Origin: Dehalococcoidia bacterium
GTDB taxonomy: Bacteria; Chloroflexota; Dehalococcoidia; Lucifugimonadales; UBA3495
Direction of reading: 5' to 3'
DNA length: 64,000 bases
NCBI GenBank assembly: GCA_965237775.1
Contig: OZ250155.1
Coordinates: forward strand, 17,084-81,083
Under the pieces are notes generated by a model. The model had not been told where the DNA came from and did not search any database. It saw only the letters and a list, made by a program, of their open reading frames with translations. The first letter of the stretch is position 1. Each line of letters starts with the position of its first letter. This document shows positions 1 to 64,000 of the stretch, piece after piece. The position numbers were made by a program, and so were the translations under genes.

Positions 1-1096
1 TGGTCTCCTCGGTGAGAAGCCGCTCCCGAACCTTCTCGATGACCAGGTCCTCCACCTTGGTTGCGTCCAGGTAGCGGGCGGTGCAGGCCCCGGCTCCCTC
101 GCGAAACAGGCTCGCGCAGACGTAGTAGGCGAACTGGCCGCTCTTGGCTCCCTGGGCCGAGTAGGGCATGCCGCACACCCCACAGCGGAGCAGGCCGCTT
201 AGCAGGTACTGGCTGCCCACCCGCGCGGTCCGCTGCACCGTGGGAGCCCGCTCATGGAGTCCCTGCTGCACCAGGTCGAAAGTCTCCCTGGACACCAGCG
301 CGGGCCAGGCGTTCTCCACCCTCACCGGCTCTCCCGCCTTCTCGTCCTTGCTCTTGACCCCCCAGACGGATGTTCCGGTGTACGCTTCGTTGGTCAGCAG
401 GTAGTGGACGATGTTCTTTTGCCAGCGCCGTCCCCGGTTGGTGATGCCCCTACCGTTCAGCTCCTTGCAGATTTCCTTCAGCCCGTTGCCCAGGCGGGAA
501 CTCTCGAATATCTCCTTCACGATGGGAGCGGCTACCGGGTCAACCTCGAGCGTGGGGCGGTCCTTCATTCCGTCGCTGACCTTGATGCGGTTGTAGCCGA
601 AGGGGGCCTTGGAACCCAGGAAGAAGCCCCTTGACGCCGCCTCCCGCATTCCCCGGACAATTTCTTGGGAAAAATTTCCCGAGTAAAATTCGTCCACGGA
701 CTCGATGATGGCCTCCATCAGCTTGCCGGTGGGGGAGTCGTCGGCGTGCTCGGTGATGGAGACGACGCGGATGCCCTTGCGCCTAAGCATGGACTTGAAG
801 GCCACGGCGTGCTCCCGCTTGCGGGTGAAGCGCGAGAATTTCCAGACCAGAATCACCTGGAAAGGGGCCGTCGCCTTGCCGCCCTCGTCGATCATGTTGC
901 GGAACTGGGGCCGGTCGGCGATACGGCCGCTCTCGGCCTCGTCCACGTACTCGCGGGCCACGGTGTAGCCGTTGTTCTTCGCGTAGTCTCTCAAGGCCCG
1001 CATCTGAGCGGCCACGGACAGGTCCACGTCCTGGCGGTCGCTGGAGACCCGGGCGTAGAGGGCTGCCGGGGTCAGTGGTTGAAACTGTTTCTGCAT
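1..1096 (-). CDS. Large serine recombinase (resolvase-type catalytic domain, recombinase domain and zinc ribbon); the 3' end runs off the window start
   Basis: The ORF is open to nt 1, so it is absent from the ORF track. My reverse-strand translation from the ATG at 1096-1094 reads MQKQFQPLTPAALYARVSSDRQDVDLSVAAQMRALRDYAKNNGYTV, which contains the catalytic-Ser motif YARVSSDRQ. Further on it reads GRRWQKNIVHYLLTNEAYTG and a CGVCG...YYVC zinc ribbon, with no stop down to nt 1. Confidence 0.85.
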   Translation of the reverse strand, partial: MQKQFQPLTPAALYARVSSDRQDVDLSVAAQMRALRDYAKNNGYTVAREYVDEAESGRIADRPQFRNMIDEGGKATAPFQVILVWKFSRFTRKREHAVAFKSMLRRKGIRVVSITEHADDSPTGKLMEAIIESVDEFYSGNFSQEIVRGMREAASRGFFLGSKAPFGYNRIKVSDGMKDRPTLEVDPVAAPIVKEIFESSRLGNGLKEICKELNGRGITNRGRRWQKNIVHYLLTNEAYTGTSVWGVKSKDEKAGEPVRVENAWPALVSRETFDLVQQGLHERAPTVQRTARVGSQYLLSGLLRCGVCGMPYSAQGAKSGQFAYYVCASLFREGAGACTARYLDATKVEDLVIEKVRERLLTEET

Positions 1097-1134
1097 ATGC
1101 GCTCCTTTTTTGTTTGGTCGTGGCAGCGGTTGCT

Positions 1135-1461
1135 TTACTCGTCGGCTGGGTCGGCGGTGGGGATGACCTGGAGGCTGAAGCCCTGGGCTTGCAGCACCTT
1201 GAGCACTGTGTTGAACTCAGGGCTGGCCCCGGCCCGCATGGACTTGTACAGACTTTTCTCGCCCAGGCCGGTCTCCCGGGCCACCCGCCGCATCCGGTGG
1301 GCGCGGGTCATTTCCCCCAGGGTGCCCATTATGCGGTCCAGGTCTCCCGCTTCCAGCGCGGCGTTCAGGGCAGCCGTCATCTCGTCCGACCTGGCTGGGT
1401 ACTCCGCCCGCGTCTCGGTGCTGCCCATCGCCGTTCGCTCGCCGTCGTGAGTTTGACCCAT
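1135..1461 (-). CDS. HigA-family antitoxin-like HTH protein (probable addiction-module antidote type), with no adjacent toxin
   Basis: The 108-aa ORF contains AALNAALEAGDLDRIMGTLGEMTRAHRMRRVARETGLGEKSLYKSMRAGASPEFNTVLKVLQAQGFSLQVIP. This fits my recollection of the addiction-module antidote HTH family. Confidence 0.7.
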   Translation of the reverse strand: MGQTHDGERTAMGSTETRAEYPARSDEMTAALNAALEAGDLDRIMGTLGEMTRAHRMRRVARETGLGEKSLYKSMRAGASPEFNTVLKVLQAQGFSLQVIPTADPADE

Positions 1462-1492
1462 GTCCCACTATGTTATCCCACCGGATACCTAG

Positions 1493-2944
1493 TACTACAA
1501 CGACGGGTTATTTGGTAGGATAGGTGACCAGATGGTGATGGGTGGTTTGGGTGATGGATGCGGCGAACTTCGAGCGGGTCTACGACGGCTTTCAGCAATT
1601 TCATGCCTTCTTCGCCCAGGCCTTTGGCCGCAAGCAATGGCGGGAACGCAGCCGGAACTATCTTCAGGCCCTGCTGGTGCAGTCTGGGGAGCGGCGCAAC
1701 GCTGAGAATCTTTCCGAATCGGTGGGCGTCTCGGCACGGGCGCTGCAGCGCTTTCTCACCGAGGCTCGCTGGGACGATGACGCAGTGATGGGACGCTTGC
1801 AGGAGTATCTGGCCCCCAGGCTGGCTCACCCTGAGGCGGTGTGGGTGTTCGACGGCAGCGACTTCCCCAAGCAGGGCGGGAAGTCGGCGGGAGTGGCCCG
1901 GCAGTACTGTGGGAGACTGGGCAAGGTGGCAAACTGCCAGGCCGGGATGTTTCTGGCCTACGTCAGCCCCCTGGGCCGGGCGTTGGTGGACAAACGGCTG
2001 TATCTGCCCGAGAGTTGGACTTCGGACCCGGGCCGCTGTGCGGCGGCGGGTGTGCCGAAGGAGCGGGGGAGCTACCGTTCGAAGACGGAGTTGGCCCTGG
2101 TGATGCTGGAGCGGGCCAGGGAACTGGGTCATCTCAGGGCCAAGTGGGTTGCCGGAGACGACGCCTTCGGGATGTCGCCGTCCTTCCGGGAGGGACTGGC
2201 GGCTCAGGGGATGTGGTACGTGCTGGACGTCCCCGGCGGCAGCACGGTGTGGCCTTTGGAGCCTTCGTGGACCAATCCGGAATATCAGGGGTTCGGGCGT
2301 CCCCGCAAACCCAAGCTCAGGGATGGGCAGCGCCGGACCATGGAGCAACGCAGTGATGAATTGCCGGAGGAGGCCTGGCGGGAGATAACGGTGGCGGAGG
2401 GATCCCAGGGGCCCCGCACCTACCGTTTCAGCGCCCAGCGGGTGCGGGTAACCGAGAGGCGCAAGCCCGGTGAGGTGGTCTGGGCCATCTGGCGATGTAA
2501 CCTGGACGGCAGCGAGCCTCGCTACTACCTGTCCAACGCCCCAGAAGGCACTCCCCTGGAGACCCTGGCGTACGTGGGCGGTTCCAGGTGGCGCATTGAA
2601 ACGGAGTTCGAGACTGAGAAGGGCGACGTGGGGCTGGACGAATACGAGACCCGGAGCTGGGCGGGCTGGCATCACCATATCGCAATGTGCCTGCTGGGCG
2701 GGGCATTCCTGCTGGACTTGCAGCAGGAATGGGGGGGAAAAGATGACCCGGATCACCCGATCCCAAGTGTACCGGGTGGTGCGGGAGATGCTGCCCAGGG
2801 AACAGTTCGGGCCGGATGAGTTGCTGCTATGGCTGGCGGATACGCAGTTACGCAACGAACGGGCGCGCCGCTCCCACGAGAAACGCCGCGCCGCCCGCCG
2901 TGAAGGCAGGATGGAGCCGCCACCCTAAAGTCGTCGTTGTAGTA
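1493..2944 (+). mobile_element. IS701-family insertion sequence, 1452 bp
   Basis: It has perfect 13-bp terminal inverted repeats: tactacaacgacg at 1493-1505 and cgtcgttgtagta at 2932-2944. These are flanked by a direct CTAG repeat at 1489-1492 and 2945-2948. The element encodes an IS701-like DDE transposase. Confidence 0.85.
1542..2928 (+). CDS. IS701-family DDE transposase; the reading frame changes (+1) at a G7A4 run at 2731-2741
   Basis: The 425-aa ORF 1542..2819 contains GVARQYCGRLGKVANCQ, WVAGDDAFG and SRWRIETEFETEKGDVGLDEYETRSWAGWHHH. The expected C-terminus (MTRITRSQVYRVVREMLPREQF...) continues in ORF 2470..2928 after the homopolymer. Confidence 0.8.
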
Positions 2945-3038
2945 CTAGTACGCAAGCGGGAAATGTCATTCGGCGCCGCCGGTTTCGGAGATTGCCTGCT
3001 CCCCTTCACCATCCGGCGGCAACCCGGCGCATGGGTCC

Positions 3039-3503
3039 CTACCTCAACACAAACCACCACAGGAGAACGCTGCCGACCAGCAGCACGAGCAGCACGACGG
3101 CGGTTACGCGGGCTGCGATGAACAGCTCCTTCGTCTCCTTGTGCTCAGCGACCTCCTTCTGGTACGCTCTCTCAAGCTCATGGTAAGGCCGGTTGGCGGT
3201 GGCTGCGGACTCCCTGGCCTCGTCCCGCTCCCGCTCCAACTCGGACGCTCTGAGCTTCCACTCGGATACGCTTTGCTCCAACTCCCGCACAGTTCGCTGA
3301 AGCTCGTCCTCCCTGGCGACGGCCCGGCGCAGCAGTTCCTCGTCGGGGACGTACTCCGGCCCCTGCATCCGCACGTACACCCGGCGGCCCTCCCGGCGAA
3401 CCTCGACCTCCCCCCGCCGGATCGTCCGGTCCAGGGTGGACAGGGAGATCTCCAGCTCCTCCGCCGCCTCCGCCTTGGACACCCAGCGGACTGACTCTTC
3501 CAT
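3039..3503 (-). CDS. Excisionase/MerR-type HTH DNA-binding protein with a coiled coil and a C-terminal TM anchor
   Basis: The protein has an HTH segment (WVSKAEAAEELEISLSTLDRTIRRGEVEVRREGRRVYV), a charged coiled coil, and a hydrophobic tail (ARVTAVVLLVLLVGSVLLWWFVL). I prefer the ATG at 3503 because GAGGAAAG lies just upstream; the track ORF starts at a TTG at 3545. Confidence 0.6.
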   Translation of the reverse strand: MEESVRWVSKAEAAEELEISLSTLDRTIRRGEVEVRREGRRVYVRMQGPEYVPDEELLRRAVAREDELQRTVRELEQSVSEWKLRASELERERDEARESAATANRPYHELERAYQKEVAEHKETKELFIAARVTAVVLLVLLVGSVLLWWFVLR

Positions 3504-3775
3504 CGCTCTTTCCTCGCTATAGGCTGACACGTCGGAGGGTTGCAAGTTGTCGAAACCCAGTACATTTTAATCCCAGTATTTTAGGCCCGCTATTCACTGC
3601 CGACCCTGACCGGTCAGGCGATGCTTCAACTCACTTTCGTACCTGAAACCGGCCCATGTCGGGCCTTTTTCAGCCTCCCCGGGCCACGGGATCGGGGCCT
3701 GCCGGGACAGTTTTGGACACCCAGCGGGCGTTGTGGAGAGATGGGGCTGCGTCAGTAGCTGCGTCAGTAGCTCCA

Positions 3776-5516
3776 TCACGTAACCCCCTCTATAGGACGC
3801 ATCCGGTGCCGCAGCGAGTCCCAGCCGTAGGCCGACAGCCCCCGCAGCGCCAGCCGCGGGGAGCGCGATTCCCACAGGGGACGCCAGGACCGGCCCAGCA
3901 GTCCCCGCCGGGTCAGCGCCGGCGGGGACGACACCAGGATGGGCAGCGTCATCAGGTTCATCCGGGTCGCCGTCCTCACGTATGTCTCCTCCACCTCCTC
4001 GTTGTCCACCACGAATAGCGTAACGGGAAACGGGGCCATGTCTGCTTCGGGAGCGTTGGACCAGTAGTAGCGGGTGTAGGGTCTCAGCCGGGCCAGCACT
4101 CCCCTGGGGTGGCGAGCGCGGAGCTCGTGCTCGAAGTAGAAGGGGATATGGAGTCCATCGACAACCAGCTGCCCCACGGCGTCCGGGGCGATGGCCGACT
4201 CCCCCCAGTTGAAGGCCCGGTCGGTCTTGGCCGTGGGGATGGACCACGTTAGCTCGGAGTCTGTTGCCGTCTGGGCCTCCGCCGCCAGCTCCGACAGGAA
4301 CCAGGTCACCCCGTCGGCGTGCCTGGTCTGCCGCGCCCAGGTCTCGATGCGGTGGCCCACGTGCCGCCTGCGGCCCCTGTTGTCCGCGGTTAGCTCCGTA
4401 CTCCAGATGCCCCGCGTCGTCGGCAGTTGCGCCCGGTCCCGGTGGGTGACGTAGCGGATGCCCTCCTCCGACAGGGTGTAGCGGACGTCGCCGCGCTTGC
4501 CCCGGCGCTCCAGCAGGTCCCAGGCATTCACGAGATTGTGCAGCATCTGGCTGACCCTCCCCTCGGAGACGCCCAGCCAGCGGGCCAGGTGCTCTCGGGG
4601 TATCATCGGGTGGTCGGTGACCAGGTCCAGCGTCCTCTTCTCCGACGGCGTTAGACCGAAGGCCGGCGCCGACGACACCATCTGCTCCGGGTCGGGAAGC
4701 GAGGCCCGCTTGCGCTCCGGCGGCTCGTTGAACCGTCCCCGGTTCGGGCTGCCGCGAGTGCTGATGAACTCCAGCGAGTAGGGCAGGCTGCCGAACACCC
4801 ACGAGGCATAGCGCCAGGCATTGCTGTTCCAGTCTTCCAGCGCCTCCCGGGACTCCACGGCGACGTAGGCTTCCTCCAGGTTGGCGGTCTCGCAGAACTG
4901 GGTCGTCAACCGCTGTTCCCAGACGCTGGGGGTCAGTACCAGGACCGTGCCGGGGCGGAGCCGGTACCCGTACTCCGCGATGGCCCGCAGCCGGTCGTAG
5001 AGGGACCGCCGCCGCAGGCCCGGACCCTGGCGCACCACGCCGAAGCTGCGCCCGTCGTGGCGGGTGATAGGCGTCGAACCGGCCCCGGCGGTGAAAGTCC
5101 ACCTGCGTCCGCAATCCATCGGTTCCGGGAGAAAGAGACGCTGCCAGGCGGTAGATGGTTGCCACCGCGTCCATCCGGCGGATGAGCAAGGTGAGCCACT
5201 CCCGGGACACCGGGTAGGCCCTAACGAAATCCGAGGGTGTCTCGAAGCCGAGAATACCGGCGGCCTCGCCGACGCCCTTCCTCGTCAGGTAGTACCGCCT
5301 ACTCGAAGGCAGGTGCGCCGTGCCGTGGCTGACCCGCCCCACGATGCCGTCGTCCAGCAGACCCGCCAGGCCCCGGTGCATGGCAACGTGTGCCTCCCCG
5401 GTGATCATAGCCAGTTCCGCCGTCTCTACCAAGGGCATCCGGCTCAGGTCGTGCAGCAGTTCCTGGTCGGAGACGCTAATGTATCGAGCGTAGCAGACCG
5501 AAGTCCCGACGGTCAT
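3776..5516 (-). pseudogene. Replication-relaxation (Replic_Relax)-like protein with two wHTH regions, interrupted by a 1-nt frame change near 5064-5072
   Basis: The N-terminal wHTH part (from the ATG at 5516) lies in the frame of ORF 3594..5597. The rest lies in ORF 3776..5119 and contains APDAVGQLVVDGLHIPFYFEHELRARHPRGVLARLRPY. Joining the frames at GRFDA|ITRHDGRSFGVV gives a continuous protein that is paralogous to 27814..30303. Confidence 0.6.
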
Positions 5517-5626
5517 CAGGCAAGTGTCAGTGACGGTGCGTGAGATTGGCGATTCTGTTGGTCCGAGCATTGCCGGGCGGTGTAGAATGAGAATCACCGA
5601 AGTAGGCCAGCACGGGGGTCATCACG

Positions 5627-5899
5627 ATGAATGCGCCAACCCGCCCGACAGCGGAGATCGCCCGCCTGGGCAAGGAGATATACGAGCGAGACATTCGCGG
5701 GCAGGTCGAAGATGCCCACCACGGTGAGGTCGTCGCCATTGACGTGGATACCGGCAATTGGGCGGTTGGGGACAATGTGATTGACGCGACGGAACGCTTG
5801 CGGGTGAAGCTCCCGGGCGCGGTCAACGTCTTGAGCGAAAGGGTGGGATATCCTGCGCTGCGGCACTTCGGTGGGCGCCCCCTGGGGAGAGACCGGTGA
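5627..5899 (+). CDS. Small conserved-looking protein, upstream partner of the retropepsin-like protease
   Basis: This 90-aa ORF overlaps the next gene by 4 nt (GTGA). Its content (GKEIYERDIRGQVEDAHHGEVVAIDVDTGNWAVGDN) resembles small partner proteins I recall next to such proteases. Confidence 0.5.
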   Translation: MNAPTRPTAEIARLGKEIYERDIRGQVEDAHHGEVVAIDVDTGNWAVGDNVIDATERLRVKLPGAVNVLSERVGYPALRHFGGRPLGRDR

Positions 5900-6267
5900 T
5901 CGAGGGCGTGGTGAACGCCGCATACGAGCCGGTGATAGCCCTCGCCGTGCAAGGCCAATCGGGGCAGTCTCGGGATATTGAGGCCGTCGTCGATACAGGC
6001 TTCAACGGGTTTCTCACCCTGCCGACCACATTGGTGTCAGAACTGGGACTTCCCTTCGTCAGCATCGGCCGGGCGACTCTCGCCGACGGTAGTGAGATAG
6101 CCTACGATGTTTACGGCGCAACCGTGCTGTGGGACGGCCAGGCCTTATACGTCGAAGCCGACGCCGCTAACAGCACTCCGCTGGTGGGCATGATGCTCCT
6201 GGACGGACAGGACCTGAACATCCAGGTCCGGGACGGCGGGCGCGTCGTCATCCAGGCCGGAGAGTAG
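5896..6267 (+). CDS. Clan AA (retropepsin-like) aspartic protease, small single-domain type
   Basis: The 123-aa ORF has the catalytic signature AVVDTGFNGFLTLP and ends in LVGMMLLDGQDLNIQVRDGGRVVI, as expected for this type. Confidence 0.75.
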   Translation: MIEGVVNAAYEPVIALAVQGQSGQSRDIEAVVDTGFNGFLTLPTTLVSELGLPFVSIGRATLADGSEIAYDVYGATVLWDGQALYVEADAANSTPLVGMMLLDGQDLNIQVRDGGRVVIQAGE

Positions 6268-6330
6268 CCGGGGCATCTTCTGCCAGAACACGCCGGGACA
6301 GGTTCCAGCAGTCTGTAAGTCTGTCTCGCA

Positions 6331-6530
6331 TTGAAATCGAAGCACTGCCGGACGGGCGCTTGCAGGGGTAAAGCCCTGCGTTGGACCTGTGCCTGCGGTA
6401 GGAGTCGGGCGAGCTGGTGTTCTATGCTTCGGCCACAGGGCGGCGCATCGCCTCCCTGGAAGATGAACGGGAGGCCCGCGCAGCCGCCGAAGCCCGTGTC
6501 CGCGAGTTGGAAGAGCAACTCTGCCGGTAA
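6331..6530 (+). pseudogene. 3' relic of a Uma2/DUF820-type endonuclease gene
   Basis: A single frame reads ...G*SPALDLCLR*ESGELVFYASATGRRIASLEDEREARAAAEARVRELEEQLCR*. This matches my recollection of the C-terminal pattern of Uma2 proteins, but it has two in-frame stops and no upstream body. Confidence 0.3.
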
Positions 6531-7012
6531 GGCCCGTGAAGTTGCGCAAGTTGGCTCATAGGGGAAAGTAGGGCCCTTGGCGTATCTCGGACGCTTAGGC
6601 TGGAACCAGACGGAGCAGCCTGTAGCAAAGGCTTGGTCAGGGTAGTGATGACAATCCCCCCGCAAACTCTAAGCGCCAGAAAACGCCTTTACCCAGAAAA
6701 ATATGGCACCTTCTTTCCCCGTAGCGATGCGAGGATTGTGACAGATTTCTACTAAACCAATACCAAGGTGGGATGTGCATTTCGGGATCTTGAAGACGAC
6801 CGAAAGGACTCCACGGCTCCCCATATCACGTTCGGCCCCAACTGGGTCGCCACCGACAGTGTGGTCTAGCAATATGTACATTTCACCTTGGCTTTAGTTT
6901 AGGGTCTGCTTTTTATTCCTACCAAGAAACTCCAGTAGCGCAGCAATCGGCAGCAAGTCCGTTGCTTAAGGGGATCTTATCCCTAAAGTCGGTTAGGTGG
7001 ACAGTGCGAAGG

Positions 7013-8644
7013 CTATTCCAGGCTCAGGAAGCGACGCTCGCCTTCGAAACTGTAAAACGGTTCGTGAATCAGGACGAAATTACCGTCACTTGCTTCGATC
7101 TGAAAACAGACATTGCCTTCGGTCTGTCCCCCGGGAAATAGCTCGGCGTCCAGTTCGCCCGGTATGACTCCGCAGGAATGATCGAATGGCGTGTAAACGA
7201 CCCGCTTGCCTCCAATCAGGCTGTAGTCGGATTCTGCCACGTTCAAGGAATCGGCACCGGAGGCGTAGGAAACTGCGACCGTCACCATGTAGAAGCGGTT
7301 TCCGGGTTCCGGCGGCTCGTTGAACTGATTGGCTTCCATCACCAAGTCGGCGGCGTCCTCCAAGATGCGGGTAACGACGATTTCCGTGCCGTCCGAACCC
7401 TGCAAAACATCGCCCGCCGCTACCGGATTGTCCAGCGTCATCCCTGGCGGCAAAGCTAGATTTTCCGGGGAAGGAGTTGTGAGTGGCACCGGAGAGAAAT
7501 TTGCCTCAGAGCCAATGCTCTGAGGGTTAATGCTCAGGAAGCGGCGCTCGCTTTCGAAACTGTAAAACGATTCGTGAATCAGGACGAAATTACCATCACT
7601 TGCTTCGATCTGGAAACAGACATTGCCTTCGGTCTTTCCCCCGGGAAATAGCTCGGCGTTCAGTTCGCCCGGTATGACTCCGCAGGAATGATCGAATGGC
7701 GTGTAAATGACTCTCTTGCTTCCGATCAGGCTGAAGTCGGATTCTGCCACGTTCAAGGAATCGGCACCGGACGCATAGGAAACTGCGACCGTCACCATGT
7801 AGAAGCGGTTTCCGGGTTCCGGCGGGTCGTTGAACTGATTGGCTTCCATCACCAAGTCGGCGGCGTCCTCCAAGATGCGGGTAACGACGATTTCCGTGCC
7901 GTCCGAACCCTGCAAGACATCGCCCGCTGCTACCGGATTGTCCAGTGTCATCCCTGGCGGAATAGAAGTTGGCGTTGGTGCTGGAGCCGGTGGGACGGTA
8001 GGCGGTGGAGTTTGCGTAGCAACCGTCGGGGTCATGGTTGCGGGTATTCCAATCGAAGCGGGAGTAGCAGTAGGCGCAAGCGTTGAAGTCCGCAAAGCGG
8101 TAGCCATTGCAGTTGCCACCGCCGGTATTGATGCCTCGGCTGTCTCTGTCGGTTTGGCGACCTGCCCTTCTGCAGAGATCTGCGGTGCCCCGCGGGACAA
8201 CGCTATGCTGCAGTCTTTAACAACGATGTCAAGAATACCGTCGTCTGTGACCTGCCCCAGCACGCTTACGGTTTGCCCCTGTTGCAGGGATAAAACAGCA
8301 GATTCGTCAGTCTTGTCTACCTTGCAGACAACGTCAACCGTGAAATTACCCGTTTCCAGTTTGACATCATACTTGTTCCCTGCCTCGGTGACTGATCTAA
8401 TAATACCTGCAATCAAGGCAATTCTGTCGTTGTATTTGTTAGTCCACGCGACCTCGTTTAGTTCTTTTTCATTTTGTAGCACCTCAGCTGACACGGAGAA
8501 GGGAGTCGGGCCTGGTATTGGAGTTGGAGAGGCGACCGGACCGCCGTTAGGGACGCCATTGGCAGGTGGAGGCTCGCTGCCGCAGGCAACGAAAGTCAAA
8601 GACACGAGGATAAGGAAGGCGAAGCCAGTACACATCCTGGACAT
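7013..8644 (-). CDS. Secreted lipoprotein: OB-fold (tRNA_anti-like) domain, Pro/Thr-rich linker, and two tandem DUF4352-like domains
   Basis: The signal peptide and lipobox read MSRMCTGFAFLILVSLTFVAC|GS, starting from the ATG at 8644, which is preceded by AAGGGGG. The OB-like segment reads KYNDRIALIAGIIRSV...VVCKVD...LQQGQTVSVLGQV. Two nearly identical copies of about 170 aa follow (PPGMTLDNPVAAGDVLQGSDGTEIVVTRILED...PGNRFYMVTVAVSY...GNVCFQIEASDGNFVLIHE). Confidence 0.8.
   Translation of the reverse strand: MSRMCTGFAFLILVSLTFVACGSEPPPANGVPNGGPVASPTPIPGPTPFSVSAEVLQNEKELNEVAWTNKYNDRIALIAGIIRSVTEAGNKYDVKLETGNFTVDVVCKVDKTDESAVLSLQQGQTVSVLGQVTDDGILDIVVKDCSIALSRGAPQISAEGQVAKPTETAEASIPAVATAMATALRTSTLAPTATPASIGIPATMTPTVATQTPPPTVPPAPAPTPTSIPPGMTLDNPVAAGDVLQGSDGTEIVVTRILEDAADLVMEANQFNDPPEPGNRFYMVTVAVSYASGADSLNVAESDFSLIGSKRVIYTPFDHSCGVIPGELNAELFPGGKTEGNVCFQIEASDGNFVLIHESFYSFESERRFLSINPQSIGSEANFSPVPLTTPSPENLALPPGMTLDNPVAAGDVLQGSDGTEIVVTRILEDAADLVMEANQFNEPPEPGNRFYMVTVAVSYASGADSLNVAESDYSLIGGKRVVYTPFDHSCGVIPGELDAELFPGGQTEGNVCFQIEASDGNFVLIHEPFYSFEGERRFLSLE
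7022..7959. repeat. Tandem duplication inside the lipoprotein gene: two units of about 430 bp with a 510-bp period
   Basis: Segment 7022-7449 closely matches 7532-7959, with only scattered substitutions by eye. The antisense ORFs 7178..7459 and 7688..8086 give near-identical translations. Confidence 0.85.
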
Positions 8645-9071
8645 AGGGAACCCCCTTGCCGGCGTTGGGACAGGGACCACCGCCACAGCGATCCTGCCCT
8701 TGCATGAACCTTCAAAGGGGCAAAGATGCCCCTGGCCAAGAGCTCGGCCTGGTCCATGCTCTGAGAAAGGGGTCCAAGATCGCTGTAGCGGGCGGAATTA
8801 TACTAGCAATGAGCCAAGGAGGCCCGCACTTAATGCATCAGCATAGACCCCAATCCACCGAATAACTGAGTGTGGCAGTGGGTTGGAGAGGCGAACTGGA
8901 CCAAGTTAATTTCTAGAGAATTCGTGCAGAGTCTAGTGATAGTCCCGTAGCTTCTGCATATGGGCCCAACATCGGTCCCCACGAACGCTTCCTAATCGTT
9001 GGACTCCCACCGGATCATTAATCTAGCTGGGTCAACCTCGGGCAAATGCAAGTCTACGCCGGCGTATCTGG

Positions 9072-9720
9072 CTACTCGGCGTCTCGGTGCTGAAGCCAGG
9101 GATAGCGTTGGTCGATGTATTGCCACCAAGTGGCAAGCTCCGGATGGGTGTCAATGGGGAAATTACCAAATAAGGCTTCAGTGGACGTACTGATAAATCG
9201 GTCAGGTAGTCTCACCAGACTTTTCCAGACCTCGATACTGGAGTCCCCCAGTTGCTGCAACCCTGGCGAAGTAACCCGATGGAAGTCGCGATTCTTGGCA
9301 GGGGCCACGTGTAACACTTTTACAAGATCAGTTTCAGATTCGCGCGCCGCCTCCATTTCTTGGGCGAGCAATTGTTGTCTCAGAAACTGGTAGAAGGGCT
9401 CATAGAACAAGTCACCGAAGTCTGTAATGTAGTTCTTGTCCAAAAGGCAGCCTGGGCTATGGTACAAGTCCCGGTAGATGTCCATCCTATTGGTTCCGCT
9501 CGGGGCAATTCCCTTCCAAGAGGGACTATATGACTCAGTGTATTTCCACTCAATCAATATTATCTGGCGGGTTCCGTCCACCAGACGGAACATAACAGCG
9601 GCGTCGGCACTCGTGAAATTGGCTCCCCTCGTGCGGCGTCCGCTCCGAGAAACCTTCTCTCCGAGATAGTTTTCGAGGCCAATCCATTCGAACGATACGA
9701 GTTGGCCTTCAACTTCCATC
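9072..9720 (-). pseudogene. 3' part of a PD-(D/E)xK nuclease-like gene split by IS66
   Basis: The part contains SADAAVMFRLVDGTRQIILIEWKYTE, which has a D...ExK motif. It joins in frame to 11153..11513 once the IS and one copy of the 8-bp duplication are removed (EPME|VEGQLVSFEW). Confidence 0.7.
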
Positions 9721-11152
9721 GTAACTGTTCAGAGTTGAGGGGATGGATTAGTTAAAACTTGCTTGGGAAGTTCGGTGCGTCGGGTCGTCGGTTATGTTAA
9801 ATCAGGAGGATGGAGAACAAGGTAGACCTGAGGACGGCCAGCCGGGAGGCGCTGTTGGCGGTGATTGCGCGGCAGCAGGCGGTCATCGACGAGTTGCAGC
9901 GGCGGATAGCGGCGTTGGAAGGGGGTCTCAAGGGCAAAGGGCGGCCCGGAATGCCGGGCAACAAACCGGGTGCAAAGTCAGAGCCGGCCGAGAAGAAGGA
10001 GCCAAGAAAGCCCCGGCCCCACGGCTTTAGCCGTCGGCGCACGGTGGCGGCTCACCAGGTGGAACATGTCTTGGACTCCTGTCCGGAGTGTGGCACCGGG
10101 TTGGTTGGGGGTTGGCCGCAGCGGACTCGGGAAGTCATCGATATCCCAGTGGCTCCGGTGGAGGTCACGGAGCACGTTTTCGTGACCCGGGTCTGCCCAG
10201 TATGTGAACGGCGCCGGACCCCCAAGACGGACTTGGGCGGTGGGGTAATCGGTCGGGGACGGTTGGGAGCCAACTTGGTCTCATTGATCGCTGGCCTGCG
10301 GGAAGAGGGCCGGTTGCCCCTTCGGACCATCCAATGGTATCTGGAGACCGTCCACCAGTTGCGCTTGAGCGTTGGGGGAATCACCCAGGTCCTCCACGGC
10401 GTGGCCCGGCAAGCCCAACCGGCGGTGGCCGAGGTGCTGGAACTAGTCCGGACCAGCCAGGTGGTGCACGCCGACGAGACCGGCTGGCGCCAGGAGGGGG
10501 CCAATGGCTATGTCTGGACCTTCTCCACTCCCACTGAGCGGTACTTCCTGCGCCGAGGCCGGAATAAGGAGGTGGTGGACGAGGCGCTGGGGGAGTCCTT
10601 CAGCGGGGTGTTGGTCAGCGATTTCTACGCTGCCTATAACCACTACCCTGGCCTGAAGCAGCGGTGTTGGGCTCATCTGCTCCGGGACATCCATGACCTG
10701 AAGGCCCTCTACCCAGCAGACGCCAAGCTGGCCGGATGGGCGGCGGCAGTGCATGACCTCTACGCCCAGGCCAAGCGGTTCTCCCATCCTCAGGCAAGGA
10801 AACGCCGTCAGGCCCAACTGGAGTTGGAGCGGAAATTGTTGGCCTGCTGCCGACCCTTCCTTGATGACCCAGGGGCAGTCCAGGCCAAGCTCTGCCGGCG
10901 CATCCAGCGCTTCATCAAGGAGTTGTTCGTATTCGTAGCCGAACCGGCCGTCCCCTCGGAGAACAACGCCGCCGAGAGGAGCCTTCGTCACCTGGTGACC
11001 AGCCGCAAGATCAGCGGCGGCACCCGCTCAACCCAGGGCACCAACACCAAGATGGCTCTCGCTTCCCTCTTCGGTACCTGGCGCGCCCGAGGATTGAATC
11101 CCCTCACCGCATGCCGCCAGTTGCTCACTTCCCCTCAACTCTGAACACTTAC
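9721..11152 (+). mobile_element. IS66-family insertion sequence (single-ORF, ISBst12-like), 1432 bp
   Basis: The 23-bp terminal inverted repeats are GTAACTGTTCAGAGTTGAGGGGA (9721-9743) and tcccctcaactctgaacacttac (11130-11152), matching at 22 of 23 positions. They are flanked by an 8-bp direct repeat CTTCCATC at 9713-9720 and 11153-11160. Confidence 0.9.
9810..11144 (+). CDS. IS66-family transposase
   Basis: The 444-aa ORF has an N-terminal coiled coil, a zinc finger (CPECGTGL...CPVCERR), a DDE core (VVHADETGWRQEG) and the C-terminal motif NNAAERSLRHLVTSRKISGGTRS. Confidence 0.9.
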   Translation: MENKVDLRTASREALLAVIARQQAVIDELQRRIAALEGGLKGKGRPGMPGNKPGAKSEPAEKKEPRKPRPHGFSRRRTVAAHQVEHVLDSCPECGTGLVGGWPQRTREVIDIPVAPVEVTEHVFVTRVCPVCERRRTPKTDLGGGVIGRGRLGANLVSLIAGLREEGRLPLRTIQWYLETVHQLRLSVGGITQVLHGVARQAQPAVAEVLELVRTSQVVHADETGWRQEGANGYVWTFSTPTERYFLRRGRNKEVVDEALGESFSGVLVSDFYAAYNHYPGLKQRCWAHLLRDIHDLKALYPADAKLAGWAAAVHDLYAQAKRFSHPQARKRRQAQLELERKLLACCRPFLDDPGAVQAKLCRRIQRFIKELFVFVAEPAVPSENNAAERSLRHLVTSRKISGGTRSTQGTNTKMALASLFGTWRARGLNPLTACRQLLTSPQL

Positions 11153-11513
11153 CTTCCATCGGCTCAATCGACTGGATGTCAGGAAAGAACGGACGTAGCA
11201 ATGTACAAAGAGCTTCTGGTTTATCTGCGAATGGGAATAGGAAGTTGACGCATTGTACCTGTGAACTGCAAAGATGATTGCTCGGCTTGGCGGCTATTCC
11301 GTCGTGCCATTTGATTTTATTCTGCTCGAAATAGACTAACGCCTCAGCACGAATTTCGCTGAATAAGTTTTCCTCGGCACAGTCAACGGGTAAGCAGAAT
11401 GGGCGGAACTTGCCTCGGTATAGTCCTTCCGCCCTCGCGGCTTCTGCGAAGTAATCCGAAGCTTCCCTAAACAGGGATTGATGTCGTTTTTCTTGCTCTA
11501 AGTATCTTCCCAT
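11153..11513 (-). pseudogene. 5' part of the PD-(D/E)xK nuclease-like gene split by IS66
   Basis: The first 120 codons of ORF 11028..11513 (MGRYLEQEKRH...HLCSSQVQCVNFLFPFADKPE...IQSIEPME) belong to the native gene. The remainder of that ORF reads into the IS66 terminus. Confidence 0.7.
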
Positions 11514-12036
11514 TCCTTCTGCAGCCTCCTCGAAATAGCTCCTGCCTCAATCTCTGTATCAAGCTCAAAAGGAGTTTTGCCGTTCAATCCGCTGGTTCTG
11601 CCAATGCAGCATTCTTGCTGGGGCTGGGTTCTCCAAGGCGATGGTGTCTTTCTCCATTATGACATGTCCGCCAGGACTCAACCCTATCCACTCCATTCTC
11701 CAACCACAGAAATCAGTTCTTGTTCAGGCATTCCTGGAGAAACCTGCCGGCGAAAACCTCGGTGAAGGCGTTGATCCTGGGGGTCCCATGCCGACTGAAG
11801 TCCAGCTCCACGAAATGCTCAAGCCTACCTGGGCAAGCGGCTGACCGGGTTTATTCCCTATACTTGAAAAGGGAGCCGGATTCGTTGGCTGTATGGACCG
11901 GCTAGCTTTTTCCAGCAACCTCAGTTTCAGAGTTGAAGCCTCTCAAAAAAGAACCTTGACACCGCTCCAGGCAAAACTCAGAATCGCAAGGCATGAGTTA
12001 TCGCCTCGCCAATGGGGATATAGCCGATCTCCCAGT

Positions 12037-13983
12037 ATGAATAGCAGGAGCATCATGGACAACGTTGTTTCCTTAGACGACCTGTTCCACAAGAGGCTGT
12101 TCCGGGTACCCGACTATCAGCGTGGCTACTCTTGGGAACAACGGCAAGTCCGAGAGTTCCTTGAAGACCTGGAGCTGCTTACATTTGGTCGTTACCATTA
12201 CACAGGCACGGTTGTTCTCCACGAATCGCGTCCAGAAGACCAACGAATGGATAAAGATGGGAACGTTTATCTCCCCGTTGACATCGTTGATGGACAGCAG
12301 CGACTGACAACCATCGTCTTACTACTGGATGGGGTCCGCAGGTCGTTGGCTTCATTATCCGATTCGGCTCAAGGTCTCTCTCAAGGGATCTTAAGAAACT
12401 TCATCTCCACTGATGAGATGAACGGACAACGCCTGTTTAAGCTGTCTCTCAATGCGGACACAGACCATTTCTTTAAGGAGAGCATCCTCGCTGAACAGCC
12501 GGGCGTGGAGGGGCCACAGATCACTTCTGAGCGTAGACTAGCAGAGGCGAAGCAACAGATAGCCGACTATCTTTCGACGAACGTCCATCCACAGGAATGC
12601 GCCGGAGAAGAGTGGCTGCGGACTCTGTATGCGAAGCTCGCCACTCAACTCCGTTTCACTCTGTATCAGGTAGGAGATGAGGCCGAGGTTGGGGTCATTT
12701 TCGAAGTAATGAACGACCGAGGCAAGCCATTGACTGACTTGGAGAAGGTCAAGAATTATCTCCTTCACGTCTCCACATCGCTCGCCATTCCCAACGATCT
12801 CGCCAAGTCAGTCAATGGGGCTTGGGCAGAGATTCTCCGCCAGCTGATGTCTGCCCATCTCGTTTCAAGTGATGACGAAGACCAACTGCTACGGGCGCAT
12901 TGGCTGACGCACTACAACCCTCAGTCCAGGCAATGGGAGCGTAGCAGGAGCATAAAACGGAAGTTCGACCTTCGCGAGTTCAAAGACCGGCATGAAGAAC
13001 TCCTAAGCCACTTGCACACTTACGCCGAAGGTCTCAGGGCCTCATGCATTAGTTTCTGCGACGCTTATCAGCCAAACAGACCCGACGCTTTTGCATCGTT
13101 CAAGGCGAATCCCAAGGTCAGGTCACAGGTAGTTGATTGGAGCGCCAAACTGAGAAGAACTGGATTCGTTGCCACGTTTCTTCCCTTGCTTATGGCGGTG
13201 AGGCTGGGTTGGCCAAACGACCCTACTAAATACCTCGAAGTCCTGAAACTGTGTGAGGCTTTTGCTTTCCGGGTGTATCGATGGAATGAATATAGGTCCA
13301 ACGCTGGACAAGCACGACTGTTCCGCCTTGGCTATGACTTGGCGACGAAAAACCAGACGTTTGGCGATACGGTTGAGGCATTGAAGGCTGAGCTTGCTTA
13401 CTGGTGCAGCGTCGATGACTTCGAAGACGAAACTACTCCGGACAGCACCTTCAATTGGTATCGTTGGGCCGGACTGCGCTACTTCTTATATGAGTATGAA
13501 GTCGCCCTAGCGTCAGAACAAGGCGCTTCCCCTATTGCGACATGGGATGAAATTTGGAATCGAGACCTTCAGGACACCATCGAACATGTTCTACCTCAAA
13601 CGATTAGCGATCGGCCATATTGGGAAGGCAGGTTCACGACACAAGAACACCAACGATACGTTCACGACCTGGGGAATCTATCCCTTACAAAGCACAACTC
13701 GACCTACCAGAATAAACCGTTTCCTGAAAAGAAAGGCGCAGTCGACGCCGCCGGCCACTGCTATGCAAAGTCTCCCCTGTATTTGGAGAGGGAGTTGACA
13801 CAATGGTATGACTGGGATGCCGACACGATCGACGAACGCCGGCTTAAACTGTTGGAATGGGGGAAGAAAAGGTGGGCAGTCGATGCGAGTGACCCGCAAT
13901 ATGAAGGCCGTGCACAAGATTTGATAGACAACGAGCTTGACGAAGATGATGGACTTTTCGGCGATCACGACATCGTGGAATAG
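12037..13983 (+). CDS. GmrSD-like type IV restriction endonuclease (DUF262 N-terminal plus DUF1524 His-Me C-terminal domain)
   Basis: The DUF262 motifs are RVPDYQRGYSWEQRQV and IVDGQQRLTTIVLLL. The DUF1524-type motifs are TIEHVLPQT and VHDLGNLSLTKHNSTYQNKPF. I prefer the ATG at 12037 (or 12055) over the track start at 11893. Confidence 0.85.
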   Translation: MNSRSIMDNVVSLDDLFHKRLFRVPDYQRGYSWEQRQVREFLEDLELLTFGRYHYTGTVVLHESRPEDQRMDKDGNVYLPVDIVDGQQRLTTIVLLLDGVRRSLASLSDSAQGLSQGILRNFISTDEMNGQRLFKLSLNADTDHFFKESILAEQPGVEGPQITSERRLAEAKQQIADYLSTNVHPQECAGEEWLRTLYAKLATQLRFTLYQVGDEAEVGVIFEVMNDRGKPLTDLEKVKNYLLHVSTSLAIPNDLAKSVNGAWAEILRQLMSAHLVSSDDEDQLLRAHWLTHYNPQSRQWERSRSIKRKFDLREFKDRHEELLSHLHTYAEGLRASCISFCDAYQPNRPDAFASFKANPKVRSQVVDWSAKLRRTGFVATFLPLLMAVRLGWPNDPTKYLEVLKLCEAFAFRVYRWNEYRSNAGQARLFRLGYDLATKNQTFGDTVEALKAELAYWCSVDDFEDETTPDSTFNWYRWAGLRYFLYEYEVALASEQGASPIATWDEIWNRDLQDTIEHVLPQTISDRPYWEGRFTTQEHQRYVHDLGNLSLTKHNSTYQNKPFPEKKGAVDAAGHCYAKSPLYLERELTQWYDWDADTIDERRLKLLEWGKKRWAVDASDPQYEGRAQDLIDNELDEDDGLFGDHDIVE

Positions 13984-14329
13984 TGAACAAAGCCCGGCGC
14001 GATGCTATTGTCTCCGCACACCTAATAATTGACCATCATTGTAAGCTGGCCCGAGGCGAACTAAGGTAGGAACAAAACGTAGGAGAGGAGCGCGATGACC
14101 ATAGGACAACGGCTGCAGATGCAGACCCGGTCGATTCCCTCAGCTATAGCGTCTCCTAGTTACCACCATAGGGTAGCCGCCCTCGCTTCAAACCCACGCG
14201 CACGCAACCAGCGTTGCCATACGGTGGCCAGCGCATTGGACACCATCGAGCTTAGCTATCCATCACAGGCGCGCAAACTTCCCGTCAATTCAACTGCCGG
14301 TTAATCAAAGTCATCCACGAAGGACAATT

Positions 14330-15325
14330 ATGAGCATGCGTGCCCCACGAAATAGGACTTTGAGATGCACAATAGAGGAAGCCACTGCGCTGTCCACCCA
14401 TCTCCTCCAATTATCGCAGCCGGCGACAATTGGGTTGCTCAAAGGCCGCGTCATCAATCAAGACTTTCAGCTTGCCCGTCCCTTTCTCCCAGACGCTTTC
14501 GTGGACCTGTTGATTCTTGATCCACCCTACAATCTGACAAAAGATTTCAATGGAAATGTGTTTCGAGCCCAAGACGCAGAAGCTTATGCCTCCTGGTTTG
14601 ACGAACTCCTGTCATTTACAGTTCCGCTACTGCGTCACACGGCGACAGTTTACGTTTGCAGCGATTGGCAATCTTCGACGCTGATTTATCCCATTCTAAA
14701 CAGACATTTGCGAGTTAGGAACCGAATCACATGGGAGCGGGAAAAAGGACGAGGAGCGAAGGCCAATTGGAAAAACAACACCGAGGATATTTGGTTTTGT
14801 ACCGTCGGGGAGGAGTATACCTTCAACGTTGATTCTGTGAAGCTAAAGAGGCGGGTCCTTGCGCCATATCGTCGAGAGGACGGGAAACCAAAGGATTGGA
14901 ATGAGACCAACTTCGGGAAGTACAGACTCACACACCCATCTAACCTGTGGTCCGACATAACAATTCCCTTCTGGTCCATGCCTGAAAATACCGATCACCC
15001 CACGCAAAAGCCAGAAAAACTATTCGCCAAGTTAGTTCTTGCAAGTTCCAATCGTGAAGATTTCGTATTTGATCCATTTTTGGGGAGCGGAACAACAGCC
15101 GTGGTTGCTAAGAAGCTCCAACGAAATTACTGTGGCGTAGAACTAAACCGGGAGTATTCCTGCTGGGCCCTGAAGCGCCTAGAAAAAGCGGAGACTGACC
15201 CAAGCATTCAAGGATATCGGGATGGTGTATTTTGGGAGAGAAATAGCCTGAAGGACCAAAGGCCCTCTAGAGCAGAAATGTCGATGGAACCCATGATGGA
15301 GTTCTTTGATGGCCGATCCTCTTGA
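14330..15325 (+). CDS. Beta-class N6-adenine (or N4-cytosine) DNA methyltransferase
   Basis: Motif IV (LLILDPPYNL) precedes motif I (VFDPFLGSGTTAVVAKKLQRNYCGVELNREY), which is the beta-class order. Confidence 0.9.
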   Translation: MSMRAPRNRTLRCTIEEATALSTHLLQLSQPATIGLLKGRVINQDFQLARPFLPDAFVDLLILDPPYNLTKDFNGNVFRAQDAEAYASWFDELLSFTVPLLRHTATVYVCSDWQSSTLIYPILNRHLRVRNRITWEREKGRGAKANWKNNTEDIWFCTVGEEYTFNVDSVKLKRRVLAPYRREDGKPKDWNETNFGKYRLTHPSNLWSDITIPFWSMPENTDHPTQKPEKLFAKLVLASSNREDFVFDPFLGSGTTAVVAKKLQRNYCGVELNREYSCWALKRLEKAETDPSIQGYRDGVFWERNSLKDQRPSRAEMSMEPMMEFFDGRSS

Positions 15326-16466
15326 GTCTCTCCTCGAAGTCATCCATAGGAACGATGGGATAAATGATAAGGATCTTTTGACACAACTCGTTTCTGAGGA
15401 GTTTCGCCTGATCAGAGATCGGTCTGTCTTTTATTGTCGTGAATACGCGATTCGCTTCAGTTCGTCAGTTCGTCCTAATTTCGGGAATACCGTTCTCTCG
15501 TTATCTAATCTGCGTAAGTATGACGATCGTCCTTTTATCGTCTGTCTCGTCACTCCCGACAGAAACTTCTGTTTCATTGCGAACACGATCTTCTTGAAAA
15601 AAATAAGCCACAGCTCACATGAGCTCAGAGAGAACAATATCAGGGGAAGTTTCAATGGCTCCGATATCGTCAGAGCTTTTGAAGGAACCCCGAATTCCAG
15701 AGAGAACATCAGGCGACTGTATGACATCCATGCTGAAATCGGTTTCGAAGGCAACTTAGCGCGACTCGTGGAGGCGACGAACAACATCTCTCCATCTGGG
15801 AGCAAGTTCTTCGTGGGCGATGGCGCACGTCGGACTATACTTGAGGCTCCGGACAGAGCCATTCGTTTCGTCGCGTCTTCCGAAGCGTACACATTAAAAT
15901 CGGAACTCGACGACAAAGTCGAGAAATTCAAAAATGAGATTCTTTTGGCAGCCCTCATTGACAACGTTAATGTTCGTGGACGTGTAATAGAGTACCTGAT
16001 TGCTGGAGAAGACGAGGCGCTTCGTCAAAGTCTTATTTCCGCTCTGACATCAGACATTCCTGGCCTCCCTCAGTTCAGAACGGATAACAGCTTGGGGGAC
16101 TACCGAAGAGATTTCAACCTCTTTGACACGGAAACTGACGTCAAAACGAAGATAATGATCCTGAGCTCCAACCCCAAGGCATACAACTTGGACAAAATGC
16201 TGGAATTTCTTGCAAATTCCAGGTCCGTATTTATGCTCTATTTTGTTGGCATCCACCCTGGCAAGATCGTAAACACTGTCCTGGTATCCATGTTCCAGAG
16301 AGATCTGCTCAAGGCGACGATCCTCTTGAGACACTGGGCTGGACGAAACTCGCGAGGTGTATCCCAATTTGAAGGGAAAGCGATAAACGAGCTTATCGAG
16401 AATCCTGATTCACAAATTGACGATCAGGTTGCTCAAGAGTTTCTGGGCCGAGTTATCGCTCTGTGA
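15306..16466 (+). CDS. Putative cognate type II restriction endonuclease
   Basis: This 386-aa ORF overlaps the methyltransferase gene by 17-20 nt (an ATG lies at 15309) and has the same AT-richer composition. A possible PD-(D/E)xK-like stretch is NLFDTETDVKTKIMIL. I recognised no family. Confidence 0.5.
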   Translation: MMADPLESLLEVIHRNDGINDKDLLTQLVSEEFRLIRDRSVFYCREYAIRFSSSVRPNFGNTVLSLSNLRKYDDRPFIVCLVTPDRNFCFIANTIFLKKISHSSHELRENNIRGSFNGSDIVRAFEGTPNSRENIRRLYDIHAEIGFEGNLARLVEATNNISPSGSKFFVGDGARRTILEAPDRAIRFVASSEAYTLKSELDDKVEKFKNEILLAALIDNVNVRGRVIEYLIAGEDEALRQSLISALTSDIPGLPQFRTDNSLGDYRRDFNLFDTETDVKTKIMILSSNPKAYNLDKMLEFLANSRSVFMLYFVGIHPGKIVNTVLVSMFQRDLLKATILLRHWAGRNSRGVSQFEGKAINELIENPDSQIDDQVAQEFLGRVIAL

Positions 16467-17475
16467 GACATTGGAAGGCTGCCAGGGAACAGCAACAGAC
16501 CACCGAGCAAGTATTGATCCCGTTGAGTCGTCTAAAGCTCTGCTCCTCGCCCCACCGAAAAAATTGGCCTGTGGCCTTCGCCACTAGCTGTCCCTATTCG
16601 GTCCTAGCTACATCGGAATCGACCGCCCACGAGAGAGGTGCTCTTTGCGTAGACTGGGGGACTAGAGACCCGGGTGGAGTGTACGTGTCGTTGCATACAA
16701 CTTACGCTGCATCAAGGCCCACCAGAGTACCAGATATCCCAAACGAAAAGCCCCTGCTCGCAAGGCAGAGGCTCGGGAACCTCATCAATCGGGTGTAGCC
16801 GTAAAGACGGCCGCTTACACCGCCACCGGGAACCTGATGAGAAAAGTTCTTGATTTTATCCAGTTTGGTGGGCCTGACTGGACGGTAGGTGGTACCATCT
16901 TCGAGATGTGGCTGGGCCGCCTTTGAGCCCACCGAGGCCCTCTATCCAAAATTATGAGGGTGCGATGTTGGCCTCTGCAATATCACTGCGCCCCGGCCGA
17001 GTTCTTGGTCCTCCAATCGACAGAAAGAGGTACGGTTGTCATGGGCAGTAGATTTGGATGCAACTGGATAAAAGATTCTAGCTGACCGACAAATGGCTGT
17101 GCCACCACAGCTTTAATCATCGGTTCGAACTCCGAGACTCTACCAGCCGACACAAGCTCATTATCAGGAAGGGTCGGCTTGGTCATACCTTGGCAGACGA
17201 AGCGTCCAAACCACCTTCTAAGCTTAAACCCGAATCCACCGATGGGAGGCGTGAAGGCAGGGCAAATTGGGATGAGGGAGCCTACAAGGGAGAAAGCCTG
17301 GGCTCCATTGGGACCGATGTGACACCGCAGAGGGTTTTCAGTAGCCGCACCGGGCCTCGAGAGCGGTCTATGGAGGCTGGGAATCGCGTGATAGTGAGAC
17401 CGGACGCAACAGGATGCACTCGCGGACCGGGCGGACGCGAGTTTGGATGCGGTGGGTCGGTTGCGGATAGCGCCG

Positions 17476-18367
17476 TCAGGCTGGGAGTGGGATGGCTCGC
17501 AGTCGGGCCAGGGCGAGAGTGGCCTGCTCAGCCCAGGGCCAGCCCCGGGGAAGATGCAAAGTGAGTCTGCGCGCCGAGCGGGTAAGCCGTCCGGCCAGGG
17601 AGAAGAAGCGTCGCCGCAGGGTCTTGGTGGTCACCAGTTGCTCGCCCAGACCGATGCGTGCCGCCCAACGGGCCAGATTATGCGCCAGCGCCTGGACGGC
17701 CAGCCAGGCGGCGTTGGCGGCGAAACGGCCTGACGGGAGATGATTGAGTCCCACGCCGTACTTGAGGTCTCGGATGGCATTTTCGACCTCGGCGTGGCGG
17801 CGATGGTCGGCCTCCAGCTCCAGGGTATCCCCGTCCCGGTCGGTGATGAAGCCGTGATAGCTGTAGCTGGCGAAGAGGGCCAGCTGGGAACCGGGCGTGG
17901 GCTTCACCCGCCGGACGATGAGCCGCACCGGCGCGGCATCGGGCTTGCTCCTGAAGGGAGTGTAAGCGGTCTCGGCCACGTCGGCGGCGCCGTCCATCCA
18001 ATAAGGGATGGGCCTCCAGTCCGCCTCGGGTATGGCTTCAATAAGATTCAATGAGATTGCGCAGGCTATTGTGCTGGCGGATGGTGATGGAGAAGCGGAC
18101 CTTCGTCTTGCGACAGACGGCGACCACGGCGTGGGTGTAGAAGCCGCTGTCGGTCCGCACCGTGAGTTGCCCCTTGGCCCCAGCATGGCGCACCCGCCCC
18201 ACGGTCTCCCGCAGGAAGTGGGCGGCGCCCCGAGCGGTGTTGGCGCGGCCCTCGCGCAGCCGAGACATCAGCACGTCGCCGGTTCCGGCGGCCACGGCCA
18301 GCAGCGGGTGATAGCCTCGCTTGCCAGTGTAGCCATGGTGTCGCGCCCCCTCCTTGGCCAGCCCGTA
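17476..18367 (-). pseudogene. IS1380-family transposase, 3' portion (decayed)
   Basis: The portion contains YGLAKEGARHHGYTGKRGYHPLL, DSGFY and ADHRRHAEVENAIRDLKYGVGLNHLPSGRFAANAAWLAVQALAHNL. Its frame is broken by a 10-bp tandem duplication at 18039-18058. It is separated from its 5' part by an IS110 element. Confidence 0.75.
18039..18058. repeat. 10-bp imperfect tandem duplication (caataagatt / caatgagatt) that frameshifts the IS1380 transposase
   Basis: On the coding strand, AATCTCATTG|AATCTTATTG encodes NLIE twice. Removing one unit restores RNLIEAIPEADW. Confidence 0.8.
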
Positions 18368-20042
18368 GCAAAATTATGCCCTTGTCCGGCCTGTGCAGAG
18401 GCGACTAACCGGTGAGCCGGCTCAAGGATGTATGCTCGTGGCGAGGCGTGCCGTCCGGACGAAGACCGAGCAGACACTGGTGCGTATTGCCCGACCCGTA
18501 GCATGGTCTGGGAGCCTTACGACTGCATCATTGGTGACGCCCGGACCCGGGCGATCCCGTTGGGGAGAGTGGCTACGGTCCGTGGCTCCCTCCGGCGACA
18601 CGCCTACGCTGCAATGGTAGAGTCGATGATGAACAGACGCAAGAGCAACGCAGAACCGGAGGGGCTGTCCCAGCTGAACCTGAACGCGGCGGGCATTGAC
18701 GTGGGGGCCACCAGCCAGTTCGTGGCAGTTCCCTCCGACCGGGCGGAAGCGCCGGTGCGAGAGTTTGCCGCCTTCACGGCGGACCTGTACCGCTTGGCCG
18801 ACTGGCTGCTGGATTGCCGCGTGGACACCGTGGTCATGGAGTCCACCGGTGTGTACTGGATACCGCTGTTCGGGGTGCTGGAGGAGCGGGGATTCCAGGT
18901 GATGCTGGTAGATCCCAGACGCATCAAGAACGTGCCTGGCCGCAAGACCGACGTGCTGGATTGCCAGTGGCTGCAGCAGTTGCACACCTACGGCCTGCTG
19001 TCGGGAGCCTTCCGTCCCGGCGGGGACATCCGGCGCCTGCGCAGCTACCTGCGGCAGCGGGCCATGCTGGTGGAATACGCGTCCCAACATATCCAGCATA
19101 TGCAGAAGGCGCTGACCCAGATGAACGTGAAGCTGCAGCACGTGATCAGCGACATCGCCGGCAGGACCGGCACGGAAATCATCGAGGCCATCGTGGGTGG
19201 CCAACGGGATCCGGTGAAACTGGCGCAACTGCGCGACCCCAGGATCAAGGCCGACGAGGCCACCATCGCAAAGTCGTTGCGGGGCCATTGGCGGGCGGAG
19301 CACATCTTCGAGCTGACCCAAGCTCTGGAGCTGTACCGGGCGTACCAAGGCAAGATTGCCGAGTGCGACCGGGAGATTGAAGCCCAGCTGGAGCGGTTTG
19401 AGGACCGCAGTACCGGCGAACCTCCAGCGGCGAAGTCCGGCCGGAGGCGCATTAAAGGAAACGCACCCCGCTTCGATGTTTGGACGCACTTATATCGGAT
19501 GACGGGAGTGGACCTGACCCGGATCGACGGGGTGGAGGCGTACACGGCCCTGAAGGTCATTAGCGAGATTGGCGCCGACATGACGAAATGGCCCAGCGCC
19601 AAGCATTTCGCGTCCTGGCTGGGGCTGAGCCCCAACAACCGCATCACCGGTGGGCGGGTGATCAGCTCCAAGACCAAGCCCAGCGCCAACCGTGCCGCGG
19701 CGGCATTGCGTCTGGCAGCCAACGCGCTGCACCGCTCCGACAGTGCCCTGGGCGCCTTCCTGCGCCGGAAGAAAGCCCAACTGGGCGCGCCTAAAGCCAT
19801 CACCGCCACCGCCCACAAGCTGGCCAGGCTCATCTATTCCATGCTGCGGTACGGACAGGAGTACGTGGATGTTGGCGCGGAATACTACGAACGGCAGTAT
19901 CAGCAGCGGGCGTTGCGCTCGGCGAAGCAGCGGGCGGCACAACTGGGCTACCAGCTGGTGCCAATGTCCGACGCCGGGGAACGCACCACGGACGCACCTC
20001 CCGGCGCGCCAATCGCCGCGTGACGACGTGGGTTAGTGGGGA
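18368..20042 (+). mobile_element. IS110-family element nested in the IS1380 transposase gene (boundaries approximate)
   Basis: The IS1380 reading frame ...DLDSTICET (ending at 20043) resumes as YGLAKEG... at 18367. The intervening 1675 bp carries an IS110-type transposase, and I see no terminal inverted repeats, as expected for IS110. Confidence 0.75.
18614..20023 (+). CDS. IS110-family (DEDD) transposase
   Basis: The ORF contains AAGIDVGATSQFVAV, VVMESTGVYWIPL, RKTDVLDCQWLQQLH and the C-terminal segment GVDLTRIDGVEAYTALKVISEIGADMTKWPSAKHFASWLGLSPNNRITGG. I chose the internal ATG at 18614; the track ORF starts at 18428. Confidence 0.85.
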   Translation: MVESMMNRRKSNAEPEGLSQLNLNAAGIDVGATSQFVAVPSDRAEAPVREFAAFTADLYRLADWLLDCRVDTVVMESTGVYWIPLFGVLEERGFQVMLVDPRRIKNVPGRKTDVLDCQWLQQLHTYGLLSGAFRPGGDIRRLRSYLRQRAMLVEYASQHIQHMQKALTQMNVKLQHVISDIAGRTGTEIIEAIVGGQRDPVKLAQLRDPRIKADEATIAKSLRGHWRAEHIFELTQALELYRAYQGKIAECDREIEAQLERFEDRSTGEPPAAKSGRRRIKGNAPRFDVWTHLYRMTGVDLTRIDGVEAYTALKVISEIGADMTKWPSAKHFASWLGLSPNNRITGGRVISSKTKPSANRAAAALRLAANALHRSDSALGAFLRRKKAQLGAPKAITATAHKLARLIYSMLRYGQEYVDVGAEYYERQYQQRALRSAKQRAAQLGYQLVPMSDAGERTTDAPPGAPIAA

Positions 20043-20529
20043 GGTCTCGCAGATGGTGGAGTCCAGGTCGATGGTCAGCGGCCCGTCGCCGGGTCCGGCG
20101 CCGGCGGCCCGGGTCCGGCGCCGGCGGCCCAGGCCCGGGCCAGCAGTTCCCGGCTCACCCGGTCCAGCTGGCGGACATGGCCCCACCGGAAGCTGCGCAG
20201 GAACGTCCCCAGAGCCTGCCCTCGCGAAAGCGGGGGGTGGAGGGCGCTTTGACCATGCACCCCAGCACCGAGGAGGTCCGCCCCGCACGCAGCGCATCGG
20301 CGTCGTCAATGCAATCGCCGCCCGCCAGCGCCGAGGCCACCAGCGTCAGCATCTTGTCTCCCGCGTTCGCCCGCCCCGGCGCATACCCGAGGTCAAGGTG
20401 ACGGTCAACGAGTTCACGCAGGCCCACGTGCTGGGCCAGGGTGGCCGGAAGAAGCAGCCCGGCATTGTTGACCAGGCGGTGGTCGTCGAAGGCGATTTGG
20501 ATGCGGTCGGGGTGCTCAAGTGGTAGCAT
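20043..20529 (-). pseudogene. IS1380-family transposase, 5' portion (decayed)
   Basis: From the ATG at 20529 it reads MLPLEHPDRIQIAFDDHRLVNNAGLLLPATLAQHVGLRELVD. The frame is lost at a G6 run (20232-20237) and again at a perfect 20-bp tandem duplication (20091-20130). Beyond that it reads GDGPLTIDLDSTICET. Confidence 0.75.
20091..20130. repeat. Perfect 20-bp tandem duplication (gggtccggcgccggcggccc, two copies)
   Basis: The duplication is visible directly in the sequence. A single copy would restore AWAAGAGPGDGPLTIDLDSTICET in the IS1380 transposase. Confidence 0.9.
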
Positions 20530-20585
20530 CTGTTGGGTGCTCCTTGTTTCTGGTCGGTTCCCTCTCTCGAAAACCATTATCCCAG

Positions 20586-20833
20586 ATGCAAAGGAGCACT
20601 TTCTTACCCATTCACCACGCCGCGACCCTCATCTCTTCGGTGGATTGGGGCTTAGGCATCCTGCTACTTGGGTTAATTCTGGGAATAACGGCGATCTGGT
20701 TGCAAGCGCAGGCAGAGACCAGGGTCAAAAGCCGAATACCAAGGCAAGGAGCGATCATACTATTGGACCTCATCCTTGGGCTCGGCATACTGTTTGTCCC
20801 ACTCATGCTTAGCGTTCCGGTCGTGCAGCTGAG
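20586..20833 (+). pseudogene. 5' part of a multi-TM membrane protein gene split by IS copy A
   Basis: It reads MQRSTFLPIHHAATLISSVDWGLGILLLGLILGITAIWL...LFVPLMLSVPVVQLS and continues in frame at 22690 once the IS is removed. Confidence 0.55.
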
Positions 20834-22689
20834 CCTAGAAATGCGGATGAAAAGCCTTGGTTGAGAAGAGGGCTTTAGGCAGAAAGGCCGGCGTCAGCAA
20901 CGCCAGCGGCCAAATCAGACCGAGCCGGATTGCACCAAATGTTGCTGTAGCACTGTCGGCGCCGGCCCAGGCGTCACGGTAGCCGATGGCAGCGCCACCA
21001 ATATCGCCTGTCAAACCGGTTTTGCCCGCCAGCAGGGTCAGGTTGGCCACCGTGGCTGCCAGGTACAGCTGGAACCGGGTTTTGGTCCGACCGAAGTAGC
21101 GGGCCTGGCGAATCCCCAGCTGCACCAGCCGGGCCAGCCGGTGCTCCACCACCACCCGGCGTTGACAATACCCGGCAAAGGCTTCGCTCTGCTGCAGGGC
21201 CCGGGCCTGCTGCAACAAAGCCTCCTGCGGGTGCAGTTGGACCGTTCGCCCCAATCCCGATGACCCGGCCACGCATTGAGAGCGCAGCGGGCAGGCTCCG
21301 CACACCGCCGCATCGAACCGGAAGGCTTGCAGCCGGTGAGTCCGTCCCGTGGAACCGGTCCGCTTCCCCGCCGGCAGCAGCTTCCGGGTGACCTGACCCG
21401 CCGGACAGGTGCAGGTTCCCGCCGCCAGGTCAATCCGGAAGTCATCCTTCGGGAAGTGTTTCCGGTTCGGACGGCCCGGCACCCGGGCAATCAGGGTCCG
21501 TCCCGCGTCGGCGAAGGCCTGCCTGGTATCGCCGTCGCCATAAGCGGCATCGCCCAGCGCCTCCTCCACCGGCACACCGGTATTGGCCTCGCTCCGTTCC
21601 ACCAGTTCCAAGGCCCCCAGGTTGTCCGGAGCGTTGCCGGGCAATACTTCCACAGCAGTAATGAGCTGGGTATCGGTGTCCACCACAATCGCCGCCTTGT
21701 GCCCGTCGAAGCGACGGCTGCTGCTCTTGTGGCCGTGGCGCATCTCCGGGTCATGCACCGACACCATCCGGTCCTTGCTCACCCCGTCCTTGAGACCAAT
21801 ACCGTCGCCGGTGCGCTCCACATCCTGGAGCAGCAACTGCCCCAGCAACTCCGCCGCCGCGACGATGCCCTGCCGCTCAGGGCTGCCCTCCGGCAGAGCC
21901 TCCTGCGCCTGCCGCCCTGCTTCCAACAGACGGTCGGCGTCAGCCACAATCGTGGCCAGCAACCCCGCCCGTGCCCCCTTGTCGGACCAGTCGATGGCCG
22001 ACTCTCCCTTGATGCTGGATGCAAGGTACCGCCCGTACCCCTGGGCCTCGGCCCATCCTTTGACATTGGACCTCTCCACGGCTGCCAGCGCCCGCAGCAG
22101 CTTCACAATCCCGTCCGCCAGCAGGTTGAAGGTGTCCCTCACGGCGCCCCGCCCCAGGATGTTCGTGGTGTCCAGCGCCACCCGCATGCCGCGCTTTTTT
22201 AGGTAGCCCGACTCCCGGGCCAGCCGCAGGCTGGACTCGAACACCGCCCGCACCTTGTCGTGGAGAATCAACTGGGCGCGGAACACCTGGAGCGTGCTCT
22301 TGGCGAAGGGCCTGTCCTCCACCTCAATTCCCAACGCCACTTTCCAGCGGATGTCGAAGTCGGCTCTGGCCTTGGCCTCGGCGTCGCTCACCTTGTCGTG
22401 GGTCTGCAGCAGCAGCGCCGTGGCCAGCAGGCTGGGCGGCACGCTGTCCCGGCCGTTGTCGGCGCAGTAGAACTCGGCGAAGTCGGAGTCCCGGAATAGT
22501 TGGCCTCTCAACGATGCCAACAGGCCGTAGAAAGTGTCCTTACCCACGTGGTCCAGATACAGCCGGTCCGCCTCCCAGAAGCCCCTCTGATCCGATCGCT
22601 CTCCCAGCATTCCCTTGCTCCGCTATCTTTGATACCCCGGAGTATAACCCCTGGCATCAAAATGGACAGTTTCCGGCCAGACTTCTAGG
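20834..22689 (-). mobile_element. IS1182/IS5-superfamily insertion sequence, copy A, 1856 bp
   Basis: The ends are CCTAGAAGTCTGG... and ...CCGCATTTCTAGG (an inverted repeat matching at 10 of 13 positions). The element appears identical to the copies at 23433-25288 and 60085-61940. Confidence 0.9.
20835..22610 (-). CDS. IS1182/IS5-like DDE transposase (591 aa)
   Basis: The N-terminal InsH/DUF772-like region reads GRDSVPPSLLATALLLQTHDKVSDAEAKARADFDIRWKVALG. The DDE region contains FDGHKAAIVVD and LGDAAYGDGD. The C-terminus reads RRVVVEHRLARLVQLGIRQARYFGRTKTRFQLYLAATVANL. Confidence 0.9.
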   Translation of the reverse strand: MLGERSDQRGFWEADRLYLDHVGKDTFYGLLASLRGQLFRDSDFAEFYCADNGRDSVPPSLLATALLLQTHDKVSDAEAKARADFDIRWKVALGIEVEDRPFAKSTLQVFRAQLILHDKVRAVFESSLRLARESGYLKKRGMRVALDTTNILGRGAVRDTFNLLADGIVKLLRALAAVERSNVKGWAEAQGYGRYLASSIKGESAIDWSDKGARAGLLATIVADADRLLEAGRQAQEALPEGSPERQGIVAAAELLGQLLLQDVERTGDGIGLKDGVSKDRMVSVHDPEMRHGHKSSSRRFDGHKAAIVVDTDTQLITAVEVLPGNAPDNLGALELVERSEANTGVPVEEALGDAAYGDGDTRQAFADAGRTLIARVPGRPNRKHFPKDDFRIDLAAGTCTCPAGQVTRKLLPAGKRTGSTGRTHRLQAFRFDAAVCGACPLRSQCVAGSSGLGRTVQLHPQEALLQQARALQQSEAFAGYCQRRVVVEHRLARLVQLGIRQARYFGRTKTRFQLYLAATVANLTLLAGKTGLTGDIGGAAIGYRDAWAGADSATATFGAIRLGLIWPLALLTPAFLPKALFSTKAFHPHF

Positions 22690-22807
22690 CCAGGCTTTGA
22701 TAGCACCAAGCCACGTGTCGTATGTTCACATGTTAATCTTGTCCGCCGATGCAGGACTGATATTCGGGATACTGTCAACATGGACCGGGGGGAGATTGGG
22801 AAACTAA
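22690..22807 (+). pseudogene. 3' part of the membrane protein gene split by IS copy A
   Basis: The in-frame continuation reads ...QALIAPSHVSYVHMLILSADAGLIFGILSTWTGGRLGN*, which appears as the C-terminus of track ORF 22514..22807. Confidence 0.5.
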
Positions 22808-23256
22808 GGTGGTCCGCGTCTGCTTGGCACGGGGCGAGGGTCTTCATAGAGACGGCCACCCTGGCGTTTGCTGGCCGATGGCTGATCAGGGATGGGTTCC
22901 AGTTGATTGCCGAGCAGCATAAGTCGATCCAAGAAGCGCAAGGGGAAATCCTCAACATCTGGCCACTCGTGTTAATGCGGTTTTTCGGTACGATGCTGGT
23001 CTTCGCGGGTAGCGTGTCATTGATGGCTAGACAGGCCAGGTCCTGGCCTCAGCAGGAGGAAGTAGTAGGACAGGTGTCTCTCTCCGAACGTATCAGGTAT
23101 GGGGTTAGACGCGCTAAGGAGATAGTGAAATCTATACGGTTTCCCATCTCAGGCGATCGACCACCAGGGCACGGTCCGGTAGATCGAAAGGGAGAGATTT
23201 GCCAAGTCGAACGGGGACCTTCAGGCGATCTGCCGAGACGTCGGATGGATGCGTAG
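22780..23256 (+). CDS. Hypothetical protein with two hydrophobic segments, located between the inverted IS copies
   Basis: This 158-aa ORF is the only sizeable ORF in the 743-bp spacer. I recognised no motif. Confidence 0.3.
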   Translation: MDRGEIGKLRWSASAWHGARVFIETATLAFAGRWLIRDGFQLIAEQHKSIQEAQGEILNIWPLVLMRFFGTMLVFAGSVSLMARQARSWPQQEEVVGQVSLSERIRYGVRRAKEIVKSIRFPISGDRPPGHGPVDRKGEICQVERGPSGDLPRRRMDA

Positions 23257-23432
23257 CCAATGCCGCCCGGCTCGGTGCCCAGCGTTCCCCTCAAAGGTTG
23301 GGGGGAGCTGTGATGACTAACCGCGCACCGGTGTCGGGTTACACAAGCGTGATAGTACGCCTACGGACACAGGGGCTCTGCCAATAGGATTCGACAAGAA
23401 ATCCGGGTGCATTCTCGAACCCCTGGGCAGGT

Positions 23433-25288
23433 CCTAGAAGTCTGGCCGGAAACTGTCCATTTTGATGCCAGGGGTTATACTCCGGGGTATCAAAGATAGC
23501 GGAGCAAGGGAATGCTGGGAGAGCGATCGGATCAGAGGGGCTTCTGGGAGGCGGACCGGCTGTATCTGGACCACGTGGGTAAGGACACTTTCTACGGCCT
23601 GTTGGCATCGTTGAGAGGCCAACTATTCCGGGACTCCGACTTCGCCGAGTTCTACTGCGCCGACAACGGCCGGGACAGCGTGCCGCCCAGCCTGCTGGCC
23701 ACGGCGCTGCTGCTGCAGACCCACGACAAGGTGAGCGACGCCGAGGCCAAGGCCAGAGCCGACTTCGACATCCGCTGGAAAGTGGCGTTGGGAATTGAGG
23801 TGGAGGACAGGCCCTTCGCCAAGAGCACGCTCCAGGTGTTCCGCGCCCAGTTGATTCTCCACGACAAGGTGCGGGCGGTGTTCGAGTCCAGCCTGCGGCT
23901 GGCCCGGGAGTCGGGCTACCTAAAAAAGCGCGGCATGCGGGTGGCGCTGGACACCACGAACATCCTGGGGCGGGGCGCCGTGAGGGACACCTTCAACCTG
24001 CTGGCGGACGGGATTGTGAAGCTGCTGCGGGCGCTGGCAGCCGTGGAGAGGTCCAATGTCAAAGGATGGGCCGAGGCCCAGGGGTACGGGCGGTACCTTG
24101 CATCCAGCATCAAGGGAGAGTCGGCCATCGACTGGTCCGACAAGGGGGCACGGGCGGGGTTGCTGGCCACGATTGTGGCTGACGCCGACCGTCTGTTGGA
24201 AGCAGGGCGGCAGGCGCAGGAGGCTCTGCCGGAGGGCAGCCCTGAGCGGCAGGGCATCGTCGCGGCGGCGGAGTTGCTGGGGCAGTTGCTGCTCCAGGAT
24301 GTGGAGCGCACCGGCGACGGTATTGGTCTCAAGGACGGGGTGAGCAAGGACCGGATGGTGTCGGTGCATGACCCGGAGATGCGCCACGGCCACAAGAGCA
24401 GCAGCCGTCGCTTCGACGGGCACAAGGCGGCGATTGTGGTGGACACCGATACCCAGCTCATTACTGCTGTGGAAGTATTGCCCGGCAACGCTCCGGACAA
24501 CCTGGGGGCCTTGGAACTGGTGGAACGGAGCGAGGCCAATACCGGTGTGCCGGTGGAGGAGGCGCTGGGCGATGCCGCTTATGGCGACGGCGATACCAGG
24601 CAGGCCTTCGCCGACGCGGGACGGACCCTGATTGCCCGGGTGCCGGGCCGTCCGAACCGGAAACACTTCCCGAAGGATGACTTCCGGATTGACCTGGCGG
24701 CGGGAACCTGCACCTGTCCGGCGGGTCAGGTCACCCGGAAGCTGCTGCCGGCGGGGAAGCGGACCGGTTCCACGGGACGGACTCACCGGCTGCAAGCCTT
24801 CCGGTTCGATGCGGCGGTGTGCGGAGCCTGCCCGCTGCGCTCTCAATGCGTGGCCGGGTCATCGGGATTGGGGCGAACGGTCCAACTGCACCCGCAGGAG
24901 GCTTTGTTGCAGCAGGCCCGGGCCCTGCAGCAGAGCGAAGCCTTTGCCGGGTATTGTCAACGCCGGGTGGTGGTGGAGCACCGGCTGGCCCGGCTGGTGC
25001 AGCTGGGGATTCGCCAGGCCCGCTACTTCGGTCGGACCAAAACCCGGTTCCAGCTGTACCTGGCAGCCACGGTGGCCAACCTGACCCTGCTGGCGGGCAA
25101 AACCGGTTTGACAGGCGATATTGGTGGCGCTGCCATCGGCTACCGTGACGCCTGGGCCGGCGCCGACAGTGCTACAGCAACATTTGGTGCAATCCGGCTC
25201 GGTCTGATTTGGCCGCTGGCGTTGCTGACGCCGGCCTTTCTGCCTAAAGCCCTCTTCTCAACCAAGGCTTTTCATCCGCATTTCTAGG
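23433..25288 (+). mobile_element. IS1182/IS5-superfamily insertion sequence, copy B, 1856 bp
   Basis: It has the same ends and the same internal ORF set as copy A, in the opposite orientation. Confidence 0.9.
23512..25287 (+). CDS. IS1182/IS5-like DDE transposase (591 aa)
   Basis: Its translation is identical to those of 20835..22610 and 60164..61939. Confidence 0.9.
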   Translation: MLGERSDQRGFWEADRLYLDHVGKDTFYGLLASLRGQLFRDSDFAEFYCADNGRDSVPPSLLATALLLQTHDKVSDAEAKARADFDIRWKVALGIEVEDRPFAKSTLQVFRAQLILHDKVRAVFESSLRLARESGYLKKRGMRVALDTTNILGRGAVRDTFNLLADGIVKLLRALAAVERSNVKGWAEAQGYGRYLASSIKGESAIDWSDKGARAGLLATIVADADRLLEAGRQAQEALPEGSPERQGIVAAAELLGQLLLQDVERTGDGIGLKDGVSKDRMVSVHDPEMRHGHKSSSRRFDGHKAAIVVDTDTQLITAVEVLPGNAPDNLGALELVERSEANTGVPVEEALGDAAYGDGDTRQAFADAGRTLIARVPGRPNRKHFPKDDFRIDLAAGTCTCPAGQVTRKLLPAGKRTGSTGRTHRLQAFRFDAAVCGACPLRSQCVAGSSGLGRTVQLHPQEALLQQARALQQSEAFAGYCQRRVVVEHRLARLVQLGIRQARYFGRTKTRFQLYLAATVANLTLLAGKTGLTGDIGGAAIGYRDAWAGADSATATFGAIRLGLIWPLALLTPAFLPKALFSTKAFHPHF

Positions 25289-25317
25289 GAACCAATATTA
25301 TTACCTGGAGGTGGACC

Positions 25318-26097
25318 ATGGCACTCATAGACCTCAATCGCCCGCCGGGCGAATATCTCCCGGAGCAGCGTGACCACGGTTGTGTCAGCGGAGACGTGGA
25401 GGCGGTGTTCCGCAACCATCAGGAACGGGTGATACACCTCTTCAAGGAGGCCCGCGAGCGCAACCTGGCGTGCGTGGGCGCGGTCGCCTGGCTCACCGCC
25501 CCCCGGGTCCTCGCCGCGATGGCCACTATCCCCACGTCGCTAATAGTCCAGAAGGAAGACTTCCTGCGCTCGGACATCTCCGCCGGCGGAAACCTCGACG
25601 CGTGGAAGGCACGCCTGCGGCGGCAGTACGAGGCCATCGCCGACTCGGACCGCCGGCGAGACCCGGGCATTGCGTTCCAGCGCCAGAACATGCCCGATCC
25701 CCTTGGAAGCATGTCATACGGCGGCGACCCGCAGATTTCCGGCGTCTATGCTTTCGGCATCAGGAATGACCGGAGCAAGGAGGGAGGGCGGAGACAGCCC
25801 CTGATGCACAACAAGTTCTTGGCGTTCATCAGGGGTGTCGTGCAGGCTGGTACTGCCTGTGAGGGAGAGGGGGACGGGGCCTCAACCCTCGACTTCCACT
25901 GGCTTGTCGAGGCCGTTTGGACGGGCTCCTGCAACCTGAGCCTGTTGGCCCCGCGGTCCCGGGAGAATACGGTCATCATCAGGGACCCTGCCATCGGCAA
26001 CGCCTACCTGCACGAGTGGGCGGACATGATGGCCCTATCGGAGCCCCCGGACTGGAACTCGGCTTGGATCGACCCCCAATGGCGCACCGGCACCTGA
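25318..26097 (+). CDS. Phospholipase D-family (single HKD motif, Nuc-like) protein
   Basis: The HKD signature is LMHNKFLAF, followed by VWTGSCNLSLLAPRSRENTVII (an HxK...GSxN arrangement). GGAGGTGG lies upstream of the ATG. Confidence 0.7.
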   Translation: MALIDLNRPPGEYLPEQRDHGCVSGDVEAVFRNHQERVIHLFKEARERNLACVGAVAWLTAPRVLAAMATIPTSLIVQKEDFLRSDISAGGNLDAWKARLRRQYEAIADSDRRRDPGIAFQRQNMPDPLGSMSYGGDPQISGVYAFGIRNDRSKEGGRRQPLMHNKFLAFIRGVVQAGTACEGEGDGASTLDFHWLVEAVWTGSCNLSLLAPRSRENTVIIRDPAIGNAYLHEWADMMALSEPPDWNSAWIDPQWRTGT

Positions 26098-26194
26098 CGC
26101 TGCCGCCGCCAGCGGCTGTGAAAACCCGGATTATTGACATAATTATCGGGGAGGTGAGGCATGGCGAAACCGCAGGGACGGCTCCTATTTCTGG

Positions 26195-26713
26195 GTGACC
26201 TGGCTCACCAAACTCCTGAGCGGAGAGAACTCGTGCGAATGGGCGACCTGGTTCAGGGCCCGCCACGAGAGCGGCAGCTGGGAGCAGGTCCCCGGGGATT
26301 TCGACCGGGCCGGGAGGCAGAACCACTTTGCCCTGAGGGGCGGCGCGGGCACGCTGGGAGGCCAGCCGGACCTGGTCGCCAGGATGGGCGAGACGGGCGC
26401 CATCATCGACGCCAAGACCGGGAAACCGAGCCCGTCCCACCTGGCCCAGGTCATTCTCTACATGTACGCCGTGCCCAGGGCAATCGGGCGGCGCCAGGGC
26501 GTGGTCTTCGACGGCCAGGTGGCCTGTGCGGACTACGTCGTCGACATACCGGCCTCCGACGTCGATGACCGGTTCGTGGAACGGCTCTCACAGTTGATCG
26601 GCCGGTTGGCGTCGGACGCCCCGGTGAGGAAGATTCCCAGAACCGGCGCTCGCCGGTTCTGCCCCATCACGGCGGGGGGAACCGTTCGCTATTGGGGTAT
26701 GAGGGTATTGTAG
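26195..26713 (+). CDS. PD-(D/E)xK nuclease, Cas4/RecB-like
   Basis: The core reads QPDLVARMGETGAIIDAKTGKPSPSHLAQVILYMYA (D...D-x-K...Q..Y), with an N-terminal Cys (ENSCEW) and a C-terminal RRFCPI. The start is uncertain: the track uses a GTG and the frame is open from 26138. Confidence 0.6.
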   Translation: MTWLTKLLSGENSCEWATWFRARHESGSWEQVPGDFDRAGRQNHFALRGGAGTLGGQPDLVARMGETGAIIDAKTGKPSPSHLAQVILYMYAVPRAIGRRQGVVFDGQVACADYVVDIPASDVDDRFVERLSQLIGRLASDAPVRKIPRTGARRFCPITAGGTVRYWGMRVL

Positions 26714-27494
26714 CCAGCCCTATATGCCCCACGAGCAAACGATACAGGCCAGGCCGCCGCCGAATGGGCCCGCCACCGGGACATCGTCTCCCTCGGGACC
26801 CTGACCGTCGCAACCGCCGTGACCGGCACAGCCGTCGTGATCGCAACCGGCTCGGCGATGTCCCGGGACATCGCCGCCGGCAACCCGGCAACCCGGCAAC
26901 CCCGGTTATCATCTGGGGCTACTTGGGCATCATCATCCTGGGACTCTACCTGGCCATCACACTGGCGACCGACGCCGCTGAGCCGGAGACCAGGGAGACC
27001 CCGCACAGGCATGGCGCCGCGGTATCCCCGCCGTAAGCCATCATGGCCAACTCGGCCGCCGGAAACGGCGACTGGCGCCTGGCGATCATCTGGTCCGTGG
27101 CCGCAGCGGTCTTCGTCTCAGCACCGACGGTTTTCCTGTTCAGGTTCGAGAGACGGAGATGAGCCCGTGAGTCCGGAAGCAAGGCCAGGCGAGAGGCCGG
27201 AGACCAAGAGAAGGCGCGACCGCCTTGCTGGTATCCCGAAGGCCACGACGATGGAAGCCGCCACCGACCCGGGCTGGCTGACTACGATTACGATCAATAG
27301 TCGGGACGACTTCCCTGGGGATTCCGGGGTGAACCCCAGGCGGGCAACTCCTGAGCGCCCTGCTTCCGGGCGGGCAGTATCACCCGGTACATCAAGGCCG
27401 AAGGTTTCAGGGGATAGATGACCGCCTTCGCCGACAACCAGAGAGGACCCACGGAAGAAATCCCGGATGTGCCGGCCTTCATCAACAGGTCGAC

Positions 27495-27672
27495 TCACCC
27501 GTAATTGACACTGAAGGACGGAGACATCCTGAAAGCGCCATCCCGGGCAACCCATTGCGCCCGCAGATTACCCCCCGCCAAAGCCCGCTCCAGCATCTCC
27601 AAGGCCAATCGGCCCTGTGTCAGTCGGCCGGCTAACGGCTCAGTGGCCGCCGCCAAGCCGGAAACGAAGTGT
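27495..27672 (-). pseudogene. Relic fragment of an IS701-family transposase
   Basis: The reverse-strand translation GRLALEMLERALAGGNLRAQWVARDGAFRMSPSFSVNYG* parallels TELALVMLERARELGHLRAKWVAGDDAFGMSPSFREGL in the intact copy at 1542..2819. Confidence 0.45.
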
Positions 27673-27813
27673 CCCGTACTCCTAGGGGATTTCCCTACGG
27701 TTTCACCCCTTTTCTATGACATCCCCCCTGCATCGGCACCTACAGGAATCGCAGGACGCTCCCCCACCGAACTGTCCGGTGGTTGTAGCTGATGGTGGGG
27801 TATTTCAACGGGC

Positions 27814-30303
27814 CTAGGGTGCAGAGCTGTGGGGTGGATCACCCGACTCAAGTGTCCGGGCCCTCCGGGCCCTCCGGGCTGTCCGAACCGCACGGTCCAC
27901 CATCTTGGCCCACTGGTCGAACTTCTTGCAGGCGTCCCGCCTGATATTCGGGTATTCTTTCAAGATGTCCCTAAACGCTTGACGAGGATCTGTCTTGGTC
28001 TGGGACGTTGTTAACCACCGCAGGAGATTTGCTGGACGGACCTCGTTTTGGTACTGTTCCTCCAGCCTGAGACAATACTGAGCCATCTTCTCTAAGGGGC
28101 CCGCGGGAACCGCGTGTTGCCGCGCCGCGCCATAGTCGATAATGGCCCTGACACGGTGCAGGCACAGGCGCTCCGCATTAGTGAGACCGGTCTGCGTCAA
28201 GCGCCTTACAACGGTCCGGTCGGCCTCGGCTACCAGATCGTTTATCTTTCTCAACGCTTCCCATCGTCGCCGAGCTCGGTCCTGGGCGGTGGCATGTGTC
28301 CTAACTGGCTCCGGTGACGGAGCCGGCGGCGCCGGCGCCGGCGCCTCTTGCAGCACACGGTCCTGGGCAGCAGCCGCTTTTCTAACCGGCGCTGGGGACG
28401 GAGTTGGTGGCATCGGGGTGGAAACCGGCTTGTTCGTGGAAGCTCCTGCCTTGCCCTCATTCGGCACGCGGTCCATCTCTGCCTGGTCGATGGGCGGTGG
28501 TTCCCAATCTAGTTCCTCCGTCACGGGGTCCGACCAGATGCGTTGCTCTTCGAGCAATCTTACCCAAACCTCGAGCGAAGGTTTACTGTAGTCCAGCCGC
28601 CGTCCCGTCCGCTGCTGGAGGTGACCCCGGTACTCCCTGGCAATATCACTCAACCCCACCGGGCGGCCCTTGCATCGCCATACACTCTCCGGCCCCTCCC
28701 ATACGCCTTTGGAGAATTCCTTCAAGGTGGCGGTGAGAATCATCAAATCCCCCGCCAGGTCATCAAAGCGCTTCGCAGGCAACTCCTCACCGGTAATGAC
28801 CAGGATGGGGAAAGACTTTCCCAGCCGGATCGGGGCCAGGCGGTATGAGCGGAGCTTTTCTTCCTCTATCCGTTTCTTCGCCTTCGCCGAAAACTCCACC
28901 TCCAGGGGAACCCACATGCCTTCCTCCCGGCCGGGTACCGGCACCCGAACCCAGAGGTCGGGGACCAACTGGCCATCGTGCCAGGACACCACCCATCTCC
29001 ACCCGGCGGCCACCGGCATCCCAGCCCCCAGGAACGCTGCCGCCACCTCCGCCACCGCCGAGTCATGGCGCCTTTCCCTTATCGCATCCGCTCCCTCCGG
29101 GTCCAGATGCGTGACCTCCACCAGCCGGTCGGCATCCACCCTGTCCCGAGCAGCCAACATTTCGCGACCCCTCTGGGTAACATAGATGTTTTTTTCGATG
29201 CTTGTGATCAGCCCACGGTCTGCCAAGGGATCGACTGCAGCATTGACCGCGCCGCCGGACATATGAAAGGCTCTCACCAGGTTCGCCCTGGTGGCTGCCC
29301 GAAACTCCGACACAAAGGCCAGGAGCCGATATACCCGTGTACCCCCCAGATTCACCAGGTCGGGACCCTCTCCGATGGCCGCAGCCTCGGGGTGGCCGAT
29401 CGACCTGGCCTGCGGAGGCTTCTCCCTCAGAGTCCACTCGCTGTGACTGGCCTCTGCAGACCAGACCAGGGCGCCGGCTGTGTCCACGGACCCCACCTCC
29501 ACGTCGTCACCATAGGCGGTCTTTGATCGAAACGCCGCAAATTCGTCCAGTCCAATGGCGGCAACGGGCGGATCTATATCCCACCAGATACGGTCTTCCG
29601 GACCGCGGGGAGAGCGAATGAACTTGGAGCCAAGCCGGAGACTGCGGGACTGGTAGTCCTCCTGGGGCAGCAGTCCGGCCCAGAAGAAGGGGATGGAGTA
29701 GAACCCGGGGCGCTTGGTATACAGGTCAAAACGCCAGGTGGCTACGGCGTGCAGGCGGCCACTGGGCAACCACCGGACCTCGGTCAGGGTGGGCACGCCC
29801 AGCCAGACAAGACTGCTGCAGGCCGGATCCGGATAGCTGGACTGCCACTGGAATGGTCTGGCAAGCCCACAGGTCCAGAACGTGGGGAGGATCTCATAGA
29901 GGGATTCGATCATGGGCAGCCATAGCAGCATCCTTGTGACACCTTCTTCCGTCATCTGCCAGGTAAGGGGCAGCGCTGCCCGAAGCAGGCCCCTGTACTG
30001 GAAGGGCTTGATCACGTGATTCACACCCTCTCGCGCCAGCACATACCGCCGTTGAATCCGGCGGGTCACGCCCAGTCCGCGGCCGGCGATGAGTTTCTTC
30101 TTCTCCAACTCGTGACACGCCTTGTGAATTTCGGAATCTGACATATCGAGCCTTTTGGCGAGATCCGAGGCGGAGGCCCAGGGCTGATGCGCCAGCGCCA
30201 ACAGAATCCGCTCCTCCGGGGGGAACTCTGCCAGTAATGTTGCATCCTCTGCCCGCCCCCCTGCAGGGTGAAGACGCGGCGGGAATGCTGCTCGGTGCTG
30301 CAT
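27814..30303 (-). CDS. Replication-relaxation (Replic_Relax)-like protein with two wHTH regions and a long C-terminal extension (829 aa)
   Basis: The first wHTH reads ASASDLAKRLDMSDSEIHKACHELEKKKLIAGRG. The second reads ATRANLVRAFHMSGGAVNAAVDPLADRGLITS. The core reads RHDSAVAEVAAAF...LVPDLWVRVPV...WVPLEVEFSAKAKKRIEEEKLRSYRL. It is paralogous to 3776..5516. Confidence 0.65.
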   Translation of the reverse strand: MQHRAAFPPRLHPAGGRAEDATLLAEFPPEERILLALAHQPWASASDLAKRLDMSDSEIHKACHELEKKKLIAGRGLGVTRRIQRRYVLAREGVNHVIKPFQYRGLLRAALPLTWQMTEEGVTRMLLWLPMIESLYEILPTFWTCGLARPFQWQSSYPDPACSSLVWLGVPTLTEVRWLPSGRLHAVATWRFDLYTKRPGFYSIPFFWAGLLPQEDYQSRSLRLGSKFIRSPRGPEDRIWWDIDPPVAAIGLDEFAAFRSKTAYGDDVEVGSVDTAGALVWSAEASHSEWTLREKPPQARSIGHPEAAAIGEGPDLVNLGGTRVYRLLAFVSEFRAATRANLVRAFHMSGGAVNAAVDPLADRGLITSIEKNIYVTQRGREMLAARDRVDADRLVEVTHLDPEGADAIRERRHDSAVAEVAAAFLGAGMPVAAGWRWVVSWHDGQLVPDLWVRVPVPGREEGMWVPLEVEFSAKAKKRIEEEKLRSYRLAPIRLGKSFPILVITGEELPAKRFDDLAGDLMILTATLKEFSKGVWEGPESVWRCKGRPVGLSDIAREYRGHLQQRTGRRLDYSKPSLEVWVRLLEEQRIWSDPVTEELDWEPPPIDQAEMDRVPNEGKAGASTNKPVSTPMPPTPSPAPVRKAAAAQDRVLQEAPAPAPPAPSPEPVRTHATAQDRARRRWEALRKINDLVAEADRTVVRRLTQTGLTNAERLCLHRVRAIIDYGAARQHAVPAGPLEKMAQYCLRLEEQYQNEVRPANLLRWLTTSQTKTDPRQAFRDILKEYPNIRRDACKKFDQWAKMVDRAVRTARRARRARTLESGDPPHSSAP

Positions 30304-30864
30304 ATTCTCAACCTCTTGTCCAACTCATACATCCAGTATGACGGAGAAATTTGGCTCCACTTGGGTTGTTAAGAGCGGAGGTGTCAATAGCAAGCCGGAT
30401 GGCTTGTTGAAAAAGTCAGACGCCGGGTGACCGCCTGAATTCGCACTACGAATATCGGCTTTCTTTTCGGTTATGTGTTATCGGCCCTCACTCGATATAA
30501 CTTTATCGCCCGACTTTCGGCAATGCAGACGCCGAGAATTTCTCCTGTACTCACTAGAGCGGACTTTTTCAACAAGCCCTCTATCTTCCTATTGACAGAC
30601 GGCGCAGGCGCAGGTCCGCGATGGCGCCCTCGGTGGCCCGAACACCGGCCAGTTGCGTGGGGTCTAGCGGGTAGGGGTGCTGGTGCAATGCGGTCATGGG
30701 TGGACTCCTGCGCCAATACTCTTGGGGATCATCCGGACACAATCCGGGGAACAGCAATAACCTTCAGGAGGTATCCGGGCCAAAGTTCACGAAAGGTCGG
30801 GAGTGTTACCTGGGATTGCGCTGGCGTGTGAGGGCGGCCCGGGCCTGAGTCTACGCGCAGTACA

Positions 30865-31083
30865 TCATCGCCATTCTGTCTCTGATGCCCGCGGCCTGGA
30901 CTCTACCCACGCGATGACTTCCCGGGCTCTCCAGGCGACGGCCCTGCGCCCAATGCGCAGGGGAGCCGGGAAGTCCCCGCGGGCGACCATGGCAAGAAGT
31001 GTGGAACGAGAGAAGCCGGTGGTCCTGAGGACCTCGGGGAGCCTCATCAGACGGAGGCTTTCGATACTGGTGGCAAGGCTCAT
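30865..31083 (-). CDS. AlpA-family phage regulatory/excisionase-like HTH protein
   Basis: The 72-aa ORF contains LMRLPEVLRTTGFSRSTLLAMVARGDFPAPLRIGRRAVAWRAREVIAWVESR. Confidence 0.8.
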   Translation of the reverse strand: MSLATSIESLRLMRLPEVLRTTGFSRSTLLAMVARGDFPAPLRIGRRAVAWRAREVIAWVESRPRASETEWR

Positions 31084-31668
31084 AGTACGCTCCTCACAAA
31101 AATCCCCGCGCAGCCAACCTCAGAGAGCCGGTCTCTAAGCGTTATCTTGCACGGGGTCTGTGAGAACCGTGCCGTTGAGTAGGGCTTGTAATTAAGCCCT
31201 TAACCACAGTGGGATCTCGATGTGGCGCCCACTGTGCTGGGTCCGGGGGCCCTGAGCCTGCCGTGATTCTTTACGAGGGGCTCAACCCCCACTCTGTGCG
31301 GCGTGGCTGAAGCCACCCGCGTTCTCTATGCGGACATGGAGTCCGCCCTGTTTTTTACTGCGGGCCTGATGCCTGCAGGTGATTTAGCGAACCAGTGGCC
31401 CGCCCTCATTCTCTCGGCGGATCTGGAACTCGCCGTAGTCCTTACGGCGAACCTGGAGCCCCCGGGTAGGTCAGCTCGCTGCGCTAACGGAGACAATATA
31501 ACCTACCCCTCAATCGTAGCAATGATATTCGGGTTGGTCAAGACCAGATTCCCGCAGCAGAAAATTGCGAAACTCCCTTGCGGGTCTTGCGCGTGTTGGA
31601 TGCCTTTGGCTTTCTCCGGGTCTCGTTGCCCTGCCGGTGATGGAAGGGGGTGAATTGGGCAGTTTGAC

Positions 31669-31878
31669 TTAACCTTGGCCGAAATCTGATCTGGAGATTC
31701 CCAGGTTTCTCCTGATCCGGTGGAGGGTTCCTGTGGCCAGGTCACGGTTGCCATGCCTGGGGATAGGCGTCTGCCGCCCGTTTGCGGGGTTCTCCCATAT
31801 TTCGTGGGACCCGTCGGCCTGGCGCTGGAATTTACAACCCAGGCTCTCCAACTTTCTGCGTAGTTCCCTGTAGGTCAT
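31669..31878 (-). CDS. hicA: HicA-family mRNA interferase toxin
   Basis: The 69-aa ORF reads MTYRELRRKLESLGCKFQRQADGSHEIWENPANGRQTPIPRHGNRDLATGTLHRIRRNLGI. It overlaps the upstream hicB by 4 nt (ATGA). Confidence 0.85.
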   Translation of the reverse strand: MTYRELRRKLESLGCKFQRQADGSHEIWENPANGRQTPIPRHGNRDLATGTLHRIRRNLGISRSDFGQG

Positions 31879-32120
31879 GCGGTTACTGTCAGGGTGCCTT
31901 CGAAGCTGCGCAGGGGAGTCATCTCCGGGGGCAGTGCTTGCCCATTTTCCTTGCGCAGTTGGATGATGGTCTGTGCTACTGCCAGAAGGCTTTTAAGTGT
32001 TTCTTCCGGGGTCTCCCCCCAGGCCATGCAACCCTGTAGCGCCGGAATTTCGGCCAGGTACATCCAGCCCTCGCTTTCCTCGGGTTCGTGGAGCACGTAG
32101 TCCAGCTGGTATAGGTCCAT
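31875..32120 (-). CDS. hicB: HicB-family antitoxin (short form without a DNA-binding domain)
   Basis: The 81-aa ORF contains GWMYLAEIPALQGCMAWGETPEETLKSLLAVAQTIIQLRKENGQALP, which is UPF0150/HicB-like. Confidence 0.75.
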   Translation of the reverse strand: MDLYQLDYVLHEPEESEGWMYLAEIPALQGCMAWGETPEETLKSLLAVAQTIIQLRKENGQALPPEMTPLRSFEGTLTVTA

Positions 32121-32414
32121 CTTTTTCCTCCGGTCTGGACGTTCGCTGCCGTGGAATCTTTTCCATTTTGCCCTGCTGAATTGTTCTGGTCAAAGGGCTG
32201 TCTTTCAGCGGGGTTTTCACTTCATTGGTTTCGCAATTTTCTCCCCGCAGGGACCCCAACACCTGTCAGTATTGGATCAGAGCTAGGAGGAGCCAACCAA
32301 GTCCATCATCAGGGCGCGATTGCCCTGGCCAGAATCCCCAGGCCAATCGCATCTTAGTCAAGTTCTAAGAAATTGGTTAAATCAGGGTACAAGTTCTTGG
32401 TGTGAGGGAGGAAG

Positions 32415-33654
32415 ATGATGGGTGGATTGAAGAATGGGTCGATCTTAGATTGTTTCGCGGGGTTGGAAGACCCACGAATTGAGCGTAGCAAGCGGCATAA
32501 GCTGCTGGACACCATAGCGATTGCCATCTGCGGAGCGAACTCCTGGGTCCACGTGGAGCTATTCGGCTGGAGCAAGGAGGAGTGGTTAAAGAGCTTCTTG
32601 GAACTGCCCAACGGAATCCCATCCCATGACACTTTCGGGGAGGTCTTCTCGCGGATAAACCCGGACCTGTTCCAAAGCTTTTTAATGGCATGGACCCAAG
32701 AGATAGCCCAACTGGCCCTGGGAGAAGTGGTGGCCATCGACGGGAAGACGGTGCGCCGCTCCCACGATGGATTCCGGCGCAAGGGGGCAATCCACCTGCT
32801 AAGCGCCTGGGCGTCGGCCAACAGCATGACTTTGGGACAGGTGAAGGTGGATGAGGAGTCCAACGAAATCACCTCCATTCCCAGGTTGCTGGAACTATTG
32901 ACCCTACATGGCTGTATCGTGACCATCGACGCCATGGGCTGTCAAAAGGAGATTGCCCAACAGATCGTCGACGCCGGGGCGGACTACGTGCTGGCGGTGA
33001 AGCAGAACCAGGGCCAGTTGTTTGAAGACGTACGTGACCTCTTCCAGGGTGCGGAAGAGTTTGGCTTTGAAGGAGTACCCCATGATTTCGCCCGGACTGT
33101 AGAGAAGGGCCACAGGCGCATCGAATCTCGAGAATGTTGGGTGGTCGCCGACCCGGGCTGTCTAGTATTACAACGACGGTTCAAGGCGGGATGTCGCGGG
33201 ATGCACGAAGGGCGGCGCGCCGCCCGCCGTGAAGACAGGATGGAGCCGCCACCCTAAAGCCGTCGTTGAAGTACTAGAGTACCTGGAGAACGGGAAGCAA
33301 TGGGCCGGGCTTGAGGCGGTGGTGAAAGTAACGGCCCGGCGGGAGACGGACCGGGGCGTGAGCATCCAGTCCCGTTACTACATCAGCAGCCTGAGGGCTC
33401 CCGCTGCCCGGATGCTGCAGGCCATTCGCCGCCACTGGGGCGTCGAGAATTCTCTGCATTGGACCTTGGACGTAACCTACCGAGAGGACCAATGCCGGGT
33501 GCGCAGAGACCATGCTCCCCAGAACATGGCGGCCCTGCGCAACATCTCCCATAACCTGCTCAAGCCCGAGTCCAGCCTCAAAACCGGTATCCAAGGCAAA
33601 CGGCTCCAAGCCGGCTGGCGTGAGCACTACCTGATCAAAGTCCTCTCCTCCTAA
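32415..33654 (+). pseudogene. ISAs1-family transposase interrupted by a 108-bp MITE
   Basis: The N-terminal part reads FAGLEDPRIERSKRHKLLDTIAIAICGANSWVHVELFG...IDAMGCQKEIAQQIV. The C-terminal part reads RYYISSLRAPAARMLQAIRRHWGVENSLHWTLDVTYREDQCR. Removing 33166-33277 restores ...ADPGCLEYLENGKQWAG in frame. Confidence 0.85.
33166..33273. mobile_element. 108-bp MITE related to the IS701-family element at 1493-2944
   Basis: Its ends, tattacaacgacgg and ccgtcgttgaagta, form an inverted repeat matching at 12 of 14 positions. A CTAG direct repeat flanks it at 33162-33165 and 33274-33277. The last 59 bp or so match the right end of the IS at 2886-2944 at about 55 of 59 positions. Confidence 0.85.
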
Positions 33655-34070
33655 GACGCGATCGCCCTGCCGTCATCTTGAAGAATTGGACGCAGCTACA
33701 AGCCATTGCGTATACGATGCCGGATCGGCCGCTTTCTTCAGGCACCAAGACCTGCCTGAACGGATGGCCGCAATTTCCTGGCCGCTGTGGGAATAGTCCC
33801 AAGTAGTCCGGTAAGTTCCAGCCCTACGTGTGGGAATAAATGTGGGAATAACCAGAGTTGCAGGCCGTAATCGCCGTGATTTAGCTTCGGTTTTTGGATT
33901 ATAATACTGCCACTCCCTCCGCCAGTCATATCCTCTATATCAGATACAACACCCCTTCCTCAGCTACGAGATTAGCTTCAAATCACCCGATTGCCACTGT
34001 CCATTGCGGGTTGTTGCGTCCATAGAAATTCATTACAATCCAGGTCAAAAATGTACACGAAAGTGTACAC

Positions 34071-35285
34071 GTGAACATGGGGGAAATGGCAGTGGCCGCA
34101 GGGTTGACCGACAGGCGAGCAAGGACGATTAAGAAACCTGGGGAGTACTCCGACGGCAGCGGCTTGTATCTCCGGATCGACACCAAAGGGGGTAAGCGGT
34201 GGGTCCAGCGGATTAAAGTCAAGAACGGGCCCTTGCGTCACCTCGGCTTGGGGGCGTTTCCGGTGATCACGCTCGCGGAGGCCCGAGAGACTGCCTTGGC
34301 CAACCGGAAGATGGCCCGCCTCGGCATCGACCCGTTGGAGACTCAGAAGCAGGCTCGCGAGGAACAGGAGCGGGCCGAGTCCGTTGTCAACTTTTCCGAG
34401 GCCGCCGAACGGGTGATAGCGTTGCGGCGGCCAAGCTGGAAGAACACCAAACATGCCGCGCAATGGGCATCTACTCTTCGGACCTATGCGTTTCCGGCAA
34501 TCGGGGATCTGCCGGTCGGAGAGGTTACGAACGCGGATGTCCTGAAGCTCTTGGAGCCGATCTGGACTGCCAAGCCCGAGACGGCCCGGCGCGTGCGCCA
34601 GCGCACAAAGACAGTCTTGGACTGGGCGATTGCCCAGGGTTATCGCAACGACAACCCGGCAGGAGAGTCACTGAACGCAGTGCTCCCCAGGTTGCCGCGT
34701 ACGAAATCACATCACCCGGCCCTCCACTACTCCCAGGTGGCGGGCGCCATAAGCCGGGTCTACGAATCTGATGCCGAGCTTGTCACCAAGTTGTCGTTCG
34801 AGTTCTTGGTGCTGACGGTCACGCGGTCCAACAATGTCCGGGGAGCTGAATGGAGGGAAGTGGATATGGACTCCCGGACCTGGACCATACCTGCGGCGCG
34901 GATGAAGGGGACGGAGATGACGGCCGGGGAACACCGGGTCCCGCTGTCCGATAGGGCTATGGGAGTGCTGGCAGAAGCGCAGGCCCTCTGGTCCGATTCG
35001 GAGTGGATTTTCCCGGGTCCCCGTTCTGGACGCCCATTGTCGGACTCGACCCATAGCACCTTGCTACGAGACTTGGGCGTACCGGCGGTTCCCCACGGGT
35101 TTCGCTCTAGCTTTAAGGACTGGTGCATCGAACAGACGGATACACCCTGGGCGGTGGGTGAAGCGGCGCTTGCCCACACTCTTGGCAACTCCACCGAAGT
35201 GGCCTACGCAAGGAGCGACCTGTTCGACCGGCGGCGCCAACTGATGGACGAGTGGGCGGCCTACTTGGTGGCCCGCCGCGCCTAG
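34071..35285 (+). CDS. int: Tyrosine integrase with an N-terminal Arm-type (DUF4102-like) DNA-binding domain
   Basis: The N-terminus reads LTDRRARTIKKPGEYSDGSGLYLRIDTKGGKRWVQRI. The catalytic region contains TRSNNVRGAEWREV, HGFRSSFKDW and LAHTLGNSTEVAYARSD (R...HxxR...Y). The true start may be the ATG at 34077 or 34086. A direct repeat of TGTACAC at 34052-34058 and 34064-34070 abuts the start. Confidence 0.9.
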   Translation: MNMGEMAVAAGLTDRRARTIKKPGEYSDGSGLYLRIDTKGGKRWVQRIKVKNGPLRHLGLGAFPVITLAEARETALANRKMARLGIDPLETQKQAREEQERAESVVNFSEAAERVIALRRPSWKNTKHAAQWASTLRTYAFPAIGDLPVGEVTNADVLKLLEPIWTAKPETARRVRQRTKTVLDWAIAQGYRNDNPAGESLNAVLPRLPRTKSHHPALHYSQVAGAISRVYESDAELVTKLSFEFLVLTVTRSNNVRGAEWREVDMDSRTWTIPAARMKGTEMTAGEHRVPLSDRAMGVLAEAQALWSDSEWIFPGPRSGRPLSDSTHSTLLRDLGVPAVPHGFRSSFKDWCIEQTDTPWAVGEAALAHTLGNSTEVAYARSDLFDRRRQLMDEWAAYLVARRA

Positions 35286-35549
35286 ATGCTGGACCACTAT
35301 ACGGCGACGATGGACACCCAGGAAGGAGCGATCGAGGCGTTCCGGGGGGGTCAAGTCGTTTGGGGGTTAGATTCTCGGCACACCTTCGCGGTCAGCGTAA
35401 TCGAGGCCGACGTGGCGCTGCCCGCGCTCCAGGGCATGGGCGGATGGAAGCACTTGCCCTGGACCTATCTGGCCACCCTGGGGGATAGGGCAGCGAAGGC
35501 AGCCCACCAGAGGGTGTCGCCCGCGGACGGGCTGGCGGGGAAGAGATAA
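35286..35549 (+). CDS. Hypothetical ORF directly abutting the integrase stop; possibly a relic
   Basis: This 87-aa ORF starts at TAGATG. It contains one copy of the 42-bp repeat. I recognised no family with confidence. Confidence 0.25.
   Translation: MLDHYTATMDTQEGAIEAFRGGQVVWGLDSRHTFAVSVIEADVALPALQGMGGWKHLPWTYLATLGDRAAKAAHQRVSPADGLAGKR
35328..35369. repeat. Copy 1 of a 42-bp direct repeat
   Basis: The sequence gcgatcgaggcgttccgggggggtcaagtcgtttgggggtta resembles 36351-36392 (gcgatggaggcgttccgggggtccaagccgtttggggggtga) at roughly 85 percent, with one or two small indels. Confidence 0.7.
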
Positions 35550-35932
35550 CTGACCGGCTACGAAAGGCTCGGGGTATCGTCCAACGGCCAGCAGGCACTA
35601 TTCGAGGGAGAATTGGATGTAGATGTCGAACGAACAGATAGGAAATGTAAAATGATAGACCAAAACCAAGAAAAACCGAAGCCTGAAAAGCCGCCCGCCA
35701 GACCGCCGATTCCCCCGCTGCCAACTCCGGAGCCGAGACGCTATTCTGAGCCGAAGAGGCCGGAAACCAAGAGCTGAAACAGAGCTACCCAGTCGAACTT
35801 CGGTCCGAATACAACCACCGCCAGCATGACGGCTTCGACGGTCAGAAATCGTACTGCCCACTGAAGCATGTTGGCCTTGTGAGTTAGCTGCCTTTCGTTC
35901 CGCGCGTTAGCATCGCCCGTTGCCTGCCCAGC

Positions 35933-36256
35933 CTAAGACATGAGGCTATCTTCCTCGTAGTTGGGGAGTTGTTCGTAGAGGGTGGCAAGGGGCGGTGATG
36001 TCTGAAAGTCCTGAACCTGAAGAACGCGGAGTGCATGGGCAGCGGAAAGAAGAAAAGCGAATCCCATCAGGATAACGGGAAGCAGTAGCCACCCGCTCCA
36101 TTCATCACCGTTCCAACCAGCTAGACCTGCAAATCCAATCAGGGCTGCACTGAGTCCCAGCGATGCACTTCCCTTGATTTCTAACTGCGACTTTCTCGTC
36201 TCTTGCTCTACCGCATAGGACCTGGCCAACTGAAAGTAAAGTTCGTACTTCGTCAT
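35933..36256 (-). CDS. Small membrane protein (two TM helices after an amphipathic N-terminus)
   Basis: The 107-aa ORF reads MTKYELYFQLARSYAVEQETRKSQLEIKGSASLGLSAALIGFAGLAGW...WLLLPVILMGFAFLLSAAHAL. It lies in an AT-richer segment between the two 42-bp repeats. Confidence 0.5.
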   Translation of the reverse strand: MTKYELYFQLARSYAVEQETRKSQLEIKGSASLGLSAALIGFAGLAGWNGDEWSGWLLLPVILMGFAFLLSAAHALRVLQVQDFQTSPPLATLYEQLPNYEEDSLMS

Positions 36257-36350
36257 CGCTCACCTCTATCTAAATTTTACAATCCTGGGTTGGAAAGGTC
36301 GATGGGAGGCGGACCGTTCTAATCAATCCCAAGGGAGAAGGTTAACGGCT

Positions 36351-36392
36351 GCGATGGAGGCGTTCCGGGGGTCCAAGCCGTTTGGGGGGTGA
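36351..36392. repeat. Copy 2 of the 42-bp direct repeat
   Basis: See copy 1 at 35328-35369. Here the homologous reading frame (AMEAFRGSKPFGG*) is shifted and truncated relative to copy 1 (AIEAFRGGQVVWGLD). Confidence 0.7.
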
Positions 36393-36623
36393 GACAATTT
36401 AGGGTGAAAGAGTCTCAGGCGGTTTCCCAAAGTCGACTGCTACCAGTGCCGTAGCCCATCTTTGTCTCTCTATTGGGTAACGAGCCTGTGATTCTTTTGT
36501 GCCAAATAGCAGACGAGCAGAAGATTGGTGTCATCCATGGGGGTACGAGTTCTGATTCACGTGAACGACCATATGCTTGGGTTGGATCGTTTGACTGTTG
36601 GTCTCCTCGTGAATCGAGGTCGC

Positions 36624-37115
36624 TTATGGCATAAGAAGGGGTTCGATCGTCCTAGGATGCTCAACCGTCAACCCGACTAACGCACCAGCACGTAACAGCC
36701 GATCGTCGTAAGTGTGAACCGCTTCCAGTTCGAGACCCCGTTGGGTCAGCCATTCTGCCGTAGCCAGATGGGTGGCGTCATAAGGCCTAATACTTCTACC
36801 ACCCGCCATGGCGCGTCTCATCAGCGATCTGGCCATATTTCCGATTCCGTCGTGAAACTCGACGACCGTAATCCCCGGTTCACTCCATAGGCCATCAATC
36901 AGTTCTTCAATCTCAGAGCTAAGGGTTTGCGACTCCCTTTCGGAAGCGGCAAAAGCCACCTCAACTTTAGCAAGGGAAGACGTGTATATCCTAGTCCGAC
37001 CTCTTGACATAGATTGAAGGATGGCTTCCAAAACAGGCAGCCGCTCCGGGTTTTCCTCGACATACGAGAGAAAGACGCAGGAGTCCCAATACAGGAGCCG
37101 ATTTTCCCTAGGCAT
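36624..37115 (-). CDS. PIN-domain ribonuclease (VapC-like)
   Basis: The acidic residues follow the PIN pattern: LLYWDSCVF, LAKVEVA, RPYDATHLATA and HTYDDRLL. The gene overlaps the upstream gene by 8 nt. Confidence 0.8.
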   Translation of the reverse strand: MPRENRLLYWDSCVFLSYVEENPERLPVLEAILQSMSRGRTRIYTSSLAKVEVAFAASERESQTLSSEIEELIDGLWSEPGITVVEFHDGIGNMARSLMRRAMAGGRSIRPYDATHLATAEWLTQRGLELEAVHTYDDRLLRAGALVGLTVEHPRTIEPLLMP

Positions 37116-37845
37116 CGCGCAAACGCCGGATCACGTCCTCGGGCAATGTGTCTCCAGGTTGCCGGTGAATGGCTCCCCTAGCCTTTCGGTACGACCCAGG
37201 AGCAACGTCCTCAAGGACCTCCACGTCTAAAAGGTGTCTGACAGCGACAGGGCGAAACGAATGGGGGTCCCGACTAACGGTTCCACTTACTCTTGCCCTT
37301 CGGTCCCATGCTTCGAACATCAGGTCTTCCTGACCCGGCTGAAGGTAGCAAGGGACCGCTTGGTCGTGGATAGAGTCGAATATTACGAAACGAAGACTCC
37401 CTCTGTTGCTCAGGGTTTGAACACGCCCTGTCACGGCGCCGATGCTAACCGAGAGTCGAAGACGTGCTGGGGTTACCCCGTTGGACGAGACGGTGTAATC
37501 ACGCTCCGCAACTTGAAGCATAACGTATTCGATTGAACCCGCTAACCTCCTGATCTCTTGGGCAGACCTATTGACATCCGGGCTAAAGTCCAAGGGGCGT
37601 TGCTGTTCGAGGGCTTCACCAACGGCGCCATAGTTGGCGACCACGGCGTCCACATCGCCTATGTCTTCGGCTTCGCCTCTGAGCGTGGCCGTCGCGCTTC
37701 CGACTTGAAGGTCTTGGACAACCCACTTCACCTGCTTGTCACTACTAAGGTCACGGACCAAATTGCGAAACAACCGAATCCCTCGGAGGAATTCGGAGAC
37801 TTCTAATTCACCACCTAGCACGATTGTGACAGTGTCGTCGGCCAT
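37108..37845 (-). CDS. 245-aa protein of unknown family, translationally coupled upstream partner of the PIN gene
   Basis: The overlap ATGCCTAG spans 37108-37115. The protein has an OB-like segment (GAVTGRVQTLSNRGSLRFVIFDS...ARVSGTVSRD) and a C-terminal tail (TLPEDVIRRLRDA). I recognised no HTH, RHH or AbrB motif. Confidence 0.6.
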   Translation of the reverse strand: MADDTVTIVLGGELEVSEFLRGIRLFRNLVRDLSSDKQVKWVVQDLQVGSATATLRGEAEDIGDVDAVVANYGAVGEALEQQRPLDFSPDVNRSAQEIRRLAGSIEYVMLQVAERDYTVSSNGVTPARLRLSVSIGAVTGRVQTLSNRGSLRFVIFDSIHDQAVPCYLQPGQEDLMFEAWDRRARVSGTVSRDPHSFRPVAVRHLLDVEVLEDVAPGSYRKARGAIHRQPGDTLPEDVIRRLRDA

Positions 37846-38048
37846 TATGCTAACCTGAAATCAGCAGCTTCCAGCAGCTTGTTGGACTATAAGAGCGCTC
37901 GGAATGCCTGTCAACGCAGACACATCTAGGTAGATTTCATTATCCCATCACACCGAGGGCGACATAATGCAGCTCGACCTTCGGTGCGACAAAGTGGAGT
38001 TTGTCAGGGAGACCGTTGGTTTCGCTAGCCGAATGGGAATCACCCCAT

Positions 38049-38357
38049 CTACCGGTTGTTCCCCGCCTTCTTGTTCCCGGGCGACTTCCCCTTCTTAGGC
38101 GGCTTCGTGACTAGTGGCTCCGTCTGCACCGGCGGCTCCCAGTCATCGGTCTGGGCTTCAACTGATTCCTCCTCTTCCTCTCCACCGGGCAGCAGGTCCT
38201 GGAACTCATCGCTACAGAAGTCGCAGTCGGCGGAGCTCAAAAGGCGGTCCTGGGGGTCCTCGGGGCTGTCGCAGGGGATTTCGCCGCCGCAGGAGATGCA
38301 CTGGTGAGCGTGGGTGGTTTCGCTCCGGTACAGCAAGGCTCTCTGAACTGGTTCCAT
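38049..38357 (-). CDS. Small zinc-ribbon protein with an acidic middle and a lysine-rich tail
   Basis: From the ATG at 38357 it reads MEPVQRALLYRSETTHAHQCISCGG...CDFCSD (two CxxC pairs), then GGEEEEES and KPPKKGKSPGNKKAGNNR. Confidence 0.5.
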   Translation of the reverse strand: MEPVQRALLYRSETTHAHQCISCGGEIPCDSPEDPQDRLLSSADCDFCSDEFQDLLPGGEEEEESVEAQTDDWEPPVQTEPLVTKPPKKGKSPGNKKAGNNR

Positions 38358-38532
38358 TGACCAACTCTGTTTAACCCTAGTGTATTCGCGGAGGTAGGGA
38401 AACGAAATCGGCAAGTGTCAGTGGGGGAGCCTAAAACGGAAAGGCCCAGGCCGAAACCCGGGCGAAATACCGTGCCGGTGCGACCACACCGGCGACCCTC
38501 ACCGACAAATGTCTCACTTCACAGTTTAAGGC

Positions 38533-38643
38533 AAAAATGACGGGAAATTAACAATCGAAACGTTGTCAATTTTATTGTCATTTTTTGCATACCAATGTTT
38601 TTGTCATTTTGTGCACCCTTTTGTTACCTATGCCTGTTATAAT
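38533..38643 (+). promoter_or_regulatory. AT-rich promoter/operator region with repeated TTGTCA(T/A)TTT boxes upstream of 38670..40363
   Basis: Boxes lie at 38563-38573 (ttgtcaatttt), 38575-38586 (ttgtcatttttt) and 38601-10 (ttgtcatttt). An inverted aaaaatgac lies at 38533-38541. TATAAT lies at 38638-38643, and GAGGTG precedes the ATG at 38670. Confidence 0.45.
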
Positions 38644-38669
38644 GCCATAACCAACTGAAGAGGTGCATC

Positions 38670-39254
38670 ATGGAAGAGCATCTTATAACTTTGCCAAGGG
38701 CCCAGAACCTTCTTGCCTCGAAAATCCCCTCCTTTGTGAGTGCTTTGGGGATGACCATGAAGACTTGGACTGCTAGCCCTCCTGTGTTCCACCAACTTTT
38801 GGATGAGTCTGCCAGGGCGACAGTCATGCACCGATTTTGGTATGGTTTCGTAGAACAAAATCTGCGGCAGGACTCAGATGTCGAGTTTAAGTCCTCCCTC
38901 GGTCAGCGATTTTTGGTGGTCTCCGGAAAGGTTGTGGTGAGGTTTAAACTCGTTGACCGGTATTATCTGTCCAAGAATTATCCGACCAAACGATCGTTGG
39001 CATGGAAGCGCCAGGACCACCTGCGGGGTATTCCCCCGGCGAGTAGGGTGGAGTTCGGTTACATTCCTGATATAACCGGCACGGTCCTTGTTCGGGCTTG
39101 TATGCTCTTGCGTTTGGGCAACGATATCCTCTGGGTCTGGCAGGTGTTGGGTGAGAGAGACAATTCTTTCTTCTCGGCCACCCCTGTGGAGGGCACTGAT
39201 CTGTTTGACCGACAAGTTTTCGCTTACGACGATTATTCGGCGTCCTTGGTGTAA
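38670..39254 (+). CDS. Hypothetical 194-aa protein, first gene of a two-gene unit with the XRE-ImmA fusion
   Basis: The ORF has a good RBS. Its stop lies 2 nt before the next start. I recognised no motif. Confidence 0.55.
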   Translation: MEEHLITLPRAQNLLASKIPSFVSALGMTMKTWTASPPVFHQLLDESARATVMHRFWYGFVEQNLRQDSDVEFKSSLGQRFLVVSGKVVVRFKLVDRYYLSKNYPTKRSLAWKRQDHLRGIPPASRVEFGYIPDITGTVLVRACMLLRLGNDILWVWQVLGERDNSFFSATPVEGTDLFDRQVFAYDDYSASLV

Positions 39255-39256
39255 AC

Positions 39257-40363
39257 GTGATGACGAGCCGTAATGCTGTGAATCCTGAAATGATTCGGTT
39301 GGCCCGATTGTCTCGCGGCAAGTCCCAAGCTCAACTTGCCTCGTTGATTGGTGTTCCTTCATCTGAGGTATCCCGGTTCGAATCCGGGATTAGGGCCGTT
39401 ACCGATTCCTTGATGTTGAGGATTGTGGGCGCTTTGGGATATCCCATCAGTTTCTTTACGAGATATCCTCGTTTGGAAGGGCCTGGAGCGGACGTGACAT
39501 TCCACAGGAAACGAAAGAGCGTTAGCAATACCAGGTTGAATCAAATTTACGCTTTGGCGGACATCCGCCGTCTGGAGTTGGAGAAACTCTTAGAATTTTG
39601 CCCTCAAGAGGTGACAGTTCCTGATTATCCAGTTGATCTATTTGATGACGATCCTACGAAGATTGCCCGCTCTGTCCGAGCGGCAATGAGGGTTCCGCCT
39701 GGTCCTATCTTCAATGTGACCAAGATTCTTGAGCAAGTTGGCTGTGTGGTTGTGACTCACGATTTTGGCACACGTCAGGTTGATGGTTTCAGCCGGCGGC
39801 CCTTGATGGGTCCGCCCTTTTTTCACATGAATGCTGGGCTTCCGCCGGACCGATGGCGTTGGACTCTGGCTCACGAGTTGGGTCATGTGGTGATGCACCC
39901 GGACCCTTTGGTGTCTCCAAAGGTAGTTGAGCAGCAGGCAGACCAGTTTGCCGGGGAATTCTTAGCGCCGGCGGCAGAGTTGCAGCCCGTGCTGTTTAAC
40001 CTGAGTTTCCAACGGTTGGCTGGTTTGAAACTTGAGTGGAAGATTTCCATGCAGGCGTTGGTAATGCGGGCATACCAGTTGGGGACAATCACTGACCGTC
40101 AACGTGTCAGTATGTTCTCTCGGTTATCGAAAGCAGGATACAGAGTTCGGGAACCTTCGACTTTGGACCCTCCCCTGGAGCCACCGGAGCGCCTTTTTCA
40201 ATTGTCCAAGTTGTATATGTCGCGGCTTGGGTATAGCCGTTCGGAACTCATGGATTTCCTTGCTATCGGTGATCTGGACTTCCAAGTTTACTACCATGAT
40301 CCGAGGGATGTTCTCCCAGGGTTGGAAAGCGACGATGAGTGGTCTATTCCCGGAGTCGGCTAG
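39257..40363 (+). CDS. Fused XRE-family HTH and ImmA/IrrE-family (DUF955) zinc metallopeptidase
   Basis: The N-terminal HTH reads IRLARLSRGKSQAQLASLIGVPSSEVSRFESG. The HEXXH site reads RWTLAHELGHVVMH, followed by ADQFAGEFLAP. Confidence 0.85.
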   Translation: MMTSRNAVNPEMIRLARLSRGKSQAQLASLIGVPSSEVSRFESGIRAVTDSLMLRIVGALGYPISFFTRYPRLEGPGADVTFHRKRKSVSNTRLNQIYALADIRRLELEKLLEFCPQEVTVPDYPVDLFDDDPTKIARSVRAAMRVPPGPIFNVTKILEQVGCVVVTHDFGTRQVDGFSRRPLMGPPFFHMNAGLPPDRWRWTLAHELGHVVMHPDPLVSPKVVEQQADQFAGEFLAPAAELQPVLFNLSFQRLAGLKLEWKISMQALVMRAYQLGTITDRQRVSMFSRLSKAGYRVREPSTLDPPLEPPERLFQLSKLYMSRLGYSRSELMDFLAIGDLDFQVYYHDPRDVLPGLESDDEWSIPGVG

Positions 40364-40623
40364 GCCGTTGTCTGGACCAAAATAATTGGACGACATCATC
40401 TAGGGAAAGTGGACTACAAGAAACCCAACTCCCCCGGCAGCGGGAGCATCGCCCCGGCGCCAATGAACGCCCCGGCGATGAACTCGCCCCACTGGATGAA
40501 ACTCCAGTCCTGAATCCGGGACGCCGTGTACCAAGGCGCTGAGAACGGACCCGGGGGCTCAGTCGGTGCTCCAGCCGTCCGTGAGCGTCAGAGAGTGTGT
40601 AGGTTTGCAAGGGTTCCTCCTCC

Positions 40624-40899
40624 CTACCAGGCCCCGAACAGCCGCCCCAGGCTCCAGCTACCCCCGCTGGCCGCGCTGAGGATGCCGACGAGCCAGGGAA
40701 GCGACAAGAACCCGGCGAACTTAACGCGCTTGTTCCGCACCGAGACGGTGATCCCGCCGTTGGCGTTCTCCAAGTAGACTTCCAACTTGGCCACCTGGAC
40801 CGTTAGCTTCTGCAGCGTCTCCGCGATCTCCTTGCGCTCCTCCCGTTCCTGCTGGGAAAGCTGCTCCAGGGCTGCTACCCGTTCATCTAGTGTGGTCAT
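40624..40899 (-). CDS. Small coiled-coil protein with a C-terminal TM helix (holin-like or lysis-associated candidate)
   Basis: The 91-aa ORF reads LDERVAALEQLSQQEREERKEIAETLQKLTVQVAKLEVYLE, then FAGFLSLPWLVGILSAA. It is the last gene of the tail operon. Confidence 0.45.
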   Translation of the reverse strand: MTTLDERVAALEQLSQQEREERKEIAETLQKLTVQVAKLEVYLENANGGITVSVRNKRVKFAGFLSLPWLVGILSAASGGSWSLGRLFGAW

Positions 40900-40903
40900 T
40901 GGC

Positions 40904-41425
40904 CTAGACTTGCCAGCCTTCGAATTTGAACGTGCCCAGAGCTAGGGTTTGTTCTGCATCGCTGTGGTTCCAGGCGGCAAATCGAACCAGCACGACGGTG
41001 AGGCCATCTTTGTCAAAGTCAAGGTCGGAAACACCTCCTCTCACAGCCGATGTTTCGTGATTTGCATTTGATACCCAACTGGCGTCAGACATTTGAAATG
41101 CGACTTCGCACACCACATCGTTCTGTTTCGCTGGCAGCTCCCACGACGTTGGGATGATGGAGTGGTAGCCATTAGCAAGGGAGAAATCTGCAAGCAAGTG
41201 CCAGCCCGATGCGTAGGTAATGGAGGCCGGTGTAAGCTCCTTGTGGAAGTTGGCTGCCAAGCCTTGAGTGGCCGTCACTAAGTAACCGCCGCTGGACTGC
41301 ACTCCGTCTGCCAGGAGCGATGCCATCTTCCGGTTGCGCGTGCCCCACTGGTCCTGCCAGCGTTCTATGCGTTTCACCCGGGCCGCCAGTTCAGCGAATT
41401 GGTCCACGAAGTCTCTTTCACGCAT
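40904..41425 (-). CDS. Phage tail-module protein of unknown function (173 aa)
   Basis: The call rests on position downstream of the distal-tail-like gene, with a 1-nt start/stop overlap at 41425. I recognised no motif. Confidence 0.4.
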   Translation of the reverse strand: MRERDFVDQFAELAARVKRIERWQDQWGTRNRKMASLLADGVQSSGGYLVTATQGLAANFHKELTPASITYASGWHLLADFSLANGYHSIIPTSWELPAKQNDVVCEVAFQMSDASWVSNANHETSAVRGGVSDLDFDKDGLTVVLVRFAAWNHSDAEQTLALGTFKFEGWQV

Positions 41426-42363
41426 TAGGTCACTCTGAAGTAAGCGGCATCGTTGTGCTCAACAAAATTCCCATATCGTTGGGCTACCCCCTGGCTCACC
41501 AGTTCCTCGACCTCCATCAAGACCCAGGGGACTCCGGCATCCCCGTTGTTGACCCCAATCGTAGGCAGGTAAATCGAAACCTTGTCTCCAGGTTCAATGA
41601 CCCAATCAACTATGCGGAACCGTCCTTCCCAGAGGTCGAACTTTCGTTGCTCCAGGATCGACACTCCTACCGTCCCGAGCGCCACGAGGTCAATAACATC
41701 ATTCTCCTTGGTTACTAAATCCCTCACACCATAGGCAGACTGGGAATTCGAGTCTTCAGAGGTGACGCGGACCGGCCAATTCGCGCTAACCGATGGGTTG
41801 TCATCTCCAACAACGGTGATCCTGTTTCTGGGGTCAACCTTCGGCTGGATCCCGAAGGGAATGCCGATGTCGTTCTCGGTAATGGTCACTGCCGCAGTGC
41901 GGTCGGTGTGGCCTCGCGGTTGTACGAATAGTTTTTTCTGAATGCCGTTGTTATTAGCGCCGTTGTGCCCGACCCACCAGGTCCAGTCTGGCAAGAAGCG
42001 GTGGACGATTTCATTGGTCAAGTTCGCTAGTGTGTCGAAACCGGGGCTGAACCTCTCTGGGTGGGTCAAATCATGGTCGACTACTCCACCGCTGTCAGTG
42101 TCTACCTCGCCCCAATGGATGAACCAATAGCCCTTGAGGGCATCGGTGTATTTTGTGCCCTCGGTCGAATAGAAGGGGAGAGTCCCTTTCCATGATGCTC
42201 CGTGAGATAGGTCAACTACTCTCGGGTATATGTTGAAACTGCCCGGAGCTTCAACCTGTATTCTGGGGCGGTCTATGAATCCACCAAAAACCTTCCTGAT
42301 TCCGTCAACCGTGATGATAAGTTCGCATTCACGTCCTGTACGGATGAGATTGCGAAGAGACAC
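41425..42363 (-). CDS. Phage distal tail / baseplate-like protein (312-aa ORF; the true 5' end is probably at 42493 in another frame)
   Basis: The gene lies immediately after the tape measure gene. A 22-codon ORF (MAVTTLVRVHNGAAWQTVENNQ*) starts in a TAATG overlap with the tape measure stop at 42493 and is out of frame (+1) with the 312-aa ORF. Confidence 0.45.
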   Translation of the reverse strand: MSLRNLIRTGRECELIITVDGIRKVFGGFIDRPRIQVEAPGSFNIYPRVVDLSHGASWKGTLPFYSTEGTKYTDALKGYWFIHWGEVDTDSGGVVDHDLTHPERFSPGFDTLANLTNEIVHRFLPDWTWWVGHNGANNNGIQKKLFVQPRGHTDRTAAVTITENDIGIPFGIQPKVDPRNRITVVGDDNPSVSANWPVRVTSEDSNSQSAYGVRDLVTKENDVIDLVALGTVGVSILEQRKFDLWEGRFRIVDWVIEPGDKVSIYLPTIGVNNGDAGVPWVLMEVEELVSQGVAQRYGNFVEHNDAAYFRVT

Positions 42364-42492
42364 GGAAGCATCATTTACCCTGAAGCTGGCCTCGCCAGAC
42401 CCGAGCCTTCGGCGAAGACGTATATCACTGGTTGTTCTCCACCGTCTGCCAGGCGGCGCCGTTGTGGACCCTCACCAACGTCGTCACAGCCA

Positions 42493-44172
42493 TTAGCGCA
42501 CCCCGTCCATCGAGCTACGGACTCGGTTGGCGATGGAGTCTATGTCTGACTCGTCACGAATCACCAGGCCGTGGAAGTGGTTGACCACAGTAATGCTTCT
42601 CCCTCCGGTGAGTGGGTTGCTCCCTGCCCCCAGCGGGATGATGGCCTCGTTGGGCATCACCGACACCAACCCGGCGCCCCGGGTAATCGCCCCCTGGTGG
42701 GCCGTGGGGATCTGGGTGGTCTGAGCGGCCCTTACCGGCTCGCCGGAGGCGATGGTTGGTATCTCCCCGATGTTCACGCCGGGTATCGCATTCATCGCGC
42801 CAATCAGTTTGTTAATCAACCCGATGATGGGGTTGATGAAAAAGGCGGCTGTGTCCTTCACCTTGCCCCACAGTTCGCCCCAACCCCCGGCCATGTTCTT
42901 CAGGGCCAGCAGTATCCAACCGGCGGGGCCGAGGAACAGCAGCAACTTATCGAAGTTGGCCGCGATGAAGCCCACCACCGCGCTGAAGACCGTGCTGATG
43001 ACGTTCCACACCGTCTCCCAATTGGTGAGCAACAGCCCGAGGACCACGATCAGGATGCCAATACCAGAAGCCACCAAGACACCGCGTAGACTCACGGCCA
43101 GAAGCCGTGACGTAATCGCGGCTACCCTCTGTGACTTCGCAAGGGCCGTCAGACCCTGGACCGCGAGGCCCGCCCCCTGGACCAAGGCCCCAAGGCCGCT
43201 GGCGACAGGACCTGCGGCTAGGGCAAGGCCGAGCATTAGGATGGTTGCGGTCTTGAGCGGTCCGGGCAGGGCGTTGAACGCGCCCAGCATGGTCTCCAGG
43301 GCCGGTATCAGCGTCCTCAGCAAGTTGTCGGTGGTGTTGGATAGCTCCGCCTGCATCTGCTGAAGCCTCTCCGCCTCGTTCAGAGTCGCCAGGTCTGCCT
43401 CCGCCAACTTCTGACTACCTTCTTCCAGCACGGCGTTCAACACGATCTGAGACCGGGTGGCCTGGTCCATTTCTGCCGTGGCGACCCCCATCGTCTCGGC
43501 GTACTTGGCGAACAACTGCTCACTACGGATGGTGAAACCAGAACTAATCAGCGTCTCGGCGGAACCTTGGGCAATCGCTTGCGTCATCCTCTGGAAAGAC
43601 TCGTCCACGGCGCCGCCCAACTCCCGGGCTTGGAGCCGGGCCAACTGCCACAACTGCGTCATCTGGCCCATGTCCTTGCCAACACCCAGCGCCAACGACC
43701 GCGTGGTAGCGGCTTGGAGCGCGGTGTCGTCGATAATGCCGCCGGTAGCGTCGCGGATGGCCTTCATCATCTGGTCGGCGCTCAAGCCCACGTTGTCCGC
43801 GGTGCGGCGGAACTGGCTTTCCACCTGCAAGCTGGTGGCGATGTCGTTGAACTTGGCGAACGCCAACCCAGCCGCAGCCAGGGGAATCGTGACGCCGGTG
43901 GTGAGGGACTGGCCCGCCTGGGACATGGAACGGCCCGCAGTCCTCATGGACTGGCCCGCACTCTTCATCCCATCGGTGAGGGACCGCCGTATTCTCTGGC
44001 CCGCGGTCTCGGCGGCGCGGCCAGTGTCCTCGACCTGCCGCTCCGTCGATTCCAGGTCCCGGTTGAGCTGCTGTGTGGCGCGCTGGACCAACCGCTGCGC
44101 CTGCTGGAAGGCGCGGCTGATCTCATCCTTCCCCTCGATGGGGATTTCGAGTGCGAATTGGCGGCTGGTCAT
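42493..44172 (-). CDS. Phage tail tape measure protein
   Basis: The 559-aa ORF has an N-terminal coiled coil (RAFQQAQRLVQRATQQLNRDLESTERQVEDTGRAAE), Ala/Gly-rich hydrophobic segments (TATILMLGLALAAGPVASGLGALVQGAGLAVQGL), and the expected position after a chaperone-like gene. Confidence 0.85.
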   Translation of the reverse strand: MTSRQFALEIPIEGKDEISRAFQQAQRLVQRATQQLNRDLESTERQVEDTGRAAETAGQRIRRSLTDGMKSAGQSMRTAGRSMSQAGQSLTTGVTIPLAAAGLAFAKFNDIATSLQVESQFRRTADNVGLSADQMMKAIRDATGGIIDDTALQAATTRSLALGVGKDMGQMTQLWQLARLQARELGGAVDESFQRMTQAIAQGSAETLISSGFTIRSEQLFAKYAETMGVATAEMDQATRSQIVLNAVLEEGSQKLAEADLATLNEAERLQQMQAELSNTTDNLLRTLIPALETMLGAFNALPGPLKTATILMLGLALAAGPVASGLGALVQGAGLAVQGLTALAKSQRVAAITSRLLAVSLRGVLVASGIGILIVVLGLLLTNWETVWNVISTVFSAVVGFIAANFDKLLLFLGPAGWILLALKNMAGGWGELWGKVKDTAAFFINPIIGLINKLIGAMNAIPGVNIGEIPTIASGEPVRAAQTTQIPTAHQGAITRGAGLVSVMPNEAIIPLGAGSNPLTGGRSITVVNHFHGLVIRDESDIDSIANRVRSSMDGVR

Positions 44173-44474
44173 CGGTTACGCCTTAGCCTCTGGTACTGGC
44201 GCTCCGTCTCCTCGTGCTGGTACTCCAGTGCGTCCAGCAGAGCTTTACGCTGGAGCGGTGTCATCTCCGCCTGCGTCCTCGCGGGCGGTATCCCGGCCTG
44301 AGACATCAGAAGCATCCTCATGCCCGCCGTTCTGACCAACTCGCCCCATTCCCGCACCGTCTCGAAACGTGTCCTCTTGGTCCAGGATGCCGCTGATCCG
44401 TTGCACCACCCGGGCCAGGGCTTCCACCCAGGCGGCGGGCATCTGTCCCGCTTGCTCGTAGGTGCATTCCTCAC
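44169..44474 (-). CDS. Alternative-frame ORF overlapping the chaperone gene 3' end (possible frameshift extension, or a short separate gene)
   Basis: The C-terminal half (REWGELVRTAGMRMLLMSQAGIPPARTQAEMTPLQRKALLDALEYQHEETERQYQRL) looks protein-like. Its stop overlaps the tape measure ATG (ATGA at 44169-44172). It lies in the +1 frame relative to 44245..44748. Confidence 0.4.
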   Translation of the reverse strand: MRNAPTSKRDRCPPPGWKPWPGWCNGSAASWTKRTRFETVREWGELVRTAGMRMLLMSQAGIPPARTQAEMTPLQRKALLDALEYQHEETERQYQRLRRNR

Positions 44475-44748
44475 CTGAGTGGGAAAGGCCGAATTGGACC
44501 GTAATCACACGGGCCTGGTGCTGCTTCTCCAGCAACAGTGATATGTCCTCAACCACGGGCGTCGCATTGACCGCCGCGCCCTCGACCTGCAAGTCGGCGC
44601 GGATGCCCTGAAGTTTCATCTGCTCCACCCGGCCAGCTTCGGCGCTGCTGAGCGGCCTGACCAACACGTCCTTCGGACCGTTGTGGGCCGAAAGGTCAAC
44701 GGGCTCCAGGTGGTTAATGCCGTTCAACAGCGCTTCCAGTTGTCCCAT
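44245..44748 (-). CDS. Putative tail assembly chaperone
   Basis: This 167-aa ORF lies between the gp10-like gene (TAATG overlap at 44748) and the tape measure gene. Its last 50 residues or so are low-complexity and probably not native. Confidence 0.5.
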   Translation of the reverse strand: MGQLEALLNGINHLEPVDLSAHNGPKDVLVRPLSSAEAGRVEQMKLQGIRADLQVEGAAVNATPVVEDISLLLEKQHQARVITVQFGLSHSGEECTYEQAGQMPAAWVEALARVVQRISGILDQEDTFRDGAGMGRVGQNGGHEDASDVSGRDTAREDAGGDDTAPA

Positions 44749-45206
44749 TAGATTCGCACTCCTGCGTTTCTGATTGAGCGGACCAGTATCTCCCTGGAGC
44801 GTTGCATCGCTTTCTCCGCGCCCCGGCGGTGGAACCCTATGTTGCGCCGCTCTTTTGCCGTCGAGGGGACCCGGCGGGCGGGTATATTTGCTTTCTTGGC
44901 GAACACCGTCTTACCGCCCACCTGGAACCGGAGGGCCTTGGCGCGGCGGGGACGGATGGTGTGGGCGCGGATCGTACCGCCCTCTGCCACCATGCGGATG
45001 TACCGGACGTTGTTCCCCACCACGCCTTTGAGAGTCGAGGGAGTGAATTTAGCGGTCCACGCGGCCCTGGAGCGGCCTGTGTCCACCGGGTTCTCTTTCT
45101 GGACCTGCCGCTTGATCTCCAGGGTCAGGTCACGCAGGCCCCGCTCTGCACCCCGGCGGATCCGCCGCTCCAGGTATTTAAGGTTGCCTCGTTGTTTGAC
45201 CGGCAT
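44748..45206 (-). CDS. HK97 gp10-family phage neck/tail-completion protein
   Basis: The 152-aa ORF contains LEIKRQVQKENPVDTGRSRAAWTAKF...GNNVRYIRMVAEGG, which fits the gp10-family pattern (aPvdTG.lr.s...v.Ya..vE.G). Confidence 0.7.
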   Translation of the reverse strand: MPVKQRGNLKYLERRIRRGAERGLRDLTLEIKRQVQKENPVDTGRSRAAWTAKFTPSTLKGVVGNNVRYIRMVAEGGTIRAHTIRPRRAKALRFQVGGKTVFAKKANIPARRVPSTAKERRNIGFHRRGAEKAMQRSREILVRSIRNAGVRI

Positions 45207-45261
45207 CTAGCCATCCTCGGGGGTATTGGAGGATCGGGCTCTAGGGGGAACGGCGTCACCG

Positions 45262-45930
45262 TCAGGGAACCGTGATCGTCTCGGTGACATACTCGCTTAT
45301 GCGCTCGTTCCCCTCGGAGTCCGTAATCCTCGTGGCGGCTTTCACCGTGAACGGACCGCTTTTGAAGGCCGGAGCGCTACCAGACACCCTCCCATCAACA
45401 ACGGATGAGGTGGTATGGGAGTAGACTCGCTGGGAGCCTTCCCGCATTTCATACCTGTACTCTGCGCCGTCTGGCGCGCCGGGCGGTACGTTGAAGGACC
45501 AATGTACTCTCTTAGAGCTCAGTAGACGGAGAGATAGATTCACTGGAGCAGGCAGAAGGGTCGAAAAGGCTTCGGACAGCATGTTGCTCGTGCGTTCCGA
45601 GTGATCCTCATCGACCGAAATTTGGGCCCCCCCCCCCGATCCATCTCCCGAATGCTCCTCTACCGTCACGCCAGACTTCACGGATACCGACGCCACGTAG
45701 CTCAGGCCGGGTTTTAATCCCTCAACCACCACAGGAGACACCACAGAGTACGTGGTGTTCACCGGAGACCCGTCGAGGGCCACCTGGACCTGGTAGCCAT
45801 AGCCTTCCGGTAGGGTTTCTGGACCCTTCCACCCGACGCTAACGGAGTCTTGTCCAGGTGCCAGACCCAAGTCAGATATCTGTACCGGCTGGCCGGTGAA
45901 ACTCTCACTGGTTAGCAATATCGTGTTCAT
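45262..45930 (-). CDS. Protein with two FN3/Ig-like domains (virion-associated candidate)
   Basis: The 222-aa ORF has two beta-sandwich-like halves (VSVGWKGPETLPEGYGYQVQV...GLKPGLSYVASVSV and VHWSFNVPPGAPDGAEYRYEM) joined by a linker encoded across a G11 run. Confidence 0.55.
   Translation of the reverse strand: MNTILLTSESFTGQPVQISDLGLAPGQDSVSVGWKGPETLPEGYGYQVQVALDGSPVNTTYSVVSPVVVEGLKPGLSYVASVSVKSGVTVEEHSGDGSGGGAQISVDEDHSERTSNMLSEAFSTLLPAPVNLSLRLLSSKRVHWSFNVPPGAPDGAEYRYEMREGSQRVYSHTTSSVVDGRVSGSAPAFKSGPFTVKAATRITDSEGNERISEYVTETITVP
45627..45637. repeat. C11 homopolymer (G11 on the coding strand) inside 45262..45930
   Basis: The sequence tttgggCCCCCCCCCCCgatcc is visible directly. It encodes the GSGGGA linker between the two FN3-like halves. 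Confidence 0.95.
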
Positions 45931-45999
45931 CTCTTCTCCCGGTCACGCTCCAGGTAGTTGGAGTCGCTGACCCGCATCTATGCTAGGACCACGGCTGCG

Positions 46000-48804
46000 T
46001 TATGATCCGTAGTCCTCTTCCTCGTCGTCAGACCCCATGTCGTAGTCACCGTCATCGTCGTCACCACCGCCGCCGCTGCCACCGTTGTCCTCTTCCTCGT
46101 CGTCACCACCGCCGGACTCCTCATCCTCAAGGTCGTCGTCGTTCCCACTCCCGCCGGAGCCGGAGTCATCATCATCGTCTGCTCCTCCGCTAGCATCGCC
46201 TCCGGTGTCCTCCTCTTCGTCGTCACCACCACCACCGCCTCCGGCGTCCTCTTCCTCATCGTCCCCTCCGCCAGCATCGCCTCCGGTGTCCTCCTCTTCG
46301 TCATCCCCGCCGCCGGAGTCGTCATCGCCGGAGTCGTCGTCATCGTCGTCGTCGTACCCGTGACCGCCTCCCGAGCCAAAACTGGAGGAATCGCTGCTGG
46401 AGGAACTGCTGCTGGAAGAGCCTCCTCCGGCATCTTCCTCATCTTCGGTCTGGCCTCCAATGGTGCCCTCACCGGCTCCCCCGGAGCTGTCACCCGGAGG
46501 GTCAGCGGGGGTGGATCCGAACTCTCCCATCTCCTCCTGTAGCTGTTCCTCCATGCTGACTTGGGGGATGGCTTCCGGTTCCGGTTCCGGTTCGGGTTCG
46601 GGTTCGGGTTCGGGCGGTGGCGGGGGGTCATCATCACCGTTACCAGAGGGGGTCGCGGTGGTTCCTTCTCCAGGGGGGGTCGCGGTGGGTATATCGGGCG
46701 TCTCGGGGCCATTCGGTGGCTGGCCTTGCCCATCATCGTCGTCATCGTGAAACCCAGGGGTCTGTGGTGTCACCACCACGGCTCCCTGCGGTTGCTGCGC
46801 CACGGCTGCCGGAGGTAAAACTGGGGGCGTCACGACCGCCGGCTTAACCCCTACGTCCCCTTGAATGGACGCGAGAACCTCGACTTGTACATCAAGCTCC
46901 GCCGCAGTTTTGACCACTTCCTCGGTGTCGTCTTCAGCCTGCTCCAGCGCTTGCTCTGCTACTTGAGACAACTGCTGCGCCTGCTCGGCGTAATCGTCGG
47001 CTCGTTCCTGGGCCGCCTGCGCTACGGCTACATCACCCGAATCCTGGGCGGCCAGCGCCTCGTTCAAAGCGTCTTGAGCAAGAGTGCTGAGGTCTTGCGC
47101 CTGAGCCGACGCATCCACCGCGATCTGATGGGATTCGGCCACCTGATTGGTCAGCGCCTCGATACGCTCCGCCAGGTCCGAAATCTGAGTGGATACATGG
47201 GCTGCCTGGTCCGATAACGCCGCCAGTTCCCGAGCTTCATCCGCAGCCTGAATCGCATCCAGCGTGTCGTCTCCTGCCAGGGACTCGGCCCTCGCCGCCT
47301 CAGCCGCCTGTGTTGCAAGGTCAGAAATCGCTCGGGAATTGATTGCCGCTGCTGACGCCGCAATAGTGCTATCAACCACGATGCGAGCGGACTGGCTTAC
47401 CAACTGCGATGCTGCTTGGGCGTCATCACGAGTGGATTGGGCTGCTTCAGTGACGGTCTTAAAAGCCGCCTTCGCTTCGTCCGCAGACGCTTCCGCCGCG
47501 GTCTTCTTTTTGTCCTTTGGTTTCTCGGGGACCGGCACTACCCCCTTCTTCTTCTCTTTCGGTTTGACCATCGCAGGGGCGCTAGGCGTCCCGGTAGCGG
47601 CGACCCAACCACTCGCAGCCTCAAAGACTCCTGCTGGGTTGTAATACACCGCCCTCACCCGGACCTGGTAGGGGTCCGGCACCAAACCGGTAAGATTGTA
47701 AGCCTCGGTGTACACGTAAATCGGGGTTGCGGGAGTCCACTCCGTCCAGTCGGTGTCTCCGGTATCCGGGTTTTCTACGAGGAATTTGTACTGCATCTGG
47801 TAGACGTCGGTTGACGGGTTGAACGAGGCTGGCCGCACCCAGCCAATGAGTAGTTGTCCAGGGTTCAGGCCCGGGTACACCGCCAAGCTACCGGGCGCTT
47901 CGTAGGTCCTCGGCACTCCTGACGTGGGTGTGCCGTAGGCGTAGGCGTACAGGATGGGCGCGTCCACGTCCGGGTCTGCGTCGCCACAGACGGTCTTGGC
48001 TCTCACCTGGTGCCGCTCCGATCCCAATCCCTCCAGGATCAAACCGTTGCCGGTCACGGAGTATGGCGGCACGGGAAGCCAGCCGCTCCAGTGGTGTTCG
48101 CCGGTCTCGGGTATCTCGTGCTCGACCCGGTACTCCAGCTCGAAGTGGTCCTTGGCCGGGTCGAACCCCTCAGGGTCTGTCCATGTGGCCGAGAGTTGGC
48201 CGACGGTGCCAGTGGGCCTGGCCTGCATAGCGACGGGCGCCGGGCATGGCGCCACGGTCACGACCGGGGGCCGCGGGGTTACTCTTCCCGTAACCCACGG
48301 ACTCACCATCTCCACATTACCGTCTGCGTCGAAGCAGACTGTCCGCACTTGGATTTGGTGCTCTACGGTGGGAAGTCCGCGCACCGTGAAGCTCGTGCTG
48401 GTTGTCCGGGCTGCGGGATCGGGAGTCCAAGGGTCCCAATTCAGATCCCCGGTCTCCTGGTCTTCGGTGGCGCCCCGGTGCTGATACTCGAAGCTGTGTG
48501 TGTTCGGGTCGAAGCTCGGCGCCACCACCCAGGAAGACGTGAATCCGAACACCAATGCGGCCAGGCTGAGGTTTTCGGGAGGGTCGCATTGTGTGATAAC
48601 CGGCGCGCCAAGGGTCGCTCGTGCGTATACCTCCTCGCTCATGCCTTCTATATTGCCGTTGGAGTCGTAGCAAACGGTCCAAACCTTGAACAGGTAGGTG
48701 CCAGGGTCCATGCCAGTAAGGTGTTGGTCCGTGTCTCCAATGACCAGGGGAGTTTGGGGAATCCACTCGGTCCAATCCCCCGTTTCAGGGTCCCCTATTG
48801 CCAT
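46000..48804 (-). CDS. Giant-gene segment 3: FN3-like repeats, a coiled coil of about 250 aa, a Pro-rich region and a polyacidic Asp/Glu/Gly tail of about 190 aa
   Basis: The 934-aa ORF has recurrent FN3 signatures (FDPNTHSFEYQHR...ETGDLNWDPWTP; FDPAKDHFELEYR...ETGEHHWSGWLP; FNPSTDVYQMQYK...DTGDTDWTEWTP). An Ala/Gln/Glu-rich helix follows, then (PE)7, then a tail such as GGDDEEEDTGGDAGGGDDEEEDAGGG. Confidence 0.75.
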   Translation of the reverse strand: MAIGDPETGDWTEWIPQTPLVIGDTDQHLTGMDPGTYLFKVWTVCYDSNGNIEGMSEEVYARATLGAPVITQCDPPENLSLAALVFGFTSSWVVAPSFDPNTHSFEYQHRGATEDQETGDLNWDPWTPDPAARTTSTSFTVRGLPTVEHQIQVRTVCFDADGNVEMVSPWVTGRVTPRPPVVTVAPCPAPVAMQARPTGTVGQLSATWTDPEGFDPAKDHFELEYRVEHEIPETGEHHWSGWLPVPPYSVTGNGLILEGLGSERHQVRAKTVCGDADPDVDAPILYAYAYGTPTSGVPRTYEAPGSLAVYPGLNPGQLLIGWVRPASFNPSTDVYQMQYKFLVENPDTGDTDWTEWTPATPIYVYTEAYNLTGLVPDPYQVRVRAVYYNPAGVFEAASGWVAATGTPSAPAMVKPKEKKKGVVPVPEKPKDKKKTAAEASADEAKAAFKTVTEAAQSTRDDAQAASQLVSQSARIVVDSTIAASAAAINSRAISDLATQAAEAARAESLAGDDTLDAIQAADEARELAALSDQAAHVSTQISDLAERIEALTNQVAESHQIAVDASAQAQDLSTLAQDALNEALAAQDSGDVAVAQAAQERADDYAEQAQQLSQVAEQALEQAEDDTEEVVKTAAELDVQVEVLASIQGDVGVKPAVVTPPVLPPAAVAQQPQGAVVVTPQTPGFHDDDDDGQGQPPNGPETPDIPTATPPGEGTTATPSGNGDDDPPPPPEPEPEPEPEPEPEAIPQVSMEEQLQEEMGEFGSTPADPPGDSSGGAGEGTIGGQTEDEEDAGGGSSSSSSSSSDSSSFGSGGGHGYDDDDDDDSGDDDSGGGDDEEEDTGGDAGGGDDEEEDAGGGGGGDDEEEDTGGDASGGADDDDDSGSGGSGNDDDLEDEESGGGDDEEEDNGGSGGGGDDDDGDYDMGSDDEEEDYGS
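46573..46614. repeat. Hexanucleotide tandem repeat (ttccgg three times, ttcggg four times) encoding (PE)7
   Basis: The repeat is visible directly and lies within the giant-gene segment 46000..48804. Confidence 0.9.
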
Positions 48805-49451
48805 TGCGTACTCGAACAGGAACTGTGCTTGGAAGGGTCGAAGCCTTCAGGTTCATTGAAGGTGAGGACCAGCGTGCTGGGAGGCGAAACGGTGACCCCA
48901 AGGTTCTCGGGCGCGGGACAGGCATCGACAGTTGCAGGAGTTGCTGAGGCATCGACGGGAACGCTTCGGCAGACCTCAACACCCGCCTCATCGTGATAGA
49001 CCACCGCAACTCGAAACTCGTGGAGCACCGGGTCGAGCCCGTTGATGATGAGACCCTTACTGGTGACCACCCAGGATTCGACGGGCCACCAGGGCACTTC
49101 GTTCATCTCCTCGGCGACTGCATCCCATTCGATCTTCCTGGCCTGGACCTCGTAGTGGTGGCGTGCGGGGTCATGGTCTTCCGCATGGGTCCAGGCCAAT
49201 TGCAGTTGCCTAGCTTTCTTGGCGGGAAACGCCCGGAAGAACAGGGGTGCATGGAGCCTGGCCGTAAACTCTCCGGTGATGACACCGCTGTACAAGGGGT
49301 CGGTTCTCCAGGAGACATGCGACCTGGTGGCGACGCTGAACGTATAGGGAACGCAGGGGTCGAGGCCGTAGACCACTCCCGGAGGCACGGCGATAGTCTC
49401 TTCCTCTTGGGTATCGTCGTCCTGGTCTCGGTTGGTCTCCCAGAAAATCAC
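48795..49451 (-). CDS. Giant-gene segment 2: two FN3-like domains
   Basis: The 218-aa ORF ends with FDPSKHSSCSSTQWQ*. In the -1 frame the same DNA reads ...FLFEYAMAIGDPETGDWTEWIP, which completes the FN3 signature and runs into 46000..48804. Confidence 0.65.
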   Translation of the reverse strand: MIFWETNRDQDDDTQEEETIAVPPGVVYGLDPCVPYTFSVATRSHVSWRTDPLYSGVITGEFTARLHAPLFFRAFPAKKARQLQLAWTHAEDHDPARHHYEVQARKIEWDAVAEEMNEVPWWPVESWVVTSKGLIINGLDPVLHEFRVAVVYHDEAGVEVCRSVPVDASATPATVDACPAPENLGVTVSPPSTLVLTFNEPEGFDPSKHSSCSSTQWQ

Positions 49452-50401
49452 CCGGTAAGCCGAACCACTGGGCCGTTCGGAGGGGTGTCGAAGTCCACTA
49501 CGGCGGTGCCAGCGGCTCTGCCGGGCTTCAGGGTCAAGTTGCTGGGGTCGGGGATAAGACCCGTTAGGGTCAGGGTGAAATCGCCAGTCTCCTGTTCAAA
49601 CGTCGTCGCTTCGACTGTGTACATGCCCGGGTTCAGGTCGATGACCAGCCGGGAGTCGGTGAGTGAGCCACTGTCATCGTCGGACGCGATTATTGTTCCA
49701 GATTTACCGCGGCCTTCCAGAATGAAGACGTAGGGATTCTCTGCCGATTCCAGGTCCAGCCTAATCCGCGTCGGGTAGCTGAGCGAGAAGGCGAAATACC
49801 TGGCGTACATGCCAGAGCGGTTAACGGATAATAGGTCGGCACCATAGCTCCCTTCGCGGATCACCCGGTCACCCGCGTTCAGGACTCCAAGCCACTCGAT
49901 CTCATGGACGGGAGGCGCGTCGCCCGCGCCCGACACGTCCACCAGCACCGTTATCTCTTCGCCGGATTTCTCCGCGTTGGCCAGGGAGCGGCCGATGATG
50001 GGCTCATCGGCGGAGGTCGCTTTCTTGACCAGAGCAACGGGATGCCCCTTGAGAAACTTGGTCTCCATCGCGGGGGTCAAGGGGTCACCGATGGATACTG
50101 CTCCCGTTGCGCTGGCCTGCGCCAGACCCCGGACCACCAGTTGCACCGGGTCGTCTTTCCCGGTGCTCCGGTCGCCCAACGACTCGTCAGACTTGGTATG
50201 GACGATGCCGATGACGCGCCGAACGTCTACGCCCTCCTTCATTTTGAACAGCCGTGGCAAATTCAAAGAATTCGGGGCCTGCTGGATACCCAATACGTCT
50301 CCAGCAGCCAGAATCTCCCCTGCGCGGAAGTACTCGTCGATGATGATCCGGCGACCCTCAAACCCTTCACTTGTCAATACTGGTACTGGCACTTCTATCA
50401 C
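49448..50401 (-). CDS. Giant-gene segment 1: DUF2190-like beta-barrel, PPC (pre-peptidase C-terminal)-like domain, and the start of an FN3 domain
   Basis: The 317-aa ORF has a GTG start preceded by GAAGAAGAGG. Its N-terminal domain is paralogous to the C-terminal domains of the four protease genes (VPVLTSEGFEGRRIIIDEYFRAGEILAAGDVLGI...VIGIVHT...LVVRGLAQA...IGDPLTP...IIGRSL...ITVLVDV). The PPC-like part reads YFAFSLSYPTRIRLDLES...ASDDDSG...GMYTVEATTF...GDFTLTLTG. Confidence 0.7.
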   Translation of the reverse strand: MIEVPVPVLTSEGFEGRRIIIDEYFRAGEILAAGDVLGIQQAPNSLNLPRLFKMKEGVDVRRVIGIVHTKSDESLGDRSTGKDDPVQLVVRGLAQASATGAVSIGDPLTPAMETKFLKGHPVALVKKATSADEPIIGRSLANAEKSGEEITVLVDVSGAGDAPPVHEIEWLGVLNAGDRVIREGSYGADLLSVNRSGMYARYFAFSLSYPTRIRLDLESAENPYVFILEGRGKSGTIIASDDDSGSLTDSRLVIDLNPGMYTVEATTFEQETGDFTLTLTGLIPDPSNLTLKPGRAAGTAVVDFDTPPNGPVVRLTG

Positions 50402-50466
50402 CTCTTCTTCACCTGCCGGTCATAGAACCGGCTACCGAATCCGCTCCTTGGTATCTACAGTCTCAG

Positions 50467-51639
50467 CTATTGATTCCCTAGGCTTAGCGGGGTACCTGCT
50501 GCGTCTATTAGCAATTCGATATCCTGTCCAGGGCCCGTCGCGTTGGTGACGCTCCTTCCTAAGATCGGCTCATCTGTCCGAGTAGCTTTCTTGACTCTTG
50601 CGACGGGTTCTTTGTCCGGGTGTGCTTGAAGACTGCTATCCGGGGTCACTGGGTCTCCAACTCCTATGGGAGAGGCGGACATGCTCTTCGCCAGCCCGTG
50701 AACAACCACGGGTACCAAATGTGCCTTAGAGGCAATGAGGTCCCCTATAGCTTTATGGGCCGGAGTGTGGACGACCCCAATAACGCTATGAGACGCCGTT
50801 TTCCCGATGACCTTGAACACGGAGGGCTTGTTGGGCATGGATGGGTCCTCTCTGACGCCCACAACGTCCCCCGCGCTCAAGGGCTCTCCCGCGACGAAGT
50901 AGTCATTAACTATCACCCGCCGAGCACTAAGTGTGTCAGTGTGCCCTCGATAGCCGAACGTGATATCGAGTTCATGCTCAGCAACAGAAGCTGGCATTGC
51001 CCAGATTTCTCCTTTTTCGGGTATCCCGGCGAACGCAATGGCTGCTAATTGGTATACACCAGGAGCAGAAGCGTACAAGATTGGGGCTCCAGAATCGGTT
51101 TCTACCATTGGAGTTCCTAAGTCATCAACAACGACTACTCCCGTGTAAGCGACTTCTGCCGACTTTCCGGCGCCCCCAAACTGTGTATGAACGATCTCAC
51201 GTGATCCGGTTCGGAGGACTCGAACTGGTCTGACTCCAGTACCAACTCCCACCATGATCAAGGGCGTGTCTATTCCAGGTTCTTCTACCCCAGCGAGTAA
51301 CACTCCCAAGTCGTGGCCCTCGTTATGGATTTCATAGGAAGCGGTGATGCCCTCGTCCAGGGTGGCTATCCCGAAGTCCCCGATGTTGTCCTCCGTGGTT
51401 GACGCTGGAATCCAGTCGAAAATCATCCCCACACGGTTAGGGGATGACCCTACTGGCTGGAATAGCGGAGCAAGGTCATCCACATCCCACATCCCTGGGA
51501 CGCTCACCATTACATGAAGATTCGTGGTCAGAACCGGAGTTTGGTCTGAGTTCAGTGTTGCAATGGCGGTCAGAGTGCCACCATTGATGTTTGTGCCGGC
51601 CATTAGTGGCCTATGCGGCGTGTTTGGCTTAGCCATCAT
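50467..51639 (-). CDS. Cassette 1 protease: leaderless chymotrypsin-fold serine protease fused to a DUF2190-like C-terminal domain (390 aa)
   Basis: The N-terminus reads PHRPLMAG...GGTLTAIATL. The triad candidates are LTTNLHV (His), NIGDFGIATL (Asp) and ETDSGAPIL (Ser). The C-terminal domain reads AGDVVGV...VIGVVHTPA...LVPVVVHGLAKS...IGVGDPVTP...ILGRSV...IELLID. Confidence 0.75.
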   Translation of the reverse strand: MMAKPNTPHRPLMAGTNINGGTLTAIATLNSDQTPVLTTNLHVMVSVPGMWDVDDLAPLFQPVGSSPNRVGMIFDWIPASTTEDNIGDFGIATLDEGITASYEIHNEGHDLGVLLAGVEEPGIDTPLIMVGVGTGVRPVRVLRTGSREIVHTQFGGAGKSAEVAYTGVVVVDDLGTPMVETDSGAPILYASAPGVYQLAAIAFAGIPEKGEIWAMPASVAEHELDITFGYRGHTDTLSARRVIVNDYFVAGEPLSAGDVVGVREDPSMPNKPSVFKVIGKTASHSVIGVVHTPAHKAIGDLIASKAHLVPVVVHGLAKSMSASPIGVGDPVTPDSSLQAHPDKEPVARVKKATRTDEPILGRSVTNATGPGQDIELLIDAAGTPLSLGNQ

Positions 51640-51689
51640 CCAACTGCTCCTGACTCATGAGTTCGTCTAAGGAAACACATGTCGTCTCT

Positions 51690-52205
51690 TTAATAGTAGC
51701 GACCCATCGGTCTCTGGTGGATCTGTACCCTTACCCCGTCCAAGGTAGCAGGTACTCGTTGCTGCTCGGGTATCGAGCCATTGGAGACTTTCTCGGTGAC
51801 GGACAAAAGGATGCCGACTTCGTCCGAAAACTGCCCATCTCGGTCGTACAAGAACCAAACCGACAGCCCACTGGCATTAGGGTGGCTCAATAATCGAACT
51901 GCGTGCTTGTCCACGATAGGTTGAATTCTCTTTACATCTCTTCGGAAACGAAGCAGCTGGTCCGGGCTGAGTCTGTCCAGCTTGCTTGACATCGTTTCGA
52001 CCTGACTCGCATCATCGAAGAATTGGGCGTAAGAGGGGTCTCCACTTCCCTGGTCGAACTGATCCCGCTGACAGGCCAAAGTTACCGTCAGAACTGCTAG
52101 TGTCATCAACATAAACATGGTCCAGAGAACGGGCGGTAACCTCCTTCCTCGCACGATAGTCTGGATACCTTCAAACCCTTCGCTGGTCAGAACTGGGACC
52201 GTCAC
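51690..52205 (-). CDS. Cassette 1 lipoprotein with a pro-domain-like C-terminal block
   Basis: The signal and lipobox read MFMLMTLAVLTVTLAC|QRD. The C-terminal block reads HPNASGLSVWFLYDRDGQFSDEVGILLSVTEKV...RVPATLDGVRVQIHQRP. The first 12 codons (VPVLTSEGFEG) copy the DUF2190-domain junction motif. Confidence 0.65.
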   Translation of the reverse strand: MTVPVLTSEGFEGIQTIVRGRRLPPVLWTMFMLMTLAVLTVTLACQRDQFDQGSGDPSYAQFFDDASQVETMSSKLDRLSPDQLLRFRRDVKRIQPIVDKHAVRLLSHPNASGLSVWFLYDRDGQFSDEVGILLSVTEKVSNGSIPEQQRVPATLDGVRVQIHQRPMGRYY

Positions 52206-52272
52206 TTCTCTAACCTCTTCAGCCGCCGGTCATTAGCCGGCTTTGTTTCTAGGATTGAGTCTTGTTTTGGCT

Positions 52273-53496
52273 CTACCCTGCCGGCGGTGCGAATGTGGGC
52301 CCGGCGATGTCTACTATTACTTCGATTACCCGGCTGTCAGCGTCTTCTCCAGTTACCCCAGAAGAAACGCAACGGCCTACGATGGGCTCGCTTATGGAAG
52401 TAGCCGTCTTCACTCTGAACGGGGTATCGGTGTCTAGGTCCTTGCTGGGCATATCAGGGGTGACGGCATCCCCGGGTTCAACGTCGTTCGAGGCCCTCGT
52501 CTTGGCGATGCCCTGGACCACCACCGGAACGAGGGCCGTCGCCTTGGCAACCAAGTCCCCAACGCTTTTGGTCCGGGGCGTGTGGTCTATACCGATGAGC
52601 ATGTGCGGCGCGGTCTCCGAGTCCATCCTGAATAAAGCTGGGTCATCGTCCGACTCCGAGACGGGATTGATGCCTACGACGTCACCGGCCATCAGGTCCT
52701 CACCAGCTTTGAAGTAATCGTCGATGATGAACCTGCGCCCCAGAAATCCTTCTTGGTTGAGAAGTGGAAGACCCAGGTTCCGGGGGTTCCTCTCCAGAAG
52801 GATGGAGTTATCACCGAAGAAGAACTCCAGCTCGGATTCTGCAATATGAGCGGAAAGGCCAAAGCCGATGCCCAGGGCAAGATTGGAGGCAAATACAACT
52901 CCGCACATACGGAATATGCCGGGGCTGTCCTCATATAAGATCGGAGCACCGGAATCCCCACGCACCAATGGACGGTCGTGCGGCAGAACAATCATTACTG
53001 GATACCAGTCGTAACCCTGAAAAGAAAAACCTTGGTTGATGAAGAAAACAGTACCCCGTTGAACACCTGATATTGCTCCCAATATGTGAACGGTCATGCC
53101 CACTCGCGGTGGTATGGACGCGGAGACGATCATCCCTAGATCGTGGGCAGGATTGTGAGCCTCAAATTCAGCGTCTACTCCAGATTCCAGTTCCAACACC
53201 GCCAGGTCCACCGAGTTGGTTACGCCGACAGACACCGGAGCCGAATCGTACATCCGGGCCACTAGATGGTCCGCGATGTCCCGGTCATTTTGGTACATCT
53301 CTTCTGTACGAGTGCGGGCGAACGTAGCCACGGTCACTACGTGAAGGCAGGTGGCCAAGAGTGGGTTGTTGGTTCGCCTGCTGGTCCCTAGCCCGGACAA
53401 GGTTCCAAACGCATTCCTGGTACGAATGCCCGGCGTCTTGACCTCGACGTAGAGACCCGCCATGAGAGGACGGTGCCAAGATTGTCTTTCAGTCAT
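52273..53496 (-). CDS. Cassette 2 protease: leaderless chymotrypsin-fold serine protease fused to a DUF2190-like domain (407 aa)
   Basis: The N-terminus reads WHRPLMAG...FGTLSGL. The triad candidates are LATCLHVV, SVDLAVLEL and RGDSGAPIL. The junction motif reads LPLLNQEGFLGRRFIIDDYFKAGEDLMAGDVVGI, followed by LIGIDHTP, LVPVVVQGIAK and IVGRCV. Confidence 0.8.
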   Translation of the reverse strand: MTERQSWHRPLMAGLYVEVKTPGIRTRNAFGTLSGLGTSRRTNNPLLATCLHVVTVATFARTRTEEMYQNDRDIADHLVARMYDSAPVSVGVTNSVDLAVLELESGVDAEFEAHNPAHDLGMIVSASIPPRVGMTVHILGAISGVQRGTVFFINQGFSFQGYDWYPVMIVLPHDRPLVRGDSGAPILYEDSPGIFRMCGVVFASNLALGIGFGLSAHIAESELEFFFGDNSILLERNPRNLGLPLLNQEGFLGRRFIIDDYFKAGEDLMAGDVVGINPVSESDDDPALFRMDSETAPHMLIGIDHTPRTKSVGDLVAKATALVPVVVQGIAKTRASNDVEPGDAVTPDMPSKDLDTDTPFRVKTATSISEPIVGRCVSSGVTGEDADSRVIEVIVDIAGPTFAPPAG

Positions 53497-53525
53497 TGTG
53501 TGTCTGAATCCTCCTAAGGAACGGG

Positions 53526-54080
53526 TTATCCTGGAGAGTTCGCTGTGACGTTGAATTCAACGTCGTTCGGTACTTCGAGAATCTGGATTCTCACACCATC
53601 GATTGACTCAGGAATCCGGTCGATCTCAGGGAGGTCTTCCTGGAGGACCAATTGAGTGACCCAAATCACGATACCGATTTGTTCAGTGTATTCACCGTTT
53701 TGATCTTGCAGGAACCCTACGCCAACTGACCACATATTGGGTTGGCGTCGGAACAGGCCGGAATGCTTCTTGCGCACGGCGCTAGCCTTATCGGCCGCTG
53801 GCTGGTACTTGAGCCAACTGGGTTCTGATTCCGTCATCGAACTCCTCTCCGGTCGCTGATTCTTGGTGGAGGTAATCCGTTCGGTGGGGTCTTGGTCCTG
53901 GATAGCAGGCGCCAAGGGGACTTCGGCAGGTGCCTGGCCGCTCTCGGGCGATTCGGTACTACACGCCAGTAGCAGTAAGCACACCGAGGCCAGAACGATC
54001 AGTAGCCACCACCTTCCGATACTCAGTGTGGAATCCATCCTCTCCTCCTCCATTTGGGTCCCCGTCTTGTCTGGATACAC
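53526..54080 (-). CDS. Cassette 2 lipoprotein with a pro-domain-like C-terminal block
   Basis: The signal and lipobox read RWWLLIVLASVCLLLLAC|STE. The C-terminal block reads QPNMWSVGVGFLQDQNGEYTEQIGIVIWVTQLV...RIPESIDGVRIQILEVP. The start is probably an internal ATG such as 54038. Confidence 0.7.
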   Translation of the reverse strand: MYPDKTGTQMEEERMDSTLSIGRWWLLIVLASVCLLLLACSTESPESGQAPAEVPLAPAIQDQDPTERITSTKNQRPERSSMTESEPSWLKYQPAADKASAVRKKHSGLFRRQPNMWSVGVGFLQDQNGEYTEQIGIVIWVTQLVLQEDLPEIDRIPESIDGVRIQILEVPNDVEFNVTANSPG

Positions 54081-54139
54081 CGGAGTCAGCTAGGTCCGTC
54101 AGGGCAGCGCCTGTTTGAAACCTGGGCCGGCCTGTCGCC

Positions 54140-55387
54140 CTACGATTGGGATGGCGCGTGACCCGCGCCGGAGATGTCCACCAGCACGTCAATCACGCGG
54201 TTTTCCTTCTCCTCGTCTGCGCCACGAGCCGACACACAGCGGCCGATGATGGGGTCGTTGGCGGATCTGGCGGTCTTCACCCTGGACGGAGCGTCGGCAG
54301 CCAGTGGTTCCGTGGGCATCTCAGGGGTGACCGAGTCCCCAACTCCGATGTCGTCAGAGGCTCGCGCCTTGGCGATTCCGTGTACCACTACCGGCACAAG
54401 GTCGGGAGAGGAGGCAACGCGGTCCCCCACTTGCTTTCCTGCCGGAGTGTGGACTATGCCGATGAGCATGTGCGGCTCCATGTCCGAGTCCATCTTGAAT
54501 AGTGCGGGGTCATCGTCCGACTCTGAGACGGGATTGATGCCTACGACGTCACCGGCCATCAGGTCTTCACCTGCCTTGAAATGGTCGTCGATGATCAACT
54601 TTCTCCCGGCGAACCCTTCGCTGGTTAAGATTGGAATTCCTTCGTTGCCCACCCCGACCGTCGGGTCTCCGAAGGTGATGTCAAGCTCTTGTTCGATGAT
54701 GGAGGCTTTAACTGCGGCGCCGGTGGGCAATAGGGGGTGTTCAGTTACATGGAGTCCCACCATGTGGAATTCGCCGGGGGAGGACTCGAGAAGCAGAGGG
54801 GCTCCAGAATCACCCGGTTCAGATTCAGGGCTCCCATCAACCGGCCTTGTTATAAACACGTTATAAAAGATTTGGAGCCCCGGTGCTGTAACAAAGTGTG
54901 TTGCAACCACGACTACATTGGACGGCCCTGTGACGGCTCCCAGGCGTAAGAGCCGCATACGAGAAGTGGGTTCTCGAACGCCTGCCAATATCCTTCCAGG
55001 AGTGTGGTCATCCGGATTTCCTCCCAGGTGACGGTGCGGCACAAGACTTGGGGTTACCGAGTCCGACAGCGTTATCGCAGCAGCTTCAGCCTCATGAAGT
55101 GATACTGGCACCGGGCCGAGGTCTGCCGGAGTCCACCGGACAGGATTTCCGATTCTCTGGTTGGACCTCCGAGGTGTCCCTTGATGGACTTCTGCCTCCT
55201 TCGTAACGTCGAAGGAACCCGACTTAGCTACAACATGGGCAGCGGTCACAGCGACGCGTTCTCCACCAGGATGAAGAGTGGCAATTCCGGTGAGAGTCCC
55301 CGATTGAATAACCTCGGAATCTGGGTACTTGGAGTAGATCGCCAATCCTGCCATCAACTCCTCGTGCTCAAGACTTCTCCAGGGCAT
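54140..55387 (-). CDS. Cassette 3 protease: leaderless chymotrypsin-fold serine protease fused to a DUF2190-like domain (415 aa)
   Basis: I chose the ATG at 55387 (MPWRSLEHEELMAG...SGTLTGIATL). The motifs are VTAAHVV (His) and PGDSGAPLL (Ser); the Asp position is unclear (EAAAITL). The junction motif reads IPILTSEGFAGRKLIIDDHFKAGEDLMAGDVVGI. The N-terminal 78 codons of the 493-aa track ORF are an Arg/Trp-rich overprint of the upstream gene. Confidence 0.75.
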   Translation of the reverse strand: MPWRSLEHEELMAGLAIYSKYPDSEVIQSGTLTGIATLHPGGERVAVTAAHVVAKSGSFDVTKEAEVHQGTPRRSNQRIGNPVRWTPADLGPVPVSLHEAEAAAITLSDSVTPSLVPHRHLGGNPDDHTPGRILAGVREPTSRMRLLRLGAVTGPSNVVVVATHFVTAPGLQIFYNVFITRPVDGSPESEPGDSGAPLLLESSPGEFHMVGLHVTEHPLLPTGAAVKASIIEQELDITFGDPTVGVGNEGIPILTSEGFAGRKLIIDDHFKAGEDLMAGDVVGINPVSESDDDPALFKMDSDMEPHMLIGIVHTPAGKQVGDRVASSPDLVPVVVHGIAKARASDDIGVGDSVTPEMPTEPLAADAPSRVKTARSANDPIIGRCVSARGADEEKENRVIDVLVDISGAGHAPSQS

Positions 55388-55389
55388 GG

Positions 55390-55607
55390 CTACCTCCAGG
55401 GGTCGTGTTCGATGATCTGGACCTTGACCCCATCCAAGACTGCCGGGATTCGGTCTTCCGTCGGCAAAGTTTCTTGATCGACCTTCTCGGTGACGAATAT
55501 CAGAATTCCAACCTCTCCAACGTAGTTGCCGTTCTCGTCGACCAGCAACCCAACGGCACCACCGTTGAAGTTCGGCTGCCGACCAAAGAGTTGGAGGTGC
55601 CGCTCTA
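55390..55607 (-). pseudogene. Cassette 3 lipoprotein, 3' part (split by an IS427-group element)
   Basis: The reverse-strand translation reads ERHLQLFGRQPNFNGGAVGLLVDENGNYVGEVGILIFVTEKVDQETLPTEDRIPAVLDGVKVQIIEHDPWR*. It joins in frame to 56451..56690 when the IS and one TA are removed. Confidence 0.75.
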
Positions 55608-56450
55608 GGGCGTGTCGTCAAAACAGGAACAAGATGGTAGATTATTTCGGAGAGTGTGAGTGTGTGGAGTTGAAGTATGGCGGCAGCGCATCGGCGTCAC
55701 GACCTTTCGGACAAGGTTTGGGAACAATTGAGACCTTACTTGCCTGGTGGAGCAGGCAAAAGGGGGCGTCCAGCCCGGGATAACCGGCTTTTCTTGAACG
55801 CGGTGTTTTGGATCCTGCGTACTGGGGCGCCCTGGCGGGACCTGCCGCCGGATTACGGGGACTGGAAGAACACCCATAGACGCTTTTGCCGGTGGCGAGA
55901 CCGCGGTGTCTGGGACCAACTGCTGGAGCGGGTCATCGAAGATCCGGACTTTGAGTGGTTGATGGTCGACGCAAGCCACATCAAGGTTCACCCTCATGGC
56001 ACTGGGGCCCGGGGAGGCAATCAAGCCATAGGCCGCACAAAAGGGGGCTAAACAGCAAACTGCACCTGGCGGTGGACTCCCACGGCATGCCGGTACGTAT
56101 GATCTTGACCGAGGGTACGGTGGCGGATTGCACGCAGGCTCATTCGCTGATCGCCGACATCCCAGCTGAATATCTGCTGGCAGACCGAGGCTACCACACC
56201 AACGGCATCGTGGCCGAAGCCGAGGGCCAGGGGATGGAACCGGTGATACCACCCAGGAGCCATCGCAAGGAACAACGGTACTACGACCGGGCACTGTACA
56301 AACTGCGGCACTTGGTCGAGAACTCATTCCTGGACTTCAAGCAATGGCGGGGGGTTGCCACCCGATATGCCAAAAACGCAGCGTCTTTCCTGGCAATTTG
56401 CCAAATCCGAGCGCTGGTCATCTGGACCAAGTTATTTTGACGACACCCCC
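55608..56450 (+). mobile_element. IS5-family (IS427-group) insertion sequence, 843 bp
   Basis: The terminal inverted repeats are GGGCGTGTCGTCAAAA (55608-) and ttttgacgacaccccc (-56450). A TA direct repeat flanks the element at 55606-55607 and 56451-56452. It carries two overlapping transposase ORFs. Confidence 0.85.
55677..56440 (+). CDS. IS427-group transposase, orfA (55677..56051) and orfB (to 56440), joined by a -1 frameshift at A4G5 (56039-56047)
   Basis: OrfA reads HDLSDKVWEQLRPYLPG...RDNRLFLNAVFWILRTGAPWRDLP. Slipping -1 on A-AAA-GGG-G gives ...AIGRTKGGLNSKLHLAVDSHG, then LLADRGY and LRHLVENSFLDFKQWRGVATRYAK. Confidence 0.85.
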
Positions 56451-56690
56451 TAATACTGCTACCGCGCGTTCCTCTGTTTTCTTGTGATACCCAGGGTATG
56501 GCTCGGTAGGGATGGGAGAGTTAGGGTTGATGCCCATTTTGGAACCTCCTGTCTCTGCTGTTGGCTCAACATTTTCCAGGGTTGAATCTGGCTTGCTAGA
56601 GTCGTTGGGCTCCTTCGAGCAACCCAAAGCCGGTAAGAGCAGAAGTATCACCACGACGAACGCGAGAGGTATCCCCCGAATCTTCAACAT
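56451..56690 (-). pseudogene. Cassette 3 lipoprotein, 5' part
   Basis: It reads MLKIRGIPLAFVVVILLLLPALGC|SKEPNDSS...YHKKTEERAVAVL. The track ORF 56418..56690 then reads into the IS end. Confidence 0.75.
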
Positions 56691-56795
56691 TGTTCCCTCT
56701 CTTTCTGATTTGAACCCTCCCCTCTTGGTTCGGACCCGCTTGCAAAGGCCGGTCGGTCAACATCACCTTACCTTGAAATCAGGAGTATGTTGTTG

Positions 56796-57365
56796 CTACT
56801 GCCGGGATGGGGTATGGCCTGCATCCGCGATGTCCACCAGCACTTCAATGTCTTGGTCGGCGCCGGGGGTCACCGTAAGGCACCGGCCCACAATCAGGTC
56901 AGTGCTGGCAGTAGCGGTCTCCACCCGAGAAACGGTCGCGGAATCGTTGTGCTCGTAGGGGGTCACGCTGTCACCCACGCCGATGGCCGCGGCGGACTTG
57001 GCTTTCGCTACCCCCTGGATCACGATGGGGACCAGTTGACCATCCGACGCAATATCATCCCCGACCGACTTCGCCGACGGGGTATGGACTATGCCGATGA
57101 CCCGCCAGTCGTCCATCGTTGAGGTCATCTTGTAGACCTTCGGATCGCTGCCATCCGCCTTGATGCCTACCACGTCGCCAGCCAGGAGCTCTTCCCCGGC
57201 GGTGAAGTAGTCATCGACGATCAACCGTTGTCCTACGAAACCTTCGCTGGTTAGAATCGGAATTCCCATCTCTGCTTCACTCCTTGCAAAACTGACATTG
57301 AGAGCCTTTTCGATTACCGTTGCGGTGGAGACGCAAGCGGTCTCGCCCGAGTCTCCCCACACCAT
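56796..57365 (-). CDS. Cassette 4 remnant: intact DUF2190-like domain preceded by only the tail of a protease domain
   Basis: The 189-aa ORF starts MVWGDSGETACVSTATVIEKALNVSFA, which parallels GDSGAP...ELDITFG of the full copies. It continues MGIPILTSEGFVGQRLIVDDYF...VIGIVHTPS...LVPIVIQGVAKA...IVGRCL...IEVLVDI. No His or Asp region is present. Confidence 0.55.
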   Translation of the reverse strand: MVWGDSGETACVSTATVIEKALNVSFARSEAEMGIPILTSEGFVGQRLIVDDYFTAGEELLAGDVVGIKADGSDPKVYKMTSTMDDWRVIGIVHTPSAKSVGDDIASDGQLVPIVIQGVAKAKSAAAIGVGDSVTPYEHNDSATVSRVETATASTDLIVGRCLTVTPGADQDIEVLVDIADAGHTPSRQ

Positions 57366-57637
57366 CCCAGTTCCGCCGCCTCCATGACCGTCAACCCTGG
57401 GGTCATTCGCCGGTGTGCCTGGCCCATCGCAGACAGGAGCCGGGGGACACTACCTTCCTGGACATCGACGCGGATACCGTCGATGGTGCGCGGCACTAAA
57501 CCAAAGCCAAGGTGGAATCTACATTTGTGGGGCGATGAAGATTGACTTGGGTGCCCAGGGAAGCTCTTGCTCCTGTGTCTGGAGAGCGATCCGGTGCCGC
57601 CGATTGACTTCCTCCATACGCGTATTTCACCTTGGTA

Positions 57638-57874
57638 TTAGTTTAGGTCCTCGGTGGCCAGGCCGGACTCAGGGACCTCTTGGCTAACGAGGACTTGCAG
57701 GCCGGTCTCGCCGGTCTTGTGACCGGCCTCGTAGACTAAGCCCACGCCGACGCCAACGACGTCCTCCCTGGAAAGGAGATCGGCGGCGTGCCGGGCCTTG
57801 AAGCCGCGGACTTCAGAGATATGTGGAGAAACTGCGGCCAAGTCGATTACTCCTCCATTCTTGCTTGTAACCAC
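57638..57874 (-). pseudogene. Cassette 4 pro-domain-like fragment without a signal peptide
   Basis: The 78-aa ORF reads ...LLSREDVVGVGVGLVYEAGHKTGETGLQVLVSQEVPE and ends prematurely. The expected continuation (PRTIDGIRVDVQEGS) lies downstream in ORF 57314..57496. Confidence 0.5.
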
Positions 57875-57875
57875 C

Positions 57876-59648
57876 CTAGCCGACTAACTGGGATCGACTC
57901 TGGAATATGGTCTGCTCATACAGGAGGAGAGCGTGATACCATTCCAGGCTGGCCTCTGGGTGTTCAGTCAAATACCATTGGTCAACGTGCTGCTCGTCCG
58001 GGCCGGTTGACAAGGCGAGAATCCCATCGATGAGTTGGTTACACCAAGTATTTTCTTGAGCCACGTACGGGTCGCCGTTATCGTCTAACCGGAATCGGCC
58101 TGGCATACCACCGGCACACCAAGGCGAATAGTAGTCCCGGATATCCCCATGCCCGTCGCCCCTAGTTCGGCCGTTCCAATCGAACTGGAGAGCCAGTAAT
58201 TTGTCCATCCAGTAATCGATCCTGGGCCTCACCCAGTCCATGCCTTCTTGATTGCCGATGAATTTGCAATATTGCCAATACATGCAGCCAACTTCGACCA
58301 CTCGGACTACCCAGTCTGAATACCAAGGAGACGATTGAGGGCACACTACTGGCGGATTACGCCATACGAGATTCGCGGAGTCGAAAACGGGGGAAGTCAC
58401 GTTTATTGAGCCAGCCGCAATGTTGTTCTGGATCGTGAGCGAGTCCTTCCCTTCAAAGCACTCCTCAAGAAAAAGCCGACAAATCTCGATGCCGGAACCA
58501 GTATTAGGACCCGCCCACCATGGCTTCTCGTCTCCATATGCGATCAAGGCCGTTGCTGCCGCCTGAGTCTTTGAGTTTACGGACCAAGGGAATCCGACTT
58601 GGGAATATCGTTGCCGATTACCCTCGCCAGCAGCTCTCGAGATATGCGGAGTCCATGCAAAAATGTTAGCGTTCGCCGAGTTGCGGATCGTGTCTGGCCA
58701 TAAGTCATTCTCAAGGAACATCTCAGGTGTTATCGGCCACCAGGTCTCCCAAGAGAACTCAGCGCCCTCAAAAAACTCTCGGCGCAACAAACCGAATGTT
58801 TGCTCGTATAAGTCGTGCTTACTCTTCAGAAATTCCTTAGCAGCATTCATGACCTTGACGCCGTTGGTGATGTCTTCTCCAGTGCCGAGTTCGCGGAGTA
58901 CGTACCCTGCGATCCAGTTCAGATCAAGCATCGCGAACTCGTTCCAGGACCAAAACTCACCAGGTCCCATATCTTGCTCGCGGCAACGAATTCTCCAAAG
59001 AAGGGTCTTGGGATTACCTGCAACGAGGAGGCGGTCCGGGAGCCAAAGGAGATTCATTTCACCTGCAGAGTCAAGACTCTCGTACCAGATGAAAGCCTCA
59101 CTTTCCCCATCCGAGTAGTCGCTCCCACCCCATCGGACTTCATTTATGAATTTCACGGTGTGATAGGTCTCGTATGTCACCGATTCACGGCCGGAGATCG
59201 GGAACGGCCAACCCGAAGGCAGGGTGGGGAAATCGGTAACCACCTTCGAATTTGGGTCCCGGAAACTGACCGCTGTCTCGTAACGCTGCCAACTATAATT
59301 CGGAAGGCTGTCTCCGAACTCTATTTCCGATGAACCAAGGTGTGCATGGGCCATCCGATTAAAGTGGAAGATTCGATAATCTCCCTTCAGGAGCACCTGG
59401 TCATACTCCACTCCCTCAGAGTCGAGTCGACTTTGAGAACTGGGACGTTCGCCAGTATTCGGTATTAGGCCAACAACAGGCGGATACTTCCCAGTGGTGA
59501 ACATCCGCCAACGGTCTTCACCATTCGGAGCGTAGGCGATGGGAGGAGATAGCTCCTCCTGATTAGCGGCCAAGGGTTTACTTACGCAGCGGCGAATGAA
59601 CGCGGCGGACAGTTTCTTAGCCTTGTCCAGTTGCTCTCGGGTTGGCAT
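57876..59648 (-). CDS. Trp-rich 590-aa protein of unknown function (AT-richer patch)
   Basis: This long ORF has no competing frame and no signal peptide. I recognised no motif. An alpha/alpha-toroid-type enzyme is only a guess, based on W/Y/F-rich composition. Confidence 0.55.
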   Translation of the reverse strand: MPTREQLDKAKKLSAAFIRRCVSKPLAANQEELSPPIAYAPNGEDRWRMFTTGKYPPVVGLIPNTGERPSSQSRLDSEGVEYDQVLLKGDYRIFHFNRMAHAHLGSSEIEFGDSLPNYSWQRYETAVSFRDPNSKVVTDFPTLPSGWPFPISGRESVTYETYHTVKFINEVRWGGSDYSDGESEAFIWYESLDSAGEMNLLWLPDRLLVAGNPKTLLWRIRCREQDMGPGEFWSWNEFAMLDLNWIAGYVLRELGTGEDITNGVKVMNAAKEFLKSKHDLYEQTFGLLRREFFEGAEFSWETWWPITPEMFLENDLWPDTIRNSANANIFAWTPHISRAAGEGNRQRYSQVGFPWSVNSKTQAAATALIAYGDEKPWWAGPNTGSGIEICRLFLEECFEGKDSLTIQNNIAAGSINVTSPVFDSANLVWRNPPVVCPQSSPWYSDWVVRVVEVGCMYWQYCKFIGNQEGMDWVRPRIDYWMDKLLALQFDWNGRTRGDGHGDIRDYYSPWCAGGMPGRFRLDDNGDPYVAQENTWCNQLIDGILALSTGPDEQHVDQWYLTEHPEASLEWYHALLLYEQTIFQSRSQLVG

Positions 59649-59676
59649 AATCCGTCCGTCCTTATATTGTTAGGAT

Positions 59677-60084
59677 TTGAGGTTCGAAATGGGGTCGGAT
59701 GCAGAGGAAGCGGGCCCAATTCCAGTGATTCCGTTCGCGATTATGCTGATCGCGCCGATTCTGGTCGGATTCGTGATGGCAGCCATTTTCATGGTGGACG
59801 CGGGATTCTCCTTGAGGGTGACCTCGGAAGGCGCATTCTCTCTCCTGCTGTTCTCCCTGTATTCTCTATTGGGGATATTCACCCTCTACCTGTTTATGGG
59901 CCTTTTGTCTTTCTTCATGGTGAGCGTAGCGTTTGCCCTTATGAATCCAGCGCCAATGCCGGCGTTCAATGCCGCATTGTGGGTCGTGGCGTTTTTCGCC
60001 GTCGTCTTTTGGTTGTTCGTTCTCTTCCTCATTCTTCTTGGGTCGTCAGGACATTCCTCAATGCCTTACGGGGCCGGAGGGTAG
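59677..60084 (+). CDS. Small integral membrane protein (four predicted TM helices)
   Basis: The 135-aa ORF has hydrophobic stretches IPFAIMLIAPILVGFVMAAIFMV, FSLLLFSLYSLLGIFTLYLFMGLLSFFMV and AALWVVAFFAVVFWLFVLFLILL. It is the only plus-strand native gene in the structural region, and its stop abuts IS copy C. Confidence 0.55.
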   Translation: MRFEMGSDAEEAGPIPVIPFAIMLIAPILVGFVMAAIFMVDAGFSLRVTSEGAFSLLLFSLYSLLGIFTLYLFMGLLSFFMVSVAFALMNPAPMPAFNAALWVVAFFAVVFWLFVLFLILLGSSGHSSMPYGAGG

Positions 60085-61940
60085 CCTAGAAGTCTGGCCG
60101 GAAACTGTCCATTTTGATGCCAGGGGTTATACTCCGGGGTATCAAAGATAGCGGAGCAAGGGAATGCTGGGAGAGCGATCGGATCAGAGGGGCTTCTGGG
60201 AGGCGGACCGGCTGTATCTGGACCACGTGGGTAAGGACACTTTCTACGGCCTGTTGGCATCGTTGAGAGGCCAACTATTCCGGGACTCCGACTTCGCCGA
60301 GTTCTACTGCGCCGACAACGGCCGGGACAGCGTGCCGCCCAGCCTGCTGGCCACGGCGCTGCTGCTGCAGACCCACGACAAGGTGAGCGACGCCGAGGCC
60401 AAGGCCAGAGCCGACTTCGACATCCGCTGGAAAGTGGCGTTGGGAATTGAGGTGGAGGACAGGCCCTTCGCCAAGAGCACGCTCCAGGTGTTCCGCGCCC
60501 AGTTGATTCTCCACGACAAGGTGCGGGCGGTGTTCGAGTCCAGCCTGCGGCTGGCCCGGGAGTCGGGCTACCTAAAAAAGCGCGGCATGCGGGTGGCGCT
60601 GGACACCACGAACATCCTGGGGCGGGGCGCCGTGAGGGACACCTTCAACCTGCTGGCGGACGGGATTGTGAAGCTGCTGCGGGCGCTGGCAGCCGTGGAG
60701 AGGTCCAATGTCAAAGGATGGGCCGAGGCCCAGGGGTACGGGCGGTACCTTGCATCCAGCATCAAGGGAGAGTCGGCCATCGACTGGTCCGACAAGGGGG
60801 CACGGGCGGGGTTGCTGGCCACGATTGTGGCTGACGCCGACCGTCTGTTGGAAGCAGGGCGGCAGGCGCAGGAGGCTCTGCCGGAGGGCAGCCCTGAGCG
60901 GCAGGGCATCGTCGCGGCGGCGGAGTTGCTGGGGCAGTTGCTGCTCCAGGATGTGGAGCGCACCGGCGACGGTATTGGTCTCAAGGACGGGGTGAGCAAG
61001 GACCGGATGGTGTCGGTGCATGACCCGGAGATGCGCCACGGCCACAAGAGCAGCAGCCGTCGCTTCGACGGGCACAAGGCGGCGATTGTGGTGGACACCG
61101 ATACCCAGCTCATTACTGCTGTGGAAGTATTGCCCGGCAACGCTCCGGACAACCTGGGGGCCTTGGAACTGGTGGAACGGAGCGAGGCCAATACCGGTGT
61201 GCCGGTGGAGGAGGCGCTGGGCGATGCCGCTTATGGCGACGGCGATACCAGGCAGGCCTTCGCCGACGCGGGACGGACCCTGATTGCCCGGGTGCCGGGC
61301 CGTCCGAACCGGAAACACTTCCCGAAGGATGACTTCCGGATTGACCTGGCGGCGGGAACCTGCACCTGTCCGGCGGGTCAGGTCACCCGGAAGCTGCTGC
61401 CGGCGGGGAAGCGGACCGGTTCCACGGGACGGACTCACCGGCTGCAAGCCTTCCGGTTCGATGCGGCGGTGTGCGGAGCCTGCCCGCTGCGCTCTCAATG
61501 CGTGGCCGGGTCATCGGGATTGGGGCGAACGGTCCAACTGCACCCGCAGGAGGCTTTGTTGCAGCAGGCCCGGGCCCTGCAGCAGAGCGAAGCCTTTGCC
61601 GGGTATTGTCAACGCCGGGTGGTGGTGGAGCACCGGCTGGCCCGGCTGGTGCAGCTGGGGATTCGCCAGGCCCGCTACTTCGGTCGGACCAAAACCCGGT
61701 TCCAGCTGTACCTGGCAGCCACGGTGGCCAACCTGACCCTGCTGGCGGGCAAAACCGGTTTGACAGGCGATATTGGTGGCGCTGCCATCGGCTACCGTGA
61801 CGCCTGGGCCGGCGCCGACAGTGCTACAGCAACATTTGGTGCAATCCGGCTCGGTCTGATTTGGCCGCTGGCGTTGCTGACGCCGGCCTTTCTGCCTAAA
61901 GCCCTCTTCTCAACCAAGGCTTTTCATCCGCATTTCTAGG
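60085..61940 (+). mobile_element. IS1182/IS5-superfamily insertion sequence, copy C, 1856 bp
   Basis: It has the same ends and internal ORFs as copies A and B. It is inserted between the convergent genes 59677..60084 and 61936..63165. Confidence 0.9.
60164..61939 (+). CDS. IS1182/IS5-like DDE transposase (591 aa)
   Basis: Its translation is identical to those of the other two copies. Confidence 0.9.
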   Translation: MLGERSDQRGFWEADRLYLDHVGKDTFYGLLASLRGQLFRDSDFAEFYCADNGRDSVPPSLLATALLLQTHDKVSDAEAKARADFDIRWKVALGIEVEDRPFAKSTLQVFRAQLILHDKVRAVFESSLRLARESGYLKKRGMRVALDTTNILGRGAVRDTFNLLADGIVKLLRALAAVERSNVKGWAEAQGYGRYLASSIKGESAIDWSDKGARAGLLATIVADADRLLEAGRQAQEALPEGSPERQGIVAAAELLGQLLLQDVERTGDGIGLKDGVSKDRMVSVHDPEMRHGHKSSSRRFDGHKAAIVVDTDTQLITAVEVLPGNAPDNLGALELVERSEANTGVPVEEALGDAAYGDGDTRQAFADAGRTLIARVPGRPNRKHFPKDDFRIDLAAGTCTCPAGQVTRKLLPAGKRTGSTGRTHRLQAFRFDAAVCGACPLRSQCVAGSSGLGRTVQLHPQEALLQQARALQQSEAFAGYCQRRVVVEHRLARLVQLGIRQARYFGRTKTRFQLYLAATVANLTLLAGKTGLTGDIGGAAIGYRDAWAGADSATATFGAIRLGLIWPLALLTPAFLPKALFSTKAFHPHF

Positions 61941-63165
61941 AGTAACGGAATTCTTCGGAGTTCTGGATTCTTATGGCCCCCATCACGCCACGAGCACCCA
62001 CCGGGTCACGTTGAATCGTTTGATATTCAAGAGTCTGAACAAGCATGTCCCTACCCGAGACCTCGAAGACGGGTGTCGTCAGGTAACTGTTGAAGGTATA
62101 GACCTCGAACAGGTCAGTGCCCTGAGAGAGTTTGATTTCGATGTTCCGGGGCTTGGGATTACTGGTACCAGGGCTGTCCGCCCCCCAGAAATCTTTGTAC
62201 TGATCACGGGTCTTGAATTCGAGGGTCAGACTGGCCGTGAGTTCCAGACCTTGGGCTTCCAGCTTGACCGGAAACCTTGAACCCATCCGCATCCCGTCCT
62301 CGGCCTGCACGTTGTTGTTGAACGTGAACGATGCGGAACGGATGTAATTGATGATGTCCTTGTCGTCGGTGCCGGGGCTGGCGGTGTCGATCAGCCTGGC
62401 CGAGCTTACATGGAGCCCCGCAAACGGCACCGAGTCGAATGCGGACCCAGGGGGATTGAAGACGTCCTCGCTGGCGTCCTTCTGGGCGATGATGCTGGCC
62501 GTGAGGTCGGCCATCGTGTTGTAGGCGATGGACAGGGTAATCTGGCTTACGGCACAACCGTAGAACGCGTGAGTGTCGAAGTCCTTGCCAACCCGGACTG
62601 TCATGGAGTCCAAATCAGTGATGTCACCCCCAAAGTCCATGATGTGCAGGACTCCCGGAGACGCATCCAGTTTGGTCACCGTCGCGTCCTCAGCATGGGA
62701 ACGGGTCAAGCCGTCGGCGATGGTCAGTTCTCCGGTACCTACGGCAGTAACCTTATGGATTTCTGAGCCACCGAAATCGCCACCGACCTGAACCAGATCG
62801 TTCTCCGCGAAACCAGCCTCAGTGTCCACCGATAGTGTGGTTGAACCCGCAGCGTGATCGACGTCCAACTCGGTATCAGTGCTGGATTTATTGACTGATA
62901 GCTGCTGGTAGTTCAGCTCGGGGACGGCCGCCCGGAAGAAAGCGCCTGCCCGCCACGTATCAACTACCGTCTCGATGTCACCCTGCGGGACATAGCTGGT
63001 CGGCACAATGGTTCGCTGGCCCCTGCCACTGGCGCCTGAGTAGATCAAGAAGGGGTTGCTAGGCGAATCAAGGGAGACTCGGTTTGGATCAAAGTAATAT
63101 TTGGGGGCCGCGGAGGCCCCGTAGCTGGACTCGAACCCTATACTCAACGCGCGTCTGATTGCCAT
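61936..63165 (-). CDS. Phage major structural protein, most likely a tail tube-type protein with an inserted domain
   Basis: The 409-aa ORF opens MAIRRALSIGFESSYGASAAPKYYFDP...SGASGRGQRTIVPTSYVPQGDIETVVD and later reads SASFTFNNNVQAEDGMRMGSRFPVKLEAQGLELTASLTLEFK. This fits my recollection of tail-tube families. It follows adaptor and neck genes. Its stop codon lies in the CCTAGG at the IS junction. Confidence 0.45.
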   Translation of the reverse strand: MAIRRALSIGFESSYGASAAPKYYFDPNRVSLDSPSNPFLIYSGASGRGQRTIVPTSYVPQGDIETVVDTWRAGAFFRAAVPELNYQQLSVNKSSTDTELDVDHAAGSTTLSVDTEAGFAENDLVQVGGDFGGSEIHKVTAVGTGELTIADGLTRSHAEDATVTKLDASPGVLHIMDFGGDITDLDSMTVRVGKDFDTHAFYGCAVSQITLSIAYNTMADLTASIIAQKDASEDVFNPPGSAFDSVPFAGLHVSSARLIDTASPGTDDKDIINYIRSASFTFNNNVQAEDGMRMGSRFPVKLEAQGLELTASLTLEFKTRDQYKDFWGADSPGTSNPKPRNIEIKLSQGTDLFEVYTFNSYLTTPVFEVSGRDMLVQTLEYQTIQRDPVGARGVMGAIRIQNSEEFRYS

Positions 63166-63177
63166 CTGGTGGTCTCC

Positions 63178-63621
63178 TTACGGTCTAGAAAAGCGGATGT
63201 CCCACGCTGCGGTAACCACTACCCATTCGGCGGGGTCTTCTTCACCGGCAACATCTGCGTCAAACTCGATGCTCTCTACTCTGGCGTCTGTAGACACACC
63301 GCCTAGAAATGGGTCCGCCATCAACAAGTCGGCCAGCCAGTAGGACAAGTCCTCCGCATTGTGCTTTCCCTGCGGACGGTCTCCGCTCCTCACCATGCAG
63401 CCGAACTGAACGGTCATCGTTGCTTGAAGCTGATGAACGGCGGTACGAGCAAACGCGACTGTTCGCGCTAATGACACCACTGCCTTGTTGGTTCGATGCG
63501 GGTCCTGATCGGTCGATCCAAAAAACTCGACGCCGGGCTGCTGCGAGACCAAACCCTCTTGAACGATTGAAACTACAGTCGCCCAAAGTGCGGGAACTGG
63601 GTTCTGGACTACGCTGCTCAT
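63178..63621 (-). CDS. Phage neck / tail-terminator-like protein (148 aa)
   Basis: I chose the ATG at 63621 (MSSVVQNPVPALWATVV...), which lies directly after the upstream stop at 63623. The call rests on position between the adaptor and the tube-like gene. The 58 extra N-terminal codons of the track ORF overlap the adaptor gene. Confidence 0.4.
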   Translation of the reverse strand: MSSVVQNPVPALWATVVSIVQEGLVSQQPGVEFFGSTDQDPHRTNKAVVSLARTVAFARTAVHQLQATMTVQFGCMVRSGDRPQGKHNAEDLSYWLADLLMADPFLGGVSTDARVESIEFDADVAGEEDPAEWVVVTAAWDIRFSRP

Positions 63622-63622
63622 G

Positions 63623-63982
63623 CTAGGGAAACAAGACCTTGATTCGTCCCGTCGTCCGACGACGGTATGGCGCCAACATCGCCACCACATCTGAGTCCAA
63701 AAGGCCAGACTCACCAGAGTAGGCATCGCCGTATCCGGTATCCCGGCGCTTGAACCACCTGGACGCAGTGAGCAGGACCGACTCCCTAACCACATCAGGA
63801 ACGGCCGGCCAACCCCATCTCGCCACGACCTCTACCGACCTCCCGAATGGTGGGAACGAGGACAACTGCCCCTTTTTTCGGAGCTTGACCGAAAATTTCG
63901 GAACGCTGTTCAAGGGGTAGAGGTCGAAGTCGACTCCCTCGATTAAAGCTACACCGAAATCCCCGTCTCCACTCGTGTCCAC
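63623..63982 (-). CDS. Phage head-to-tail adaptor (gp6-like connector); the 5' end may extend beyond the window
   Basis: It contains SVEVVARWGWPAVPDVVRESVLLTASRWFKRRDTGYG...LLDSDVVAMLAPYRRR, which matches my recollection of the adaptor signature. The frame stays open upstream of the GTG at 63982 to the window end. Confidence 0.6.
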   Translation of the reverse strand: MDTSGDGDFGVALIEGVDFDLYPLNSVPKFSVKLRKKGQLSSFPPFGRSVEVVARWGWPAVPDVVRESVLLTASRWFKRRDTGYGDAYSGESGLLDSDVVAMLAPYRRRTTGRIKVLFP

Positions 63983-64000
63983 TTTGAACGACGAGACCGA

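Follow-up and report, generated by a model that had tools for sequence, protein, structure and literature searches.

The window analysed here, a 64,000-nt stretch of DNA from a member of the Dehalococcoidia (Chloroflexota) whose genome abounds in CTAG-targeting insertion sequences, carries an intact insertion sequence (IS) of the IS701 family, a relic of an IS701-type transposase gene, and an ISAs1-family element whose own transposase gene is interrupted by a 108-bp non-autonomous element (Table 1). A sequence-only reading of this DNA had picked out these features, and its sequence-level statements all hold. An IS/MITE pair is in itself ordinary; the interesting part of the IS is a candidate recoding site, at which the transposase gene changes frame.

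Table 1. Features of the window discussed in the text (positions are those of the window).
Feature	Position	Strand	Remarks
Left CTAG of the IS	1489..1492	.	target-duplication copy
IS701-family IS	1493..2944	+	1452 bp; intact
IRL of the IS, TACTACAACGACG	1493..1505	+	family-wide conserved core is nt 1-14 plus T16
Transposase ORF1, 421 codons from ATG	1554..2819	+	complete DDE_5/IS701 catalytic region
Conserved hairpin	2705..2730	+	core TCCTGCTG (2707-2714), 6-nt loop, CAGCAGGA (2721-2728)
Purine run G7A4, 11 nt	2731..2741	+	frame changes +1; candidate slippage site
+1-frame segment with conserved C-terminal tail, K-MTRITRSQVYRVVREMLP...RNERARRSH...MEPPP*	2740..2928	+	stop TAA 2926-2928
IRR of the IS, CGTCGTTGTAGTA	2932..2944	+	
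Right CTAG of the IS	2945..2948	.	target-duplication copy
Relic of IS701-type transposase gene	27441..27620	-	~60 codons, Tnp residues 176-235
ISAs1-family element, ends approximate: CAGGGCGCGATTGC ... GCGATCGCCCTG	32311..33669	+	~1247 bp without the insertion
ISAs1 transposase gene, codons 1-250 plus 1 nt	32415..33165	+	
Left CTAG of the 108-bp element	33162..33165	.	target-duplication copy
108-bp non-autonomous IS701-type element (MITE-like)	33166..33273	+	both ends match 14/15 conserved terminal positions
Right arm of the 108-bp element, homologous to the last 70 nt of the IS	33204..33273	+	includes last codons and TAA of the transposase tail
Right CTAG of the 108-bp element	33274..33277	.	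target-duplication copy
ISAs1 transposase gene, remainder, codons 251-375	33278..33654	+	holds invariant HW..EN..HW region

The inverted repeats of the IS are complementary at 13/13 positions, and its transposase scores 352 bits against the NCBIfam IS701-family model NF033540 (cut-off 150) and 196 bits against Pfam DDE_5 (cut-off 27), which bears out the perfect 13-bp repeats, the flanking CTAG and the IS701 identity proposed earlier, coordinates and sequences included. The IS701 motif appears in GGSRWRIETEFETEK as G-x2-R-x3-E-x6-K, with Gly in place of the Tyr of YREK, a residue that is missing in most IS701 members as well. Copies 85–94% identical to the IS are present in Dehalococcoidia/Chloroflexota MAGs. 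CTAG stands on the left of all complete copies at 9 other loci, on the left of all and the right of 10/11 complete copies in GTDB loci (found with a search pattern that did not include the flanks), and, for full-length metagenome copies, on the side not imposed by the search in 20/24. The DDE transposase would recognise the 14-nt terminal core TACTACAACGACGG, insert at CTAG and duplicate those 4 bp. The relic, which had been placed at 27495–27672, is likewise real: 27513–27608 (minus strand) is 77% identical to 2091–2186 of the IS, and a tblastn alignment of 60 aa over 27441–27620 has 47% identity.

The sequence-only reading also called the IS full-length. The element is indeed complete; what was overlooked is that its transposase gene lies in two frames, an apparent defect that is maintained throughout the clade. 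One frame carries the catalytic body and the +1 frame the conserved tail of ~60 aa, and the 0 frame of ORF1 ends in unconserved P/A/G-rich sequence. In 24/25 diverged copies the transposase passes into the +1 frame at a G(n)A(m) run of 11 nt, the total length of the run being 11 in 24/25 elements while its composition ranges from G3A8 to G8A3; in all 25 elements compared the run is purine-only. At the run, third-position variability moves from frame 0 to frame +1, and beyond it the +1-frame tail is the conserved motif in 20/20 non-redundant elements, frame 0 there being unconserved. Protein databases reflect the same layout: among the best 120 protein clusters, ~81% stop at 86–89% coverage and ~19% are fused. 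Additionally, a SPAdes assembly (L010) has the split form, and so do JGI and NCBI WGS metagenome contigs that were assembled independently of the MAG set. Fusion of the two ORFs requires the loss of one nucleotide, and where the run of a natural copy is 10 nt long, the gene is a single ORF; such copies are few (L008, and L138 on a 5x contig), and some of them could be assembly errors or products of DNA-level switching.

Directly upstream of the run is a hairpin that is under constraint. Its core of 8 bp, extended to 10–11 bp in the window copy, stops 2 nt upstream of the run; RNAalifold independently predicts it (-13.1 kcal/mol, 98% of cells paired), and folding gives -25.9 kcal/mol with a z of -4.2. 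Five synonymous third positions within the hairpin have a mean entropy of 0.06 bits versus 1.09 for 388 others (P ~1e-5). There are no compensatory double changes in the hairpin, only G-U-preserving transitions and three broken cells, so that its support is conservation, not covariation; counting against the hairpin reading, both stem arms also code for conserved residues (FLL / QQE).

The second locus of interest is the ISAs1-family element. Members of this family have terminal inverted repeats and 8–10 bp direct repeats; the candidate ends in the window have imperfect 7-bp flanks, CCATCAT/CCGTCAT, which were identified by eye and are absent from the repeat-tool output. The interrupted ORF continues for 30 codons into the 108-bp element and stops at 33255–33257. 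Removal of that element together with one CTAG yields an uninterrupted 375-codon ORF (...ADPGCLEYLENGKQW...), the frame being restored solely by removing 112 nt (108+4), and an alignment of the restored protein with seven homologues has no gap at the junction, the residues of which, L-E (CTA GAG), are conserved in the homologues. Because this removal restores a 375-aa transposase collinear with its homologues, the CTAG is a genuine target duplication of 4 bp. The restored protein scores 397 bits against the ISAs1 model NF033564 (cut-off 70). In other words, the disruption, the family of the disrupted gene and the duplicated CTAG all stand as they had been read from the letters. The window element shares with the ISAs1 family the DDE_Tnp_1_assoc plus DDE_Tnp_1 architecture and a length of ~1.25 kb; it is without four codons that are found in all seven aligned homologues, and, unlike family members, it is interrupted after codon 250, a cut that would fall ahead of the last third of the DDE domain.

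What, then, is the 108-bp element, and where does it come from? Its termini, flanking CTAG, coordinates and want of coding capacity are as described before, and the ~59 bp said to be nearly identical to the right end of the IS correspond to a BLASTN match of 57/61 (93.4%) between its nt 48–108 and nt 1392–1452 of the IS. Ungapped similarity reaches 74 nt at 89% with CTAG included, and the right 70 nt match the window IS at 62/70 and L010 at 63/70. With at most one mismatch, the terminal core TACAACGACGG occurs 5 times in the window versus 0.75 expected (0/100 shuffles reach 5), and 4/5 of these matches are the four ends of the IS and the 108-bp element. The left arm is a different matter. Its nt 14–47 match none of 34 IS ends better than shuffled sequence does, its TATTAC..GGTT terminus belongs to another sub-lineage, and the left 45 nt recur at 90% identity beside CTAG in an unrelated contig (L061). 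The earlier description of a MITE derived from the IS is accordingly right for one arm; judged by these alignments, only the right 61–70 nt come from the lineage of the window IS. Like bacterial IS-derived MITEs, the element is small, lacks an ORF, carries its parent's terminal repeats and the same CTAG duplication, has a hairpin-like fold (-27.8 kcal/mol, z -3.7) and sits inside a gene; unlike MITEs formed by symmetrical deletion, one half of it is an IS right end and the other half unrelated sequence, and unlike multi-copy MITEs, it has one known locus, rather than several sites or a polymorphic presence.

That single locus is the outcome of searches of genomes, metagenomes and viral contigs: no second complete copy was found in the window or in 185,579 species-representative genomes with a right-end pattern, among the matches listed in JGI metagenomes with a left-end pattern, or in viral contigs or by protein search of the element's reading frames. 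The source genome was covered within the window, which makes this negative incomplete, and with a single known locus multi-copy status is unproven. The same insertion is present in a 99.5%-identical strain, and an insertion fixed in a related strain gives no sign of recent mobility. The earlier claim that this MITE was mobilised in trans is therefore not established for this element, no second complete copy having been found. Short elements of this general kind are common elsewhere. For example, two of them (145 and 146 bp) are found in L008, where one abuts an IS and shares its CTAG, and metagenomes contain a 198-bp family at at least 5 different sites as well as further elements of 136, 167 and 173–175 bp, all with the same termini and mostly with CTAG flanks. 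Given how common they are in related genomes and metagenomes, this type of transposase does move MITEs.

We propose that an intact IS701-family element, transcriptional slippage at its split gene and a 108-bp element mobilised in trans are jointly the best explanation of the window, with a probability of roughly 0.6. The transposase split at a conserved hairpin and purine run looks like a programmed recoding site, and we infer that slippage takes place at the G(n)A(m) run. The gene would be deliberately split, its frames meeting at the 11-nt run behind the hairpin; in a fraction of transcripts one purine would be lost as the hairpin stimulates the RNA:DNA hybrid to realign forward, at the cost of a single rG:dT wobble, an argument that follows from a rule given in PMC5009743. 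Standard translation of the slipped transcripts would give full-length transposase, and unslipped mRNA would give a tail-less protein. The wider proposal, that a widespread IS701 clade in uncultured Chloroflexota makes full-length transposase only from transcripts lacking one purine at this hairpin-adjacent run, we put forward tentatively, at slightly less than even odds. As for the 108-bp element, it would be non-autonomous, with 70 nt on the right that represent the right end of the IS lineage and a left arm drawn from another lineage; we infer that it most likely reached the CTAG in the ISAs1 gene by transposition, with transposase supplied in trans.

Could the split gene simply be broken? 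Long-read assemblies are prone to errors in a run such as G7A4, assorted indels occur near the site in several ENA homologues, and fused copies exist, all of which would fit a pseudogene or a homopolymer sequencing error and a dead window IS. This reading is already disfavoured, and we consider it highly improbable: the same frame relation recurs in 24/25 elements that are only 56–98% identical, the SPAdes and independent metagenome contigs among them; the tail is under purifying selection in the +1 frame; and one genome (OZ244112) holds five copies at different sites, 87% identical to the window IS, whose run-region and right-end sequences are identical among them. A different way to dispense with transcriptional slippage is +1 ribosomal frameshifting, which is known in bacteria (prfB), or separate initiation of the tail from the ATG just past the run. 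The purine-rich run 5' of that ATG resembles a ribosome-binding site in 12/20 elements, but in 5/20 the ATG is replaced by CTG, GCG or GAG, and run codons that vary from G3A8 to G8A3 are ill-suited to a codon-specific shift. Natural fusions demonstrate that the tail functions within the transposase, and a conserved structure 5' of the site is the geometry known for polymerase slippage; we regard translation-level explanations as unlikely.

For the 108-bp element, the simplest alternative to transposition is that a full-length IS701-type copy at this CTAG later lost ~1.3 kb internally, and that what remains never moved as a short element. In favour of such a deletion, the searches gave no further copy, the right arm simply reproduces an IS right end down to the transposase stop codon, and the age of the insertion is sufficient for strains 99.5% identical to share it. 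The left arm speaks against it, since nt 14–47 resemble neither the left nor the right ends among the 34 IS ends compared (their best score is no better than shuffles in 299/300 trials for left ends and 81/300 for right ends), whereas the corresponding region is well conserved in all local-clade IS copies; moreover, the same left arm adjoins CTAG elsewhere (L061). In-situ deletion seems doubtful to us. The mixed composition, a TATTAC..GGTT terminus of another sub-lineage joined to a local-lineage right arm, could instead reflect a TATTAC-type short element and an IS in tandem, sharing a CTAG, between which a deletion fused left arm to right end. Such fusion could have happened either at the present site or before a later transposition. 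Tandems sharing CTAG do exist, as IS plus MITE (L008) and IS plus IS (L140), but no intermediate was found, and a chimera accounts for the origin of the sequence, not for later movement of the product; as an alternative to transposition in trans we find it quite improbable.

How does the IS compare with known systems? It shares with the IS701 family (De Palmenaer et al. 2008, PMC2266710) the model matches, terminal inverted repeats and 4-bp duplication, and its 1452 bp and 4-bp duplication fit the published 1400–1550 bp and exactly 4 bp. It differs in its strict CTAG specificity and in having its transposase in two frames with a conserved +1 change at 2731–2741, whereas a single transposase ORF without a frameshift is expected of the family. 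The two-frame layout marks a variant of gene organisation and does not exclude the IS from the family. The related IS4 family is described as having none (PMC2266710), and none of the literature examined that mentions IS701 reports frameshifting or slippage in this family. Plasmid-borne IS701 relatives (33–39% identity) mostly align to about residue 380, a few to 404–421, and none of those compared reaches the rest of the tail.

The closest parallel is the Roseiflexus IS630 cassette, for which PMC5009743, citing Penno et al. 2015, describes deletion of a single nucleotide and tolerance of one wobble at T5C5, with a hairpin directly on the 5' side; the XmYn slippage pattern is described in PMC6211511. 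If slippage does occur in the window IS, it would be the second naturally occurring class in which a hairpin drives RNA-polymerase slippage on a heteropolymeric run, in a family without a frameshift in the literature examined, and with an unslipped product that retains the entire catalytic domain. Both are Chloroflexota insertion sequences whose transposases need the loss of one nucleotide, both have an XmYn heteropolymeric run at which a forward slip costs one wobble pair, and both have a stable hairpin immediately 5' of the run, predicted from sequence in the window case. The window IS belongs to another family, its run consists of purines, G(n)A(m), and is 11 nt long where that of Roseiflexus is T5C5 and 10 nt long, its G/A boundary drifts between copies, and a 2-nt spacer separates core stem and run. 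Additionally, in contrast to the Roseiflexus IS630 cassette, its catalytic domain is complete upstream of the shift, so that the unslipped product may be functional or regulatory.

The transposase gene of the 1452-bp IS701-family element in the window is divided between two reading frames: the frame-0 portion, ORF1, ends at 2819, and the final 60 codons of the transposase lie in the +1 frame, an arrangement that recurs in nearly all copies in other genomes. In 25 elements a run made up of purines alone comes directly after CAGCAGGAnT; its composition ranges from G3A8 to G8A3, and its length is 11 nt in 24 of them; on contig L008 the run has 10 nt and the gene is a single ORF. Among 20 non-redundant elements (56-98% pairwise identity), variability upstream of the run peaks at frame-0 third positions (1.00 vs 0.47 and 0.33 bits), and downstream of the run it peaks at frame +1 third positions (1.14 vs 0.67 and 0.62). 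Translation in the +1 frame yields a conserved tail in all 20, [KN]-[ML]-P-x-[IL]-T-R-P-Q-V-x-R-V-[LV]-R-E-x-L-P ... W-L ... R-N-x-R-A-[KR]-x-S-H; frame 0 past the run is unconserved and rich in Pro, Ala and Gly. Could the split be a long-read artefact, or the mark of a dead copy? A SPAdes contig also has the split form, as do metagenome contigs from JGI and NCBI WGS whose assembly was independent of the MAG set, and one genome holds five copies at different sites with identical run-region and right-end sequences, which together rule out both explanations. Within the best 120 protein clusters, ~81% end at 86-89% coverage (~410 aa) and ~19% are fused (450-460 aa). In about four fifths of these genes the conserved tail escapes annotation pipelines, which record a 410-aa protein.

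An 8-bp hairpin, composed of TCCTGCTG, a variable 6-nt loop and then CAGCAGGA, precedes the run by two nucleotides; RNAalifold predicts it unprompted at -13.1 kcal/mol. Its cells are paired in 98% of cases, the seven departures comprising three broken pairs and four C-to-U changes that leave a G-U pair; the hairpin alignment contains no double compensatory changes. Mean entropy is 0.06 bits at the five synonymous third positions in the arms vs 1.09 at the other ORF1 third positions (n=388; P about 1e-5 by resampling), and the stem of the window copy reaches 11 bp (-25.9 kcal/mol, z -4.2). On these patterns of conservation, we consider the hairpin and run a candidate transcriptional slippage cassette. 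Alignments with distant plasmid-borne IS701 relatives mostly end near residue 380, a few extending to 404-421, and none of the relatives aligned covers the tail beyond. An AlphaFold model of the fused transposase is too poor for fold comparison (mean pLDDT 53, tail 40-63), and a PDB sequence search returned no relative. Since the tail-less product would keep the whole catalytic region, it may act as a regulator.

Locations of the features discussed (window coordinates unless a contig is named; L numbers are loci or contigs from the genome and metagenome scans)
Feature	Location	Remarks
Window IS	1493-2944	
Frame-change site with hairpin	2705-2741	run (2731-2741) + hairpin
Same frame-change site	L009-L014, L019, L022, L023, L028, L033, L039, L056, L069, L075, L077, L092, L093, L104, L112, L119, L139	
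Short element	33166-33273	CTAG at 33162-33165 and 33274-33277
Left-arm terminus of short element		left-end sequence TATTACAACGACGGTTCAAGG
Interrupted ISAs1 gene	32415-33165 joined to 33278-33654	
Short elements of L008	L008 1523-1668 and 6327-6471	146 and 145 bp
198-bp family	L036, L048, L050, L090, L132	IS701-type termini + CTAG
136-bp element	L095/L111/L117	IS701-type termini + CTAG
167-bp element	L108	IS701-type termini + CTAG
173-175-bp elements	L097, L115, L116	IS701-type termini + CTAG
Common-CTAG junctions	L008 6323-6326; L140 about 2936-2950	
Second IS701 relative	L139 12400-13965 (-)	
IS1182-family element	20834-22690 (-), 23433-25288 (+), 60084-61940 (+)	
Strain divergence	33926 on; L137 6698 on	
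Tyrosine integrase gene	34071-35285	
Degenerate tandem array	46008-46371	in ORF 46000-48804 (-)
300-nt direct repeat	7022-7321 and 7532-7831	in ORF 7013-8686 (-)

The element that carries this gene adds a new member to the IS701 family. The coordinates and sequences that the sequence-only reading gave for it and for the 108-bp short element proved exact on re-reading; the 13-bp ends of the IS, TACTACAACGACG and CGTCGTTGTAGTA, are perfectly complementary, with CTAG on each side. Its protein, scored after correction of one frame change, reaches 352 bits on the NCBIfam IS701 model (cut-off 150) and 196 bits on Pfam DDE_5, and the element agrees with the family's published length, inverted repeats and 4-bp duplication (PMC2266710). 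The Tyr of YREK is absent from its motif GGSRWRIETEFETEK, as it is from most IS701 members (PMC2266710). With one mismatch allowed, the terminal core TACAACGACGG occurs five times in the window vs 0.75 expected, four of the five being the ends of the IS and the short element. A right-end pattern scan of one genome per species, with the source genome not among the representatives, returned ten loci, all in MAGs of Dehalococcoidia or Chloroflexota (closest genome, CBDANJ01). Each locus is a complete or partial IS copy with 85-94% identity to the window IS, and none of the ten is the short element. The flanks formed no part of the pattern, and CTAG is the left flank of every complete copy and the right flank of 10 of 11, the exception being CTAA in L010. 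Among full-length metagenome copies, CTAG stands on the side not imposed by the search in 20 of 24. The IS/MITE pair provides clean evidence of CTAG duplication by this IS701 clade.

CTAG is also the most depleted 4-bp palindrome in the window (77 occurrences vs 233 expected), and ten of these 77 sites mark the junction of an IS or MITE. Duplicated copies of CTAG serve again: an IS abuts a MITE, or a second IS, with one CTAG in common, and the left flanks of IS701 copies in three loci (L011, L013, L015) are occupied exactly at CTAG by an IS1182 end (CCAGACTT followed by CTAG). The window itself holds three identical copies of an IS1182-family element of 1857 bp (NF033551, 326 bits), each flanked by CTAG. 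The first two face in opposite directions across a gap of just 743 bp, in the manner of a small composite transposon, and several ENA assemblies contain copies with 99.8% identity.

The short element had been read as inactivating an ISAs1 transposase, and the disruption is real: excision of 108+4 nt restores a protein of 375 aa, with 397 bits on the ISAs1 model, that aligns with seven homologues without a gap at the junction, where their consensus is DPxCLEYL. The frame survives only this excision, removal of 108 or 116 nt failing; thus, a single CTAG (TGT CTA GAG) was present at the pre-insertion site, and the flanking copies are a genuine 4-bp target duplication outside the inverted repeat. 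The interrupted gene now terminates 30 codons inside the short element, and its product is without the last third of the DDE domain, including the invariant HW..EN..HW region. Additionally, four codons present in all seven aligned homologues are missing at codons 37-38, near 32520 (IAIA----ICGA vs IAIAICATICGA), so this ISAs1 copy may have been impaired already before the insertion.

What is the origin of the short element? The reported match of about 59 bp to the right end of the IS does extend beyond the terminal repeats: BLASTN against the window pairs nt 48-108 with the final 61 nt of the IS, identical at 57 of 61 positions, a repeat finder carries the similarity to 74 nt at 89% including the flanking CTAG, and the right 70 nt are identical to the window IS at 62 positions and to the L010 copy at 63. 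Derivation from the IS thus holds for the right 70 nt and fails for nt 14-47, which are no more similar to the left or right ends of 34 IS copies than shuffled sequence is; a diverged left end and an inverted right end are both rejected on that ground. By these alignments, simple deletion within the resident IS does not account for the element. Its terminus, TATTAC..GGTT, is of a type that belongs to a second sub-lineage, present in L008 and L139, and its left 45 nt recur at 90% identity adjoining CTAG in an unrelated contig, L061. The right part of L061 scores 9 vs a shuffle mean of 10.3, so L061 is rejected as a decayed second copy and counts only as a left-arm relative. Contig L139 carries a second IS701 relative, 79% identical, whose left end, TATTAC..GGTTGGCATG, it shares with the 145-bp element of L008; with three mismatches in its hairpin and no right end found, this relative is probably a decaying copy.

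We put the probability that the short element arrived by transposition, already short, at roughly 0.6. It folds into a hairpin, it agrees at either end with 14 of the 15 terminal positions conserved among the 34 IS copies, and sister elements are at hand: two short elements in L008 have these termini and are flanked by CTAG, one of them abutting an IS with a CTAG common to both, and a metagenome scan with a left-end pattern recovered a 198-bp family at at least five different sites along with several other families. These families have IS701-type termini TAYTACAACGACGG and CTAG flanks in common, and their interiors show no relation to one another or to that of the window element. Among the 198-bp elements, three (L036, L048, L090) are centred in a palindromic flank, GACnnACTA-CTAG-TAGTnnGTC, which suggests insertion into another repeat or true ends that are longer.

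Deletion in situ, by which a longer element would have shrunk at this site, is an unlikely origin; the right 70 nt and the single locus found would suit it, and nt 14-47, unlike any IS end, would not. Less likely still is a chimera formed between adjacent elements, an idea in keeping with a left arm from another sub-lineage and with the abutting elements of L008. The claim of mobilization in trans keeps its real duplication, its ends and its sister elements, and is weakened by the single locus found and by an insertion shared between strains: the strain that is 99.5% identical over the 6.7 kb compared is occupied by the same 108-bp insertion, so that the proposed check for polymorphism gave no empty site. 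A second complete copy was found neither in the window nor in species-representative genomes, viral contigs (0 matches to the left arm) or, among the matches listed, metagenomes. Exact look-ups of the genes flanking the IS, and of ORF1, aimed at an empty site in related strains, gave no entry; that of the chimeric 280-aa ISAs1-MITE ORF gave none either, and that of the 141-aa downstream ORF gave a match. The four open frames of the element, used as protein queries, returned nothing at E<=10; the sensitivity of this search is doubtful because it also missed the known ORF of L137, the 99.5%-identical strain. The short element is a MITE-like relative found in one complete copy. The IS, MITE and ISAs1 findings are ordinary; they add one example to the well-known pattern of a miniature element with its parent's ends inserting into another transposase gene.

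The L137 strain diverges completely just downstream of the ISAs1 element, upstream of a tyrosine integrase gene, at what appears to be the boundary of a strain-variable island. Elsewhere in the window, a degenerate tandem array of 33-42-nt units, GTC/GCC-rich on the + strand, lies inside a 934-codon ORF and would encode acidic Asp/Gly-rich repeats, and a 300-nt direct repeat (95% identity, 510-nt spacing) represents a coding segment duplicated within its ORF.

The recoding site carries more weight than the IS/MITE pair. A literature search returned nothing relevant on IS701 with slippage, CTAG or MITE, and the literature searched makes no mention of a conserved hairpin-plus-purine-run frame change, which is best described as a novel version of a known recoding device. 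PMC6211511 sets out the XmYn slippage pattern. As summarised in PMC5009743, a Roseiflexus IS630-family cassette has a hairpin directly 5' of T5C5 that leads RNA polymerase to make transcripts without one C; forward realignment there costs one rU:dG pair, and insertion an intolerable mismatch. The hairpin-then-run geometry of the IS701 elements is like that of this cassette, and by the same logic we infer slippage at the G(n)A(m) run: a one-nucleotide deletion in the mRNA would leave a single rG:dT wobble, an insertion would create an rA:dC mismatch, and the sole expected product would be a 10-nt run, exactly what would fuse both frames. The dozens of natural run variants (G3A8 to G8A3) are test material for the rules of RNA:DNA hybrid realignment. 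If the cassette works as proposed, it would suggest that these elements throttle their own transposition, and it would extend, beyond Roseiflexus, a mechanism so far documented for essentially a single bacterial IS.

Follow-up and report, generated by a model that had tools for sequence, protein, structure and literature searches.

An apparently new insertion sequence of the IS1182 family with a CTAG target in uncultured Dehalococcoidia

Does a cluster of identical insertion sequence (IS) copies record several separate insertions, or do the copies bracket DNA that moves, inverts or is excised as a unit? This question is raised by a stretch of 64,000 nucleotides from a Dehalococcoidia bacterium (contig OZ250155.1), which we refer to throughout as the window. 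An initial annotation had reported three identical 1856-bp IS copies here, each bounded by CCTAG...CTAGG, with A and B inverted and B and C direct. All of this holds. An alignment of the copies, with A reverse-complemented, gives 1856/1856 identical positions, an independent repeat search returns 100% arms, and the borders are seen at all three copies. The coordinates and the repeat search agree on the geometry (Table 1): A and B are an inverted pair with their left ends toward the 743-bp spacer, and B and C are direct repeats around 34,796 bp (25289-60084). A and C are also an inverted pair, around 37.4 kb, which was absent from that annotation.

Table 1. Features of the locus, with positions in the window
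Feature	Position	Strand	Details
IS copy A, repeat	20834-22689	-	CTAG to CTAG 20835..22688 (1854 bp), core 20839-22684 (1846 bp); CTAG at 20835 and 22685
Transposase gene, copy A	20835-22610	-	591 aa; TAG stop inside terminal CTAG
A/B spacer	22690..23432		743 bp; orphan 158-aa ORF 22780-23256 (+)
IS copy B, repeat	23433-25288	+	CTAG to CTAG 23434..25287, core 23438-25283
Transposase gene, copy B	23512-25287	+	591 aa; stop 25285-25287 inside terminal CTAG
Module right of B	25284..30396		5.1 kb: 259-aa protein, PD-(D/E)xK protein, 829-aa wHTH protein; 98.1% shared with another contig (L087/L088)
IS copy C, repeat	60085-61940	+	CTAG to CTAG 60086..61939, core 60090-61935
Transposase gene, copy C	60164-61939	+	591-aa ORF
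Phage tail-tube gene, adjoining C	61936..63165	-	TAG stop supplied by the CTAG hit by C

The predicted transposase matches the NCBIfam equivalog model NF033551 (transpos_IS1182) over residues 15-528, with 326 bits against a cut-off of 270, and scores far under the cut-offs of the IS5 and ISNCY models. Pfam annotates an N-terminal DUF772 domain as well as DDE_Tnp_1 and DDE_Tnp_1_6. The catalytic triad D147/D354/E489 is intact and, together with Y481, R485, C402, C437, C440 and C446, is invariant in comparison with ISMgi3 and a Streptomyces IS1182 member. The family model, the domains and the catalytic residues all agree with the earlier suggestion of an IS with an intact transposase, as far as sequence can tell. 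The element is 1846-1854 bp long with a single ORF of 591 aa, and falls within the range of about 1.3-1.95 kb known for the IS1182 family from ISfinder. A simple scan found no sigma-70-like promoter or terminator within it.

ISMgi3, an actinobacterial IS1182 element from the Mycolicibacterium gilvum Spyr1 plasmid pMSPYR101, has the same transposase family, domain order and single ORF. ISMgi3 and the Streptomyces element share with the element here the conserved D, D, E, Y-R-E and Cys residues; they are also flanked by CTAG...CTAG, with inverted repeats that start directly inside. For example, the sequence at the Streptomyces element is CTAG-AAGACT..., compared with CTAG-AAGTCT... here. However, their transposases have only 32-34% amino acid identity to the one described here, and the host phylum differs, being Chloroflexota rather than that of the actinobacterial ISMgi3 group. 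Furthermore, the actinobacterial transposases stop ~60-160 bp before the right end, whereas the Dehalococcoidia clade carries a C-terminal extension of ~65 aa, encoded across the right inverted repeat as far as the terminal CTAG.

In order to describe the ends and the target we compared 88 copies: the three in the window, six near-identical ones from metagenome contigs and 79 relatives from Dehalococcoidia MAGs. The six come from four samples and lie in different flanks. They encode the same protein, differ from the window copies by 3-4 synonymous changes and are mostly identical to each other. GTDB genomes hold at least 514 relatives, and the best 80 of these are all in Dehalococcoidia MAGs, with many per genome. 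A megablast search of the IS against plasmids gave no match.

The claim of recent transposition, made in the initial annotation, fits the identity of the copies and the site of copy C, which is occupied in the window and empty at the orthologous position of a related contig (L091). Identical copies in many flanks are a further sign of mobility, from which we infer that the element may still be active. It is very likely that this is a new and recently active IS1182-family IS, whose clade has undergone an expansion in uncultured Dehalococcoidia (Chloroflexota). The novelty lies in the element itself, which was previously undescribed; the IS1182 family is already known and this is an ordinary mobile element. 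The results leave the known working of such elements unchanged. They do describe the ends, the target and the site preference of an unnamed element and its clade, which numbers hundreds of copies in Dehalococcoidia MAGs with large genomes. This is valuable for annotation, and helps to account for rearrangements and broken assemblies in these bacteria, which are uncultured and live in soil and sediment.

Where exactly does the element end? Two readings had been offered initially: either the element targets CCTAGG and duplicates CTAG, leaving an element of 1846 bp, or CCTAG belongs to the inverted repeats and there is no duplication. It was held that the sequence alone cannot decide between them, but comparative sequence does. 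CTAG is found at both ends in 85/88 copies, and in 87/88 at each end singly. The three off-consensus copies (TTAG...CTAG in L068, CTAG...ATAG in L085 and CTGG...CTAG in L010) are all explicable by mutation. The bases outside CTAG vary among near-identical copies, e.g. gCTAG...CTAGg in L002, cCTAG...CTAGa in L004 and cCTAG...CTAGc in L005, which places the outermost C and G in the target, outside the repeat unit. There is a C at position -1 in 50 of the 88 copies, a G at +1 in 55, and both in 30. This means that CCTAGG accounts for 34% of insertions, compared with 5.8% of 759 free CTAG sites (p = 8e-16). The core target is CTAG, with CCTAGG as a strong but non-obligatory preference. Directly inside the CTAGs lies a terminal repeat core, AAnnCnGG, that is conserved across the clade. 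The inverted repeats, which are short and imperfect, agree at ~14 of their first 20 positions and have CTAGAA without mismatch at both ends.

The duplication can be read from empty sites. When copy C is removed from the window and one CTAG is kept, the sequence is collinear with L091 over 3.7 kb and the junction is gap-free; the orthologous site in L091 carries exactly one CTAG. In five further cases, junctions rebuilt with one CTAG align gap-free to uninterrupted homologues. Such junctions restore IS3 OrfB (L002), IS21 IstA (L022) and long ORFs in L004, L018 and L030. A frame-restoration test that tried zero, one or two CTAGs for each of the 88 copies gave 3:3:1 'decisive' cases, a count that we set aside. 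The zero-CTAG cases proved, when examined, to be ORFs in antisense or out of frame, and the L022 IstA needs one CTAG. At this G+C content spurious long ORFs arise often, which makes the count unreliable, therefore the conclusion on duplication rests on the homologue alignments.

The net gain per insertion is 1850 bp, and occupied sites have two CTAGs where empty sites have one. The reading in which CCTAG forms part of the inverted repeats without duplication is refuted, as there is just one CTAG at each empty site and the outer C and G are variable. The other reading survives in most respects: a CTAG target, a CTAG duplication and an 1846-bp core fit all of the data, and only the obligatory CCTAGG has to be given up. 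The sequences are consistent both with an 1846-bp element and a duplication of CTAG, and with an 1848-bp element that has G...C termini and duplicates TA; these two models predict the same sequence and so are not separable by it. We propose that the element inserts into CTAG, favouring sites flanked by C...G, and that a presumed staggered cleavage followed by repair would leave a CTAG on either side of it.

The target appears to have a second role. The transposase frame has no stop within the element and ends in the TAG of the right-hand CTAG, therefore the invariant target provides the stop codon. The same holds for ~75 of the 80 best relatives (out of at least 514). IS870 itself is a member of the IS630 family with a TA duplication, whereas the element here is assigned to IS1182 by a curated model. 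According to a passage in PMC13630536 that cites Fournier et al. 1993, IS870 of Agrobacterium vitis and ISMt1 of M. tuberculosis have the target 5'-CTAG-3', the TAG of which is the stop of the transposase. On that account, the CTAG target and the target-supplied stop are found in both of these as well as here. This is a behaviour in common with IS870-type elements, not a sign of family membership. It would be the first IS1182-family case in which a CTAG target supplies the transposase stop, a modest novelty.

Palindromic targets are known for some IS1182 members (PMC5678879). ISPsy36, an IS1182 member from Pseudomonas syringae pv. actinidiae, is reported to target the 4-bp palindrome GGCC, with recurrent hits at identical positions (PMC8027508). 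ISPsy36 is 1666 bp long and uses GGCC rather than CTAG. The target of IS1272, an IS1182 member of staphylococci, is also palindromic, and this element is reported to replace a stem-loop without target duplication (PMC5678879). In contrast, the empty sites of the element here show a net 4-bp duplication with no target sequence lost.

The contexts of the three copies differ. Copy C, a simple insertion, sits within the tail module of a prophage. The tail-tube gene that adjoins it is intact because the insertion regenerates its TAG stop. The order of this gene followed by a 590-aa gene is kept in L092, which is IS-free. No tRNA genes, which are possible marks of prophage attachment sites, were found in the window. 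Copy B reads toward the 259-aa gene, whose start codon lies 30 bp beyond the end of the IS. In the spacer between A and B the 158-aa ORF has no Pfam hit, and its sole database match is to the same genome. The ORF across copy A is open in either orientation of the spacer (42 or 32 codons), so the orientation is not readable from ORF continuity. Exact-protein look-ups with the tail-tube protein, the spacer ORF and the 590-aa protein, in an index that lacks the 5.12-Mb contig of the window, returned no record, and there were 0 hits for the tail-tube protein in an IMG/VR scan and for the right flank of B in a JGI metagenome scan.

Could the present order stem in part from homologous recombination between the IS copies, with B, and possibly A, as a recombinant junction? 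Three identical 1.86-kb repeats in both orientations lie within 41 kb, and the homology with L087/L088 starts exactly at the CTAG of the right end of B, while the left flank in L088 is different and unrelated to the spacer. In such a history recombination among the three copies would have reshaped the locus, the junction at B would have placed 25284-30396 beside unrelated DNA, and the population would be expected to contain variants with B-C deleted or present as a 36.7-kb circle, and with A-B and A-C inverted. However, the left flank in L088 adjoins none of the IS copies that were collected, and the break might just as well mark the natural border of a mobile module or reflect a rearrangement in the other lineage. 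The genes on either side of C are collinear with relatives, therefore C was not a breakpoint. On balance we regard a recombinant origin as unlikely. The left flank in L088 was also considered as the end of another IS and this was rejected, because an IS66-like element there ends 253 bp earlier.

A different doubt concerns the perfect identity of the copies, which might be due to gene conversion, or to consensus polishing or repeat collapse during the assembly of long metagenomic reads, rather than to very recent transposition. Related contigs do look like long-read metagenome assemblies, with coverage tags in their names, and the copies from other samples, mostly identical mutually, depart from those of the window at a few synonymous sites only. 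However, the copies are only 1.86 kb long with unique flanks on both sides, which ordinary long reads span easily. Four samples contain identical or near-identical copies in different flanks, and the occupied and empty states at C point to real mobility. Polishing could inflate the exact identity slightly, but we consider it distinctly improbable that these processes account for it.

The initial annotation had also raised a composite transposon, an invertible spacer and a B-C deletion or circle; of these the geometry stands and nothing beyond it, as C is a simple insertion and part of B-C is IS-free elsewhere. We give very little credence to the notion that B and C, or A and B, carried the DNA between them along as a single unit. 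Each segment does lie between two identical, intact copies, and the homology of 25284-30396 begins exactly at the CTAG of B, so that the DNA beside B is found in more than one context; the CTAG flanks at the outermost ends are uninformative, because every insertion of this element makes them. However, the two flanks of C are contiguous in L091, with the tail-tube and 590-aa genes syntenic in L092, therefore the right end of a 'B-C transposon' would fall in the middle of a prophage tail module. Furthermore, the shared module stops at 30396 and not at C, and in L088 it is IS-free with other borders. The spacer ORF is known from this genome only, and the L088 junction matches neither the left flank of A nor the right flank of B. 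The B-C segment does not form a natural unit.

We favour the reading that the three window copies would represent three separate insertions into three CCTAGG sites. An orthologous empty site was not found for A or B, hence we infer, rather than observe, that these two are simple and independent insertions. Copy number would then account for the pairs, inverted for A/B and A/C and direct for B/C, which may be substrates for homologous recombination rather than a designed composite or switch.

CTAG is the rarest tetranucleotide of the window, with 77 occurrences against ~233 expected. Every insertion adds a CTAG that a further element can use, and for this reason IS elements nest side by side. 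At least two other IS types in the window, IS701 and IS5, use CTAG or the trinucleotide CTA within it. Copy A, beside a nest of IS1380 and IS110 elements, is separated by 176 bp from the nearby end of an IS1380 element.

The insertion sequence (IS) present in the window as copies A, B and C is real and well defined. It has been active recently and has the CTAG target of its family. The initial annotation had described three identical 1856-bp copies bounded by CCTAG...CTAGG. On comparison the copies are a 100% sequence match with exactly these borders, and a repeat finder gave the same arms independently. Each copy carries one long ORF of 591 aa, which scores 326 bits against the NCBIfam equivalog for IS1182 (NF033551, cut-off 270) and far under the cut-offs of the IS5 and ISNCY models. 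Its Pfam domains are DUF772, DDE_Tnp_1 and DDE_Tnp_1_6. In an alignment with the transposases of ISMgi3 (Mycolicibacterium gilvum) and a Streptomyces IS1182 element, to which it is 34-35% identical, there is no variation at the catalytic residues D147, D354 and E489, at the Y481/R485 signature or at four cysteines. Judged by these similarities, we assign the ORF to the IS1182-family transposases. Because the closest annotated plasmid-borne relatives share only ~33% identity, and the DNA of the IS has no match among plasmids, we regard the IS as an undescribed member of this known family. Its biology is ordinary.

Coordinates of the IS copies and neighbouring features (window positions)
Feature	Position	Strand	Remarks
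IS701-family element	1493-2944		CTAG both sides, at 1489 and 2945
IS701 transposase	1542-2819		425 aa; NCBIfam 352 bits
IS66 transposase	9810-11141
Candidate defence cluster (by eye)	11893-16466		696-aa DUF262/GmrSD-like protein; DNA methyltransferase-like ORF 14330-15325; 386-aa partner 15306-16466
IS1380-family element	about 17218-20657		split by IS110-family element at 18368-20043
IS110-family ORF	18428-20023		531 aa
Copy A	20834-22689	-	1856 bp; 176 bp past end of IS1380 element
Copy B	23433-25288	+	1856 bp; ends 30 bp upstream of start codon of 259-aa gene, reads toward it
Copy C	60085-61940	+	1856 bp
ISAs1-family transposase	32415-33654		two ORFs, 32415-33257 and 33229-33654
Tyrosine integrase	34071-35285
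PIN protein	36627-37115
ImmA/HTH regulator	39257-40360
Tape-measure gene	42496-44172
IS5-family element	55605-56457		853 bp; CTA-flanked; repeats GGGCGTGTCGTCAAAA...TTTTGACGACACCCC
IS5 overlapping ORFs	55677-56051 and 55955-56440		both match NF033580

Two readings of the ends had been proposed, either a duplication of CTAG or a CCTAG that belongs to the inverted repeats with no duplication. Copy C lies in a CTAG from which a phage tail-tube gene (Pfam Phage_tube_2) takes its stop codon, and the insertion remakes this stop. With the IS cut out and a single CTAG left in its place, we aligned the window to L091, a comparison contig with a tail-tube gene 69% identical to that of the window. The alignment is collinear over 3.7 kb without a gap at the junction, which reads ...GTTACTC-CTAG-ACTATCCTCCGG... 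in L091 and ...GTTACTC-CTAG[IS]CTAG-GCTACCCTCCGG... in the window. By this alignment we take L091 to be the true orthologous empty site. A further contig that lacks the IS, L092, keeps the tail-tube gene and a following 590-aa gene in order (65% amino acid identity). Five more junctions, rebuilt with one CTAG, are gap-free against uninterrupted homologues (L002 against L004 and L029, L018 against L028, L026 against a paralogue and L030, L062 against L080, and L036 against the window itself). One CTAG also restores an IS3 OrfB (L002), an IS21 IstA (L022) and long ORFs in L004, L018 and L030. Since one-CTAG junctions align both to the empty site and to uninterrupted homologues, the reading without a duplication is refuted. 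The net gain per insertion is 1850 bp. This fits two models, which the sequence cannot separate: a CTAG duplication of 4 bp around an element of 1846 bp, the length first proposed, or a TA duplication within a CTAG target around an element of 1848 bp that ends G...C.

CTAG flanks are typical of the IS1182 family. For example, ISMgi3 is flanked in the same way within a recombinase gene (...CACCG-CTAG-GAGACTGCTGAATTA...TAATTCAGCAGTCTC-CTAG-ATCC...), as is the Streptomyces element (CTAG-AAGACTCATGAAGATCTTG...CAAGATCTTCATGAGTCTT-CTAG). Some members target palindromes (PMC5678879), and ISPsy36 is reported at GGCC (PMC8027508). We compared 88 distinct copies, namely the three in the window, six near-identical metagenome copies and 79 relatives from Dehalococcoidia MAGs. 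CTAG stands at both ends in 85 of the 88, and at each end counted separately in 87. Three degenerate copies have one end off (L068 TTAG...CTAG, L085 CTAG...ATAG and L010 CTGG...CTAG), all of which mutation can explain. The outer bases vary even among near-identical copies, e.g. gCTAG...CTAGg in L002, cCTAG...CTAGa in L004 and cCTAG...CTAGc in L005, and for this reason we read the outer C and G as target bases. A C precedes the left CTAG in 50/88 copies, a G follows the right one in 55/88, and 30/88 have both; the same DNA has 759 CTAG sites without an insertion, of which just 5.8% lie in a CCTAGG context (binomial p = 8e-16). By these counts CCTAGG is a real preference and no requirement, under which three out of three window copies in CCTAGG (about 0.04) are unremarkable.

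The target also supplies the transposase stop, under either duplication model. In the Dehalococcoidia clade the frame crosses the right inverted repeat and ends at the TAG of the terminal CTAG, as seen in the window copies and in ~75 of 80 relatives. Because the frame runs through to this CTAG, the clade has a C-terminal extension of ~65 aa, whereas actinobacterial members lack it. The same target-supplied stop is already known for the CTAG users IS870 and ISMt1, as stated in PMC13630536, citing Fournier et al. 1993.

The initial annotation further saw a composite, invertible or deletable arrangement. The geometry is as described: A and B face each other with their left ends across a 743-bp spacer (22690-23432), in inverted orientation, and B and C are direct repeats with 34,796 bp between them. 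In addition, A and C form a second inverted pair ~37.4 kb apart. Any two identical 1.86-kb repeats can recombine; B x C would delete 36.65 kb or free it as a circle, and A x B or A x C would invert the DNA between. The sequence gives no sign that copies have recombined or that pairs travel as units. The rearrangement scenario is kept alive by copy B, as window 25284-30396 is 98.1% identical to L087/L088 (9967-15056 in L088), and this homology begins exactly at the CTAG of B's right end and stops at 30396. Left of the shared 5.1 kb, L087/L088 have unrelated DNA with no IS end. Either a mobile 5.1-kb module has its natural border at this CTAG, or an IS there was the site of a rearrangement in one lineage. 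A composite unit or switch made of A/B or B/C has the geometry and nothing more: copy C is a simple insertion with its empty site in L091, the spacer ORF is found only in the source genome, and CTAG flanks, alike for every insertion, are uninformative. From the conserved tail-tube and 590-aa genes and the tape-measure, integrase, PIN and ImmA/HTH regulator genes, we place copy C within a prophage-like region extending further to its right, with copy B outside it. The B-C interval is no natural unit.

The 5.1-kb module encodes the 259-aa protein (no family hit), a PD-(D/E)xK protein, small ORFs and an 829-aa protein with a MarR-type wHTH. L088 comes from another sample, and the module's borders are sharp on both sides, with differing neighbours: an IS graveyard on the left, an S24 peptidase and housekeeping genes on the right.

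At least eight metagenome contigs carry a gene for the identical transposase. We retrieved six of these (L001-L006), whose copies differ from the window copy by 3-4 synonymous changes and have six different flanks in four samples. L002 (ena:ERZ25067264:ctg824627_8x_c), 57.7 kb long and labelled circular, has its copy inside an IS3 element and also encodes a resolvase and a Uma2-family gene, so the IS may be riding on a plasmid or phage-like replicon. A scan of GTDB species representatives gave at least 514 relatives. All of the best 80 (76-92% amino acid identity) come from Dehalococcoidia MAGs, whose genomes measure 3-5 Mb and often contain tens of copies. Window 1-5538 has a syntenic counterpart on one of these chromosomes, L036 (OZ253670.1), at 74-85%, so a Dehalococcoidia source is very probable for the window. 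Its own contig is 5.12 Mb long.

CTAG is under-represented in the window more strongly than any other tetranucleotide (77 observed; base composition predicts 233 and a Markov estimate ~111), and many of the sites left are TAG stops of genes, on one strand or the other (e.g. 27814, 35282, 40360, 57876 and 61936). The window is rich in insertion sequences of several families. Relatives of its IS701 and IS5 elements often abut IS1182 copies in other genomes, with the CTAG in common. The IS701 element, which likewise uses CTAG for insertion, bears perfect repeats at its ends (TACTACAACGAC...GTCGTTGTAGTA), and its relatives directly abut an IS1182 copy across one shared CTAG in many Dehalococcoidia loci (e.g. 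L007, L009-L012, L014, L048, L053, L067, L069 and L072), appearing as a palindrome-like flank, GTCGTTGTAATA-CTAG-TATTACAACGAC. The IS5 element, which sits among 'protease cassette' genes, has a 99.5% identical copy in L053 and a relative abutting an IS1182 copy in L063. The IS110-in-IS1380 nest recurs in L086 (85% over 3.2 kb) and partly in L088, and the IS1380 element is uninterrupted in L035, L059, L081, L072 and L046. The pattern points to a site within IS1380 as the target of the IS110 element, or to a nest that moves as a unit. The ISAs1 transposase has probably suffered a frameshift and lost its activity; it lies just upstream of the tyrosine integrase.

Two short repeats of ~150-165 bp (57495-57647 and 6740-6904) have counterparts of 75-88% identity in several Dehalococcoidia genomes (L016, L036 and L072; L027 and L062) and may be MITE-like elements. 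Two direct repeats lie within or between genes: 7022-7321/7532-7831 (300 nt, 95% identity) is a duplicated domain within a 557-aa ORF (7013-8686), and 52577-52769/54444-54636 (193 nt, 82% identity) lies between neighbouring protease-like genes (paralogous cassettes). Finally, the genes at 11893-16466 look, by eye, like a defence cluster.

Follow-up and report, generated by a model that had tools for sequence, protein, structure and literature searches.

A degraded PLD and Cas4-like nuclease gene pair, probably derived from integrating mobile elements of Dehalococcoidia

The gene pair and its surroundings

The window, a stretch of 64,000 nucleotides from the genome of a Dehalococcoidia bacterium, contains two adjacent open reading frames, ORF1 (25318–26097) and ORF2 (listed as 26195–26713, 172 amino acids with a GTG start), which are real, co-oriented and 97 nt apart, as originally predicted. 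The first is an intact gene for a protein of the phospholipase D (PLD) superfamily and the second is the remnant of a Cas4-like nuclease gene (Table 1). Upstream of the pair lie two insertion sequence (IS) copies, A and B, of 1856 nt each, which are 100% identical, inverted and 743 nt apart. Copy B had been placed directly upstream of ORF1, and its end, at 25288, is indeed 29 nt short of the ORF1 start codon. Only these 29 nucleotides are left of the native leader of the PLD gene; 5′ of position 25289 the IS stands in place of the PLD promoter, structured RNA, terminator and anti-RBS strand, and a covariance model of the leader (R1) found no copy anywhere in the window. The IS insertion would thereby have severed the PLD gene from its promoter and leader and left its RBS unmasked. 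Both the removal of this regulatory leader and the pseudogene status of the second gene were missed in the original prediction.

Table 1. Features of the gene pair and its surroundings in the window
Feature	Positions	Strand	Basis or remark
IS copy A, inverted twin of copy B	20834..22689	-	100% identical
IS copy B; 591-aa transposase with DUF772, DDE_Tnp_1, DDE_Tnp_1_6	23433..25288	+	adjoins PLD gene
Last 29 nt of native PLD 5′ leader, with RBS CCTGGAGGTGGACC	25289..25317	+	alignments
ORF1, intact single-HKD Nuc-like PLD-superfamily gene, 259 aa	25318..26097	+	ORF list, homologues, fold
Intergenic spacer with the Cas4-like gene's own RBS GGGGAGGTGA	26098..26160	+	alignment
Cas4/RecB-like PD-(D/E)xK Fe-S nuclease pseudogene (218 aa when intact)	26161..26713	+	alignment to intact relatives
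G6 run at the 3′ truncation junction	26674..26679	+	sequence, comparison with L086
Lineage-specific segment, ~930 nt	26679..27609		comparison with L014
829-aa protein with N-terminal MarR-type wHTH	27814..30303	-	Pfam, synteny
AlpA-type excisionase/regulator of the island	30865..31083	-	Pfam
P4-type tyrosine integrase; Arm-DNA-bind_3, Phage_int_M, Phage_integrase	34071..35285	+	Pfam

Downstream of the pair, the lineage-specific segment takes the place of the Cas4-like 3′ end together with ~5.6 kb of element genes found in a related locus (L014), and it gave no family matches. An IS701 relic had been proposed just downstream of the pair; no transposase relic was detectable between 26.7 and 27.8 kb (Pfam, E ≤ 0.01), and the first IS relic downstream is ISAs1-like, at 32415–33519. 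The gene for the 829-residue winged helix-turn-helix (wHTH) protein that follows also accompanies the pair in L085, L086 and L014 and is only distantly related (27–28% identity) to the gene for the 553-residue wHTH protein of intact elements; a look-up of the 829-residue protein found no record.

ORF1 and ORF2 as members of two nuclease families

The ORF1 protein is 97% identical to a homologue of the same length (P0001, 259 residues), and 45 homologues were found. Its HNKF...GSCN signature, predicted to be a PLD half-site, proved genuine, with the catalytic residues invariant or nearly so in the 25 homologues used for motif conservation (alignment A1). The catalytic set comprises H164, K166, G203-S204-x-N206 and E216. 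H164 and K166 are each kept in at least 90% of these sequences, so that the HxK dyad (H164-N-K166) is present, with G203, N206, S214 and E216 invariant and S204 kept in at least 90%. Both the GSxN motif and the downstream Glu (SxxNxE in Nuc) are therefore present, and the Asp of HxK(x)4D is missing, its position being Ile171 in ORF1 and hydrophobic or variable across the alignment. The AF2 model of ORF1 (pLDDT 81, pTM 0.83) has a Nuc-like PLD fold, the best Foldseek matches being 1byr (Nuc), 6ehi, 4gel and 4ggj, each with a probability of 1.0. Nuc is the top match (E = 3.5e-6, target-normalised TM 0.69), with Nuc, NucT and Zucchini the fold relatives that lead the list, and a phage “NucT-like nuclease” is included among the matches in BFVD. 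A profile of the family searched against PDB sequences also placed Nuc on top (E = 2e-5), where HMMER sets the stretch with GSxN and the downstream Glu against Nuc residues 95–143. By Pfam, PLDc_2 scores 12.8 bits on ORF1, under the gathering cut-off of 27, and a precomputed PF13091 match exists for 12 of the 45 homologues.

Nuc (pKM101/Salmonella, PDB 1byr) and NucT (H. pylori) are minimal single-HKD PLD endonucleases, with which ORF1 shares the HxK...GSxN...E half-site and the PLD fold, and, like Nuc, ORF1 is carried on a mobile element. It is ~100 residues longer than Nuc, being extended at the N terminus and having inserts around 80–140 and 178–190, and, whereas Nuc is periplasmic, it has no signal peptide and is thus probably cytoplasmic. 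The protein is consequently predicted to be a cytoplasmic, Nuc-like, single-HKD phosphodiesterase, which by analogy with Nuc, NucT, Zucchini and BfiI would form a homodimer in which two HxK/GSxN halves build one metal-independent site for cutting nucleic acids. Two points count against this assignment: RNA, lipid or phosphotyrosyl adducts are conceivable substrates for an enzyme of this fold, and the Asp of the canonical HxK(x)4D motif is missing. The subfamily is large, with 631 clusters (50% identity, E ≤ 1e-30) of nearly all stand-alone proteins of 225–280 residues. A tblastn search with ORF1 of 50,697 GenBank phages gave no match, and six weak matches in plasmids had uninformative contexts. 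Against close copies, ORF1 has a dN/dS of 0.15–0.24, and both genes of the pair are under purifying selection (0.15–0.46).

The PDLV, IIDAKTGK and QVILY sequences of ORF2 (motif II D, motif III DxK and QxxxY) are all kept and form a genuine PD-(D/E)xK core, as predicted, with PF12705 scoring 25.8 bits against a cut-off of 22; the corresponding residues D97, D110, K112, Q123 and Y127 are invariant in the alignment of Cas4-like proteins (A3). The gene itself is a pseudogene, and the module in the window is therefore no longer a pair. The native start codon of the gene is the ATG at 26161, and a 2-nt deletion near 26171 shifts the frame after it. An in-frame deletion of 78 nt, bounded by GGCAGA repeats (junction 26316–26321), has removed a 26-residue stretch (WQMAHTAMV.EARERWE...TE), also missing from L085 and L086, which we infer to be the N-terminal motif I helix, so that motif I would be lost. 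Intact relatives carry, besides D, DxK and QxxxY, four cluster cysteines, C26, C191, C194 and C200 (C...CxxCx5C). The equivalents of C26 and C194 are kept in the window, C191 is changed to Arg (codon 26650–26652) and C200 is gone by truncation, as homology to intact genes stops at ~26676–26678, at the G-run. The original prediction had pointed to this G6 run, correctly, and had regarded the C terminus as merely uncertain; the gene is instead a degraded copy, with several lesions, of a gene for 218 residues. The run is G5 in the sister copy L086, leading to a short tail in another frame. Three lesions of the window copy recur in the independent assemblies L085 and L086. As both deletions (2 nt and 78 nt) and the 3′ junction are common to all three assemblies, sequencing error is ruled out as their cause. 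Error is a possible cause of the G5/G6 difference and of frameshifts in L005 and L010, which are apparently long-read assemblies. The window spacer also lacks a ~38-nt hairpin segment that L004 and L006 have.

The ORF2 family shares the PD-(D/E)xK core, the D, DxK and QxxxY motifs and the four-Cys cluster with MGE-Cas4 and solo Cas4-like nucleases (PF12705, PF01930), and, like MGE-Cas4, is a family that phages and integrative elements have taken up and that has no CRISPR link. Solo Cas4 proteins are known to be frequently recruited by mobile elements, with their function left unknown (Hudaiberdiev et al. 2017, PMC5704561). The ORF2 subfamily differs from the MGE-Cas4 group in a conserved C-terminal T-x-D-F tail, and the window copy differs in being a pseudogene. 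Association with CRISPR was rejected: the cas4 equivalog model TIGR00372 scores 14.3 bits on ORF2 against a cut-off of 65, no cas genes are among the called neighbours, and no array-like repeats were found at 15–40 kb of the window. The AF2 model of the intact protein is too poor to be used (pLDDT 46), and the family profile matched nothing among PDB sequences at E ≤ 0.01. Judging from its family, the intact gene would have encoded an exonuclease with a four-Cys Fe-S cluster that resects DNA ends.

Intact elements, conservation of the pair and the leader RNA

In intact copies, the pair is found inside an element of ~10 kb or more, extending from a ParB-methyltransferase gene to the genes for a wHTH protein and an integrase. 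The ParB-methyltransferase gene lies 1–2 kb upstream of the pair in eight loci, is missing from the window and adjoins the PLD gene in L012, a locus lacking the Cas4-like gene. On the 3′ side of the pair, subsets of loci have a small-ORF block and the gene for the 553-residue wHTH protein, most fully in L001, L005 and L009, with a tyrosine integrase gene at the end of L001 only. One genome may carry several copies of the element (L005, L006 and L007 are from one MAG). In L006, an intact cassette occupies 9729–11530. Among the ten downstream genes of the element, Pfam and PHROG gave an RNase H-like match, DUF1828, weak wHTH matches and nothing else. No polymerase, capsid or terminase genes are recognisable in the elements with these databases, nor is a helicase, primase or annealing protein beside the pair, and a “replication module” is thus argued from other elements.

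The PLD and Cas4-like genes occur together in the same order and orientation in 13 Dehalococcoidia loci (L001–L007, L009–L011, L014, L085 and L086), separated by 97–185 nt where measured, and the Cas4-like gene is directly downstream of the PLD gene in 13 of the 16 loci of the PLD clade. The pair is absent from about 120 other loci, each with one of the two genes only. Co-conservation, on which the original prediction depended, consequently holds in one clade of Dehalococcoidia mobile elements and does not extend to 70 bacterial loci outside it, 44 viral loci with a PLD gene or 15 independently retrieved Cas4-like loci. Moreover, the pair is half-broken in L005, L010, L014 and the window lineage and thus cannot be essential to the element. 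The PLD alleles share 50–98% amino acid identity inside flanks that are 85–95% identical, forming a cassette-like hypervariable slot, and a PLD gene so much more divergent than its flanks is a picture more usual for genes involved in conflict than for those of replication.

The two genes could be independent passengers with no functional link, whose adjacency stems from one ancestral element and has been kept by linkage. In agreement with this, the PLD and Cas4-like trees are incongruent, recombination breakpoints lie between the two genes, each gene has its own RBS, the spacer is poorly conserved, one partner is often pseudogenised, and the PLD gene and its leader stand without a Cas4-like gene in L008 and L012. 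In many settings in phages and mobile elements, one family is also present without the other, and the Cas4-like gene has other upstream partners elsewhere, such as RNase_T in L143. However, order and orientation are constant in the 13 loci although the PLD gene has diverged to 50% identity, and the PLD slot is refilled by another PLD allele rather than by an unrelated gene, which makes unlinked passengers improbable.

Upstream of the PLD gene there is normally a conserved structured RNA leader, with its own promoter, an intrinsic terminator and an RBS-masking helix, an arrangement that probably keeps the gene near-silent until a signal is received. The leader RNA is ~125 nt long and consists of P1, P2, a conserved linker and the intrinsic terminator, whose sequence is GACCCGC...GCGGGTC with a U tract. 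It is found 5′ of the hypervariable PLD cassette in 14 loci and, in others, 5′ of large serine recombinase genes (19–24 nt upstream in L149 and L154). An Rfam scan gave a best E of 1.4, with all matches far under the family gathering thresholds.

The order of promoter, structured RNA, terminator and nuclease gene is that of ToxIN-type loci (type III toxin-antitoxin), and the leader is better conserved than the PLD protein. A type III-like, abortive pair, in which the RNA neutralises a toxic nuclease and the Cas4-like gene is incidental, would account for both observations; it is nevertheless very unlikely. The PLD leader, unlike that of ToxIN, contains no tandem repeats, and its occurrence before serine recombinases argues for a general cis-regulatory leader and against a toxin-antitoxin pair. 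In addition, leader status differs among the window, L085 and L086, and in the window the PLD ORF is intact and leaderless, a state hardly tolerable for a toxin unless it is unexpressed. Type III toxin-antitoxin repeats as such were rejected: a terminator is present, but tandem repeats are not, and the leader is missing from the window. A tentative possibility is that the real unit is not the gene pair but the leader RNA itself, gating DNA-cutting or DNA-rearranging enzymes of Dehalococcoidia elements. It could then belong to a new riboswitch-like or protein-responsive class, with direct action of the RNA on the enzymes less likely, and the PLD protein would be a conflict (exclusion or defence) effector that is silent until triggered.

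DNA processing and defence as possible roles of the pair

Taken separately, the two families occur mostly close to genes for replication or recombination that belong to phages and integrative elements. Primases, helicases (DnaB among them), endonucleases and methyltransferases are the most frequent products of the genes around PLD-family members in 39 IMG/VR loci. In the viral contig L090, the Cas4-like family is flanked by a DnaB helicase and RusA; in L143, a circular contig, its neighbours are an RNase_T exonuclease and an RNaseH-SF1 helicase, and in L141 it is part of an int-AlpA-primase island. These arrangements resemble phage recombination and replication modules, in which a RecB-like exonuclease stands by a helicase or resolvase, with Cas4-like relatives between DnaB and RusA or by a DEDD exonuclease and SF1 helicase, and PLD relatives adjoining primases and helicases; the Dehalococcoidia pair differs in having no such recognisable neighbours. 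Outside Dehalococcoidia, the PLD gene has no conserved partner, either by BLAST clustering of neighbours or in a Pfam scan of 131 neighbours, in which no family was present in more than two.

A defence role of the pair is possible. In a module of this kind, borne by the element for defence or exclusion, the PLD protein would cut incoming or competitor DNA and the Cas4-like protein degrade the fragments, and the ParB-methyltransferase might mark self in a manner similar to restriction-modification. Two nucleases, with the PLD gene under tight transcriptional and translational control and hypervariable within conserved flanks, are in keeping with such a module, as are the position of the methyltransferase gene and the OLD-like, AbiEii-like, Fic or reverse-transcriptase genes that neighbour some PLD-family members in other taxa. 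Single-gene PLD defence nucleases are already known, such as END nucleases, BfiI, SauUSI and Mokosh (PMC12191111, PMC11672841), and the END nucleases, each encoded by one gene, are overlooked by PADLOC and DefenseFinder (PMC12191111).

BfiI, SauUSI, the END nucleases, Mokosh MkoB/C and DISARM DrmC belong to the same catalytic superfamily as ORF1 and cut DNA, but in them the PLD core is fused to, or partnered with, a sensor, helicase or DNA-binding domain, and no DNA-recognition or modification-sensor domain was detected beside the PLD core of ORF1 (Pfam, fold search). As regards BfiI-type restriction-modification, a ParB-methyltransferase gene is located upstream in the eight related loci and none in the window, and no recognition domain was detected in the 259-residue protein. 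In mobile elements, a fusion of ParB and methyltransferase is usually an orphan enzyme that acts in anti-restriction. A search of PADLOC-DB 2.0 gave no match for ORF1 and weak, generic matches for ORF2 (Cas4, E = 4e-5; DruK, E = 1e-4), with no single-system match. The confinement of the pairing to one clade, the lack of any recurrent Pfam family near the PLD gene, the replication genes that are its viral neighbours and a dN/dS below 0.5 also count against defence, which on balance is unlikely.

The pair is neither a recognised defence system nor a housekeeping function. The original prediction was correct in both domain assignments and in setting both genes outside housekeeping families; of the two roles it offered, DNA processing agrees with the primase, helicase and resolvase neighbours in viruses, and defence fits less well with the PADLOC result. 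Taken together, these data favour, with some reserve, a DNA-processing nuclease cassette of Dehalococcoidia integrating elements that has decayed in the window. The two ORFs would be the remains of such a cassette from a family of integrating Dehalococcoidia mobile elements, in which the intact version sits between the ParB-methyltransferase gene and the small-ORF block, followed by the wHTH and integrase genes. Its likeliest role would be DNA processing for the element itself, acting on replication or recombination intermediates or degrading host or competitor DNA.

If this is correct, the window contains a decaying nuclease cassette from poorly known integrative elements of uncultured Dehalococcoidia, and its “two-nuclease module”, nonfunctional as a pair, is not to be scored as a defence system. 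The intact relatives give two handles on these elements, a hypervariable nuclease slot in conserved flanks and a leader RNA missing from Rfam. Should the PLD subfamily prove to act in the DNA metabolism of phages or mobile elements, or in conflicts among elements, thousands of “hypothetical” genes would gain an annotation.

The two nuclease genes of the window

The window carries both co-oriented open reading frames of the predicted two-nuclease module, ORF1 (PLD) and ORF2 (Cas4-like), separated by 97 nt, and the analysis establishes the domain identity of each. For ORF1, the PLD/Nuc-type half-site was borne out by conserved catalytic residues and by profile and fold matches. In a 25-sequence alignment of the family, Gly203, Asn206, Ser214, and Glu216 are invariant and His164, Lys166, and Ser204 are kept in at least 90%, with the Asp of HxK(x)4D missing. 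The family profile matched Nuc (1byr, E = 2e-5) and Zucchini (E = 2e-3), and the best PDB folds for an AF2 model (pLDDT 81) were Nuc, NucT, Zucchini, and FAM83, with a phage 'NucT-like nuclease' among the BFVD matches. A Pfam scan gave only PLDc_2, below threshold. The first search returned 45 homologues of 248–264 aa, and when a profile was run against 1.84 billion representatives, 631 clusters reached E ≤ 1e-30, with stand-alone proteins of 225–280 aa making up nearly all of them. ORF1 has its full length, shares 97% identity with its closest relatives, and shows purifying selection (dN/dS 0.15–0.24); no hydrophobic signal sequence was seen at its N terminus when the sequence was read directly. 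The protein would be expected to homodimerise and to act on DNA.

The PD-(D/E)xK assignment of ORF2 also stands, with PF12705 scoring 25.8 bits against a cut-off of 22 and weak similarity to Cas4 and DruK models. Its relatives, almost all of 215–219 aa, carry Cys26, Asp97, Asp110-x-Lys112, Gln123-x3-Tyr127, and Cys191-x2-Cys194-x5-Cys200, and the Cas4-like enzyme would resect DNA ends. Beyond the Cys cluster, proteins of this subfamily (P0047, P0048, P0052, P0090, P0122, and others) keep a C-terminal (G)-x-T-x-D-F-COOH tail, a possible interaction peptide.

ORF2 itself is a pseudogene. A 2-nt deletion directly after the true ATG (26161) means that the annotated frame can only begin at GTG 26195, 26 residues, motif I probably among them, are missing through an in-frame loss of 78 nt between GGCAGA repeats, and homology to the relatives stops at ~26676, with loss of the last cluster Cys and the C-terminal tail. 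All three lesions are common to L085 and L086, related loci from other samples, and are therefore real, assembly error being ruled out. The first Cys of CxxC has become Arg in the window alone, where 26647–26652 reads GCTCGC (Ala-Arg) versus GAGTGC (Glu-Cys) at L085:11330–11335, an otherwise near-identical copy with the Cys still present; the pseudogene is still gathering damage. The original prediction placed the uncertainty at the C terminus, near a G6 run (26674–26679); homology does end at that point, but the damage is not confined to the C terminus.

The IS directly upstream was confirmed, with copy B ending at 25288. It and its twin, copy A, encode DUF772, DDE_Tnp_1, and DDE_Tnp_1_6 transposase domains and enclose 743 nt; their identity points to a recent transposition event or to a composite or invertible structure. 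An IS701 relic had been expected just downstream, and no transposase relic is detectable in 26.7–27.8 kb. To the left lie IS110 and a DDE_Tnp_1_4 relic. Given the IS copies and relics, wHTH, AlpA, and integrase around it, the pair thus sits in a genomic island riddled with ISs; copies of the locus, 96–100% identical, are present in Dehalococcoidia MAGs, and the window therefore most probably derives from this class. The interval from the AlpA gene to the ISAs1-like relic holds two small overlapping ORFs of 69 and 81 aa (31669–32120, minus strand) that look, by eye only, like a candidate HicA/HicB toxin-antitoxin pair.

Features of the window and of related loci (L-numbers)
Feature	Location	Strand	Remarks
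ORF1	25318-26097	+	259 aa, ATG start
ORF2	26195-26713	+	172 aa, GTG start
IS copies A / B	20834-22689 / 23433-25288	inverted	1856 nt each, 100% identical
MarR-wHTH protein	right of pair	-	829 aa
AlpA gene	right of pair	-	
ISAs1-like relic	32415-33519		nearest IS relic downstream of pair
P4-type tyrosine integrase	34071-35285		right of pair
Loci with pair	L001, L002/L003, L004, L005, L006, L007, L009, L010, L011, L014, L085, L086		
ParB-methyltransferase	L009:7328-8701; L005:7515-8867; L085:6823-8109; L001:6788-7975		
Leader RNA module	L006:9760-9897; also L001, L002, L004, L005, L007 x2, L008-L012, L085, L086		~125-140 nt
Leader before recombinase genes	L149:2281-2419; L154:662-800; L153:377-517	-; +; -	L153 truncated
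Group II intron ORF	L004:8429-9811		RVT_1 + GIIM

Conservation and mosaic structure of the element

In the relatives the two genes are co-oriented, PLD first and Cas4-like second, 97–185 nt apart where measured, and L007 has an additional, decayed copy of the pair. The genes are thus co-conserved, but within one clade: across 70 loci in other phyla, 44 IMG/VR PLD loci, and seven IMG/VR plus eight further Cas4-like loci, the two never occur together. Three PLD loci of the same clade (L008, L012, and L013) have no Cas4-like gene.

Synteny around the pair is conserved in L001, L005, L009, and L011. The element runs from a fusion of a ParB-like N-terminal domain and a DNA methyltransferase (MT-A70 type in L001) through one to three small ORFs to the pair, then to some eight small ORFs that match no family (one is RNase H-like) and, on the opposite strand, a 247-aa and a 553-aa wHTH protein, followed in L001 by XRE regulator and tyrosine integrase genes. 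The fusion lies 1–2 kb 5′ of the pair in eight loci, and in L012 it adjoins PLD from the opposite strand; one MAG holds at least three copies of the element. The fusion is missing from the window, whose lineage lost the methyltransferase side to IS activity and has ~5.6 kb 3′ of the pair replaced by ~930 nt of unknown sequence.

The element is mosaic. Between L006 and L009 (9700–12000), the 200 nt 5′ of the PLD ATG are 85–93% identical, the PLD ORF 44–70%, the spacer 35–38%, and the Cas4-like gene 87–96%; at the protein level, identity ranges over 49–99% for PLD versus 73–94% for Cas4-like, and the two identity matrices are incongruent. By these identities, the PLD gene behaves as a cassette, hypervariable and exchangeable, in a slot that is itself conserved. 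That the two genes are independent passengers, a reading favoured by the incongruent matrices and opposed by the fixed order and orientation, is improbable.

The leader RNA of the relatives

A covariance model located a structured leader 5′ of PLD at 14 loci, L008 and L012 among them, and found none in the window or in other phyla; the leader has no Rfam match. A sigma70-like promoter, TTGACA-N17/18-TA(T/A)GAT, precedes two hairpins with invariant stems and variable loops, a conserved linker, an intrinsic terminator, GACCCGCUCCC-GACA-GGGGCGGGUC-U4, and two further hairpins. Among 17 sequences, 99% of the pairs in the model are retained and three show compensatory changes, and the leader is better conserved than the PLD ORF. 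A long-range helix between UGGUCCCUUCAGGU and the PLD RBS and start region, ACCUGGAGGUGGACCAUG, is predicted to mask the Shine-Dalgarno sequence, and the leader would thereby be regulatory. This helix (L006:9950–10003 and equivalents) is near invariant, hence offers little covariation to test the pairing.

In L004 a group II intron (8022–9990) lies directly 3′ of the leader terminator, before the PLD gene, and the corresponding stretch is taken up by ISs in L001, L085, and the window; the interval therefore looks like a hot spot for insertion. IS copy B of the window has replaced all of the leader except its last 29 nt (25289–25317, where only the 3′ strand of the masking helix is left), leaving the PLD gene without promoter, terminator, or anti-RBS strand.

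A metagenome scan also placed the same module (~120 nt) 19–24 nt 5′ of genes for large serine recombinases with Resolvase, Recombinase, and Zn_ribbon_recom domains; the contigs have neither a PLD nor a Cas4-like gene, and the RNA is thus not specific to the PLD gene. With leaders before both PLD and recombinase genes, a type III-TA-like arrangement is very unlikely. At the left edge of the window, 17–1066 (minus strand) matches the L154 recombinase by tblastn (27.5% identity over 378 aa), with no leader detected beside it.

Other contexts and the role of the pair

In other taxa the PLD gene has no recurrent partner, no Pfam family occurring in more than two of 131 neighbours. At 39 viral loci its neighbours most often matched the PHROG families for DNA primase, primase/helicase, DnaB, other helicases, endonuclease, and methyltransferase. 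In viral contig L090 the Cas4-like gene has a DnaB-like helicase on one side and a RusA-like resolvase on the other; in L143, a circular contig of 48 kb, it stands between an RNase_T exonuclease and an RNaseH-SF1 helicase; in L141 it lies within an integrase-AlpA-primase island. At L143–L146:7351–8657, an RNase_T/DEDD exonuclease occupies the PLD position, 51 nt from the Cas4-like gene, with the RNaseH-SF1 helicase following. This order suggests that 'nuclease X plus Cas4-like' is a recurring arrangement.

Of the two roles originally proposed, exclusion or defence, which the methyltransferase of the element favours and these replicative neighbours oppose, is rather unlikely; ORF1 matches nothing in PADLOC, NCBIfam, or PHROGs. 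Repeated recruitment of Cas4-family genes by mobile elements, with functions unknown, has been described (Hudaiberdiev et al., PMC5704561). The window copy of the pair is degraded. The pair combines known kinds, a Nuc-like PLD nuclease and an MGE-Cas4, what is new being this variant, and on balance it would serve in processing the DNA of the element.
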